Assembly: GCA_030390025.1 (NCBI GenBank)
Contig: CM059449.1
Location: 36,332,001-36,396,000, forward strand
DNA length: 64,000 nucleotides
Direction: 5' to 3'
Origin: Squalus acanthias
Taxonomy: Eukaryota
The translations under genes were made by a program, and so were the position numbers. Positions within the stretch are counted from its first letter, which is position 1; each line of letters starts with the position of its first letter. This document shows, in pieces, positions 1 through 64,000 of this stretch. Under the pieces are notes generated by a model. That model worked only from the letters and a program-made list of their open reading frames with translations, was not told where the DNA came from and did no database searches.

Positions 1-245
1 GATGAGGAGAAATTTCTTCACTCAGAGGGTGGTGAACCTGTGGAATTCTCTACCACAGAAGGCTGTGGAGGCCCAGTCACTGAATATATTTAAGAAGGAT
101 ATAGATAGATTTCTAGACGCAAAAGGCATCGGGGGTATGGGGAGAGAGCGGGAATATGGTATTGAGATAGAGGATCAGCCATGATTATATTGAATGACGG
201 AGCAGTCTCGATGGGCCGAATGGCCAATTCCTGCTCCTATTTTTC
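1..245 (+). mobile_element. CR1 LINE 3' end
   Basis: ORF2 C-terminus RRNFFTQRVVNLWNSLP, followed by the family 3' UTR (GGGCCGAATGGCC...CCTGCTCCTAT). Confidence 0.9.
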
Positions 246-257
246 AATGTTTGTATG

Positions 258-636
258 ACACTCCAGTGCAGTACTGAGGGAGTGCCGAACTGTCGGAGGT
301 GCCGTCCTTCAGATGAGATGTTAAACCGAGGCCCTATCTGCCCTCTCAGGTGGATGCAAAAGATCCCATGACACCAGCTCGAAGAAGAGCAGGGGAGATC
401 TCTCCGGTTTCCTGGCCAATATTTATCCTTCATTCACGATCATTAAAAACAGATTATCATTATCACACCACTTTTTGCGGGAACTTGCTGTGCGCAACTT
501 GGATGCCGCGTTTCCTACATTACAACAGTGACTACCCTGAAAACGAAAGTACTTCATTTGCTGTAAAGCACTTTGGGACGTCCTGAGGTCGTGAAAGGCG
601 CGCGATATAAATGAAAGTTTTTCTTTTTCTTTCTTT
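258..636 (+). mobile_element. Deu-domain SINE (SacSINE1/AmnSINE1-related), 5' truncated
   Basis: Contains the Deu-like core GGAGGTGCCGTC..CAGATGAGATGTTAAACCGAGGCC...AAAGATCCCATG and a GTGAAAGGCG..ATATAAATG + (TTTC)n tail. Recognised from memory of the DeuSINE consensus. Confidence 0.7.
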
Positions 637-749
637 ATAACAGATATTTACAATTCAAATATAATCCTGGGGCAGGCCAAAGGATTTTCTGCAAAGCCGC
701 TGTGTCATACTTTTACAAACAGGGGTGTAACATTATACCCTCGCCTTAC

Positions 750-855
750 CTCTGTTTTTTCCTCCACATATAGATTAAAACTATAACGATAGCCAGCGAC
801 ACCAGTACACACACGACAATCAGCCCCACATGCTTGACTTTCTCTACTTTTCCTT
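750..855 (-). CDS. MHC class I-like heavy chain, exon 5 (connecting peptide + transmembrane); downstream exon(s) not found
   Basis: TTTTTCAG acceptor and GTAAGG donor. In frame with alpha3: EGKVEKVKHVGLIVVCVLVSLAIVIVLIYMWRKKQ, a hydrophobic run followed by the basic stop-transfer RKK. Not in the ORF track; read manually. Confidence 0.88.
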
Positions 856-1762
856 CTGAAAAATATTGGCAAGGGTTGTATAATTATATGTGCGGATCGA
901 CAGTTGTATATATAATCCGTGGAAATCTATGGCCCTGCTCATGGTAAGTAGGATGATGCGCTGTTTTATATGGACAGTATCCCTACACCATATAATGCAC
1001 AATGTATTATTTCATTAAGGTTTCTTTAAAGCCACAAACTTCACTTTTTGTGAATAAAGCACAGATTCTGGTCAAAGACAGGTGGTCAGGCTGTAAAGGT
1101 GACTGGGGGGTGGTGGAGGAAGAAGCAATGACTGTGAAGAATGAAGCATGGATTCTAGACTGATCGGGGCTGGGCCAGCGATAAGAATGTGCTGCTGGGA
1201 GGCCAGTGGAAAAGGGTTGTGGTCGTGGTGCTCAGCGAGGCAGGGGGAAAGCTAGCAGTCCTCTACCACGCAAACCCCCATGGATCGCTGTGTGAGGGGA
1301 GCCAGGTAGGAAAGTGGCAGAGGTCTGTGTCTGCGAGCCTGGTGAAAGGGGCAATATGAGGGGTAAGTAATGGCAGTTGAATAGATAATGCCACTGTGCC
1401 AGCTCCCAGGGCTGGGGGATCGAGCTTCTGACCGTCCCCGCAGCTCCGTGTGATGGGATGGGGCTCAAGGTGCAAAGTTTACATTTAATTCACACAGTTA
1501 AATGTTTGCCTTCTTTTACTTATCTACAGCAACATGGCTGCTGTCTCCAAAACCCAGACTGCTCCACAGTGCCACTCAGTGGTCAGAGTCTGTAACTGCT
1601 TACAGACTCCGTTTCTTTTATGCGAATTTTCAATGTCCTGCAAGAGCAGGTTTGTGGTATCGTTCAACAATAGGCGGCACCATATCATTTTCAATCTGTC
1701 ACCTAATGTAATGTTAGATTGGTGCAGCAGCTTCGGAATCTTAACCACAGTCACCATTTTCA

Positions 1763-2870
1763 AAATAGACAGATAGAAATCGCGAGATAGATAGATAGAG
1801 NNNNNNNNNNNNNNNNNNNNNNNNNNNNNNNNNNNNNNNNNNNNNNNNNNNNNNNNNNNNNNNNNNNNNNNNNNNNNNNNNNNNNNNNNNNNNNNNNNNN
1901 NNNNNNNNNNNNNNNNNNNNNNNNNNNNNNNNNNNNNNNNNNNNNNNNNNNNNNNNNNNNNNNNNNNNNNNNNNNNNNNNNNNNNNNNNNNNNNNNNNNN
2001 NNNNNNNNNNNNNNNNNNNNNNNNNNNNNNNNNNNNNNNNNNNNNNNNNNNNNNNNNNNNNNNNNNNNNNNNNNNNNNNNNNNNNNNNNNNNNNNNNNNN
2101 NNNNNNNNNNNNNNNNNNNNNNNNNNNNNNNNNNNNNNNNNNNNNNNNNNNNNNNNNNNNNNNNNNNNNNNNNNNNNNNNNNNNNNNNNNNNNNNNNNNN
2201 NNNNNNNNNNNNNNNNNNNNNNNNNNNNNNNNNNNNNNNNNNNNNNNNNNNNNNNNNNNNNNNNNNNNNNNNNNNNNNNNNNNNNNNNNNNNNNNNNNNN
2301 NNNNNNNNNNNNNNNNNNNNNNNNNNNNNNNNNNNNNNNNNNNNNNNNACAGAGAAAAACAGAGAGACAGGGAGAGAGACAGAGAGGGAGACTGAGACAG
2401 AGAGACAGAGAGAGAGACAGAGAGAGAGACAGAGATAGAGCCAGAGAGAGAGACAGAGCGAGGGAAAGACAGAGAGAGACAGACAGAGAGACAGAGAGAG
2501 AGAGAGACAGAGAGAGAGACAGACAGACAGACAGAGAGACATCCAGCCAGACAGACAGAGATATACAGACAGAGAGACAGACAGAGAGAGACAGTCAGAC
2601 NNNNNNNNNNNNNNNNNNNNNNNNNNNNNNNNNNNNNNNNNNNNNNNNNNNNNNNNNNNNNNNNNNNNNNNNNNNNNNNNNNNNNNNNNNNNNNNNNNNN
2701 NNNNNNNNNNNNNNNNNNNNNNNNNNNNNNNNNNNNNNNNNNNNNNNNNNNNNNNNNNNNNNNNNNNNNNNNNNNNNNNNNNTGGGACGGAGAGAGAGAG
2801 AGACAGAGAGAGAGACATATTTAGAGAGACAAGGAGACAGATAGAGAGAAAGACAGACAGACAGATCTGA
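1763..2870. repeat. (AGAG/AGAC/AGAT)n compound microsatellite with two N gaps (1801-2348, 2601-2782)
   Basis: Directly visible in the sequence. Confidence 0.95.
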
Positions 2871-4443
2871 TTATAGGAAGCTGCGTATATGCAGCCCATA
2901 AAACAGACCTTTAATGAACCGATTGTCTAATGGAAGGGATTGTATTAAACAACTGGGAACTGCGCAGGTTGGGCCGCAACATCTGGAACTTGCCCTCAGC
3001 AGAGGATCAGCGCAGTAACCGACCAGAAATACATTTTCAGGTCATAAGGATCATCCTACCTGTTCCCCTGAGGGAGGCACCTTTCCATGGAGAGACCTGA
3101 ATGAGCAGCACCGTTATCTATTAAACAATTTGTGGTAGATTTTCACCGTGCCGCTCTGGTGTGAAATTGTCGCTGTGGATCAGCCGCCTGTCACACAAAC
3201 TGCCCGCTTTTCATTCCCATTGGAGGCAACTCCGGTTTTACACCCGGGCGGCAGGTTGGAAATCTACCCCGCTGTGTCTAAACCAATAGCAGGAGGTTCC
3301 CCTGGAGACATTTGGTGACACTGTTAATCACCAACAGCAATTTCTAGGCTTATCTCCTGGGGTTCCCCTACAGCTGTCCCAACCATCATTCTTGCTGCAG
3401 CTCCTTGCTTTCTGGGCAAAGCCCACCGCCCCCACCTTCCCTGCCTGCAGCTCCCAGTGCACTTCGGCTCATCCCCGCCTCAGAAGCCCAGCCTCAGACT
3501 CACCCTTACCACCAGGCCGCATTATTTTCACCCCTCCCCCCCCCCCCATTTCACTACATTTTAATGACCTTTCCTCACAACACTTCCCCACTCCTCCTCT
3601 AATATCCCAAAGTGAACCGTCCTCTCATTCCCCACCTGAACAAAGAGACAAGAGAAGCAAAAACACACTGAGGCTGAAAGGGAAATAGCTCAGCACAGAG
3701 CCAAAGTTCCAGCTCAGAAACCGAGCAGCTCCATCACCACAGTGAAAGGGAACAACAATGAGAAAGCAGAAACAAAGAGTGAAGCAACAGCAAGTCGGGG
3801 AAATAAAGAGTCTGATGTCTGAGAGTGGGTGGTGAATGTAGATTAATCCATTCTCTAACCCAGATAGACTGTGAACAGGGATTGATTTGTTATCTAACTC
3901 TGAGACCATGCAGTGTGTGTGAGGTGTGTGGGTATGGAGTGGAGATAGACAGCAAGAAGCAATGGGAAATACATCCAGATAAAGCAAGTGTGAGAAGCAC
4001 ACAATGAGGGGTAGGCGCAGATTATGGAAGTGTCAGAAGATAACAGAAATGGACTAAAAGAGAGAGCAAGAATGAAGAACAATCACAGACAGCCTGAAAT
4101 ACACAGATAATAAACGTGTTGTCTGATGTATGAAGAAATAGAGAGAAAGAAGAAGACAGAGAAAGTGATGGACAAGAAAAGACAGTTACAGGGAGTGGAA
4201 GATTTCAATGTTCCTGTTCTTGTCCATCAGCAACAGCCCGGGAGAGCCAATAGTAACCAATAAACATCACTGGGAGACAGAATATCCGGTTCATTTGTAG
4301 AGGAATAGAGTAGTAAAGCAGGGAGGTAATGTGCAATTTGGTTCAGTCATTCATTTCATTGATCTCTTTCTGCTCTCTATCTCTGTATGGGTGAGTGTTG
4401 CTATTATTGATGGATTGTTCAGTATTGCTGCTCATGTCCTTAC

Positions 4444-4710
4444 CCCAGGAGACTGTTTTCCCACCCGGCAAGCTGCTGTGCTCAATATGACAGGAGTATT
4501 GTTTCCCATCATACGGATCAAATTCAAGGGTTGTCGTTAGTTGATACGTCCCATCGTGATTGGGTAATAGCCCAGTAGATTTGGTCTCAGGGGCATGTTC
4601 TCCATTCTTCAACCAGGTCACGCTGATGGACTGTGGATAAAATCCAGTCACAATGCAGTGGAGAAACCAACGATCAGCAGCCCTGGCAATAACTGAGACC
4701 TCAGGGGAAA
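4444..4710 (-). CDS. MHC class I-like heavy chain, exon 4 (alpha3 C1-set Ig domain)
   Basis: 267-nt phase 1-1 exon reading VSPEVSV...LHCIVTGFYPQSISVTWLKNG...LPNHDGTYQ...YSCHIEHSSL...VSW. Has the C1-set signatures CxxxGFYP and YxCxxxH. Confidence 0.97.
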
Positions 4711-4938
4711 CTACATGATAGAACGACAGTTATTTTCAACTTCAATAAAAGTCACACATTTCAAAACAGAATGAATGAAGTCATTTTAACTTTTGCCACT
4801 AATGTAAAACAGGTGATGTCGGATCAGCCGCCTGTTAAAGGAGAATGGGGAGAGGTTCATAACGGAAGCTGATCCAATATCGCCAGTTCTACACTATCTC
4901 CAAAATTTAAATTTACCCCCAGTTTGTTCTGAACTTAC

Positions 4939-5214
4939 CTTGTCTGGTTAGTGAAGCATTTCCAATTGAATAGTATATCCTCCATACATCCACACAGTCA
5001 TTTTCTAATAAGCTCTTGAAATAAAGATTCATCTTTGTTTCCTTATCCCATTTCACTTTGAAGGTCTGAGCTATTGGATCATGTACGGTCCAATCCAATT
5101 TGTCTTTATCGAAACTAAATGAGTATCTTCCATCATAAGCGAACTTCAAAACCCCTACACTAGGATTGGCATCATTCAGCTCACAGCCAAACAGTCCTTG
5201 AATGTAGTGAGTAC
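4939..5214 (-). CDS. MHC class I-like heavy chain, exon 3 (alpha2 domain)
   Basis: 276-nt phase 1-1 exon (the canonical class I alpha2 length) with AG/GTAAG boundaries. Reads THYIQGLFGCEL...FAYDG...AQTFKVKWD...LENDCV...YY, with both disulfide cysteines (C101/C164 equivalents). Confidence 0.95.
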
Positions 5215-6144
5215 CTAGAACAGTAATTGAATCGATCAATAGCTACATAATTATCTCATCTATACACCAAATCTCAGAATTTCAGTTATTCTTTAGTTAC
5301 TCTTTCCATTACTATGTGTAGAAATGGAATTTAGTGTCTAAAACAAGGTTCATCACACAGGGACATAGAATTTACAGCACAGAAAGAGAACAATTGGCAC
5401 CAAAGGTAAACGGCAGCTGCCTGCTGTAATATTCCTGCTATATTAGGTGTTCAGACCTGCATGAAAAACCCCAACAGTGTCCTAACCAATGTCTTCTGTA
5501 AGTCAATATCAAGTCCCTGATGTTATACTCAATGACCCATTGAGCAAAATACAGACGAGGTGAAATTGGTCTTTGCCAGTAGTGCGAAATGGTCTCATAG
5601 CGAATCAGCATTCGTTTTACACTCCACCCATTGTTCTTCTAATAACTTCAAAGATATAAAATGGGCTGTCAATTCACCATGGCCCCAATGGAAGGGAAGA
5701 TTGGGCGGAGTGTGTAATGGGTGGCCGATCCAATATCACTCATTTTACACTGTCACCAAAAGTTAAAATTACCCCTCACATATGCAACACCACAGGACAT
5801 TGAGTAGAAAATTTAAAACTCTTACATCTGTGTGTAATTCCTGTCCACAAAAGCATACTTCCTGTTGTCATATTTCTATTACATTTGTGTTAACAATTCC
5901 CTTTATAAAATCCTATGTCCACCTTAAAAAGGAAGCTGCCACCGTCGGCTGGTCATGCTGTAATTACACCCTCCCACCGGTGGTGGCACTGTCGGACTTA
6001 GCTTTGCATTTCCCAGAGAAACTGCGGTGCACCAACCAATTCTACTTCACTGCTTCCCAAATTGAATAAATGTTGGTATTTAACTATAAATCTAGCTATA
6101 TTTTATTAGAAATGTTATGTACTACCTGTCCACACAACCTACTA

Positions 6145-6700
6145 CGTACAGTTTTGGTCCCCTTATTTAAGGAGGGATATACTTCCATTGGAGGCAGTTC
6201 AGAGAAGGTTCACTAGGTTGATTCCTGGGATGGAAGTGTTGTCTTATGAGGAAAGGATGAGCTGGTTCGGCCTGTACTCATTGGAGATTAGAGGAATGAC
6301 AGGTGATCTTATTGTTACATATAATATTCTGAGGGGGTTGGACAGGGTTGATGCTGAGAGGGTGTTTCCCCTCGTCAGGCAATCTAGAACGAGGGGGCAC
6401 AGTCTCAGAATAAGGGGTCGCCCATTTAAGACGGAGGTGAGGAGGAATTTCTTCTATCAGAGTGTCGGGAAGCTTTGCAATTCTTTTCCCCAGAGAGCTG
6501 TGGAAGCTGAGTTATTGAACATATTTAAGGCTGAGATAGGCAGATCTTTGAGGAACAGGGGAATCAAGGGTTAGGGGGAGCAGGCAGCAAAGTGGAGTTG
6601 AGGCCAAAATTGGATCAGCCATGATCGCATTAAATGGCAGAGCAGGCTCGAGGGGCCGAATGGTCTGCTCCTGCTCTTATCTTATGTTCTTATGTTCTTA
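6145..6700 (+). mobile_element. CR1 LINE 3' fragment
   Basis: EAVQRRFTRLIPGM...RGHSLRIRG ORF2 C-terminus with a (TTATGTTC)n tail. Confidence 0.9.
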
Positions 6701-6761
6701 CTTCCTGTTGTCACATTTTTATCAACCTTTGCCCATTATCAATTCCTCTGATTCCTGTTCA

Positions 6762-7095
6762 AAATCATAAAGGCCTTGGATAGAGTGAATAAGGAGTGAG
6801 GTCGTTAACAAGAGGACACAGATTTAAGGTAATTGGAAAACGTGCCAGAGGTGATATGACGGTTTTGTTTACGTGGTGGGTTGTTGTGATCTGGAATGTA
6901 TTACCTGAGAGGGTGCTGGAAGCAGATTCAATAGTGACTTTCAAAAGGGAATTGGATAAATACTTGAAGGGGAATCGTTGCAGGGCTATGGGGAAAGGGC
7001 AGGGGAGTGGGTCTAATTGGATAGCTTTCAAAGACTCGGCACAGGCACGATGGGCCGAATGGCCTCTTTCTGTGATGTATTATTCTATGATTCTA
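6762..7095 (+). mobile_element. CR1 LINE 3' fragment (second subfamily)
   Basis: TRGHRFKVIGKR...WNVLPERV...FKRELDKYL with a TTCTATGA tail. Confidence 0.85.
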
Positions 7096-7913
7096 TATGT
7101 CAACATTTGAAATGGGAGTTGCCGATGAAAAGTCAGCATGTTGCAATTGCACCCTCGCTCCAATGGTGGCGCTGTAATGCCTCAGTTTTTTGTTACCCAA
7201 CTCTTCAGCCTATACTTCTGGAAAACTCCCGTGTATAAACCGACTCTACTTCTCACCTTCACAGTTTTCCAGCAATGTTGTTACTTAACTATAAAATAAC
7301 ATGCCAGAATATTAGCCAATGCTGTCACAATACATGCCAGAAATGATATTAAATTGGGGACTGCGTTATGTTTGCACAGCATAGGCTAACATTCCCTGTC
7401 CTCCAAGCTTGTTACAATGGACTTGACTCCATGAAAGTAATTTTGACTTTGGATGTGTGTGTAAAATGGGCGATATTGGATCGTCCGCCCATTTTGCACC
7501 TCGCCTGATTCTCACGTCCATAGAGGTCAACGGAAGGGAAAATTAGACAGGGAGTATATTGGGTAGTCAGTTCGATATCGCTCATTTTACACTATTGCCC
7601 AAATATAAAATTTACCCCTAATGTATAGAAAACTGCGGGCAGTGCATTATGCATTTCTGATAAGCAACCTGCGGGATATAAGATGGCATTGAAGCCTCAA
7701 ACTTACACATCTACATTAAATATCAAATATGTGCTCACTAATATCACTGAGCAAATGCAATGATATGAATAATAATCCTTCAATTTAATATTGCCAATAT
7801 AATTCAATAGACACAATATTGCCAATATGATTCAATACATGTGTTATTTCCAATGTCATTCAATAAATCTATTACGAATATTATTCATTAAAAGTAATAT
7901 GACCATGCATGGA

Positions 7914-8077
7914 GGGGTTAATTTTAAATTGTGGTCATAGTGTAAAGCGGAAAATATCGGGTCATTGGCTTGTTATAAACCTCGCGCGATTGAAAGGGAA
8001 TCCGAGCGAGGTGTAGAACGGGCGGTCGGTCCAATATTGGCCACTTACTTATTTGCTGAAGAGTTAAAAATTACCCC
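7914..8077. mobile_element. Short palindromic MITE (one of many copies)
   Basis: Termini GGGGTTAATTTT...AAAATTACCCC with internal GTGTAAA/GGGCG arms. Related copies lie at about 3137-3270, 4785-4920, 5560-5775, 7435-7618, 13460-13638, 17355-17540 and 18805-18990. Confidence 0.7.
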
Positions 8078-8088
8078 ATAAACATAAT

Positions 8089-8835
8089 AGGCCAGAAATT
8101 CGGCTCTTCGGCTTCCCGCGGGTGCAAGAATCGTGCGCGTACTTACATACCGCGCCTGCCGTTGTGCTTCGGGCCCACGTGGAATTCGGCTGCTGGGCCT
8201 CCTGCAGCTGCCGGCGTGCAGTGTTCGTGTATCCCAGGGGCGCAGTTTGTGCGAAGCGTCCCCTGGGATCACGTGGGCCATGGAGAGCCAATCGGAGCAG
8301 GGAATCTTCATTCACAGATTTGACAGGAAGACCTGTCAAATCTATGAATAGAGATCGGCCCCAAAACCTCACTAAAACTTCAAATAATTTTTAAAAAAGC
8401 ATCACATTTTTAAAATAACTATATATTACATAAATTAACTACTTTAAACAAAAATTTAAATTTTTGAAAAAATTAATTACACTTTTTAACTGTGCTAAAA
8501 ATAAACTTACCTTTCTTTAAAGTATGTAAAAAAGATAAACCTGTTGAAATTTTTTAAAATTGTACTTAATTCACCACTTACCTTGTTAAAAGCAGGCCTT
8601 GCGCCTCCTTTTTCCCCACGCAGCTTCTCCGTACTAACCCTCATGGAGAAACCTGAAAAAAAATTGAAGTTCGAGGTCTGAGCACTGCTTCTCCAGCGCA
8701 CGCGTTCGACCTCTGAACCCCTTCCTTCAGGGGAACGGAAGTTCCGGTTTCCAGCGCATGTGCAGTGCATGCGCAAAACCAGCACTTTCGTTCAGTCTAC
8801 GGGTGAGTACCCGTGGAGACCCGAATTTCTGGCCC
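8089..8835 (-). mobile_element. ~750-bp non-autonomous TIR element (PIF/Harbinger-like MITE), copy 1
   Basis: TIR GGCCAGAAATTCGG...CCGAATTTCTGGCC with flanks AAT/ATT. The interior is the reverse-complement homologue of the copies at 8888 and 29799. Confidence 0.8.
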
Positions 8836-9379
8836 ATTATGATTAGTTACATGTAAACCACCAGCAAAACAATTAAATAAACATAATGGCCCGAAAATTA
8901 GACCTAATACGTGAGAGTACGCACGGTATACTCTCACGTATTAGATCCCGAATTGCTGGTTTCCTGCATGCACTGCGCATGTGCGGGAAACCGGCACTTC
9001 GTGAATTGAAAAGGGGGCGGTTCCTAAGTGAACCGCGTGCGCGCTACAGGCTGTGCGCACGCAGTGCACTTAGTTTTTTTTCAGCTTTGAATGCGCAGGT
9101 AAGTGGTGAAGATTTTACACACAAAGAAAGCAGGCGTAGGACCCCCTTTTAACAAGGTAAGTAGTTAATTAAGTGTTATTTTAATTTTTTTTCAACAGGT
9201 TTATCTTTTTTAGAGACTTTAAAGAAAGGTAAGTTTATTTTTATAACTTCTAAAAAGATTTTAAATGTTTTCAAAAATTTAATTTTTTGTTTAAAGTGGT
9301 TAATTTATTTAACTATACTTATTTTATTAATGAGAAGTCGCACAACACCAGGTTATAGTCCAACAGATTTATTTAATTT

Positions 9380-9416
9380 TACAAGCTTTCGGAGCGGTTC
9401 GCTCCTTCCTCAGGAA
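9380..9416 (-). ncRNA. Minimal type I hammerhead ribozyme motif (PLE pLTR)
   Basis: Minus strand TTC-CTGAGGA-A-GGAGCG(AAC)CGCTCC-GAAA-GC-TT-GTA: CUGANGA and GAAA core, 6-bp stem II, palindromic AAGCTT stem III and weak stem I. Confidence 0.7.
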
Positions 9417-10995
9417 GGGTAGCAGTGAGAGAATCTCCCAGAATTCACAATATAGACACAGACAAAATCTATTCAAATCTTTCCCTACATCAAAGACACA
9501 CTAAGAGCACAGCCAAGACAATGAGATGTGTCCCAGGGGGTCCAACGTGTCAAAACACCTGCTGGCTGCATATCCTGTCAATTTGTGTTGGTTCTTGTGT
9601 TAGTCTTTTTAAAAAAAAACACCTGGAAAGACCGGCCATGATGTCAAGTCACGTTCTGTATCGTGACATGAACCCGATATCGCGATTGAGGCCATCCTCA
9701 TGAGTGCGGAACTTGGCTATCAGTTTCTGCTCTATGATTTTGCGCTGTCGTGTATCCCGAAGGCCGCCTTGGAGATCGCTTACCCGCAGATCCGAGGCTG
9801 AATGCCCCTGGCTGCTGAAGTGTCCCCGACTGGGAGGCAACCCTCCTGCCTGGCGATTGTTGCGCGGTGTCCGTTCATACGTTGTCTCAGTGTCTGCATG
9901 GTCTCGCCGATGTACCATGCTCTGGAGCATCCTTTACTGCAACGTATCAGGTAGACAACGTTGGCCGAGTCACATGAGTATGTACCGTGTACCTGGTGGG
10001 TAGTGTCCTCACGTGTGATGATGGTATCTGTGTCCATGATTTGGCATGTCTTGCAGAGGTTGCCGTGGCAGGGTTGTGTGGTGTCGTCGTTGCTGTTCTC
10101 CTGAAAGATGGGTAATCTGCTGCGAACGATGGTACTTTTGAGGTTAGGCGGCTGCTTGAAGGCGAGTAGTGGAGGCGTGGGGATGGCCTTAGCAAGGTGT
10201 TCGTCGTCATCGATGACATGTTGACTAACGAAGACTAACATAAGAACCAACACAAATTGACAGGATATGCAGCCAGCAGGTGTTTTGACACGTTGGACCC
10301 CCTGGGACACATCTCATTGTCTTGACCTCTGAACCCCTTCCTTCAGGGGAACGGAAGTTCCGGTTTCCAGCGCATGTGCAGTGCATGCGCAAAACCAGCA
10401 CTTTCGTTCAGTCTACGGGTGAGTACCCGTGGAGACCCGAATTTCTGGCCCATTATGATTAGTTACATGTAAACCACCAGCAAAACAATTAAATAAACAT
10501 AATGGCCCGAAAATTAGACCTAATACGTGAGAGTACGCACGGTATACTCTCACGTATTAGATCCCGAATTGCTGGTTTCCTGCATGCACTGCGCATGTGC
10601 GGGAAACCGGCACTTCGTGAATTGAAAAGGGGGCGGTTCCTAAGTGAACCGCGTGCGCGCTACAGGCTGTGCGCACGCAGTGCACTTAGTTTTTTTTCAG
10701 CTTTGAATGCGCAGGTAAGTGGTGAAGATTTTACACACAAAGAAAGCAGGCGTAGGACCCCCTTTTAACAAGGTAAGTAGTTAATTAAGTGTTATTTTAA
10801 TTTTTTTTCAACAGGTTTATCTTTTTTAGAGACTTTAAAGAAAGGTAAGTTTATTTTTATAACTTCTAAAAAGATTTTAAATGTTTTCAAAAATTTAATT
10901 TTTTGTTTAAAGTGGTTAATTTATTTAACTATACTTATTTTATTAATGAGAAGTCGCACAACACCAGGTTATAGTCCAACAGATTTATTTAATTT

Positions 10996-11032
10996 TACAA
11001 GCTTTCGGAGCGGTTCGCTCCTTCCTCAGGAA
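10996..11032 (-). ncRNA. Minimal hammerhead ribozyme motif, duplicated copy
   Basis: Identical to 9380-9416, offset by 1616. Confidence 0.7.
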
Positions 11033-12037
11033 GGGTAGCAGTGAGAGAATCTCCCAGAATTCACAATATAGACACAGACAAAATCTATTCAAATCTTTCC
11101 CTACATCAAAGACACACTAAGAGCACAGCCAAGACAATGAGATGTGTCCCAGGGGGTCCAACGTGTCAAAACACCTGCTGGCTGCATATCCTGTCAATTT
11201 GTGTTGGTTCTTGTGTTAGTCTTTTTAAAAAAAAACACCTGGAAAGACCGGCCATGATGTCAAGTCACGTTCTGTATCGTGACATGAACCCGATATCGCG
11301 ATTGAGGCCATCCTCATGAGTGCGGAACTTGGCTATCAGTTTCTGCTCTATGATTTTGCGCTGTCGTGTATCCCGAAGGCCGCCTTGGAGATCGCTTACC
11401 CGCAGATCCGAGGCTGAATGCCCCTGGCTGCTGAAGTGTCCCCGACTGGGAGGCAACCCTCCTGCCTGGCGATTGTTGCGCGGTGTCCGTTCATACGTTG
11501 TCTCAGTGTCTGCATGGTCTCGCCGATGTACCATGCTCTGGAGCATCCTTTACTGCAACGTATCAGGTAGACAACGTTGGCCGAGTCACATGAGTATGTA
11601 CCGTGTACCTGGTGGGTAGTGTCCTCACGTGTGATGATGGTATCTGTGTCCATGATTTGGCATGTCTTGCAGAGGTTGCCGTGGCAGGGTTGTGTGGTGT
11701 CGTCGTTGCTGTTCTCCTGAAAGATGGGTAATCTGCTGCGAACGATGGTACTTTTGAGGTTAGGCGGCTGCTTGAAGGCGAGTAGTGGAGGCGTGGGGAT
11801 GGCCTTAGCAAGGTGTTCGTCGTCATCGATGACATGTTGACTAACGAAGACTAACATAAGAACCAACACAAATTGACAGGATATGCAGCCAGCAGGTGTT
11901 TTGACACGTTGGACCCCCTGGGACACATCTCATTGTCTTGGCTGTGCTCTTAGTGTGTCTTTGATGTAGGGAAAGATTTGAATAGATTTTGTCTGTGTCT
12001 ATGTTGTGAATTCTGGGAGATTCTCTCACTGCTACCC

Positions 12038-12074
12038 TACCTAAGGAAGGAGCGAACCGCTCCATAAGCTTGTA
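12038..12074 (+). ncRNA. Degenerate hammerhead motif in the inverted pLTR
   Basis: TAC-CTAAGGA-A-GGAGCG(AAC)CGCTCC-ATAA-GCTT-GTA. Both catalytic boxes are mutated (CTGA to CTAA, GAAA to ATAA). Confidence 0.6.
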
Positions 12075-12624
12075 AAATTAAATAAATCTGTTGGACTATA
12101 ACCTGGTGTTGTGCGACTTCTCATTTTTGTCCACCCCAGTCCAACGCCGGCATCTCCACATCATATTTTATTAATGTGATGGCTTTTTTTAAAATTTAAT
12201 TGAGGTTTAGCTGTTCTTTTGGGGGTGTGGAGTATTCATAGCTTTGACAGGTCTTCCTGTCAAAACTATGAATGAAAGATGGTGTGCTGCCATTGGCTCT
12301 AACTGAATCACGTGATCTCAGAGCTCGCACGAACTAATTGCGTCTCTGGGTCACGCAAGCACTGCACGGTTCCAACAGAGAGAGCCTTTGAAACTAAAGT
12401 TCGTGTGGGCCCGGAGCAAAAAGGTAGGCGCGGAGTGCGATATCGCGGGGAATCCTTACCCCCGCGGGAACCATCCATGTTTAATTTCTGGGCCAATATT
12501 ACAAATATCATGAATTAAATGTAATAATACAAATGCCATTCAATAAACACTGGTGGTGGTGGGGAGGGGTGCATTTTTATCTGTTGGACCAGGTAAAATT
12601 TGATCAATGCTGAATCGGCCACCC

Positions 12625-13030
12625 ACTTTACACCATGTCCGAGCCTGGAGGAGTCCGTGTTCCATGTATGTATCGAATGTGAGAGGTTGCAGCCCCTCTT
12701 CCATTATTTGAAGCGCCTGCTCCTCGATTTTTCGCTGCACTGCAGGCCCACGCTCCTGATCTTTGGTCACTCCGTGCGGAGGGGAACGGGCAGATCGGGG
12801 GGCCTCCTTGTAGGGACTGGCCAAAGTGGCTATCAACTGGTCCAGGCAGCAGGCGATCGAGGGGATCGTTCGGACCAACTGCCTGCCTCTCTTCTGCGGC
12901 CACGTTCACGCCCGGGTGGCCCTGGAGATGGAGCACCCGGTGTCCGCCGGCATGCTCAAGGCCTTCCGCGACCGGTGGGCATTGCAGAGACTGGAGTGCA
13001 TCATCATCCCCGTAACCAAATTTTAATTTA
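12625..13030 (+). mobile_element. Tx1/L1-clade LINE 3' fragment
   Basis: CPSLEESVFHVCIECERLQPLF (CCHC-type C-terminal motif)...LAKVAINWSR...FRDRW, frameshifted. Confidence 0.7.
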
Positions 13031-13675
13031 CGATGTTAAGTTTGCTTTAATGGTTATTTTTAGTTACAGTTTATTTGTTTATAATGTGCACCTAAAGAAT
13101 TCAACATGTCCGATTTTCAGAAAATCGATTAAGCTGTAAAACAACAGCTGATTCACAGGCGCCCATATTTTGCCCGTTTTAAACCACATCTCATTTTATT
13201 TATCGATCGCGGTGTAAAACAACAGCTGATTCACAGGCGACCGTATTTTATCATGTTATGAAAGTGAAATTCAACTTTAGCAGGGTTGCTGAACGGGTGG
13301 GAGCGGAAAAGCCGCCTGTTATAGACCCGGCCCATTTTACTGTGAAGGGAATGGGAAGGAAAATCAATCAGCATGTATAAAGGGTGGCCTCGCTGCTACT
13401 GCCCATTTTACACACACCGATACTGAATTTCGCCCCCTGTATGACCAATTTCATTCATTGGGGTTAATGTTACCTTCCAGAGATGGTGTAAAATGGCTGA
13501 TATCCAATTAGTTGTCCATTATACACCTCGCCTAATGTTCCCTTCCACTGAAGTCAATGGAAGGGAAAATCAGGCGGGTGTATATCAGGCGGTTCGATAT
13601 CACTCATGTTACACTATCCCCCAAGTTTAAATGAACCCTGTCGTTCGCTGCATTCATTCAAACGAATACACTCAC

Positions 13676-13936
13676 TTGATGTTTGATTGTTCTGCTGCAA
13701 CCATCTATCAACCGGTCCCTTGATGAGTCCGTGGAAACCAGCTAGAGTACTTGTGTATTCGTCCCAGTAGCTTTTGTCAAATGCTTCCGCCATCCATTGC
13801 TGTCTTGGAACAGTTATTTTCATATTTTTGTCGTAATAGTCTATCTCACAGCCATCCAAAAGCCTCATAACACTGTACTCCGGCAGATCAGCAATCCCAT
13901 GGTTCAGGGTGTAGTAATATAACAGAGAGTGAGACT
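13676..13936 (-). CDS. MHC class I-like heavy chain, exon 2 (alpha1 domain)
   Basis: 261-nt phase 1-1 exon with a CTAG acceptor and GTGAGT donor. Reads ESHSLLYYYTLNHGIADLPEYSVMRLLDGCEIDYYD...PRQQWM...SYWDEYT...NNQTS, with the class I SHSL start, the YW motif and the N86-type sequon NQT. Confidence 0.95.
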
Positions 13937-15797
13937 CTAGGATATAATAAAAAAAACATAATTGGCATATCAAATATCAGAAATATCCGTTTGCAAAACA
14001 ACTTCGGAAAAATAATTTATTCCGAAAAATGAGAGATCACTGGATATTTTGCCATCGCTCCCGTATTAAACCATTGCAGAGAAGACAAAATGAGCCTTAA
14101 TATTTAATGTTATCCATTTACAAGAATATTCCCATTTTCCAAATAAATGAAAAATGTGATGGTTCGAATAAATTACATCAGCTCATCTCATTTGTAAATC
14201 GTAACTTTAAGATTTTAGTCCCACGTCTGACCTGGGGATTCTTTGGTGAATTAGTGAGGAAGTGCATCCAGAATTATGGTACTAAGCCGTGCAGAATCCA
14301 CCCCTAGTGCGTGCGCAGTGATCTACTCCCAGCCCGCTGCTTGTAGCGACATTAAAATTGGCCTCAGATTTACTGAGCGAAAGAGGGGGAAAAGCAGCTT
14401 GAATATATGCAAATTGCGGTTAAAGGAGGTTATCAGGGCCCTCAGCAATATTTCCCTCTCTGCCCACATTGTTACCGCTAGTTCCTGATCCTGCCGACAC
14501 ACTGGAACCACTCGGGAGGCAGATATTACAGGGATCCTCAGTTGGTCTGAAATAAAATGCTGGAATATTTAGGAGACATTTTACTTCTATTTTGTTGTAG
14601 GATTTCACTACTTAATCTATTTAAATTTCTTGTACTGGCTGCTGAATATTTTGAACTGTTAATGGACTTCTCGTAATTTCACTCTGGAATGTAGTGGAGT
14701 GTCAGTTGTGATTGGAGGAGAGCCATGGGAAGTCTGAAGGGAAGGATTAGTAGAGCAGCGGCTAACTTCAGGCGGTGCGAGGCTGTGCAGATAGTAAGAG
14801 AGACGTGAAGCCGAGTCTGACCTTGTCAGTCCTGGTGAGGTCATTACGTTTCCTCCTGCAATGCAGCTAGATCCTTGGGAAAATGGAATATAAATTTGTC
14901 TTGGGTGGCAGCGCGGAATGGGCGACAGCGAATCAGCAGCCAGCTTTGCCCGCCGCCTGAATTTCTACTCGATTGAAGTCTTTGGAAAAGAAAATTGGAC
15001 GATAGCCAAAACAGGCTGTCGATCTCCATCAGCCGCTGTCGGTTACCATGCACTTTATACCCAATGTTGCTGCAATTAACTTGCTCATCCACCTCTCGCC
15101 ATTACAGCTGACTAATTTGACGGGCCTATCATTACCTATTAGAGGAGTCGAGGTCCTCAGTACCAGTGCTAACTTGCTCTTCAAGCGCCTCCACCGTTGC
15201 CCAGAGAATCGGAGGACACCTGACCATGTCATGAAAGCTGCTGCTCCAGTAAGTCGCTCTCCATTAACCACCCTTGAAAAGTGCATCGTCCCTTTAAGGG
15301 ACTGCAGGAAGCCTTTAAATCAAAAGGTCTTGGCGCTCATTTCATGTAAATGAAGCCGGATCATGAAATTATACTGTCCCCACCAACTTAATCTATCAGA
15401 CAGGCGGAGCATAGGTTTACCAACCCTCCAGAACTATCCCGCAGTCTCCAGGAATTAAATATTAATCTCCTGGACACCGCTGCAAGAAACTAGAGAGAAA
15501 GATAACAACAACAGCACAACAATCACAATTACAATAATATTAGAGCTGGGAACAGAAGGCGGGTTGACTGGGCTGGAGGTCATGTGATGAAAGCTCCTGG
15601 AATGAGTCCAACCAACGTTGCCAACACGTCGGCCTGAATCACCGCACAAATTCCCATCTATGATTGAGGGACATTACTTCAGTCCTGCAGTAACTCTCTG
15701 GCGTGTTTCTTAACCGTCCAACGCCACACGAGGCCCTATCGTCACCTCACCATTTCAACCAACACAGGAGCTCCCCCAGGGCATCCGCAAGGTCCGA

Positions 15798-15981
15798 GGC
15801 AGTCAGTGTAACCCGGACTAAACAAGAGGGCAGTCAGTGTAACCCGGACTAAACATCGGGGCAGTCATTGTATCCCGGACGAAACACGGGGCAGTCAGTG
15901 TAACCCGGACTAATTACGGAACAGGCAGTATAACCCGGACTAAACACGGGGGCAGTCGGTGTATCCCGGACTAAACCCGGG
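15798..15981. repeat. Minisatellite, 6 x ~30-31 bp (GGCAGTCAGTGTAACCCGGACTAAACACGGG) in MHC intron 1
   Basis: Six adjacent copies with no spacers. Confidence 0.95.
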
Positions 15982-18320
15982 TCAAATACTTTGTTCATGA
16001 TGGCGGTCTAGTGCAATAATGAATATAGCCGCACAACTCCTGTCATTTGACTTACCAGGAACCACCCTTTGAAAAAAGTAAAGGCTCACTAAAGCAAAGA
16101 GGAACATGTTTCAGGGAGTCACTCAGTGAAAACCCTGTACAGCGAGACGGGAAAGTTATGTCGTTGCCCGAACCTCTCCCACATTATTCTACTTATCTCG
16201 TTTAGTGAAACTCATTCTATCCAATGGGAATGAACTCACCTCCCGTCACTGGGGAGGGAATCTCTGGCTCTATTCCCAACATTAGGAACTGCGGGCAGAA
16301 TTGGATTAGAAAATAACACACTGGTCAATGGCAAAGACTTGAAACTGGAGGAAGACTGGGACACAAGTTGAAGGCATCGGCGAGAATATTACCCACTGAA
16401 CCTGATCGTTAGCGATTATAGAGCTGGCTGTTAAAAGCAGCAGCAATCTCCAATCCTGTGTTTGCACCTTATCAGAAGAGGTGCAAACCTCACTGGCAAA
16501 TACAGCCTCGCCTTGTTAAGGTCAATGAAAGGCCAATCACAGGCTGGTCACTTTCAGTGTTTCTGCTGGGTGATAGAAAGTTTACAAGCTACACAATCTG
16601 AAAATTCAACACTCCTCCGTTTCAGTGGCGGTGTAAATATATCTGCTTTGAACAGATTGAGGCTCTGCTAAAATAGTGGAAAGAGGAATTTCAGACCAAG
16701 ATACAAATACACTTGTTCATTGAGCCTTATTACTCGCTGTACCGCCATACATGTTCTGCCTAAAATTACTGTTGGCAATATTACTGAGACATGTTACTGT
16801 CCATTGCTGTAACACAGGTGATATCCCACTTGTTTTAAGCAGGCTACACCATTAAAATAACAGGCAAAGTAATGTTACACCAATATGGTAAACGTTTCAC
16901 CTCCAATATCACCAACATTAATTTAGGAACAGGAGGAGGCCATTCATCCCCTCGAGACTTTTACTGCCATTCAATTAGATCATGGCTGATCTTTATTTTA
17001 ACTCCATCCAATCATGGAATAATACAGCACAGAAGGAGGCCATTCGGCCCATTGTGCCTGTGTCGTCTCTTTGGTATAACGAGCCAATTAGTCCCATTCA
17101 CCTGCTCTTTCCCCATAGCTCTGTATTTTAATTTCCCTTTAATTATTTGTCCAATTCCATTTTCAAAGTTTCTGTTAAATCGGCTTCCAACTGATGTCCT
17201 GAGCTGGTGAAAGGCGCTGTAGAAATGCAAGTCTTTCTTTCTATCTATCTTTCTTCCGCAGCAGCTGTAACAGGTGCCGAAAGCTGCCTCTGGTGTTCAC
17301 CCCGAACAGCTCCAGGCTGTGAGCAGCAGGCACTGATCAATTCCAACAGTCAGTGGGCTCGATCTTGACTTTGTGCGATAGTGTAAAACGGGCGATAGCC
17401 AGTCGGCAGCCCCTTTTACAGCTCTCCAGATTTTTACTGCCATTGAACTCAATAGAAGGGGGAAACGGGGAGAAAGATGGAAAACGGGCGGCCGACTCGC
17501 TCTCGCCCTCTTTACACCATCGCACAGAGTCAACATGAGCCCGAATGGAACCGCACATGGTGGGAATCCGCTACAAACAGCTAATGTTGCAAACATGCAG
17601 CAGGTCAATGTGAAAGAGACGGAGAAGTTAACTCTGGGAGCTCAATCTTCACCCGAACCTGCACGGAACGCCTCAAAGCTTCATTCTAAAGCGAGTCGGA
17701 AAGTGTAAAAGAGGTTCCCGGGTCGCTGGAACCCGTTTCCCCCTGTGATGAAAGTGAACCCCTCCCTCTGTATTTTTAATGAATTGTCCGATTTATTGGG
17801 AGGTTTAAAAGGTTTTCCAAGTTCCCAGGAGGTAGAAAGAAGCTTTTAAAATGCAGCTTCCCGCCGGCTGGAGTTAAACTGAAACAGGTGCGACCCCAAA
17901 CCGACTGAGCCGCTTTCCTGCAGGAGTCTCGCCGCTGGGCTCTGGGTCACTCAGGGGGTCAGGTCGGGACTGGGCTCGCAGTTATACTGACACTTCCGTA
18001 CCCGCAAGCCGCTTAGCGGGAACAAACTGTCCGTCCCCCTCCTGCTTATCAGAGCGAACATACAAGCTGTCACAGTAACTGAGCGGTAATGTCAGGCTGT
18101 CCGGACAGTAATGGACATCATCTAATCCAAGCAAAGGGATCAGCGAGCCTGAGAAGCAAGATGGAGATTCCAATCCCGCTTCCTTGGTTCACTTCCGCAC
18201 AAACTGTCCAGTTTCCCTGTGTGAAACACCTGATGTGACCGAGAGGCCTGCCGGTTACAGTCTAAGATCAGAGGGTGAGCCTGGAGACATTCAAGGATGC
18301 AGCGGTAACCGGCTACTCAC

Positions 18321-18372
18321 CAGACAGGGCCGCTTGTAGGCGGAAGAAACTCAGTACAAGTGACAGAAACAT
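18321..18372 (-). CDS. MHC class I-like heavy chain, exon 1 (leader peptide)
   Basis: ATG at 18372 reads MFLSLVLSFFRLQAALS plus 1 nt, then the donor GTGAGT. Phase 1 joins in frame to the alpha1 exon. It sits in a GC/CpG-rich segment with CCAAT and TGACG motifs upstream. Confidence 0.85.
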
Positions 18373-18488
18373 GCCGTCCCTTCCGTCCGCCAACCTGCCG
18401 TCTCTCCCAGTGACAGAACAAGATTGAGCGCCTTGAATGGAACCGAGCCCAGCTTCACTCACAAGTGGGCAGTGCGGGAGCTCACCAT

Positions 18489-18558
18489 CCAATCGCAGTA
18501 AAGATACGTCACTGATTGTTCAGGGCTGTCCCTGAACCGTGAGCAGCACCGAAACTGA
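18489..18558 (-). promoter_or_regulatory. Candidate MHC class I proximal promoter (partial ISRE, X2/CRE-like TGACGTA, Y-box ATTGG)
   Basis: The minus strand reads AGTTTCGG (near 18556), then CAGTGACGTA (TGACG 18511-18507), then GATTGG (CCAAT at + 18489-18493), 117-185 bp upstream of the ATG. Same order as class I ISRE-X2-Y modules; the X2-Y spacing is 13 nt. Confidence 0.55.
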
Positions 18559-20379
18559 CTCACAGTCCAAGGCCTGCGCCATGTGGCCATGGACAACACA
18601 CGGCGGGCGGTTAGAAATATGTTTAAAACAGCGCTCCGGGGGTTATGTTGTATAATTGATCACAATTAATATATTGTCTGAATCTAGCGGGAAACGCCCT
18701 CGTTGCCGCAGAGAGTCGAGTGATAAACTATTCAGCTTGTTGAACCTCAATACAGTGAACCACCGAAGTTCATATCACGGCAATTAAACCCTTCCTGACC
18801 CCGTGGGGCTATTTTAACCTAACCCGCCCGGCCGAACAACTACCGGCATCGGGGGCAACGCTGGTTTTACCCCGCGCCCAATTTTATTCTCCATTGAATT
18901 CAGTGGAGAGTAATATTGTGCGGGAGCGGGAAAGCAGCGTTCCACCCGCCCCGTGGGATCCCGCCCAGCCACTCAGGTTCAAATTGCCCCAAACTGCGGC
19001 TGTCATTGCAGCAGTGGCGTGTGGGCTAATATTTCTTTTTTTTCATTCCAGCTTACTTTACACTTGAACTGACATTACTTTGTGCTTCTGAGCTGTCAAA
19101 CCAAACTGTAAAATATAAAGTCAAAGTACTGAGTAAAAATAAGGACCGAATGACCTGACTTTCAAATGGGAGCTGAATTATTCTAGGAAAAACACCCAAT
19201 GCTCCAACCATCTCAATTATTACAATTCCTAAATTACCCTAAATCTTCTTATGTAACTATGAGTTATATAAAACCAAAGGTTTCTATCAGTAAGGAGAGA
19301 AGGCAGGAATTATAGATAGATGGAGATGAATGATGTCTGGGCGCCTTGGTCCAGTTTTCCCCAAGCCTCGAACCCACCTCACTGGAATAATACACTCGGT
19401 GCTAGATGTTTAATAGAAGGGAATTCAGGCGGGTTCTGCAAATGGTGTGGGAGCCTCTCCATCTGGTTTTACTCTGTGCTCCGCCAGGCGAGGCTTAATA
19501 TCCAGGCGGTAAAGATGGGAATCTGCCCCATGGTCATCACCTTGTGAGCAATGTCAACAGCGACATCAGAAGCACTGGTTTCTTGGTTGCATTTTCACGG
19601 TTTGGAAACAGAACTCTAACCTTGATGAGTGTTTAGTGAAACAAGTTGCAACAGTTTGTTGTGAATACGCACAATATTCCTTCAAGGTGGGCAATTAAAA
19701 AATGTTGCTTTGTTGGTGTTTCCGTCTCCAACAAAGAGTAGATGTGTCCCTCTGATCTGTGTTGACGTTGCTATTTTATCCAAGGCTGCGACCTGGTGGG
19801 ATGTGGGATTAGAATTAGCCTCCCTGTTATGGGCTGGCAGATTCCAGGTACACATTGCTGCTCGATATTGAGAGAACAGCCGCTGGAAGATCCTTGGGCA
19901 CCTATGTTGGATCGGTCTGTGCTGCGCTGCACTGCCCCTCACAGTGGAATATCCTGCTTACTCTCATTCTATGGGCTCGCACCTGAAAGGTGATCTCATC
20001 AGAGAAATGAGAGAGGTCGCAGGCACCCGCAGAACTCTGTCTCAGCATGAGGTACCAACTCTACTAGAGGAGGGCGAGGTCACAGAATGAGAGGGAAATT
20101 CAGAGAGAAAGTGTAAAAACCAAACCAGTGAAAGACGTCTGATTACATTTCTCCCAGCAATTGTTTAAGTCTTTTTAAACTAGATTGTCCCACTAACTTA
20201 TCTAACTTTCCCATGTTTCCACTTTCCCAAAGACTCTCATGCTCCCGTGGGTGAAATTGGCATTTTATCCATTTACTAGTCTCTACATTTTACAATATTA
20301 TTTTTAAAATGCGAGCACTGGGTTTTGTGACACCTGCGGGCCCCTAGAATGATTCACGCCTGGAGGCTCTTCCTCTTGT

Positions 20380-20393
20380 AGTTTCACTTCCTC
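20380..20393. promoter_or_regulatory. ETS-IRF composite/ISRE-like element upstream of the class I gene
   Basis: AGTTTCACTTCCTC (GAGGAAGTGAAACT on minus) matches the GGAANNGAAA consensus. A second IRF-like motif GTTTCCACTTTCCC lies at 20215-20228. Confidence 0.4.
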
Positions 20394-20659
20394 TGAAAGA
20401 ATTAGCATTGCATTTGAAGAATTATTCAATTCAAGATTCTGTAGAACTTCCAAGTTCCCTGAGAGCACAACAATCGTTTCATGATCACTTTAAACTGTAA
20501 ACGTATTTCTTTATTTTTCTGTTATTGTATGTTCGTACAGAACCAGATTTGATATCAGAGAGAATCCAATTACTCCTCCGATACCTACTGCTCTACCGTG
20601 ACTCCACCAAGCTTCTGCATTGTTGTTTGATCCGATTACATGGAATTACACATTAGAAT

Positions 20660-22230
20660 CTTCATCACAGGAACAAGCCATTCGCCTAACTGGTCTATAT
20701 GTTTGTTTATACTCCACAGGGGTGTTATCCTAATCTAATTACTGCTTCACACTCTGCCCCTATATACCCCTATATTCCCTCCTCCCTCAGGTATGTATCA
20801 AGCCCATTCTTAAATATAGCAATGCTCTCTGCTTCAACCATTCCACGTGGCAGCGAGTTCGACATCTCAGCACTCTGTGTGTAAGGAAATGCCTCCGAAA
20901 TTCTTTACTTAATCTGTAAGTGTCTACAAGAAACCAGCCCCAGCCCAGCCCAATCTTTCCTCATAGTTGTGTCCTCTCAACTCTGATAACATCTTGCAAA
21001 TATTTTCTGTACGTTCCCCAGTTCTTCAATATCCTTTTTGTAGCATGGAGTCCAGAACTGCCCAAAATGCTCCAAATCTGATCTAACCAAGACTCTGTAT
21101 CAATGTAACATTACATAGAAACATAGAAACATAGAAAATAGGTGCAGGAGTAGATCATTCGGTCCTTCGAGCCTGCATCGCCATTTAATGCGTTCATGGC
21201 TGAACATGCTACCTCAGTACCCCATTCCTGCTTTCTCGCCATACCCCTTGATCCCCCTAGTTGTGAGTATTATATCTAACTCCCTTTTGAATATATTTAG
21301 CGAACTGGCCTCAACAACCTTCTGTGGTAGAGAATTCCACAGATTCACCACTCTCTGGGTGAAGAAGTTCCTCCTCATCTCAGTCTTAAATGGCTTCCCC
21401 TTTATCCTTAGACTGTGACCCCTGGTTTTAGTTTCCCTAACATTAACTCCCAGTGTTTTGTTATATTCTGCTCGAAATGAACCCCAGTACTTTGTTTGCA
21501 ATTTTTATGGTCGTATCACCTTCCGTTGCTACTTCGAAGGATTTGTGCATCTGTGTTTACAGATCTGTTTGCTCTTCTACCACATTTACTTTCTTACCTT
21601 CCAAGGAATAATTACACTCCTTATTCCTCCTACCAAAAATAACCACCTCACTATTCGCCATATTGAATTTAATTTGTCATTTATCTGCCCACTCTGCGAG
21701 CCTGTTTGTGTCTTCTTGTATTTTAGTGCAGTCTCCACATTATTGGCTGCACACCCCAATTGGTATCGTGTGCAAATTTCCACACCAGGAGGGAAAAACC
21801 CCCCAGGAAATGTCTAATGGATGGCTGATCACCAAATTCAAAATCATCCCCCATACATCGACACACTGAGTCCAAATCATTGATGTTTGTGGTGGACCAC
21901 AGTGGTCCCAGCACAGATCCCCGCGGGACAACACTTCCCACTTGCTGACAGTCTGGGAAACTTCCCTTATCACCCACCCCCATGTTGTGTATTCTAACCA
22001 TCTTTCAATTCAGTCTGATACCTGACCTCTGACTCCACAGGCTCTGACCCTTGCCATGAGCTTCTTATCGAGCACCTTATGGAAGGCCTTTTGAATGTCC
22101 ATCTAGATCACACCTACTGCATTGCCCTTGTGTATTCTTTCCATTAATTCTTCAACTTATTCAATAAGGTTGGTTAAACGTGGCCTTCCTTTTACAAACC
22201 CATGCTGACAATTTTATATTATATTCTCCA
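20660..22230 (-). mobile_element. Old CR1 LINE with a younger CR1 3' end nested at ~21113-21435
   Basis: Degenerate RT motifs (VPRGSVLGP..INDLD). The nested piece has an (ACATAGAA)n tail and KTEMRRNFFTQRVVNLWNSLP. Confidence 0.8.
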
Positions 22231-22664
22231 GGGGTAAATTGATCTCGGGCCCAGCGCAAAACAGGCGATGGTGAAGTGACTGGAAAACATTTAATTTAAG
22301 TGACATAAAGTGGGATGTCCAAAAATGAGTAAATTATATATTGCAACCTATATACTTCTAGCGTTTAATAATCAAGTCAAATGTGTTTTATTATAATTCT
22401 TCTACTGAATTCAAATCTGGCGACTGGGAAACAGGCGTCTGACACGAACTCACCCCGTCCCTGCCGGGTTAGGTTAAAATTACCACCAGATGATGTAATT
22501 CATTATCTGGAAGCAATATATGTCAGAAGGACACAGAGAATTATGAACACAGATGTGTACACTAAGGCTTCGTCTGATATTCCATCCTGCTCATCAACTT
22601 CGTGATATTTAATTTGTTTCCACTATCTATAGCAACAGTGACACTAAATATTATGTCAGTGATT

Positions 22665-23095
22665 CTGTGGGGAGACTAGAGAAGCTGGGATTGTTCTCCT
22701 TCGAGCGGAGATGGTTAAGCTGTAATAGACTTGATGAAAATCATGAAGGGATTGGACAGAGTAAATAAGGAGCAACTATTTCCACTGAAAGAAGGGTCAT
22801 GTAATGAAAGGATTCAGATTTATGGTAGTTGGCAAAGGAACCACAGGTGAGATGAGGAGAGTTTATTTTACAAAGTGAGTTGCTGTAATCTGGAATGCAC
22901 TGCATGAAAGGGTGATGGAAGCAGATTCAATTATAACTTTCAAACGGGAAATGTATAAATATTTGAAGGGAAGAGAATTGCAGGTTTTGGGGAAAAAGCA
23001 GGGGAGTGCGACTAATTCAATAGCTCTTTCATAGAGCCGGCACAGGCTAGATTGGCCGAATGGCCTCCTCCTCCTATGCTGTAAAGTTCCATAAT
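22665..23095 (+). mobile_element. CR1 LINE 3' fragment
   Basis: Homologous to 6762-7095 and to the reverse complement of 35370-35800. Confidence 0.8.
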
Positions 23096-24368
23096 TGTTC
23101 AGGTTATGACTATCGCTGTGCTATAGATTCTGTACATTTTAGATAATCTCAGATTATATCTGATGGTGTCCCAGTGGGGTGTCACAGTGCTTACCTGACA
23201 TAACTTTAATTTCAAGACTTACTACAAAACTTAGCCAATCCGTTCTTTATGTTCCGCCTAAATGAAGCTTTTTCCTGTTTGTTTATGAAGCAACATGTAA
23301 TGGACATCTAATTCAACCCCTCAGTATCAGTCCTATAGATGCAGCAAAGAAGTATCATCAGGAACCCCTAATGGATTATTTCATTCACATTCGATGGATG
23401 TGGGCCAGATGTTCCTGTCTCTCCACCTGGGAGCTGTTGAATTGTCTGTTGCAGTCAATACTAGAAAATCTCCGGTGGAGTAGAGCGCTTTCCCCAAACG
23501 GAGCTTTCTGATTGTCCATTCATTCCTTTATATGGAGGGAAGATTGGGCAGACCTCTGCATAGTGTGTTCGCTTCCCTGCCCAATGTTGAACTGAGATGT
23601 GATTTCTGATTCCTGTAGTTATTATAACTAATAATGTCTAGAGATGGAAAAAAAAACTAAGAGTGTAGACACTGTAGATTAGATCTAGTCGGTTTTGGTT
23701 AGGCTTGAGACAGACACGAAGAATTATCAAGGCACAAGTATCATTCATTAAATGATTGTTAAATGTCTCTAAACTACAACTATTCATCAAATATGCAAAG
23801 AAACGGCTACTAAATCAGTAAACCAGTAATATATATAACTGCAAGCGTATTATAAGATGTTATGATTTGTTCTTCCTATGTGACCGACTCAGTCAAGCCA
23901 GCATTTATTGTCCATTCGTTCTTGCCTTGACTGCATTAAGAGCAGCTATGTTGGGTGGGATAGCATCACTTGTAGGCCAGACCAGATAGAGAGTGTCAGG
24001 TCTCCTTCTCTGTAAGACATTAGTGAAACAGTGCGGTTTTTATGATAATCCGCCAGCTTCCGTGGTCATTTGTCTTGGTGGTAGCCCACAAATTATCAGA
24101 CTTACTGCTTTCAATTTTACAAATTCCCATATTGGAATTTGGACTCAAAACCTTTCCGATGCTCGTCCAGTACTACCTTCACTAGGCTACTGTATTATCC
24201 CCCTCACTCGTTCTGGAACATTGCTAATGTATTTACAAAATACTGCTTTCATAGTTCTCTGGTACAGCTGAATGAATAGGCAACAGTAAATAATATAATT
24301 CAACTGGGATTGTGGGCTGTGCGTTTCACCAGGTGGATCCAGGGGGATTTTTTTACAAATCAACTTAC

Positions 24369-24628
24369 TTGAACTGAGGTTCATCTGTTGTAACGTTCTG
24401 GAAACTTGCCCTTTCTGACTCCGTGGAAACTGGCTAGAGTAATTGTGAGTTCCTCACAGTAACTGGTGTCACAGAAAGTCACCATCCACTGATTCCTTGG
24501 AACCGTTATGCACATATTGCTGTCACAATAGTCTATCTCACAGCCATCCACAATCTCCATTTTACTATAGTCCGGAAGATGAGAACTCCCATGGTTCACT
24601 GTGTAGTGATGCATCAAAGAGTGAGAAT
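24369..24628 (-). pseudogene. Orphan MHC class I alpha1 exon (paralogue), frameshifted
   Basis: Intact AG and GTAAGT splice sites. Reads DSHSLMHHYTVNHG...DGCEIDY...ITVPRNQWM. It is 260 nt versus 261 in the intact exon; a 1-nt loss near 24409 gives TGA at 24383-24381. The alternative frame restores QVSRTLQQMNLSS, which aligns with PVDRWLQQNNQTS. No alpha2 or alpha3 exon was found downstream. Confidence 0.88.
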
Positions 24629-24775
24629 CTAGAACACCATAATATATTGGTATAACATCAAGTGTTAGAAATCAGTTCACTGAGCAATTTGTGCAAGAAT
24701 CTGAACTTATATTCTGACATCAGAAATATTAAATTAGTGGAAATTAATACACGTTTCCTGAGAAGATAAAATGAC

Positions 24776-24955
24776 NNNNNNNNNNNNNNNNNNNNNNNNN
24801 NNNNNNNNNNNNNNNNNNNNNNNNNNNNNNNNNNNNNNNNNNNNNNNNNNNNNNNNNNNNNNNNNNNNNNNNNNNNNNNNNNNNNNNNNNNNNNNNNNNN
24901 NNNNNNNNNNNNNNNNNNNNNNNNNNNNNNNNNNNNNNNNNNNNNNNNNNNNNNN
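24776..24955. other. N gap just upstream (minus strand) of the orphan alpha1 exon
   Basis: 180 N bases. Confidence 0.98.
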
Positions 24956-25640
24956 TTTGAAATTATGAAATCTGGCCACGGGTTCCCACAAATCACTCAA
25001 ACATCTTTGTGTGGGTTTTTTTTCCCAATCGCTGTTGTCTGAACGTTCTATTGTCCACAATAAGAGATTACATTTTAAAACGTCAACGATTATATTTTAC
25101 AATACAATCATTAATTATATCCAGTAAATGGTCTTTTGCATCTTTTAATGCCTTCCTCAAACTGTCTACCTGAAGGCCTCATCCTCTTTCAGAAGCTTTG
25201 TCTTTGAGTTGGATGGCGACGGTTCAATCTGGGATTGTTAACTAGGCCTAATTTCCCAGCATACAAATGTAGCGATCAGTGAGCGGGGAATGTTTTTCTT
25301 TACATTTTGCCAGGTTTTTCTCAATGATGTTTCCTGAACTAATATTGAAGAAACCTGGACGACCAGTGACAAATCTTTATTGTGATAAAACATAGTTTAC
25401 ATTTTCTCTACAAGAAAAGGCCATTGGGCCCATTGCAACTCATCCCTCCGGGGTTAGGACTGTCCCAGTAGATTGGAACTTCATTGGGAACACCATGCTT
25501 TCCTACTGAGGAATTCATCGTAGCTTTTATCATCCTTGAGGAAAGTTGCTCCTAATATTTGTTTTCAATTACCAAGCCATTAACCTAAATCTGTGTCTTC
25601 TGACTTACTTTAAAATTTTATACTGCAGTCTTGAAAGTAG

Positions 25641-25751
25641 CCTTAACAGACTGATATGAAATCACCCTGTGGGGCGGTGTGACCCCATAACACACTGATA
25701 TGAAATCAACCTGTGGGGCAGTATGACCCCTTAACAGACTGATATGAAATC
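25641..25751. repeat. 44-bp tandem repeat, 2.5 copies
   Basis: CC(T/A)TAACA(G/C)ACTGATATGAAATC starts at 25641, 25685 and 25729. Confidence 0.9.
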
Positions 25752-25799
25752 TCCCATTCTTCGAGTTGTGTTTTGAACGTGGGTCCCCCGTGAGTGTTT

Positions 25800-26040
25800 C
25801 TAATCGTTCTCTTTCACACCACCCCATTCCTCACACAAAAATACTCGATCACAAATATCGTATGGATTTCGGACAAGCAAGACGAAGGAATGGTCCTGCT
25901 GGAGCCCACCTACCGAAACAGACCACTCTCCATTAACTGAAGATTTAGTACTGCTCCATATTGAAGGCAGTTTGGAGGAAACGCTCAGGGAAGCACGGAC
26001 GCAGAATGTACGCTGAGTGGGGACTTCAATGACCACCGCC
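25800..26040 (+). mobile_element. Decayed endonuclease-domain fragment of LINE family B
   Basis: The plus strand aligns by eye to the reverse complement of 44560-44750 (TYR...LVLLHIE..LEETLREARTQNV..VGDFNDH). Confidence 0.6.
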
Positions 26041-29000
26041 AAAGTTGTCCAGTTGTCTCTGCACTTGTAAAGATTCGGCACTTGTACTGGACGTAGAATT
26101 GCTGTACCTGGTAAGGCTTTGGTGCAGATTATTGAATACCAAAACTGTTAAGGAATAATGCTGGTACATGGAACTGTGCCCTTTAACATGGAGAGGAGAG
26201 GTTCTCCATTGCAGTTGACTGCATGGCGGGGTCTAGTCATGGTGTGGATTCACGGAATGAAGGCAAACGGGAAATGTACCTTGTTCACAGCTCAAGTCCT
26301 GAGACAAGGAATATTAGACATTACATATTCACTGCAGTTTGTTTGTTCATTGCTTGTTTTGCTGTTATGGAGCAAATTGCAAAGGTTTCAAGAATTTCCA
26401 GCTATCTTCTCGTGGTTGGAAGACTGAAAATGCGGAACTGTGAATTCGGTAACGGAAACAGCTTTGTTGAAGGGACGCGGGTGTCTGTCCAGTTCGGCAG
26501 AAACTAAAGCCACAAAGTTTCGTTTTCTGTCACTCAGAGACTAGCAGTGTTAGCAGAAAGTCCCTGCACATAAACCGCAAGCGACAACAAATATAGCACA
26601 GAGCACATTGCTTAAAGCATCCACAACATGTTACACAGTCGGATCACGGAATCGACCATTCCGAGCCCAGCTCCATTACATCCATTGTGTATACAGAGTG
26701 ACTTTAAGTGCAAGTCGGAAATGACAATGGTATTCTAAATGGTGAATTCACTTTCTTCCGCTTTCTTTCTGTACTTTCAGACTCTGTTTTGCTAAAATAG
26801 AATACTTGGAAACTCCAGCGGATCCAGGAAATTGGAAGGCTACATTGGGAAACTATTGGATCCGCCATTCCTCTATCGGGGGAGCGCAAGAGGCCAGAAT
26901 TGGAGGCGCGCAGATATGTACATAAAATAAAGGCAGTGTTTGGAAAAGTTTCTGGGACTCGATAACGGTGTTCAACAGATGTGATATTTTGATCGGTTTA
27001 AATGACCCCCTGGCTGATCTCAATGTTTGATTTCCGATTTTAAAGGAAATTTGGTATTATTAAAGTTTGTTGTTAACTTGGCCGCATTGTACCAATTACG
27101 GAAGGTGGATTTAATATTATTTAAAGGGGTACTTCATTCACTGGAAAACTCAAAAGTCCACAGGTATATCTAACACCTTTCTCCCTCCTCCCGCCCCCGA
27201 CTGTGTTTTAATCTTTAAACCTGCCGATCTGGGCACCGTGCGAGGCCAGGAAGTAAGGACGGGATTTCCTTGCTCAATACAAGTATGAAGAGTCCTTCCA
27301 GTCACATCATAAATGGCCAGTGCGACCCCCGTGCGGGAGAGGAACTTTACCAGCAAACCAAGACTCAGTGTCTGGGCTCCCCCATGAAACTCAGACTGAA
27401 AGGTGTTCTATCCGATGTCAGTTGGTTCCTGTGCAGTCCACAGTGAGTCACTGCCTCCGGTATAGGAGGGAAAAATAATTCATCCCCACCCCTAAAACAA
27501 AAGAAACATTCTCCAAACCGTACATTTCAATTCGGTGATAGTGAGTAACAGACATGGAGATATAAAGCTGTTGGTTATTTGAAATCATTCTGGTTACTAA
27601 TAAGAAAATAAATCCATGAAATTGAAACATTATCTGAGAGTTAGCTTTCTTGAATTATGTAAAGGACGCTTTGGGCCCGTCACTAACTACAACATGGAAC
27701 ACTTATCTTCACGTGGTGCATTACATCGAGTTTACAGCACAGAAACAGGCCATTCGGCCCATTCGGCCCATCTGGCCCCTGCCAGTGTTTATGCTCCACA
27801 CCAGCCTCCCTCACTCTATTTGCTTCATCTCACCCTATCCACATATCCTTCTATTCCTTTCTCCCTCATGTACTTATCTAGCTTCACCTTAATACGTCTA
27901 TACTATTGGCCTCTACCACTCCACGTGGTAGCGAGTTCCACATTCTCACCGCTCTCTCAGTAAAGTCCTTTCTCCTGAATTCCTTGTTCGATGTATTAGT
28001 GATTATCTTGTATTTGTGGCGCCTAGTTTTGGATTCCCCACAAGTAGAATCATCTTCTATAAGTCTACTCTATCGAACCCGTTCATAATCTTAAAGACCT
28101 CTAGCAGCTCACCCCTCAGTCTTCCCTTTTCTGGAGTAAATTGCCCCAGTCTATTCATGTTTTCCTGATAGTTATAACCTCTCAGTCTGGTGACATCCTT
28201 GTAAAAAAAACTCTTTCCAATGCATCTATATCCTTTGTTTTTATAATATGCAGAACAGAACTGTGCATAGTAATCTAAGCGTGATCTAAGCAAGGTTCAA
28301 AACAGGTTTAACATAACTTCTCTGCTTTTGAATTGTATTTATCAAGAAATTAACCCCAGTGCTTTGTTAGGATTGTATGGCCTTATTAACCAGTGTTGCT
28401 GTATTTAATGATCTGTGAATGTTTACACCTAGATCCATTTGCTATTCTACCCCATTTAGTCTCTTATTTTCCAAAGAGTATGTGGACTCCTTACATACGA
28501 ACATAACAAATAGGAGCAGGAGTAGGCCATTTGGCCCTTTGAGCCTGCTCCACCATTCAATAAGATCATGGCTGAACTTTTACCTCATCCCCACTTTCCT
28601 GCACTATCCCCGTATCCCTTGATTCCCTTAATATTCAAAAATAAATCGATCTTTGTCTTGAATATACTCAACGACAGATCCTCAACAGCCCTCTGGAGTA
28701 GAGAATTCCAAAGATTCACCACCCTCTGAGTGAAGAAATATCTCCTCAACTCAATCCTAAATGGCCAAACCCTTATTCTGAGACTGTGACACCTTGGTCT
28801 AGACTCTCCAGCCAGGGGAAACATCTACCCTGGCAAACCCTGTAAGAATGTTGTATGTTTCAATGAGATCACCTCTCATTCTTCTAAACTCCAGAGAATA
28901 TAGACCTAGTCTACTCAATCTCTCCTCATAGGATAATCCCCCCATCCCAGGAACAAATCTGGTGAACCTTCGTTGTACTTCCTCTATGGCAAGTATATCC

Positions 29001-29798
29001 TTCCTTAGCTAAGGAGTCCAAAACTGTACACAATACTCCAGGTGTGGTCTCACCAGGGCCCTATATAACTGCAGTAAGACATCTTTATTCTTATAAACAA
29101 ATCCTTTTGTAATAAAGGCCAACGTACCATTTGCTTTCCTAATTTTTTGCTGTACCTACATGCTAACTTTCAGTGATTCGTGTACAAGGACACCCAGGTC
29201 CCTCTGAACCCCACCATTTTGTAATCTCTCAACATTTAAAAAATACTCTGCTTTTCTATTTTTCCTACCGAAGTGGATAACTTCACATTTCTCCACAGTA
29301 TATTCCATTTGTCGTGTTCTTGCCCACACACTTAGACTGTCTATATTCCCTTGAAACTTCCTTGCATCCTCCCCACAACTTACATTCCCACCCAGCTTTG
29401 CATCCCCAGCAAACTTGGATATATTACATATAGTCCCCTCATCCAAATCATTGATGTAGATTGTGAATGCTGAGGCCCGAGCACTGATCCTTGCGGTACC
29501 CCACTAGTTAAAGCGTGCCAACCCGAAAATGATCCGTTTTTTCCACTCTCTGTTTTCTGTCCATTAACCAATCCTCAATCCATGCTAATATATTACCCCC
29601 ATTCCCATGAGCCTTAATTTTGTTTAACACCCTCTTGTGTGGCACCATAGCAAAAGTCTTCTGAAAATCCAAATACACCCCATCCACTGTTTCCATCTTA
29701 TCTATTCAGCTATTTACAGCGTCAAAAAACTCTAACAGATTTGTCAAACACGATTTCCCTTTCATAAATCCGTGTTGATTCTGCCCAATCCCATTATT

Positions 29799-30560
29799 GG
29801 CCCAAAACTTCGGCTGAATACGGGAGAGTATGAACTGTGTACTCTCGCGTATTCGGTCCCGAAGTGCCGGTTTCCTGCATGCAATGCGCATGGGCGGGAA
29901 ACCGGCACTTCCGGTATTGCTAAGGGGGCGGTTCCTAAGTGAACCGCGTGCGCACTACAGGCTGTGCGCACGCAGCACACTTAGGTTTTTTTTCAGGTTT
30001 CAACGCGAGGGTAAGTATTGAAGATTTTACACATAAAAAAGGAGGCGTAAGACCCCCTTTTAACAAGGTAAGTAGTTAATTAAGTATTATTTTAAATTTT
30101 TTTCAACAGGTTTATCTTTTTTAGAGACTTTAAAGAAAGGTAAGTTTATTTTTATAACTTTTAAAAAGAATTTAAAAAAATTCAAAAATTTAAATTTTTG
30201 TTTAAAGTGGTTAATTTATTTAATTATAGTTATTTTATTAATGTGATGGTTTTTTTTTAATTTATTTGAGGTTTAGCTGTTCTTTTGGGGGCAATTTGTA
30301 TTCATTGTTTTGACAGTTCTCCTGTCAAAACTATGAATGAAAGATGGTGTGCTGCCATTGGCTCTCCATGGCCCACGTGATCCCAGAGGTCGCATCGAAC
30401 TAACTGCGCCTCTGGGACATGCACACACTGCGCGTCGGCACCAGGGAGAGGCCCAGGACCAGACGTTTGTGTGGGCCCGAAACATAAAGGCAGGCATGGT
30501 AGGTAAGATCGCGCGCGATCCTTACCCCCGCGGCAAGCCTCCGAGTCAAATTTCTGGGCC
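29799..30560 (+). mobile_element. ~760-bp MITE, copy 3 (uninterrupted), inserted in CR1 RT
   Basis: ATT|GGCCCAAAACTT...AATTTCTGGGCC|AAT. CR1 sequence resumes on both sides. Confidence 0.88.
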
Positions 30561-31632
30561 AATATTTTCTAAATGCCCTGTTTCCATTTCCTTAATAATA
30601 GATTCTAGCATTTCCCCCACTACTGATATCAGGCTAACTGGTTGTAGTTCCCCGTTTTCTCTCTCCCTCCTCTCTTAAAAAGTGGGATTACATTTGCTAC
30701 CTACCGATCTGCGGGAACCGTTCTAGAATCTATGGAGTTTTGGAAAATGACAACCAATGCATCCAGTATCTCTATATCCAACTCTTTCAAAACCCTAGGA
30801 TGTAGGCCATCAGTTCCAGGGGATTTATTGGCTTTCAGTCCCTTTAATTTGTCCAATTATATTTTATTACTAATACTAATTTCTTCCAGCTCCTCATTCT
30901 CGCTAGACCCTTGGTTCTCCACATATTTCCGGGAAGTTTTTTGCGTCTTCTTCCATGAAGACTGACACAACGTATTTGTTTCATTCCTCAGCCATTTCCT
31001 TATTCTCCATTATAATTCTCCTGTCTCAGCCTGTAACAGAGTCACATTTACTTTCGCTAATCTTTTCCTTTCTTCATACCTATAGAAGCTTTTACAATCT
31101 GTCTTTATGTCTCTCGCTAGTTTAATCTCATATTTGATTTTCCCTTTCTTTATCTATTTGAAATACGCTCTTTCCCGAATCCTCCCACCCACACCTTCAT
31201 TAGTTTAATGCCCTGTCTGCTGCTCTAGTTATTCCGTTCGGCATGACACTGGTGCAAGCCCGGTTTAAGTGGAGACCGTCCCAAAGGAACGGTTCCCTCT
31301 TTCCCCAGTACCGGTGTCAGTGCCCCATGAACTGCAACCCCTTCCTCCCACATAACTCTTTGAGCCAAGCATTTAAACCTCTAATCTGTTTGTCCCTATG
31401 CCAATGTGCGCATGGCTCAGGTAATAATCCAGAAATGATTAACTTTGAGGTTCTGCTTTTTAATATTGATCCAAGGTCCTTAAAATCCCTCAGCAGAAGC
31501 TCATTCCTTATTCTACCTATGTCGTTGTTTACTACATGGACCACGACAACTGGATCCTCCCCCTCGCACTCCAAATTCTTCCCCAGCCGCGAGGAGATAT
31601 CTTTAACCATGGCACCGGGCAGGCAACACAAT

Positions 31633-32255
31633 TCTGTGGCAACAAGAGCAGGTCAGAGGCTAGGTATTCCGTGGAGAGTTTCACACCTGCTGACTCCCCA
31701 AAGCCTTTCCACCATCTACAATGCACAAGTAAGGAGTGTGATTGAATACTCTCCATTTGCCTGAATGAGTGCAGCTCCAACAACACTCAAGAAGCTCGAC
31801 ACCATCCAGGACAAAGCAGCCCGCTTGATTGGCACCTCATCCACCACCTTAAACATTCACTCGCTCCACCACCGGCGTACTGTGGCTGCAGTGTGTAACA
31901 TCTACAAGATGCACTGCAGTAACTCGCCAAGGCTTCTTTGGCAGCACCTCCCAAACCCGCGACCTCTTCCACCTAGAAGTACAAGGGCAGCAGGCACACG
32001 GGAACACCACCACCTCCAAGTTCCCCTCCAGGTCAAACACCATCCTGACTTAGAAGTATATCGCCGAACCTTCATCGTCGCTGGGTCAAAATCCTGGAAT
32101 ACCCTACCTAGTAGCACTGTGGGAGTACCATCACCACACGGACTGCAGCGGTTCAAGAAGGCGGCTCACCACCACCTTCTCAAGGGTAACTAGGGATGGG
32201 CAATAAAGGCTGGCATTGCCAGCGACGCCCTGATCCCATAAAAAAAATTAAAAAA
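31633..32255 (+). mobile_element. LINE family B 3' fragment inserted into CR1 ORF1
   Basis: VATRAGQRLGI...YNAQVRSVIEYSPFA...LDTIQDKAARLIG, with the 3' end GGGATGGGCAATAAA...GCCAGCGACGCCC and an A-rich tail. Confidence 0.85.
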
Positions 32256-33519
32256 ACCTTCAGAACTTCGGCTGCAGAGAAAAGTATCTATCTACCTGAC
32301 TATAATGTCCCCTAGCATAACTACATTCCCTTTCACTCCCCCCACTTGAATGGCCTCCTGCACCACGGTGCCATGGTCAACTTGCTCAGTCAACATACAG
32401 ACTTTTCCCTCATCCACACTGGCAGCAAGAACCTAATACCTTTTGGACCAGGGCAAAGGCTGAGGCTCCTCCAGCACTGTACCTGGGGTTCCCTTACCTG
32501 CCTGAATTTCCGTCACACGCTCCTGTCCCTGACCACTAACCAGACCTGTACCAATACCGAACCTAAGGGGTGTCACTGCCTCATTGATCAAAGCATCCAG
32601 GTTACTCTACCCATTTGTGATGTCCCGCAATGTCTGCACTTCAGACTCCAGCTCAAAAACTCTGAGATGGAGTTTCTCAAGATATAGGCACTCACTGAAA
32701 ACGTGGTTGTCCGGGATCAGAATGCTCTCCACAATCTCCCACATGCTACAGTTGCGGCAAATCACCTGCACTACCATCCCTTTATGACCTTGTTTTCTTT
32801 AATTAAATTTAATTAATTGTGTATTTAGGTAACTTAGTTTACAGTGTAATTTCTTGACTACTTACTTGATCTAGATTAATTTAACTGTACTGCAATTAAA
32901 TATCTACTTGTAACACAAACCACAAGTAGTGTAGGCAAAAAGCAACAACTCATTCCCCCTCTTCTCCGAATTCCCACTCTTTCCATAATCCCAAATAAAA
33001 CACTCTGTTCAAGTCTACTCCGTTTAATCCCGCACTGTGTAAGATTCAAAAGCCTCTGATTAATGAAATGTCTGCTCATCTCAGCCCTAAATGGCCGCGC
33101 CCTTCTCCTGAACTGTGCCCCTAGTTCTAGACTCTCCAGCCAGGGGAAACAGCCTCTCGGCATCCACCCTGTCAATCCCCTCAGAATCACTCTTCCTGTG
33201 ATACCCAGTGTTAGTAACAAGCACGGGCGAGTCAGGTATATGCGGTTGGATGCAGATTAAAGCTCCCTCTACCGCCTCAATAAAGTTCCTCTGCTCCAAC
33301 CTCGGAGGAGCGCCCCCTCCTGCATCACTGTGCAATGTTCTATTCTCTCTGGTTCAAACCACATCCATTTATTCCAACAAGTCACTGTTCAAATTATAGT
33401 AATATTAGTTGCTGTGCTTTTATTCTTAATGTTAAACTAAATCAAATAATTACTTGCGTGTTTATCTGTAATGCATCACATATGCTGTTAACCAAAAATA
33501 AGTACTGTATTAAGTCTGG

Positions 33520-34270
33520 CAATGAAGAGCACACATTGACGGTGGTCATGAATAGTATTCAACTGTAAAAGGTGTACAACATCGTACAGGGTGCAGCCAT
33601 TCATTGTAAAGTAATTCAACACTATACAGGGTGCGCTTTCAGTCAGTGTAAAATCAGTATAAAATCGGTGTGTAATCTTGCGGGGGCGGGGCGGGCGATT
33701 CATTGATATAAAACCAGGGCAAAAACATTCCGGTGGGTGGGGAGGCATTCATAATCACTGCTAAATCATACAAGGAATGAATTTATTAGAGTTATGTAAT
33801 TAAAATAAAATCATACAGGGAAGGCATTCATTACCTTTAGATAGTAAAAAAAAATACAGGGATTGCATTCCGTTAGAGTTAAATCAGAATTAAATCACAC
33901 AGAGAATTAATTTATTAGGCACAAAATCAGATCAAAATCACAGAGGGGTGCATTCAGTAAGTTTAAAATCAGAACACAATCACACACACAGTTCATTCAA
34001 GTGTAAAAGTAGCGTAAAATCGTACACGGGGTGCAGTCATTTGGTATAAAATTAATACAACTTATGCAATGGGCGCTTTGAATTGGCTAAAAATCAGTAT
34101 AAAATCAGACGGGGACAAATTCATTAGGTATGGTTTCAGTACAAAGCCTTTCAGAGGCGCTTTCATCAGGTTTGTAATTCAATACAAACGAGGGAAGGGC
34201 GCATTCATTCGGTTTAAATCAACACAAAACCACAGAGGGGATGCTTCCATTTGATGTAAAATTAGATCAA
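33520..34270. repeat. Highly diverged 42-bp tandem array (~17 units)
   Basis: GCATTC/GCTTTC anchors at 33865, 33950, 34033, 34075, 34159, 34201 and 34243 (multiples of ~42). Approximate consensus GCATTCATTAGGTATAAAATCAGTACAAAATCATACAGGGGT. Confidence 0.75.
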
Positions 34271-34359
34271 AAAGGTAGCAGAGAGAGAGAGAAAAATAAA
34301 TGAGTGAATAATTCTAGAGTCACAAAAGTCAAAGAGGAAAACCAGACAGATTTAGTAAA

Positions 34360-34705
34360 AGAGAGGAGAGGAGGGGAATATAAGGAGAGCAGAGAGAAGC
34401 GGGGATGAGAGTAGAGGAGAGCAGAGGCGAGGGGACGAGTGGAGAAGAGAGGGCAGGAGAGCAAAAGAGACTGGAGAGGAAAGTAGAGGAGAGCAGAGGA
34501 GAGCAGAAGAGAAGAGAGCAGAAAGTAGAGGAGAGGAGCGAACAGGAGCAATGGGTGGAGAGGAGAGGAGAGAGGAAAGGAGGAGAGGAGAGGAAAATGG
34601 GAGCAGAGGAGAGGAGAGGATAGAGCATGGAGGAAAAGGAGAGCGCATGGGGTGAAAGGAGAGAGAGGGCTGATGTAAATGACTGGAAAGGAAAGAGATA
34701 AAGTG
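34360..34705. repeat. Purine-rich (AGAGG)n-like low-complexity tract
   Basis: Directly visible in the sequence. Confidence 0.9.
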
Positions 34706-35367
34706 AACAGAAGTGAATAAGATATAAATTGCGTGGATCACAGATTCCAGTGAATACGGAGTTAGATTTGGCTGGTCCTGCTCCAGTGTCTATAGGATCA
34801 CCTGGGCCCAGCCAATCCAAATCTGCCACCAATTCCAGATTGTCACCTGCTCCGAACCTGTTGAAACCCGCCGATTTGCTGCCAACTCCGCCTCTGTTAC
34901 AACATCCAGATCCGCCACCAGAACTTTTCTTACAGCACCTCATAGGCTTTTAGTGTAACCTGGCATCTGGAAGTGAAAGAGAGATCGGAGATACATCAGC
35001 AGCATTATACGAAGCGACAGATTGTTAAGTATTCAATGTGTCTGATGTTACAATTGTTAATTAGCTGTTTCAATATCATGATTGGAAACTGTGCAGTCAC
35101 TTTTTCATGTTGGTGGTGACCTATTCTGCCTTGTCTTCTGGCTGCTTATAGTGAGCGCCCCCTCGTGGATATGGTTAGTGTTACAATGACAAGTCCAATC
35201 CACACCTCCTAGTATCTGCTGTGAGATGCAGGTCTCTCGATATAGTGAGAAGATGTGGACCGGGCTTCTGGCGTTCTACTCTAAACCTAGAAATTCGTCT
35301 CGAGCAGCGGCGAAAAACGGGTGGTGTCGGATCGAACGCCCGTTTTTTGCAGCGTCTGATATTACAG

Positions 35368-38160
35368 TCATAGTATCATAGAATGGTTACAGCACGGAAG
35401 ATGGCCATTCGGCCCGTCGAGCCCGTGCCGACTCTCAGCTAGTCCCACTCCCCTGCCCTTTCCCCGTAGCCCTGCATTGTTTCCTTCAGATACTTATCCA
35501 ACTCACTTTTGAAAGATAAAATTGAGTCTCCCTCCACCACCCTTTCAGGGAGTGCATTCCAGATTTTAACCACTCGCTGCGTAAATAAGCTTTCTTCCAT
35601 CGACTTTGGTTCTTTTGCCAATCACCTTAAATCTGTGTCCTTTGGTTCTCGACCCTTCTGCCAATGGGAACAGTTTCTCTCTATCTACACTGTCCAGGTC
35701 CCTCATGATTTTGAACACCTCTATCAAATCTCCTCTTAAACTTCTCTGCTCCAAGGAGAACAACCCCAGCTTCTCCAGTCTATCAACGTAACTGAAGTCC
35801 CTCATTCCTAGTATATTTTCTGCCTTTTTAACTGCTTTCTCAACCTGCCCTGCCACCTTCAACGATTTATGCACACAGCCCCGCAGGTCTCTCTGTTTGT
35901 ACACCTCCTTTAGGATTGTACCGTTTAGTTTATATGTCCTCTCCTCATTCTTTCTAACAAAATGCATCACTTCACACTTTTCTGCGTTAACTTTCATCTG
36001 CCACATATCCACCCACTCCACCAGCCTGTCTATATCATCCTGAAGTCTATCACTCTCCTCGTCACTGTTCACTGTACTTCCAAGTTTTGTATCAAATGCA
36101 AATTTTGAAATTGTGCCCTGCACACCCACGTCCAAGTCATTAATATATATCAAAAAAAGCAGTGGTCTTAGAATCGACCCCTGGGGAACACCACTGTATA
36201 CCTTCCACCAGTCCGATAAACAACCGTTCACCACTACTCTCTGTTTCCTGTCACTTTGCCAATTTCTTATCCATGCTGCCGCTGTCCCTTTCAGTCCATG
36301 GGCTTCAATTTTGCTGGCAAGCCTATTTCGTTGCATTTTGTAGAACGCCTTTTGGAAATCCATGTACATTAGGTCAACCACATTACCCTCATCACCATCT
36401 CTGTTACCTCAGCAAAAAACTCGATCAAGTTGGTTAAGTACGATTTGCCTTTAACAAATCCGTGCTGGCTTTCCTTAATTAATCCACCCCTATACAAGTG
36501 ATTTGATTTTGTCCCTGATTTCTGTTTCTGAAAGCCTCCACACTACCGCGGTTAAATTGACTGGCCTCTCGTTGCTGGGTTTAACTTTACACCCTTTTTT
36601 GAACAATGGTGTAACATTTGCAATTCTCCTGTCATCCTGCACCACCCCCGTATCTATGGAGGATTGGAATATTATGACCAGTACCTCTGCGATTTTCACC
36701 CTGAACTTCTTCAGCATCCTAGGATGCACCCCATCTGCTCCTGGTGATTTATCTACTTTAAGTACAGCCAGGCTTTATAATACCTCTTCTTTCTCAATTT
36801 TCATCCTATCAAGTGTCTCTACTACCTCCTCCTTCACAATGTCTATGGCAGCATCCTCTTCCTTGGTAAAGACAGATGCAAAGTAATCATTTAGTACCTC
36901 AGCCATGCCCTCTGTCTCCATGTGTAGGTCTCCTTTTTGGTCCCTAATACCTTACTATTTCTTACTTCGGTGCTCTCTGCCTCTCCCCATCCTTTGATCA
37001 CTTTATTTCCGCTTTCTAATGTTACATCCCGGTGCCCATCTCGCTGCCAAATTAGTTTAACCCCCACCCCAACAGCACTAGCAAATCTCCCGCAAGGATG
37101 CTGGTCCCGGCCTTGTGGAGGTGCAACACGTCTGGCCTGCACAGGTCCCACCTCCCACAGAACCGGTCCCAATGCCCCAGGAATCTGAAGCCCTCCCTTA
37201 TGCACCAATTCTCCATCCACACATTCATCTGCTCTATCCTCCTATGTGTATACTCACTCGCACCTGGCACCAGGAGTAATCCGGAGATTACTACCTTTGA
37301 GGTCCTGCTTTTTAATCTCTTTCCCAGCTTCCTAAAATCTACCTGTTGGACCTCATCCCTCTTTCTACCCATGTCGTTGGTACCAATATGGACCACGACC
37401 TCTGGCTGTTCATCCTCCCCCCTCAGAATGTTCTGCAGCCGCTCAGTGGCATTTTAACCCTAGCACCAGGGAGGCAACACAAAATCCTAGAGTCACGTCT
37501 GCGGCCGCAGAAACGCCTGTCTGCTCCTCTAACTATCGAATCCCCTGCCACTATTGCTCTCCCACTCTTCTTCCGCACCCTCTGTACAGCTGAGCCACCC
37601 GTGGTGCCGCGGACATGGCTCTGGCTGTACTACCCAGAGGAACCAATGCCCTCACCAGTACTCTGAACAGAATACTGGTTGGAGAGCGAGATGCACTCAG
37701 GGGGCTCCTACACTACCTGTCCTGGTCCTGCTTTTCACTCTTGCGGTCACCCAATACTCCTTAGCTGCGGAATGACGACTTCCAGAAATGTGCTATCCAA
37801 GTAGTTCTCAGCCTCGTGGATGCACCGGAGTGACGCCAGCTGCTGTTCAAGGTCCGAAACCCGGAGCTCGAGCTCCTCCAGCTGACGGCAACTTCTGCAC
37901 ACGTGGTTGTCCAGGACACAGGAAACGTCCTGGATTGCCCACATGGCACTGGATGTGCACTCTGTGGGACTGAGCTGCCCTGCCATGCCTCCATTTAATA
38001 GGCTATTAACTAGCTTTACAGAAACTTAAGACTAAGATGTATCTAATTTAAATTAATATAACATGGTATTACAGTTATTAATTTAATATAGTATTAACAG
38101 TTACTAATTAAATATAGTATTAACAGTTACCAACCTCAAAGTTTCTGTTTTATCTCAAAC
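35368..38160 (-). mobile_element. Long CR1 LINE with ORF1 (zinc finger/coiled coil + esterase) and ORF2 RT; endonuclease region largely deleted
   Basis: ORF1 reads HVCRSCRQLEELELRVSDLEQQL, VHIGTNDMGR, ISGLL and DVLHL. The RT reads YMDFQKAF, GVPQGSILRP and ISKFAFD. There is an abrupt ORF1-to-mid-ORF2 junction near 36960. Confidence 0.88.
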
Positions 38161-38571
38161 CAGTTATTTAAACACGGACCCTGGAAGAGCAAGAAAAAAA
38201 ACCAAATTGACCTTTACCAACCATTCAGTTACCAGCTGTCCAATGACGTCAATGGAACTGAATGTCAGGCGCTGCGTATAACGGGCGGCCGATTCGCTAC
38301 CGCCCATTCTGCGCCACCAACTGAGATGAATTTCTCGGCCTGAATGTATGCAAAGGAGGAAATGGGCAAGGGCCGATGGCACACACAAACAATAATTTTA
38401 AAGGGAGCCCAGCTCCAGTACTTAATACCCCAGAGCTCCAGAGTGATAGAGGTGGGCTGCAGGAGGCTGACCCTGCTAGGAAAGTTGGAGCTATTGTAAA
38501 CATCGTTAATAGAAGGGAGGATCTCCTTCATAGCAGCTGTTGAGTCCTAATTTTTAAGCCTAGATACCAGA

Positions 38572-38765
38572 AACATCACTAAAACAGATTGTCTGTTCAT
38601 TATCGCATTGCTGTTCGTGGGAACTTGCTGTGCGCAAATTGGCTGCCGTGTTTCCTACATTATAATAGTGACTACACTTCAAAAGTACTTAATTGGCTGT
38701 AAAGATTTTTGGGACGTCCTGAGGTCGTGAATGGCGATATATAAATGCAAGTCTTTCGTTCTTTG
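38572..38765 (+). mobile_element. Deu-domain SINE 3' half
   Basis: Near-collinear with 440-625. Confidence 0.75.
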
Positions 38766-39099
38766 TAACTCGAGAAAGAGAGGAATAATAGGGAGTAGGG
38801 AGACAGAGGGATAGAAGTGAAGGAGAAATAAATGCTGGTAGAGGTGAAAGAGAGGTGAAGGGAAAGAAAAAGACAGGTGAATGAGAAGAGATGAAAGAGG
38901 CAAAGAGAACAGAAGTGAAGGCGGTGTAAATATCACGGTTCAAGGATTACAAGAAATACTGGTGTAGACTTACCTCATGCTGTGCCTGTAGTATAGCAAA
39001 ATATAATTAAATTCCATGTTAAGACTGAAAAGAAGAGAGAACAGTCAAAGATAAAGATACAAACTGGGCAAAGTTAGATTCAATTAGTAAAAGTGAACC

Positions 39100-42000
39100 T
39101 TTTTTTATTCGGTTACGGGATGTGGGCGGCGTTGGCAAGGCCAGCATTTGTTGCCCATCCCTAAATGCCCTTGAGAAGGTGGTGGTGAGCCGCCTTCTTG
39201 AACCGCTGCAGTCCGCGTGGTGAAGGTACTCCTACAGTGCTATTAGGTAGGGAAGGTTTTCCAGGATTTTGACCCAGCGATGATGAAGGATCGGTGATAT
39301 ACTTCTACGTCAAGATGGTGTGTGACTTGGAGCGGAACTTGGAGTTGGTGGTCTTCCCATGTGCCTGCTGCCCTTGTCCTGCTAGGTGGAAGAGGAGGCG
39401 CATTTGGGAGGTGCTGCCGAAGAAGTCTTGGCGAGTTGCTGCAATGCATCTTGTAGATGGTACACACTGCAGCCACGGTACGCCAGTGAATGTTTAAGGT
39501 GGTGGATGGGGTGCCAATCAAGCGGGCTGCTTTGTCCTGGATGGTGTCGAGCTTCTTGAGTGTTGGTGGAGCTGTACTCATCCAGGCAAGCGGAGAGTAT
39601 TCCATCACACTTCTTACTTTTGCCTTGTAGATGGAGGAAAGGCTTTGGGGAGTCCTGAGGTGAGACACTCGCTGCAGAATACCTAGCCTCTGACCTGCTC
39701 TTCTTGTCACAGTATTTATGTGGCTTGTCCAGTTAAGTTGCTGGTCAATGGTGACCCCCAGGATGTTGATGGTGAGGGATTCGGTGATGGTAATGCCATT
39801 AAATGTTAAGGGGCTGTGGTTCGACTCTCGCTTGTTGGAGATAGTCATTGCCTGGCACTTCTGTGGCGCGAATGTTACCTGCCACATATCAGCCCAAGCC
39901 TGAATGTCGTCCAGGTCTTGTTGCATGCGGGCATGGAATGCTTCATTATCTGATGAGTTGTGAATGGTGCTGAACACTGTGCAGTCATCAGCGAACATCC
40001 CCATTTCTGACATTATGTTGGAGGGTAGGTAATTGATGAAGCAGCTGAAGATGTTTGGGCCTAGGACACTGCCCGGCGGAACTCCTGCAGCGATGTCCTG
40101 AGGCTGTGATGATTGACCTTCCACCACGATCTTCCTTTGTGGTAGATATGACTCCAGCCAATGGAGAGATTTCCCCCCGATTCCCATTGACTTCAGTTTT
40201 ACACGGGCACCTTCCTGCCACACTCGGAGAAATGCTGCCTTGATGTCGAGGGCAGTCACTCTCACCTCACCTCTGGAATTCAACACCTTTATCCATATTT
40301 GGACCAAGGCTGTAATGAGGTCGGGAGCCGAGTAATCTTGGCGGAAACGAATAAGGCATCAGTGAGCAGGTTATTGTCGATGAGACTTTCCATCACGTTG
40401 CTGATGATTAAAAGTAGACTGATCGTATGGTAATTGGCCGGATTGGGTTTGCCCTGCTTTTTGTGGACAGGACATGCCTGGGCATTTTCCACATTGTCGG
40501 ATAGATGCCAGTGTTGTAGCTGTACTGGAACAGCTTGGCTAGAGGCTCGGCTAGTTCTGGAGCACAAGTGTTCAGTACGATAGGCAGGATGTTGTCGGGG
40601 CCCATAGCCTTTGCCGTATCCAGTGCGCTCAGTTATTTCTTGGTATGGAGTAAAAGGTAAAGTGTTAAATAAGGAAAAAGCAGGAAGTAAGTGTCGCAAA
40701 ACACATTTGAAAGTTCTTTATCTGAATGCACGTAGCATTCGTAACAAAATTGACGAGTTAACGGCACAAATAACTGTGTATGGGTATGATCTTGTGGCCA
40801 TTACAGAAACATGGCTGCAGGGTGACAACGTCTGGGAATTAAACATGCCAGGGTATTTAACAATCAGGAAGGACAGGCAGGAAGGAAGGGGAGGGGGGTG
40901 GCTATGTTAATAAAGGAAGGAATCACTGTAATACAGAGAAATGATATTGGGTCAAAAGATCAGGATAATGAAACAGTTTGGGTAGAGATAAGGAATAATA
41001 AGGGGGAAAAAAACACTGGTGGGCGTAGTATATAGGCCTCCTAATAGTTGCAACTCTGTTGGAAGGAATATTAATAAGGAAATAGTTGGAGCATGTAATA
41101 AGGGAACAGCTATAATTATGGGGGATTTTAACTATCATATTAACTGGACAAATCAAATTGGGCAGGGCAGCCTTGAGGAAGAGTTTATTGAGTGTCTTAG
41201 GGATGGATTTCTTGAGCAGTATGTAACTGATCCTACAAGGGGGCAAGCAACCTTGGACCTGGTACTGTGTAATGAGTCTGGATTAATTAATAATGTCCTA
41301 GTTAAGGATCCCCTTGGAATGAGTGACCATAACATGGTTGAATTCCATATCCAATTAGAGGGTGAGAAGGTTGGTTCTCAAACAAGCATACTGAGCTTGA
41401 ATAAAGGAGACTATGATGGCATGAGAGCAGAATTGATTAAAGTGGACTGGGAAAATAGATTAAAGGGTAAGACGGTACATGAGCAGTTGTGTTCATTCAA
41501 GGAGTTATTTTACAAATTTCAAAATAAATATATTCCACTGAGGAAAAAAGGGTGTAAAAGAAATGACAGCCATCCGTGGCTAAGTAAGGAAATTAAAGAA
41601 AGTATCCAACTAAAAACAAGGACATATTAGGTAGCCAAAGTTAGTGGGAGGATAGAAGATTGGGAAGTCTTCAAAAGACAACAAAAAGTAACTAAAGGAT
41701 TGATTAAGAAAGGGAAAATAGACTATGAAAATAAATTAGCAAAAAGTATAAAAACAGATAGCAAGAGTTTCTATAGTTATATAAAAAGAAAAAGGGTGGT
41801 TAAGGCAAACGTAGGTCCCTTAGAGGATGAGACCGGGAAATTAATGGTGGGAAACATGGAGATGGCAAAAATGCTGAACAAATATTTTGTTTCAGTCTTT
41901 ACGGTAGAGGACACTAAGAATATCCCAACACTGGACAAACAGGGGGCTCTAGTGGGGGAGGAGCTAAATACGTTTAAAATCACTAAGCAATTGGTACTCA

Positions 42001-44868
42001 GTAAAATAATGGGACTCAAGGCGGATAAATCACCTGGACCTGATGGCTTACATCCTAGGGTCTTGAGGGAAGTGGCAGTAGGAATTGTGGATGCTTTGGT
42101 AATAATTTTCCAAAACTCCCTGAACTCAGCAAAGGTCCCAGCAGATTGGAAAACTGCTAATGTAACACCCTTATTTAAAAAGGGTTGTAGGCAGAAGGCT
42201 GGAAATTATAGACCAGTTAGCCTAACATCTGTGGTGGGTAAAATTTTGGAGTCTATTATTAAGGAGACAGTAACGGAACATTTAGATAAACATAATTTAA
42301 TAGGACAAAGTCAGCATGGCTTTATGAAGGGGAAGTCATGTCTGACAAATTTGCTCGATTTCTTTGAGGACATAACGTACAGGGTGGATAAAGGGGAACC
42401 AGTGGATGTAGTGTATTTAGACTTCCCGAAGGCATTCGACAAGGTGCCACATAAAAGATTATTACTCAAGATAAAAAATCACTGGATTGGGGGTAATATT
42501 CTGGCATGGGTGGAGGATTGGTTATCTAACAGGAAGCAGAGAGTTGGGATAAATGGTTCATTCTCGGACTGGCAACCAGTAGCCAGTGGTGTTCCGCAGG
42601 GGTCGGTGCTGGGTCCCCAACTCTTTACAATCTATATTAACGATTTGGAGGAGGGGACCGAGTGTAACATATCAAAGTTTGCAGATGATACAAAGATGGG
42701 AGGGAAAGTAGAGAGTGAGGAGGACACAAAAAACCTACAAGGGGATATAGACAGGCTGGGTGAGTGGGCAGAGATTTGGCAGATGCAATACAATAGTGGA
42801 AAATGTGAGGTTATGCACTTTGGCAGGAAAAATCAGAGAGCAAGTTTTTACCTTAATGGCGAGAAACTGGAAAGTACTGCAGTACAAAGGGATCTGGGGG
42901 TCTTGGTGCAAGAAAATCAAAAAGTTAGTATGCAGGTGCAGCAGGTGATCAAGAAAGCCAATGGAATGTTGGCTTTTATTGCTAGGGGGATAGAATATAA
43001 AAACAGGGAGGTATTGCTGCAGTTGTATAGGGTATTGGTGAGACCGCACCTGGAGTACTGCATACAGTTTTGGTGTCCATACTTAAGAAAATACATACTT
43101 GCTCTCGAGGCAGTGCAAAGAAGGTTCACTCGGTTAATTCCGCGGATGAGGGGGTGGACATACGAGGAGAGGTTGAGTAGATTGGGACTCTACTCATTGG
43201 AGTTCAGAAGAATGAGAGGCGATCTTATTGAAACATATAAGATTGTGAAGGGGCTTGATCGGGTGGACGCAGTGAGGATGTTCCCAATGATGGGTGAAAC
43301 TAGAACTAGGGGACATAATCTTAGAATAAGGGGCTCCTCTTTCAAAACTGAGATGAGGAGAAACTTTTTCACTCAGAAGGTAGTGGGTCTGTGGAATTTG
43401 CTACCCCAGGAAGCTGTGGAAGCTACTTCATTAAATAAATTTAAAACAGAAATAGACCTTTTCCTAGAAGTAAAGGTAATCAGGGGTTACGGGGAGCGGG
43501 CTGGAAATTTGACATGAGTTTGACTTCGGATTGGTCAAGGCCCTGTGGGTGGCGGAGCGGGCCCGGGGCCGAGTGGCCTGGTCCTGCTCCTACTTCTTGT
43601 GTTCTTTAGAGTTGAGGTTGCATCAGATCAGCCATGATCTCATTGAATGGCGGAGCAGGCTCGAGGGGCCGATTGGTCTACTCCTGCTCCTATTTCTTAT
43701 GTTCTTATGTTCTTATATCACGTGCAGTGAATCGAATTAGCTGAAGACTGGCTTCTGTGATGATGGGGACCTCAGGAGTAGGCCGATATGGATCAGCCAC
43801 TCGGCACTTCTGGCTGAAGATGGTTGCAAACGCTTCAAACTTGACTTTTGCACTCACGTCCTGGGCTCCACCATTATTGAGGATGGGAATATTCTTGGAA
43901 CCTCCTCCCCCGTTAGTTGCTTAATGATCCACCACCATTCACGACTGGATGTGGCAGGACTGCAGAGCTTTAATCTGATCCGTTGATTGTGGGATCGCTT
44001 AGCCCTGTCTATAGCATGCTGCTTCCGCTTTTTAACATGCTTGTAGTCCTAGTTGAAGCTTCCCCAGGTTGGCCCCTCCTTTTTAGGTACGCCTGGTGCT
44101 ACTCCTGGCATGCTCTTCTACATTCCTTATTGAACCAGGGTTTGTACCCTGGCTTGATGGTAATGGTAGAGTGAGAGATTTGCCAGGCCATGAGGTTACA
44201 GATTGTGGTGGAATACATTTGTGCTGCTGCTGATGGCCCACAGCACCTCATGGATGGCCAGTTTTGAACTGCTAGATCTGTTCTAAATATATCCCATTTA
44301 TCACGGTGGTAGTGCCACACATGGAGGGTGTTCACAGTGAGAAGACGGGACTTCGTCTCCACAATGACTGTGCGGTGGTCACTGCTATCAATACTGTCAT
44401 GGACAGATGCATCTGCGACAGGTAGATTGGTGAGGACGAGATCAAGTAGGTTTTTCCCTCGTGTTGGTTCTCTCACCACCTGTCGCAGGCCCAGACTGGC
44501 AGCTATATCCTTCAGGAATCTGCCAGCTCGGTCAGTAGTGGTGCTACCGAGCAACTCTTGGTGATGCACATTGAAGTCCCCACCAATAGTATATTCTGTG
44601 CCGTTGCTACTCTCAGTGCTTCTTCCAAGTGGTGTTCAGCATGGGGGAGTACTGATTCATCAGCTGTGGGAGGGCGGTAGGTGGAAATCAGCAGGATGTT
44701 TCCTTGCCCATGCTTGACCTGAAACCATGAGACTTCATTGGGTCTGGAGTCAATGTTGAGGAATCCCAGGGTCACTCCTTCCCGACTGTATACCACTGGG
44801 CCGCCACCCCTGGTGGGTCTGTCCTGCCGGTGGGACTGGACATACCCAGGGATGGTGATGGAGGAGTT
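39100..44868 (-). mobile_element. LINE family B (CR1/jockey group; EN + RT), split by a CR1 insertion
   Basis: RT at 39243-40307 (LDIKAAF, GVPPGSVLGP, FADD) and EN at 44099-44800 (TYRPP, PTRGKNLLDLVL, SDH). The sequence ...TTTCTTG (40632) resumes as ATATCACG at 43715. Confidence 0.9.
40633..43714 (+). mobile_element. Young CR1 LINE, near-complete ORF2 (APE endonuclease + RT)
   Basis: LKVLYLNARSIRNK, ITETWL, YRPP, MGDFN, LDLVL and SDH, then a 605-aa RT ORF with FADD. Only one frameshift (near 40900) and one stop (41628-41630). Ends in a (TTCTTATG)n tail. Confidence 0.95.
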
Positions 44869-45759
44869 TGATGGTATGCCAGAAAATGTGGAATGAAAGC
44901 TTTACAATAAGGCAATGCAGAGACAGTGGGCATCATTCAAACAGCGGAATATTAATCTACAGCCTAGACATATTCCCACAAGTAAAGGTAGCTCACCAAA
45001 AGCTGGAATTCCTAGAATGAGAATTGAAATAAAAATTAAGATGAGAGTTAAAAAAGCAAGTGACATTTCGAATGTAAAAGGAAATCAAACTGAAAAAAAA
45101 CAGACCGGAAAAGAAAAGATTAGAACTGGTAATAAGAAGTCTGAAGGAAGACTGGCAGGTAAATAGTAAAGGTTCTTAGGAACAGATTAAAAAAACAAAA
45201 TAATAGTTAAATAAAGGGAAGGATTCATTATAGAGCAAGGAAATAATCTTCTAGAGGAAGAAAGAATGTTAGAGATATAACAGAAACCAATATTCAGCCC
45301 CAATTTTCACCAAGGAATGCGATAGAGGGAGTGAAAGGATATAAGAGGAGGACATGGGTCGATTAGATTGGTCGTGTGACAGCTTCTGGAACCAGAAAAC
45401 AGGACAATATTGAGCAAATCCTGAAAGTTGTGGGCTAGTTAAGGAGAAGAAAAATCAATCTGTAAAAAGCAAGCGCTGTCAGCCAAATTTATAGTTATTT
45501 GAGGAAAAGCAAGAGGCAAATTTACTTTGACAGTCCTGTGTGTATTAATGAGTTATCACCTCTGTGAAGTTAGTGCACACAGGAATGTAGGGCAAATAGG
45601 TTAAAGTTCATCAGAGAGTGTCTCCGATCAGGAGTTCCACCCTCCTAATAGTCAAGAATCATTGTAGTAAAAGCAGCTGCCTGATCTGTTTGTTTAAAAG
45701 ACCGTAAGTAATGTCAGTTATTGTGTAACCTAATTGTCTCACTTGAGATTTCTCTGAGA

Positions 45760-45769
45760 TATAAATAAA
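45760..45769 (+). promoter_or_regulatory. TATA box of GPCR A
   Basis: TATAAATAAA 88 bp upstream of the ATG at 45848. Confidence 0.55.
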
Positions 45770-45847
45770 GGATTGGATTGAAGCGGCTTCATCTTCTTGT
45801 CAAACTGAGCTACTGCCTCCAGCACCGGCATCGTGTGACTCAAAGAG

Positions 45848-45917
45848 ATGGATCGACCAATCCTTGCCCAGATTGAAGCGGTTTACTACCCGATTCTCGC
45901 AGTGTTTGGTGTTCCTG
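45848..45917 (+). CDS. GPR139/GPR142-like class A GPCR 'A', exon 1 (N-terminus + most of TM1)
   Basis: ATG 45848 reads MDRPILAQIEAVYYPILAVFGVP plus G, then GTAAGT. Resembles the GPR139 TM1 pattern VYY..L...G.P. Phase 1 matches exon 2. Confidence 0.9.
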
Positions 45918-46571
45918 GTAAGTCATTACCATCAGTTGTCAATGTCACTCGGGGTTTACCTGTATCACTGCTCTAGTTGATTCTGTGATCTGTTTGTTTT
46001 CACGGGCTTGTTTGTACTGAGATCAATTAAATGTCACCACCTTCTACTGAAACCTTAACGCAATAACGTCACAGAAATTCCCAGGGAAGCTACAATTGTC
46101 TCTGCAGTTTCAGCACCAACAATTTTAACAACTTTCACCACAGTCTCGCAGTACTGGGGGTGGAATAGGTCTTCGGCAGCAGCTCGAGACCGGCTCACAG
46201 CGAATCCGAACCTGTTTCACTCCGCGCACAATTTTTTTCCCATTGAAATAAAAAGTAAAGTATTTCGGGCACGGTCTGAATGTGCTGCCAATTCACTATC
46301 GCCAGTTTTGCGCTACCGTCCGATACAAATTTCACCCACAGAGTCAGAACAGAAGAAACTGGCAGGGAGAGAGAGAGAGAGAGAGAAATAGAGAGCGACA
46401 GAGTCAGAAATATAAAAATAGTTTAAAGAAAAGAGACAGAAAAGGAAAGTCAGAGAGACAGAGGGTAAACTGAACTCTGCTCGCCAGGTGTAAAACCGGG
46501 GCTCGCGAGCTGACAGCTTGTTTGAAAACTCGCTGGATTATTTTTCCATTTACTTCAAAGGACTTTGGTTT

Positions 46572-46900
46572 TGCTCCTGGACTAGGAATCCAGAGACATG
46601 GACCAATGTTCTAAAAATCGTGAGTTCAAATCCACCATGGCTGATCGAGAATGTGTGAATTCAGTTAAAAAATACCTGGAAATAAAAATAAATGGAGCAT
46701 TCATAAATTGACCAGGTATCATAAAGAGCCAACTGATTCACTAATATCCTTTAGAGAAGGAACCTGCCGTCCTTACCCGTCTGGCCTATACATGACTCCA
46801 GTCCGTCACCCACTGCCCTCTGAAGTGGTCTAGCAAGTTACTGAGGGCAACTAGGGATGGGCAATAAATGCCAGCGATGCCCACAGCCCGGGAATCAATT
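46572..46900 (+). mobile_element. tRNA-derived SINE with a LINE-family-B 3' tail, in the GPCR A intron
   Basis: B-box-like GAGTTCAAATCC at 46622. The tail GGGCAACTAGGGATGGGCAATAAATGCCAGCGATGCCCACA matches the LINE B ends at 32184-32240 and 39115-39175 (reverse). Confidence 0.7.
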
Positions 46901-47598
46901 AAAGTATACACAATATAGGTAACTGTGCTTGACCCATTGATTTACTGTTTTCTCTCTATTGCCACGTCTCGCGGTCTGCCAACTTATGCCTGAACCTCGG
47001 GCTTCCTTTCTTTACATAGTTGCCTGTTTCTTCTTAGTCCACTATTCCTTCACCTTGGCCAAGATGGATAACGGGTTGAGATGCCTTCTGAGACTCTCCA
47101 AAGAATCTCAGAATCCCTCACCCCTCTTCTGACACCCCCTTTTAATGTTCCCATCCCTTGTATTTGAATTCTACCCCTTTGCCTTCTCCCAAACCCGTCC
47201 CAGTTTGCAGCTCAAGCTGTGCTAGTGAGTAGACCTGGGTGTTAAGAGCGCACTTCTGGTTAATACTGTACATTAAACCCTCCCTCATAGCCATTCTGGA
47301 CTAAAATACCCTGATAGAAAACTCCCAGCTAAAGAGAAACAGAGACAGAGAGAGATGATTAGAGCGTCACAGAAACAAACTGAGACATAGAGAGAGAGGC
47401 AGGAGAAAGGCAGATTGTGAGTAAAACTGAGGGATGGTCAGAATCAGTGACAGATATAGAAATACAGAGAGAGTCAGAGAGAGAGAGCATGAGTTGAGCA
47501 GTAGAAAATATGTGATGAAATTTGATAAACTGTCATTACCTGCCGGCCATTTTGTTTTGACTATGATGATTAATTTATTTTTTCCTCTTTTATTGCAG

Positions 47599-48509
47599 CG
47601 AATTTATTCACAATTGTGATTCTCTCCCGTGGAAAGTGCGGTCTCGCCACATGTATCACTCGATACCTGGTGGCCATGGCAGCAGCAGATCTACTGGTCC
47701 TGATATTTGATGTAATTCTGTATCAGATTAAAGAGATTTATTTCCCAAATTCATTCCTGGACTATACTCTCATCTGCTGTCTCAATCTCGGCCTGGCATT
47801 TTCTGCCACTGATTGTTCTGTCTGGTTAACCGTCGCCTTCACCTTTGATCGATTCATCGCCATTTCTTACCCGAAGCTGAGAGTCAAATATTGCACCGAA
47901 AAAACTGCGACTGTGATTATAACAACGGTGTGTGGTTTGAGCCTTTTACAAAACATTCCATTTTACTTTGTAAGTGAAGCTGGTGAAATAATTGATAACA
48001 TACAATGGTTCTGTGCTGTAAAATCTACCTTCTACACCTTTCCCATTTGGATGGCTTATCTCTGGCTCCAAATTATTTTAACCCCACTCGCTCCATTCGT
48101 GTTCATTGTACTGCTCAATGCTCTGACCATCAGGTTCATTGTACAGGCCAGTAGAGTCAGAAGGAGACTCCGAGGGAGCAAGAAGGGTGAGAGTCACAAT
48201 GATCCAGAGATGGAGAACCGAAGGAAATCCGTCATCTTATTGCTCGCAATTTCAGGCAGTTTTATCCTGCTATGGGTGGTAAATTTCCTCTATGAAATAT
48301 GTATACAAATTACAGATACTCATTTCTTCCGAACAGATTACGCAGATCCTTTTACCGTCATGGAACACAGCGGATATATGCTCCAGCGTTTGAGTTCCTG
48401 CACCAACACGGTTATTTATGCAGTGGCCCAGACTAAATTTAGAGATGCGTTAAAGAATGCGATTAAATATCCATTTGCTCAGATGATTAAGTTAATAAAA
48501 TTAAATTAA
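47599..48509 (+). CDS. GPR139/GPR142-like class A GPCR 'A', exon 2 (end of TM1 to C-terminus; spliced product 326 aa)
   Basis: Polypyrimidine-TTGCAG acceptor. Reads ANLFTIVILS...YLVAMAAADLLVL (TM2), SVWLTVAFTFDRFIAI (TM3, DRY-like), IPFY (TM4), LNALTI (TM5), SFILLW (TM6), NTVIY (TM7), KFR (helix 8). Stop TAA ends at 48509. Confidence 0.95.
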
Positions 48510-48540
48510 CAGCACTAAATTTAAACCACGATTCCCCATA

Positions 48541-50195
48541 TGAACATAGGAAGAGGAACAGGAGTAGGTCATTTAGTCCCTTCAACCTGCTCCGCCACAT
48601 CATGGCTGATCTGTGAATCTAACTCGATATACCCGATTTTTTCCATATCCCTTGATACCTTTGGCTAACAAAAATCTAGCAATCTCAGATTTCAAATTAA
48701 CAATTGATCTCGCATCAATTGCCCTTTGCGGAAGAGAGTTCAAAACTTCTACCATACTTTGTTTGTAGAAGTGTTTCCTAACTTCACTCCTGAAAGTCTT
48801 GGCTCTAATTTTACGCTTATGCACCCTAGTACTAGAATCCCCAAACCAGCGGAAATAATTTATCTCTATCTACCCTATCAGTTCCCCTCAATATCTTGAA
48901 AACTTCGATCTAATCACCTCTTCACCTTCTAAATTCCATGGAATACAACCCCAGTTTGTGTAATCTCTCCTCGTAACTTAACCCTTGGAATCCAGGTATA
49001 AATCTGGTAAAATTACACTGCACTTGTCCAAGGGCAATATATCCTTCCCACGGTGTGGTGCCCAGAACTGCTCACAGTACTCCAGGTGTGGTCTAACCAG
49101 GGCTTTGTATAGCTGCAGCACAACTTCTACCCCCGTGTATTCTACTCATCTACATGTAAAGGCCAGCATTCCATTAGTCTTTTAATTTCGTTTCTGCATC
49201 TGTCCATGACATTTTGATGATCTATGTCCATGGGCCCCAAGTCTGCTTGGACCTCCACTGTTTCCAGCTTTTCTCCATTTAGAAAGTAGTCTGTTCAATA
49301 CTTTTTAATTCCAAGGTGAATGACTTCACATTTTCCTACGTTGAAATCCATTTACCAGTTATGCCCATTCACTTAATGTATTAAATTATCTTTGTAATTT
49401 TATGCTTCCATCTACACTGCTTATAAAGCCGCCTATCTTTGTGTCATCGACAAACTTGGATATGTGGCTTCCTATCCCATCATCTAAGTCGTTAATAAAT
49501 ACAGTGAATAGTTAAGGCCCCAACACAGATCTTGCGGATACCACTAGTCACATCCTGCCAATTAGACATTTCTCTGTCAACCACTACATCGGCAAAAACA
49601 TTCAACCAAGTTCTTCAGGCATGACCTAACCTTTACTAAATCCATGCTGGCTCTCTCTGATCAGCTGAACATTTTCAAGGTGTTCAGTCACTCAATCCTT
49701 ATAGACTCGAGCAATTTTCTGACACCAGATGTTAGGCTAACTGCTCTATAAGTCTTTAATTTCCCTCTCGTACCTTTCATAAATAGCGGAATGAAATGCA
49801 CAATTTTCCAATCTAAAGGAATGGTTCCCGAATCGAGAGAACTTTGGAAGATTATAGTTCGGGCATCTGCAATGTTCTCACCTACTTCCTGTAAAACCCT
49901 GAGCTGAAAGCATCTTGTCCTGGGGCTTTGTCGCTCTTTAGTTCCATTATTTTCTTCATTACTGTTATTTTGCTTCTGTTAATTTTGGTGAGTCCCCATC
50001 CCTGATTCAATATTAGTTTCCTTGGGATGTCCGGCATGCTATCCTCTTCCTCTGCTGTAAAGGCTGATACAAAGTAATTATTCAACATGTCCGCTATTTG
50101 CTTATTTTCATTTACAATATCACCGTTATCAGTTTTCAAGGGGCCCACATTGTTCCTGACCATCCTCTTTCTCCTAATATAATTGTAATAAATTG
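48541..50195 (-). mobile_element. CR1 LINE fragment beginning ~30 bp after the GPCR A stop codon
   Basis: Reverse-strand ORF2 pieces (NVGPLKTD...MLNNYFVSAFT; EVLNSLPQRA). Confidence 0.85.
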
Positions 50196-53100
50196 TGTGT
50201 TGATTTTGATGTCACTTCCTTCCAAGTCTCTCGAGTCCCAATAACTGCCCAGAGCTGGTTCTCAGTCTCTGTGGGGCTTAAAGCTGCCGCTGGTGCATTG
50301 TGACAGTTTAAATGCTGCCGCCTGTCGGTAAATGTCCTCCACAGCAGAACTCCCACCTCATCACATCCAGTTCACTTAAGATGGCAGATTCGGGGCTCTG
50401 TTAATGAGCAATCAGATATTGTGGCCATGAATTTTAGTAACCATAGTAACCAGGCGCTATTAAAGGTGAAAAAGACAATTTGAAAACAATATTTCCTCAA
50501 CCTAATCCTTTCAACTCCCTGTCTGGGTTTAGCGTCATTGAGTGACGATTATTGTTCCATGCCACACTCTGCTGGCCAGTCTTCAGGTTGAGCCTTTCCT
50601 GTGAGTGCTGGCAGGCCATTGTAAAGTGGCCGATTGCAGCCCCACCCCCCCGCAACTTCTGCTCCTACTGAGACCAAATAACACAGCTCAGACCCCAGGG
50701 CTTGAACCTGGGGCCCTCTTGGTCTGGTTAAAGAAGAATTCCCACTTTGGTGTTCTGAGCACTGCCCAGGAGCACAGATTGTAAAACCACGCCATCAACT
50801 CCTGATTCTCCATCCACTATTTAATGGATGAAAATCTCAGCCTGGGAAGCCCCAGCACGAATTTCAATGTGTCGGCTGAGGCTCTGGGCCTCGTGTGTGG
50901 AGTCGGTGAATCAGCCCTGAGTTGTTTATAATGTGGGTGATTAAAACGAAATCAGTGGGAGTAAAATGAACCATTTGTGAACATGAATCATCTCATCATG
51001 TTTCTCGTAAATGTCTCAGAATGCATCAAGTATTTTGATGCGGTGAGTGATTTTATTTTGACGGTTATCCTGTACACCTCGGGATGTCACAAACAGCCTG
51101 GGCAGCTGTAGGGTTGAGCCAATAGACATCAGGTTAAGGGGAGAAGCGAAGGCCAGGTTTCCTGCTCCTACTTTTACTAAGCGTCTCTGTACATCTGATG
51201 AGGTGTGATTGATCTGAACTGGCCTCCACTTCTTGAATATCAAATGAAACTTAAGTCTATATGTTGTCCTTGTGTAGTTCTGGCCAGAATGGATGTTGGC
51301 AGATTTAGAGAGATGTGGGGTTAGATTATTATTTTTACTGCCTGGTTTGCACGCCCCTTACACAACCCAGCTGATCTCCTTGATTTATTTCAATGGTGTT
51401 TAATGCCCAGGCAGTAAAGATGAAAATATAACCATTATGTTTCTCAAATTCCCAATGGGCACACTATTTACAGAACGTCCAGTGCAGGTTTAGACAGATT
51501 TAAATATTGCCTGTGAGGAAAATTTAAGCATCATTTTCTACAATTTAGCTTGGCATCAACTTCTTTAATTCTGTCATGTTACACAAAAGTTTTAAATCCG
51601 CTTCTCTCACAGAAATCATATCCCACCCTTTCTTAAAACACTTTTTTGTTAGGATTGATCAGTTGGTCTCGGGTAACTTTGTTTGAGGAGATCCACTCAG
51701 TTCAAATACATACATGCTGTGTGATTTGTTCAGGGTTGCGGCTGCTTGGCTGGTGTTTCAATTTTAACAGAGATTTATTAATTCATGAAGCTTCATGGAA
51801 TTTAATGTTGGCACTTTTCAAATCCAAGCAAATTGTTGTGGATTGTTTCCAGTAAGCAGACTGAGCAGAATTGCCTGCTCCTGTGTCTAAGGTTCTTTTT
51901 AATCACCTGGGCACTGTGAATACAGGGGAACGGGCTGAGAGCGGTAAATGCCAAGAAGGGATCCTGCTCAATTTGTTGCCCATTTAAATCAATGGGCAGA
52001 CATTCGGCTGTGTTCATGAGGGGCTTGTGCTCCTTCTTCCCCAGTTTTCCTGTACTCACTGTTCTGAGGCAATCCAATAGCCCCGGGTACATGTACAGGA
52101 ACATCTAGCCCTCTCTGTCTGAGCATTTAAAAAGCTTTAGTTGAGACTGATAACATCCATATTTGATGAGAAAATATTAAAGGTATTGTAGAATAGAGCT
52201 TATCTGTATGATTTCATAATGTTTTAAATGTAATGCTGTTCTTAAAATGTCTATTATATATATAATAATGTATGTTAGAAGCATAAAACCTCTGTTACAA
52301 TACGTACAACCTTAGTTAAAAAGACACAAGGCTGAGAAGCAAAGCATGATGGTAAATTATGCCAACTTGATGTTATTCTGTAAAATGGTCTGTTATGTTA
52401 AAAAAAAGAAGCCAGTGAAGGACAAACATCAATTAAGGTTCAAAGTAAGATATGGAGGGTTTTCAACACCAACATCCCTTATCGCTGAAACTACAGACCA
52501 GGCTAGATAATGGGCGATGGGAAATGCAAAAGACACCTGTCGTAATTCGTGGGAAGTTTGTTTGTGTAAAAGTTCTCATAGAAAAGCTCATTCAGAAAAA
52601 GCGAGGGAATCATAGACCGTACTATTGCAGGTCAGGAATTAGCAATAAGAATACTGAGATAGCCAAAGCAGCTGCAGTTGCCAAGAATTTTGAGGGGAGA
52701 AAAAGGTATAAATGAACAGTTATTGAACACTAAAGGTAGCGTGAAACCAGAGGAAGAGAAACTTCAGTCAACAGAGCACAGCAGGACTGAGAAAAGAGAG
52801 CGCGCCGCACTCACCTGGTCTGTACGCTGCTGGGGTTCCAAGGAACAGATTGCGACAATCATCTTGTTAAGTATTATTTCTTTGTATTGGATGTTAAGTG
52901 CTTAATAAATCTGTTATACTTATACACAATATACCTGTACCAGGAGTGATCTATTATAGTCACGGACAATTTAAATATAAATTACGTATCTTACAGATCT
53001 CACGATCTTACACAATCACTGCATAAAAAAGATTAATTATAGTACAGTTTTACCACAAGACTTGCAAACGAATTACTTTCTCCAACACGATGCAACTGCT

Positions 53101-53355
53101 GTAAACATGTGTTAAATTATTGCTACTGTTCTCTTGTTCGATTAACAGTTGATAAATCTGTTTGGGGATTAAAGCTAAAACAATGTTTGGTGTAGTTTTA
53201 CTCGGCCACTTTACAACAACAGGAGAATCCCACTAATTTGCAAGATAGATAAAACAAATCTAAACCTCTCACTTTTTTATTTTGGTGATGCTGTTACATT
53301 GTTGCCCTTTAGTAACCCATTGGCCAACAAGTGGAAATAAGTTTTTCTGATATGT

Positions 53356-53615
53356 CATAAGAACATAAGAACATAAGAAATAGGAGCAGGAGTAGACCAA
53401 TCGGTCCCTCGAGCCTGCTCCGTCATTCAATGAGATCATGGCTGATCTGATCCAACCTCAACTCTAAAGAACAAAAAAAGTAGGAGCAGGACCCGGCCAC
53501 TCGGCCCCTGGGCCCGCTCCGCCACCCACAGGGCCTTGACCGATCTGAACTCAAACTCATGTCCAATTTCCAGCCCGCTCCACGTAACCCCTGATTCCCT
53601 TTACTTCTAGGAAAC
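53356..53615 (-). mobile_element. CR1 3' end with doubled 3' UTR (same subfamily as 40633-43714)
   Basis: Reverse-complement match to ~43460-43714. Confidence 0.9.
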
Positions 53616-55505
53616 GGTCTGATCCAAACTCTTCATAATTTTGAACTCCTCTATCAGATCCCCACAAAACCTGTTGCATTAACTCCTTATATGTAAAGCT
53701 GATGCTGATCACAAATATATCCTGGAACATTGAATAGCCGTCATCCCTTGGGGTTAATACATGGAGAGTCAGGATCAAGTGCATTCTTCAAGTGAAGCAA
53801 AGCTGGACATTCGGAGGTTTAATGGACCAAGCAACACCGATATAATTCAATCCCAGTTTTATAGTCCTGCATTATGCTCTTATTTTTATGTGTTATTATA
53901 AATTCTGATATCTATATTTGTATTGGAAACTATGGAGCGTGAAATCGGGTCGGGTGTAAAACAGGCATCAGACCTGAACCAACTCCATTCCCACCAGGTG
54001 GCTAAGGTTAAAATCGGCGCTGCTATCACCATCTTTTGTGGGGCGCTACAAGTTAAAATTACCTCCTAAATGCTTCTGAAAACCATGGTGGTGAATTGAC
54101 TTCCATGCAGAAGCAAATCGGGCGGAGTGTAATAGGAACATAGAACATTTGAACATAGGAACAGGAGTAGGACATTCAGCCCTTCGAGCCTGCTCTGCCA
54201 TTCAATGAGATCATGGCTGATCTGCGACCTAACTCCATATACCCGTTTTTGCCCCATATCTCTAAATAGATTTGGTTAACAAAAAGCTATTAATCTCCGA
54301 TTTAAAATTAACAATTGATCTAGCATCAATTGCCGTTTGTGGAAGAGAGTTCAAAATTTCTACCAACTTTTGTTTCCTAATTTCACTTATGAAAGTTTTG
54401 GCTCTAATTTTCAGACTGTACCCCCGAGTCCTAGAATCACTTTCTCTCTATCTAACCTATCCGTTTCCCTTAATATCCTGAAAACTTCAATCAGATCATC
54501 CTTAACCTTCTAAATTCAAGGGAATAGAACCCTAATTTGTGTAATCTCTCCTCGTAATTTAAACCTTGAAGTCCGAGTATCATTCTGTTAAGCCTACGCT
54601 GCACACCCGCCAAGACCAATATATCCTTCCTAAGGTGTGGTGCCCAGAACTGCTCACAGTACTCCAGGAGTGGTCTAACCAGTGTTTTGTACAGCTGAAG
54701 CATAACTTCTACCCCCTGGTACTCTCGGCCTCTGGATATAAAGGACAGCATTCCATTAGCCTTTTGGATTATTTTCTGTACCAGTTCATGACATTTTAAT
54801 GATCTATGTACCTTGACCCCCCAAGTCTGTTTGGACATCCACTGTTTTTAGCTTTTCACCATTTAGAAAGTAACCTGTTCTATCGTGTTTAAGTTCAAAG
54901 TGGATGACCTCACATTTGCTTACATTGAAATCCATTTGTCACAGATTTGCCCATTCACTTAATCTATCTACAACCATTTGTAATTAAATGCTTTCTTCTA
55001 CACTGCGTACAATGCCGCCTATCTTTGTATCATCAGCAAATTTGGATATATGACTTTCTATCATCTAAGTCGTGAATAAATATTGTGAATAGTTGAGGCC
55101 CCAAAACAGATCCCTGTGGGACACCACTAGTCACAGCCTGCCAATTTGAGTAGCTACCCATTATCCCTACTCTCTGTCTCCTGCCGCTCAGCCAATTTCC
55201 TAACCAGGTCAATAATTTGCCCTCAATTCCGTGGGCTTCTACCTTAGATAACAGTCTCTAATGTGGGACTTTATCAAATGCCTTCTGGAAGTCCATATAA
55301 ATCACATCCATAGACATTCCCCTCTCCACTATGGCACCTCTTCAAAAAATTCCATCAGGTTTGTCAGACTCGACCTAACCTTTCACAATTCCATGCTGGC
55401 TCTCTCTGATCAACTGAAAGTTTTCGAGGTGTTCAGTCACCCTATCCTTAATTAAAGACTCCAGCAATTTCCCACCAACAGATGTTAGGCTAGCTGGTCT
55501 ATAAT

Positions 55506-56978
55506 CTTGGACACCAACGCCCCTCCGGAGCCTTCTCCCCCTTCACTTCCCTCTGATCCCATCCGTTCTTCCAATCTCACCCCTGCCGTGTTTTCACTAT
55601 CCTTTCTGATCTTTCCTTCTCTGACCCCGAACGGTCATTCCTCAGCAAAAGCCTGAGTTTCATCCCCTTACGCCCACATCTCGAATTTCGAGCACGGCAC
55701 GATGCTGAGCTCTCCATATCTTTTCATTGTTAACTGCCGGCGTGACATCAGCCGTATCAATTTCTCTGCTCCCTTCACTCACTCCAACCTACCTCCCTCT
55801 GAACTTGCACCACTCCGTTCTCTCCGATGCAACCCTAACATTGCCAGTAAACCTGCTGACAAGGGTGGTGCTGTTGTTGTTTGGCGAACCATTCTCTACC
55901 GTGCGGAGGCTGAATGCCAACTCTCTGACACCTCCTCCGACCTCCCATTGGACTATGACCCCATTACCAAACATCAAGCCATTGTTTCAAAGACTGTCAC
56001 TGACACATCTCCTCTGTAGATCTTCCCTCCATGGCTGTCAACCTCATAGTCCCCCAACCTCGCACAGCCTACTGCTACCTACTTCCCAGTATCCTCAAAC
56101 AGGACTGCCCTGGTAGACCCATCGTTTCAGCCTGCTCTTGCCCCACGGAACTGATTTCTTCCTATCTCGCCTCTATTTTTTCTCCCCTTGTCCCGTCTCT
56201 TCCCACCTACATTGCCGACTCTTCTGACGCCCTCCGCCTCTTTAACAGATTCCAGTTTCCTGGCCCCAATCGTCTCCTTTTCACTATGGACTTGCAATCA
56301 CCTCTACACCCCCATTCCCCACCAGGACATCCTGAGTGCGCTCCGCTTCTTCCTTGAACAGAGGCAATACCAGTCCCCATCCACCACCACCCTTCTCTGC
56401 CTGGCTGAACTTGTTCTCACATTGAACAACTTCTCCTTTGGCTCCACTCACTTCCTCCAAATTAAAGGTGTTGCTTTGGGAACCCGCATGGGCCTGCCTT
56501 TTCGTGGGATACGTGGAACATCCTTTGTTCCAGTCCTACTCAGGCTCCCTCCCTCAAATATAGGTGCTGTTTCCTGCTTTCGCCCTGAACTAGAAAAATT
56601 CATTCACTTTGCTCCCAATTTGCAGCCTTCTGGACTCAACATCGAGTTCATCAATTTCAGACTATAACTCCAGCCCTCAGTTTTTTAAGGCGGCAGCTGT
56701 CGATGATTCTGCCATCTCCATTTGCAACATTTAATCTCTCCTGCCTTCCATGCTAGCAAAAACTATCCCTTTAGTTCCTTCCTCCCCTTCCCCGCCCTTT
56801 CCCTGCCTCTTAACCTGCTTAAAACCTGTTACATCCCTAACTTTTTCCAGTTCTGACGAAGGGTCACAGACCTGAAATGTTAACTCAGTTTCTCTATCCA
56901 TGGATGCCGAGTGTTTCCAGCATTTTCTGTTATTATTTCAGATTTCTAGCATCTGCAGTATTTTGCTATTGTATTGTG
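55506..56978 (+). mobile_element. Penelope-like element family 2 (RT fragments, internally deleted), 11-bp TSD
   Basis: PLE RT motifs KPADKGGAVVVW, PGRPIVS, FTMD..LYTPIP and QIKGVALGTRMG, with C-terminal LQPSGLNIEF. TGGTCTATAAT is duplicated at 55495-55505 and 56979-56989. Confidence 0.92.
56849..56885 (+). ncRNA. Minimal hammerhead ribozyme motif (PLE family 2)
   Basis: AGTT-CTGACGA-A-GGGTC(ACA)GACCT-GAAA-TG-TT-AACT: 4-bp stem I and intact core. The stem III palindrome has decayed from ACGT to ATGT. Confidence 0.7.
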
Positions 56979-57494
56979 TGGTCTATAATTGCCTCGTTTC
57001 CCTCTCTCGACATCCTTAAAGTGCAGAGTGAGATGCACAATTTTCCAATCTAAAGTGACGGTTACTGAATCTAAAGAACTCTGGAAGATTATAGTTAGGG
57101 CACCTGCAATATGGTCACCTACTTCCTTTAAACCCTGGGAAAGGAAACCATCTGGCCCTATGGATTTCTCACACTTAAGTGCCATTATTTTCTTCATTAC
57201 TGCTATTTTGCTTTAGTTAATTTTATTTAGCCCCTGGCCCCGATTCAATATTAGTTTCTTTGGGATTTCTAGCATGATATCCTCTTCTTCTACTGTAAAT
57301 ACTGACGCAAAGTAATTATTCAGCATTTCCCCATTGTCATTGACAATATCACCACTTTCAGATTTTAAGGGACCAACATAGCTCATGACCACACTTTTTT
57401 TCTAATAAAGCTGTAAAAATTCTTCATAGCTCTTGTCTCAGATCCAAATCTCTGTCAAGAGTGGAAACGTAAGCTTTGTGCACTGCAGTTTGTA

Positions 57495-58332
57495 CATAAG
57501 AACATAAGAAATAGGAGCAGGAGTAGGTCATTCGGCCCTTCGAGCCTGCTCTGCCATTCAATGAGATCATGGCTGATCTTCGGCCTCAACTCCATTCACC
57601 AGCCCTATCACCATATCCCTTGATGCCTTTACTGGCCATAGAGTTATACATCACAGAAAGAGGCCCTTTGGCCCATCGTGTCCGCGCCAGCCATCAAGCC
57701 CTGTCTATTATCTACTTCTGTTTTGAATATACCCAATGACTGATCCTCCACAGCCCTCTGGTGTAGAGAATTCCAAAGATTCACCAACATCTGTGTGAAG
57801 AAATTTCTGCTCATTTCAGTCCTGAATGGCCTACCCTTTACCCGGAGGCTGTGGCCCCTGGTTCTTGACTCCCCAACCAAGGGAAACATTCTCCCAGCAT
57901 CCATCCTATCAAGCCCTGTAATAATTTTGTATGCTTCAATGAGAGCCCCTCTCATTCTTCTGAATTCAAGAAAATACAGGCCGATTTTACTCAATCTCTT
58001 CTCATACGACAGTCCCGCCATCCCTGGAATCAATCTCGTGAACCTTCGTTGCACTCCCTATATGGCAAGTATATCCTTCCTTAGGATTGTACACAGTACT
58101 CCAGGTGTGGTCTCACCAAGGCCCTATATAATTGGAGTAAGACTTCTTTACTCCTGTACTCAAATCGTCTTGTAATGAAGGCCAACATACCATTGTCCTT
58201 CCTAATGGCTTGCTGCACCTGCACTTGCACTTTCAGTGACTCATGTACAAGGACACCCAGGTCCCCTTGAGCATCTGCATTCCCCAATCTTTCACCATTT
58301 AGCAAATACTCTGCCTTTCTGTTTTTTCTACA
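57495..58332 (-). mobile_element. CR1 LINE 3' fragment(s)
   Basis: QRRFTRLIPGMAGLSYE and [15 protein letters not shown], with a CATAAGAA tail. Confidence 0.88.
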
Positions 58333-58559
58333 AACATAGCATTGGAAATACCTGTGACTGTACGGCCATACCATATCGCAGTTTATCTATCGTCTGTGTT
58401 TGATGTGTGAAACGGTATTAACCTTTCCTCCAGTTCTCGTAACTGATAAACGTTTTTGAAAAAGCTACAAACAGATGAATTAAAGTCTATCATTGATTTG
58501 TACTTTTTATCTCCTTGTTTTTGAACGGGCCAATAGTACCAGCAAAGAAGATGAGTTTC

Positions 58560-58698
58560 AATAGCAAAATACAGCGGCTGCTGGAATCTGAAATAAAATC
58601 AGAAAATGCTGGAAATAATCAGCAGGTCAGGCAGCATCTGTGGAGAGAGAAACAGAGTTAACGTTTCAGGTCATGACCCTTCATCAGAAAGTTCTGAC
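58560..58698 (-). mobile_element. Solo pLTR fragment of PLE family 2 with a hammerhead core (58656-58690)
   Basis: Reverse-complement match to 56850-56975. The minus strand reads TT-CTGATGA-AGGGTCATGACCT-GAAA-CG-TT-AACT. Confidence 0.8.
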
Positions 58699-59750
58699 AG
58701 AGCAGTTCCCGGTTGAGAAGCGCGGGGAATCAGTCAGCGCCGATTCTGATCTTGCAGCTGGTTAGGCAGCGGGCGGGATGCATTCCCGGGGAGTCTGAAG
58801 TGCGCCTACATTGCGCCAGTGTTTTTGTGGCGCTGGAGGGTGCTTTCTATTTCTCCTGTATTAACAAATATATAAAAGAAAATTCCTTCGTCTTTTCTTG
58901 AGCAGGCTCCTGGAATCCGTTTCAGAATTGCTGGTTTGGGGACTCGATCCGATTTTAATACTTGTCCCAGACACAGAACTACAAGACTGTCTGTCAAGGC
59001 CGGGGCAATCCCACTAAATTGCTGAATTTAAATAGTCAGAGTAAATTGTGGTTCCTTCTATTAGTTACATTAAAAATATGATAGAAACTTTGGTCATTTT
59101 GAGTTATTTCTTTGATGCCGGTAATTACAAACTGCAAATAAAACACATCAAAACAAAACAGATGATATCATTACACCGACAGCAGGAACGCTGACACAGT
59201 GAAGCACTATTAAAGATTAGCATTAGCTGATTATAAGCGGCTTACAGGGGAGACCAACTATTGCAAGAATCGGATAGTAAATGTTCTCTATCTGTATGAT
59301 CACCGGCTGTCCCATATTCGGAGAGAAGCAACGTTACCAATTAGTTTTGTGGACTCGCAGAACATCTGCTTTCAAAATAAGTTCTTATTTATACCTGAGA
59401 GAAACCTCAACTGACCATGAGCATTACATAATGATTGGCATTAGTTACAGTCATTTGAACAAACAGATTTAAGGCGAGTCATATTCACTGCTACTGATCA
59501 GGGATATTGTGCAATGATATTGTCCGTTCAAAGAGTGAGGAGTCAAGAATATTATTGTCATCATACGTTCCAAACAAAGTATTGCGACATCTCCATTACT
59601 AAAGTAATGGTGCAAGACTCCTGAAGCTGAGGATATTTATTTATAGATTCATGCGAGGCATTTGATGTAAGAATTGTGCATATTTTGATGGATTCGCTTT
59701 CTCTAGATCTTAGTTACTTCAAGAATGTTCTCTACCTTCTTTAATCTATA

Positions 59751-59902
59751 TAAAGATTTGAATACATTTTTTTTGTGTTTATATTGTGAATTCTGGGAGA
59801 TTCTCTCACAGCTATTCTACCTGAGGAAGGGGCGACAGCTCCGAAAGCTTGTAATTTTAAATAAATCTGTTGGACTATAACCTGGTGTTGTGCGACTTCT
59901 CA
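59751..59902 (+). mobile_element. 152-bp PLE family 1 pLTR-only insert with a 14-bp TSD
   Basis: Matches 11972-12123. TTCTTTAATCTATA is duplicated at 59737-59750 and 59903-59916. Confidence 0.9.
59818..59853 (+). ncRNA. Minimal hammerhead ribozyme motif, fully paired
   Basis: TAC-CTGAGGA-A-GGGGC(GACA)GCTCC-GAAA-GC-TT-GTA: stem I TAC/GTA, stem II with one G-U pair, and the AAGCTT palindrome. Confidence 0.75.
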
Positions 59903-60781
59903 TTCTTTAATCTATACTATATATAATTTATATTAAATGGCCTCAATGCTACAGATGAGTTTGAAGAACATTCAGATACACACTGAAAGTGATATAGTCT
60001 GTTGTATATAGCTGAGCCGTCCCACAGATATGCAGCAATGTTAGATTACTGGAGGTATTAACAGACCTTGCGCGGAACTAAAAGAGGGATTAACGGTGAG
60101 ATGGACATTTGTCCACTCGAATGTCATTTGAATAAACCCTCTAAAACGCTTGGCCGTACATGATCATTTAATTTCATTAAATTCCATTGTTCCCATCGTA
60201 GTGATGACTTTAACTGTGCAGACCATCAGTCTGTCTAAAAATATATATCATATAATCTTTATGGAGTTTTCTTTGTCTTTGTCCGTTCCTGTGTTTGTAA
60301 ATCCGCAATGCGGATTCCGCCCACTAAGGGGCACAATGGACATATCTGTTAGTGGATCCGCAACACCGGTTTACACCAGGAAAGACAGATGGAAAGCTAG
60401 CCCACGATGTGTATGGAGGGACAGGGATAAACCACTCAGTCACCCTTTTCGATTTTTTGCATCTAGCCGGACATTCCAGAAGAGAACTGAAAATCTGGTG
60501 GATTCAAAAGCGGCCGGCAGTGGGAAAAGTCCATTTTTGGTCCGGTAGAAAGTTGAAAATCCAACCATGTCATTCACTGCAGCATTTTTTGCTTTCATGA
60601 AACTCAGAATAAGTTAGCGACATGTATCAGAATTCCAAGGATCATCTGATAGAATGGCAGAAATAAAGAGAGAGATTTTAGTGATAAGAAAATATTCCAT
60701 GAAATTCATTAAAAAAAACTCTTGACCGATCATCCTCTCAGCGTAAGGAGAATTAGTAATTTAATTTACAATTTTTTGCAG

Positions 60782-61662
60782 CTAATTTGGTGACACTCGT
60801 CATTCTCTCCCGTGGAAAGTGCGGTCTCTCCAAATGCATCACCCGATACCTGGCTGTCATGGCAGCGGCTGATCTAATGGTCCTGATATTTGATGTAATT
60901 CTGTATGAGATTAACGATGCTTATTTCCCACATTCATTCCTGAACTATACTCCAATTTGTAGTCTCAATCTCGTCCTGCTTTATGTTTCCATTGATTGCT
61001 CTGTCTGTCTAACTGTGGCTATCACCTTTGATCGATTTGTCGCTATTTGTTACCAAACGTTACGATCAAAATATTGCGCCGAAAAAACTGCAACTGTGGT
61101 GATAGCAGTGGTGTGCTCCTTAAGCGTTTTAGAAAATGTTCCATTGTACTTTGTATATGAACCTCGGGAAATAATTGACAATGAACCATGGTCCTGCTCT
61201 GTAAAATCAAGCTGCTACACATTACCCATGTGGATAGCATTTTTGTGGTTAGAAACCATTTTAACCCCATTTGCTCCATTATTGTTGATCGTGCTGCTCA
61301 ATCCCCTGACCATCAGGCACATTGTACTGGCCAATAGAATCAGGGGTGGTCTCCGAGCAAACAACAAAGTTCAGAATCACACTGATCCAGAGATGGAGAA
61401 CCGAAGGAAATCAATCATAATACTTCTCGCTACATCTGGGAATTTTATAGTTTTCATATGTGTGCAATTTACAGACACTCAATTTTTAGAAGCAAATTAC
61501 AACGACTCTTTCACCATTGCGGAACAATCCGGGTATATGCTTATGTGTTTGAGTGCTTGCATAAACACGTTTATTTATGCAGAGTCTCAGAGCAAATTCA
61601 GAGTGGAATTAAAGAATATGATTAAGCGCCCCCTGGTTCTCATTAATAATTTAATCAAATAG
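60782..61662 (+). pseudogene. GPR139/GPR142-like GPCR 'B', exon 2 only; open frame but probably defective
   Basis: TTTTTTGCAG acceptor in phase 1, reading ANLVTLVILSRGKCGL..., collinear with paralogue A. A 24-nt in-frame deletion in TM6 (SGNFI--------VFICVQ vs SGSFILLWVVNFLYEICIQ) removes the TM6 Trp. Also W to C in TM3, A to P in TM5 and V to E after TM7. No exon 1 was recognised between 48510 and 60781. Confidence 0.75.
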
Positions 61663-62161
61663 GTTCAATGTCTTCCCAGAAATAAAATGCAATTACATCC
61701 ATCGGAAGCCAGCAGAAGTTGTTCAATTGACATCTACAAACAGGAATCTCTAAAGGAATTGGAAGCAGCCATCGGTTCCTCATATTTGATGTTATATTGT
61801 AGGAGAAATAAATTTTTGGAGTATTACTAACTTTTGCCGATGTTGGAAGACAGGCGATATCGGATCTGAACAAACACAAGAATTTTTCAGATCCAAAATA
61901 AAATCAATTAGACAAACATATCTGTTGCTTTAACTGATCTAAACCTAACACCAGTTTCCGTAACATATCCCTCAACTCCTACTCCCGTCATTAACACGTG
62001 TAGTGATCTGTTGGACCAGCCATCTATTCCCATCAACTGCTTAATTTTGTAAATGATCCCGAGCGTATGAATCTTTCAGTGAATCGATCCTTCCTGATCT
62101 GCCATTTTGTCCTCAAGTTGAGAATTTATAACTTTTATTCACAATTTATACGAAAGATTTA

Positions 62162-63055
62162 GGGGGAAAATTTAGGTCGCGCCCCATTTGGGGCGCAAAT
62201 ATCGTCTGTACGCAAATATTAGCGCCTGGCGCTAATTATCGGCACTGACTGGAAACTTCACTTTTACCGCCCCGGGAGGTGAGTGGAGCGCTAAATCAGG
62301 CGCTGCACACCTGTCTTAAGGCGCAAAGGCCAAGGAGTGAGGCGCTAACTCAGAGCGCTGGCGAAGCTCATATAATGTCAGTCAGCAATGGAACACACAC
62401 ACAATGTCACGGGCCAGTTCTTAAAGGGGATGGTTAATCTTGCTTTCCATCCACATCCTGTTCATTGCAGCCTTGAATCTCGGCCTGGAGAGACTTGCAC
62501 ATCAAATGTGCTGGAAAGCACAATGGAGAGTACCAGGCAAAGAGCTCAGAGTGCAGCTCCCACAGTCTCTGCTAAATCGATACAAGGAATGGCAAATCAA
62601 AATGAAACTGCAAAGTGCTGCTCAGTACCCAAAACTCCTTCACACAACGTTAAATCTCTCCAGAAGTCTCTCCCTCTCTCTCTCAGAATGCGTAGTTCAA
62701 AAATGCCACCAACAATAAAAGACAGGAAGAGGCCCCCTTTAAATAGAGCCCCCCCCCAGCCCCACAGCGATTGATAGCGTTCCAGTCTTCTGGTCGTTGG
62801 ATGCGCCAGGCGGTAAGGCAGGGGGCGCCACTCAATTTCCGCTCCGGGGCACCACAAGGGCGTTGCACCATGGAATGACGTCACAATCTGCGTGCGCAGG
62901 TGGTCGCAGCGGTAAAGTTTAGCGCCGCCGCACAATGTCTAGTTAAGTTCCCGAGCGGCGCAAACATCGCTGCGCCCGGGCGTTAGCGGCTTTGCGCCCC
63001 ATTAGCGCCCTCTTAAGGCGCTAACGGGAGGTGCAACCAACTGAATTTTTACCCC
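62162..63055. mobile_element. ~890-bp non-autonomous TIR element (PIF/Harbinger-like)
   Basis: TTA|GGGGGAAAATTT...AATTTTTACCCC|TAA, with subterminal repeated TAGCGCC/GGCGCTA motifs. No transposase ORF. Confidence 0.7.
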
Positions 63056-64000
63056 TAAGAATTCAAAGGCCTGTCCCAGAATAACATCTTAATGAAAGTT
63101 TAACAGCTACCCATCGTTGACTCAGACATGCCGAGGCCCTGAAAATATCTTAGTGCCCCCGAGTTGTGGTGTAGCACTTGGTCTGTGGCCAGGTTATGTA
63201 GATCTTCAGCTGGTCTGGAACCAGGTGATGCAAGTTCCTATGATGAGCTTTTCTTCTCATATTACAACCATTAGGAGTAACTCAGCGACCCCTTTATGCT
63301 GCAGCCCGTCTGCAAACAATTTTACGCATTTATATAAAACTGTTATATATTTTATGTATTTTTACTACTGCTAGTCCTTGCATGAGTGTGAACAATGCAG
63401 TGCGACTCCGGCATCCCCTTACTCTCGTTTCCTGACGTGAACGTCTCTGCTGGAATTTGTAACAAGGTCCCCGGATTCACAAAGAGCAGTAGGGCCTCTC
63501 ACGGTGGAATGATCAGGAGTGAAGAGTTCCAGATTGGACAGCTGGTGCGAGTGACCAGGACCTCACGGTGGAACCTCTTCACCTTGCACAGTAACACACG
63601 TCCCAGTCCGTGATCACAGCCCAAGAGCTCAGCGCAAGTATCACTTACAATTCACCAGCCGAATACACTCAACCACACCATTTGTTGCCAAGCCCCTTTC
63701 CCAGTGCTGTGTTCTGCTGTGTCTCGAAGTTACTGTGTGAGATGTGCAATATTCGCCCAGCAGTGTACACATTCTCTTCGCACCCTGACACATCAGTTTA
63801 GGAACCTACGGTTCGAAATGACGCAGTTTAATAGGTGCAGAAATTTTACCCTCATCGCACAATCCAGGATTAAAGTAAGGAAAGAGTTTCTCAGTGAATG
63901 CATTAGTGAAAGTGTAGAGATTGGACATATCATTCGCATTGTAAAAGTTCATCTGTCCTCCCTCATAATCCAGCTAATCTCCAATGTTTCTGGGGTTAAC

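Follow-up and report, generated by a model that had tools for sequence, protein, structure and literature searches.

A UGA class Ib gene and orphan class A receptors in a probable piece of the dogfish MHC class Ib region

The 64,000-nucleotide stretch of Squalus acanthias DNA analyzed here (the window) is probably a piece of an MHC class Ib region. In it, the class I gene UGA and receptors of a large elasmobranch family would work separately, linked since before the split of sharks and rays and both duplicating and decaying in place. The linkage as such is real, old and beyond chance, and the sharing of the MHC chromosome appears to hold in most sharks and rays checked.

The class I gene and its receptor neighbors

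One intact class I gene on the minus strand and one intact two-exon GPCR on the plus strand diverge in the window, with 27,476 bp from ATG to ATG. At 27.5 kb, this divergent orientation carries no evidential weight. The original prediction had described two minus-strand class I units and two plus-strand GPCR units, with one intact and one decayed copy per family. The intact pair indeed diverges and decay was seen in both families, but the second class I unit is merely one frameshifted alpha1 exon (24628-24369), and the second receptor has its exon 2 on the plus strand but its likely promoter and exon 1 on the minus strand.

The class I gene followed the exon plan of its class (leader, alpha1, alpha2, alpha3 and transmembrane exons, with phase-1 introns). 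All internal exons were bounded by AG..GT, the junctions were phase-1 and 320 codons were read without a stop. The leader exon (18321..18372, minus strand like all that follow; 52 nt, ATG at 18372, GT donor) was near-identical to that of the Pristiophorus orthologue P0002. The three ectodomain exons each matched the named UGA of PDB 9CH4 best, by a wide margin: alpha1 (13676..13936) matched 9ch4_A at E=5e-42, the next entry following at 5.5e-12, with 64/86 residues identical by eye; alpha2 (4939..5214, Pfam MHC_I) had 9ch4_A as its sole PDB match at E<=1e-14 (9.8e-43); alpha3 (4444..4710, Pfam C1-set) scored 1.2e-41 against 9ch4_A and 1.4e-28 against the next. The title of 9CH4 reads 'shark nonclassical MHC class I, UGA'. 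We reached this title by way of an AlphaFold model of the Pristiophorus orthologue, which was of poor quality (pLDDT 56.7) and was put to no other use. Compared by eye, alpha1 and alpha3 of 9CH4 are those of the UGA query from nurse shark that PMC10751288 gives in its supplement. Judged by sequence, the window gene belongs to UGA, a class Ib lineage already known from sharks and linked to the MHC. The predicted non-classical nature of the gene was borne out, all three domains matching 9CH4 far above other entries. An undescribed class I lineage it is not, since UGA has already been named and crystallized (PDB 9CH4). Identity with UFA, UDA, UBA, UCA or UAA was ruled out from alpha1 rows compared by eye and from the PDB ranking.

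Compared with nurse-shark UGA, alpha1 was 74% identical, the exon plan was the same and the classical anchors were incomplete; the ectodomain was 61-86% identical to those of 20 UGA orthologues from sharks and rays. Of the eight classical peptide-anchoring residues (HLA-A2 numbering), five were kept by eye (Y7, Y59, K146, W147 and Y171), with Q at 84, F at 143 and L at 159. This incomplete set spoke against classical class Ia (UAA) status. Unlike the reference UGA (9CH4), the window copy carries two non-conservative alpha1 changes, G25R and Q75P, which may impair it, and a decayed alpha1 duplicate lies upstream. It had one private change at invariant columns, inside the 0-7 range of the 20 orthologues. 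The transmembrane exon was found at 750..855; the cytoplasmic-tail exon is probably located off-window, as none of 21 acceptor candidates in positions 1-749 yielded the YxxPhi tail of the family. This motif was present at the C-terminal end in 15 of 20 aligned orthologues.

The decayed duplicate, a lone alpha1 pseudo-exon (24369..24628, minus strand, 260 nt), was 73% identical to the intact alpha1 and had 9ch4_A as its only PDB match (2e-23); its frameshift is a 1-nt deletion close to the 3' end. No second leader, alpha2, alpha3 or transmembrane exon was found in the window by tblastn and six-frame profile search, although a 180-N gap 150 bp upstream of the pseudo-exon may conceal a further piece. 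Nor did tblastn, blastn and six-frame profile search reveal a second complete class I gene in the window.

The intact receptor, GPCR1, consists of exon 1 (45848..45917, plus strand), coding for a short N-terminus and the beginning of TM1, and exon 2 (47599..48510, plus strand; Pfam 7tm_1, 2e-19). Together they encode a 327-aa class A orphan receptor, 84% identical to its best named match. Of 89 columns that are strongly conserved, 4 are changed in GPCR1, the median for the family being 3. GPCR2 was 62% identical to GPCR1 in amino acids and 75% in nucleotides. Its exon 2 (60782..61662, plus strand) has an open frame but is decayed, with an 8-codon in-frame deletion in TM6 and 7 changes at the same 89 columns (rank 96 of 102), and is separated from its exon 1. 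The latter lies inverted on the minus strand with the likely promoter (59246..59468; promoter 59468-59385, exon 1 59315-59246). The region 52000-62500 contains 24 inverted pairs, of which none flanks the inverted exon convincingly; an inversion, a deletion between two head-to-head copies or a misassembly may each have given rise to the arrangement. As to the assembly of the window, we noted three N gaps and a 100%-identical 1,616-bp tandem duplicate besides the inverted exon. B2M, BRD2 or another MHC marker was not found within the 64 kb, and tRNA and Rfam searches of the window gave no matches.

A large receptor family and its linkage to UGA

The window receptors are members of a very large class A family of elasmobranchs, which forms clusters on several chromosomes. 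A search matched 2,613 clusters at 90% identity, of which the best 120 were examined; at 50% identity, 139 clusters matched at E<=1e-30 (counts alone). The genome of the horn shark Heterodontus held at least 69 distinct family proteins on at least 6 contigs, among 233 sampled, and most sampled members of the family reside on chromosomes other than that of UGA, where large clusters also occur. The prediction had called the cluster GPR139-like. In a wide sense this kinship may hold: by profile, the closest solved human receptors were the GPR139/GPR142 group, the top PDB match by five orders of magnitude (1.9e-18 vs 3.8e-13 for the next), and like these orphan receptors the window receptors are two-exon with a short N-terminus. 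The single-sequence score for GPR139 was, however, scarcely above that for galanin receptor 2 (6.7e-8 vs 1.5e-7). Orthology to GPR139 was ruled out by low identity to mammalian GPR139 and by multi-copy clusters in place of a single copy. Between human and zebrafish, true GPR139 orthologues share 70% identity, and human GPR139 scored below at least 150 of the 50%-identity representatives. Atlas neighbors fell in GPR139-, FMRFamide-receptor- and Srw-like clusters. Neither window receptor had an OR, V1R or V2R Pfam domain, 7tm_1 and a weak Srx being the only ones at E<=0.01. Kinship with the amino-acid-sensing GPR139 and GPR142 hints that these receptors might, as a repertoire, sense small molecules or peptides. 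A search of mostly open-access literature returned no paper on this receptor family in elasmobranchs or on its MHC linkage.

Contig sharing was judged from contig sizes and accession order, a proxy rather than aligned DNA. UGA was placed in 17 species, 14 of which also had a placed receptor of the window subfamily; in the other 3, no receptor was among the matches listed. Both were on one contig in 11 of these 14 species (best 120 of 2,613 matches). The exceptions, C. punctatum, C. plagiosum and S. canicula, form one subclade with 1-2 proteins each. Counted by protein, again among the best 120 of 2,613, 52/90 placed members of the subfamily were on the UGA contig, or 51/57 without H. perlo, whereas a control query from another subfamily gave 0/96 (0/75 without H. 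perlo). In H. perlo, just 1 of 33 receptors listed was on the UGA scaffold, and 16 were on a 21-Mb chromosome with copies more than 90% identical. Contig sharing in four rays and one catshark says little because the shared chromosome measures 187-229 Mb. On a 529,794-bp Heptranchias scaffold, the accession order was GPCR (..247), UGA (..249/250), GPCR (..251) and GPCR (..252). In the skate Rhinoraja, UGA and receptors are both multi-copy and interleaved, an apparent co-duplication. In most species, UGA is low-copy and the receptors number in dozens. Faster evolution of the MHC-side subfamily was considered and set aside: its best ray-to-shark identity was 0.72 vs 0.77 on the other side, a small, sampling-dependent difference.

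As for the chromosome concerned, the sawfish UGA orthologue was on a contig of 19,913,265 bp, in agreement with MHC chromosome 34, whose last gene is at 19.83 Mb; it was 49 accessions from MHC-Ia. The published gene table of this chromosome (PMC10751288) contains 13 such receptors, 10 of which form a tandem array flanked by class Ib genes, at 13.38-13.68 Mb and 0.3 Mb from B2M. The remaining three have C4 or TRIM39, not class I, as neighbors, and the genes of the cluster lie on both strands. Overall, the neighbors are class Ib genes, C4, TRIM39, butyrophilins and CEACAM-like genes; olfactory or vomeronasal names do not occur in the sawfish MHC table. The cluster was tabulated but not described, the main text of PMC10751288 holding no mention of GPCR, G-protein or olfactory. 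Gene names are usable in the sawfish and reedfish tables, the white shark MHC table carrying none. All 13 rows labelled 'receptor 139' come from sawfish and none from the MHC chromosome of reedfish, which weakly suggests that the cluster might be elasmobranch-specific. By the contig proxy, the subfamily is found repeatedly beside class Ib genes on the MHC chromosome, as an MHC-embedded tandem cluster. As far as such proxies allow, both the repeated adjacency across species and the MHC-chromosome position, for which the original prediction had asked, were borne out.

Promoters and the interval between the genes

A module with X1-like, X2/CRE and Y boxes (18489..18525, minus strand) was located 121-153 bp upstream of the UGA ATG; we take it to be an MHC-type promoter. 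CpG o/e was 0.77 at this module vs 0.53 for the window. Taken by itself, an X2-Y pattern is nothing unusual (2 matches in the window vs 0.8 expected; 18 of 100 shuffles reached 2), so the module counts by position only. GPCR1 is preceded by a proximal promoter block with a TATA box (45690..45775, plus strand), 79% identical over 86 nt with 59468-59385 of GPCR2; the receptor promoters showed no X2-Y module. UGA and the receptors thus carry, on the evidence of these motifs, different promoter types.

Bidirectional promoter pairs have starts within about 1 kb and one common promoter. Such a promoter was ruled out here by the 27,476 bp of separation, ~48% of it repeat-like (18373-45847), and by separate proximal promoters. 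Two LINE reverse-transcriptase remnants (Pfam RVT_1) lie between UGA and GPCR1, at 39246-40358 on the minus strand and at 41631-43514 on the plus strand, the second with 628 aa open.

Another observation concerned a 20/23-nt match between 19080-19058, ~690 bp upstream of UGA, and the conserved promoter block of the receptor. It was equalled in 0 of 500 resampled sequences and ranked top of 60 window tiles, but the next tile scored 28 vs 31, E was 0.07 over the whole window and the match was poorly kept in the GPCR2 promoter.

Separate or joint function

Nothing here shows joint function of UGA and the receptors, and they share no promoter. Several lines argue for separate function: the 27.5-kb gap with ~48% repeats, the differing promoter types, the sawfish receptors adjoining C4 or TRIM39, the mixed strands of the cluster and the location of most family members on other chromosomes. 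UGA, under its MHC-type promoter, would be routed via endosomes by its YxxPhi tail and present lipids, as a CD1-like protein bound to beta2-microglobulin. PMC12562908 describes UFA and UGA as CD1-like, MHC-linked and lipid-binding, from a personal communication; in mostly open-access literature, we found nothing on nurse shark UGA and lipid. The receptors, under a shared TATA-type, tissue-specific promoter, might act as sensors. Tandem and segmental duplication would at times copy both together, as in Rhinoraja, and such duplication, sometimes joint, would account for the presence of an intact and a decayed copy of each, with no need for an interaction.

Long retention, the apparent Rhinoraja co-duplication and the 23-nt match could nevertheless all point to selection on the linkage. 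Receptors expressed in leukocytes or barrier epithelia might sense metabolites of microbes or the host, be retained in the MHC and be co-regulated with class Ib genes without contact, like butyrophilin and TRIM genes. We think this unlikely, though it would fit a single subfamily that keeps to the UGA contig in sharks and rays, and the immune character of its sawfish neighbors. Birth-and-death turnover, as seen in this receptor family, is typical for immune receptor families. The shared 20/23 nt would fit as well, but the match is short and has the limits given above, and the lack of an X2-Y module at the receptor promoters speaks against this reading. A stronger version, in which the subfamily and a lipid-binding UGA form one MHC functional unit, co-duplicated in skates, with a common cis element and active in the same immune or sensory cells, seems improbable to us. 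If true, it would be an independent parallel, and a far older one, to the MHC-linked olfactory receptors or the M10/V2R pairing.

That pairing was the analogy originally proposed, and of the predicted class Ib/orphan-GPCR neighborhood the linkage stands; nothing supports an M10/V2R-like partnership, and the family also clusters elsewhere. In such a partnership, UGA would be co-expressed with the receptors, escort them or load their ligand, as mouse M10/M1 and beta2-microglobulin do for V2Rs, or the receptors would read MHC-dependent odor cues. We regard this as highly doubtful, despite a repertoire of short class A receptors that is large (2,613 clusters at 90% identity) and turns over fast, the old linkage, the interleaved copies in Rhinoraja and the M10/V2R precedent described in PMC12294341. 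In both cases a non-classical class I protein is considered with a receptor repertoire, but in mouse the defining features are co-expression and association, with receptors of class C, and in shark there is linkage, with class A receptors that have no OR, V1R or V2R Pfam match. Moreover, the M10/M1 and V2R genes of mouse are not known to be linked themselves, so linkage is no hallmark of that system. The MHC-type promoter and CD1-like tail of UGA, and its low copy number in most species against dozens of receptors mostly elsewhere, also disagree with this analogy. According to PMC11979771, olfaction in catshark relies mainly on V2Rs, and no GPCR was among the top 50 of its brain-plus-olfactory list.

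Finally, the receptors might be next to class I by chance or assembly artefact, a widespread family (at least 6 contigs in Heterodontus) happening to fall there in one gappy scaffold. The gaps, the tandem duplicate and the inverted exon indicate that the assembly may be imperfect. This explanation is largely refuted and very improbable, since the neighborhood recurs in independent assemblies and none of the 96 placed control proteins was on the UGA contig.

In mammals, the MHC has linked olfactory receptor clusters. The shark receptors resemble these in being tandem class A genes with birth-and-death turnover, set in the MHC close to genes for class Ib proteins, TRIM proteins, butyrophilins and tRNAs, but their family is unrelated and intron-containing, and a sensory role is putative.

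In conclusion, probable co-residence of UGA and separately working receptors has several implications. Hundreds of database entries label this family wrongly as 'GPR139'. It constitutes a sizeable repertoire of orphan receptors in sharks, animals thought poor in class A chemoreceptors. It is apparently unreported that the most ancestral-looking vertebrate MHC bears its own tandem receptor cluster, unrelated to the mammalian MHC olfactory receptors. This second, independent case raises the question whether there is a functional reason for receptor repertoires to gather in the MHC, or whether families prone to duplicate are simply tolerated there.

The UGA gene and its decayed copy

On its sequence, the class I gene is UGA, since its alpha1, alpha2 and alpha3 domains each matched PDB chain 9ch4_A far above other chains (alpha1, 5e-42, next 5.5e-12; alpha2, sole match at 1e-14; alpha3, 1e-41, next 1e-28). 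The title of this entry reads 'Crystal structure of shark nonclassical MHC class I, UGA'. Compared by eye, alpha1 and alpha3 of 9ch4_A agreed with the UGA query from nurse shark in the PMC10751288 supplement; identity with UAA, UBA, UCA, UDA or UFA was rejected, as the supplement rows for these differ by eye. A Callorhinchus sequence labelled UGA in that supplement bore, by eye, very little resemblance to the UGA alpha1 rows of sharks and skate, and the supplement's sheet 'Catshark chr37' lists the chromosome named chr13 in the paper's table. Of 30 candidates from an alpha1 search, 13 were clusters of shark and ray proteins (63-84% identity), and none of these 13 contributed a chimaera protein. 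The closest named relatives came from Pristiophorus, for the UGA ectodomain (85-86%) as for the receptor (84%, best 120 of 2,613 receptor matches).

The original prediction placed two class I units on the minus strand. One is indeed an intact five-exon gene (18372-18321, 13936-13676, 5214-4939, 4710-4444 and 855-750) whose splice sites are canonical and whose frame stays open over 320 codons; the second amounts to a lone alpha1 exon (24628-24369, minus strand) with a 1-nt deletion, for which no partner exons were found within the window. The intact alpha1 exon (13676-13936) carries G25R and Q75P, two changes at sites that almost every orthologue conserves, and at invariant columns the window copy has 1 private change versus 0-7 in 20 orthologues. 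The allele may be impaired, or the changes may be sequencing errors.

A review (PMC12562908) describes UFA and UGA, on personal communication, as CD1-like, MHC-linked, low-copy and lipid-binding. This description agrees with the YxxPhi motif at the C-terminal end of 15 of 20 aligned UGA orthologues and with a promoter module of X2-Y type at 121-139 bp upstream of the UGA ATG; the X2-Y pattern alone is not rare (2 matches observed, reached by 18 of 100 shuffles). Five of eight classical peptide anchors are retained (by eye, HLA-A2 numbering). UGA has been described as single- or low-copy, whereas the skate Rhinoraja longicauda has 10 cluster members (P0012, P0141-P0149 among the retrieved proteins) with widely spaced accessions on one chromosome.

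The alpha1-alpha2 intron holds a 100%-identical 1,616-bp tandem duplicate (8708-10324 and 10324-11940), either very recent or an assembly artefact, that carries a decayed GIY-YIG-like element of Penelope type. Minisatellites occur at 15798-15981 (31 bp x 6, UGA intron 1) and 25644-25755 (44 bp x 2.5).

The receptors and their promoter

GPCR1 (45848-45917 and 47599-48510, plus strand) is an intact two-exon class A receptor of 327 aa. The second predicted plus-strand unit, GPCR2, holds for exon 2 only (60782-61662, with an 8-codon deletion in TM6); its exon 1 and probable promoter are on the minus strand (59468-59246). An 86-nt promoter block (45690-45775, plus, for GPCR1; 59468-59385, minus, for GPCR2) is 79% identical between the paralogues and thus better conserved than their coding sequence (75%). 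It contains a TATA box and a forkhead-like site, and may define the tissue of the receptor family.

GPCR1 had 2,613 relatives at 90% clustering, and nearly all of the best 120 were elasmobranch proteins named 'probable GPCR 139'. GPCR1 and GPCR2 do not qualify as orthologues of GPR139. Against solved structures, GPCR1 alone scored nearly equally for human GPR139 (6.7e-8) and galanin receptor 2 (1.5e-7); a 36-sequence profile favoured GPR139 (1.9e-18, next 3.8e-13). With this profile at least 150 representatives at 50% identity outscored human GPR139. True GPR139 is 70% identical between human and zebrafish and has two exons (PMC7318219). We infer that the window receptors belong to a distant branch of the GPR139/GPR142 group that has expanded in elasmobranchs. 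Extra fish subtypes in the group are reported in the part of PMC6504862 covered, where sharks are unmentioned. Another large subfamily (P0130, P0171-P0286) is more conserved, with identities of up to 84-86% between shark and ray, and forms clusters on other chromosomes; one 59.5-Mb Heterodontus chromosome, for example, carries 28 of these proteins.

Linkage across sharks and rays

Synteny was assessed by proxy, from contig sharing and accession order in protein records, not from aligned DNA. The recurrent class I/receptor adjacency considered in the original prediction was borne out as far as this proxy reaches, and the linkage is real and old. UGA was placed in 17 species, and for 14 of these the best 120 of 2,613 matches also included a placed receptor of the window's subfamily; the two shared a contig in 11 of the 14. 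The remaining three (Chiloscyllium punctatum, C. plagiosum and Scyliorhinus canicula) belong to one subclade. Of 118 labelled receptors in the best 120 (2 unnamed rows dropped), 90 belonged to species in which UGA was placed, and 52 of the 90 lay on the UGA contig; leaving aside Heptranchias, where UGA sits on a small scaffold, the figure is 51 of 57 among the matches listed. For a control query taken from another subfamily it was 0/96 (119 labelled, 1 unnamed row dropped). Trees split off 102 rows, among them the two receptors of the window and 49 of the 52 proteins on UGA contigs, from sharks and rays alike (SH-aLRT 100 in one tree, 0.998 in another; midpoint root only). Five species' cases are weakened because the shared chromosome measures 187-229 Mb.

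Along the 529,794-bp Heptranchias scaffold, accessions follow one another in the order receptor, UGA, receptor. In Rhinoraja, the accessions of the multiple UGA copies (..153, 184, 208, 227, 232) are interspersed with those of near-identical receptors (..176, 181, 185, 206, 207, 230, 234, 237, 238), a pattern suggestive of blocks duplicated together. In PMC10751288, the table for the MHC chromosome of sawfish contains 13 receptors of this kind. Ten form a tandem array at 13.38-13.68 Mb, flanked by class Ib genes and 0.3 Mb away from B2M; the remaining three adjoin C4 and TRIM39. The table does not mark which class Ib row is UGA, and accession order suggests the 14.0-14.2 Mb group, 0.35-0.5 Mb from the receptor cluster. 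As this group and the cluster's nearest receptor share a strand, sawfish would then lack the divergent layout. In the window, the ATGs of UGA and GPCR1 are 27,476 bp apart and the genes point away from each other, as predicted; repeat-like sequence makes up about 48% of the interval and includes two reverse-transcriptase remnants. A fairly young LINE insertion (40992-43514), its endonuclease and reverse-transcriptase frame nearly intact (212 aa + 628 aa, one stop between), lies 2.3 kb upstream of GPCR1.

Separate or coupled functions

We consider it probable that UGA and the receptors work separately: UGA would act as a CD1-like lipid presenter and the receptors as a sensor repertoire under their own conserved TATA-type promoter, both duplicating and decaying within the class Ib region. 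The main rival, a selected immune linkage, appears unlikely. Locally it draws on one observation, a stretch upstream of UGA (19058-19080) that shares 20 of 23 nt (14 nt exact) with the receptor promoter block (45706-45728). No resample out of 500 reached this match, but as the best of 60 tiles it leads the next by only 31 vs 28, with E=0.07 window-wide; this marginal match may reflect chance, an element common to both regions, or what is left of a receptor promoter since lost. Functional coupling of UGA and the receptors is, in our estimate, quite improbable.

The originally suggested parallel to mouse M10/V2R co-expression is very improbable and ranks as least supported beside separate function and immune linkage: the receptor class differs, copy numbers of UGA and receptors do not match, most of the receptor family is located elsewhere, and catshark olfaction has been attributed mainly to V2Rs (PMC11979771). 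Our preferred reading remains that of separate functions.

UGA was already known, as was the location of shark class Ib genes in the MHC (PMC10751288); that paper tabulates the receptors, and a term search of its main text gave no mention of them. Our literature search, which mostly lay outside subscription journals, turned up no study of these receptors in elasmobranchs or of their linkage to the MHC, and nothing further in the portions covered of PMC12294341, PMC10620051 and the supplements of PMC11057056. The receptor cluster in the shark MHC is apparently undescribed, and adds a further case to the known theme of a 'receptor cluster in the MHC'.
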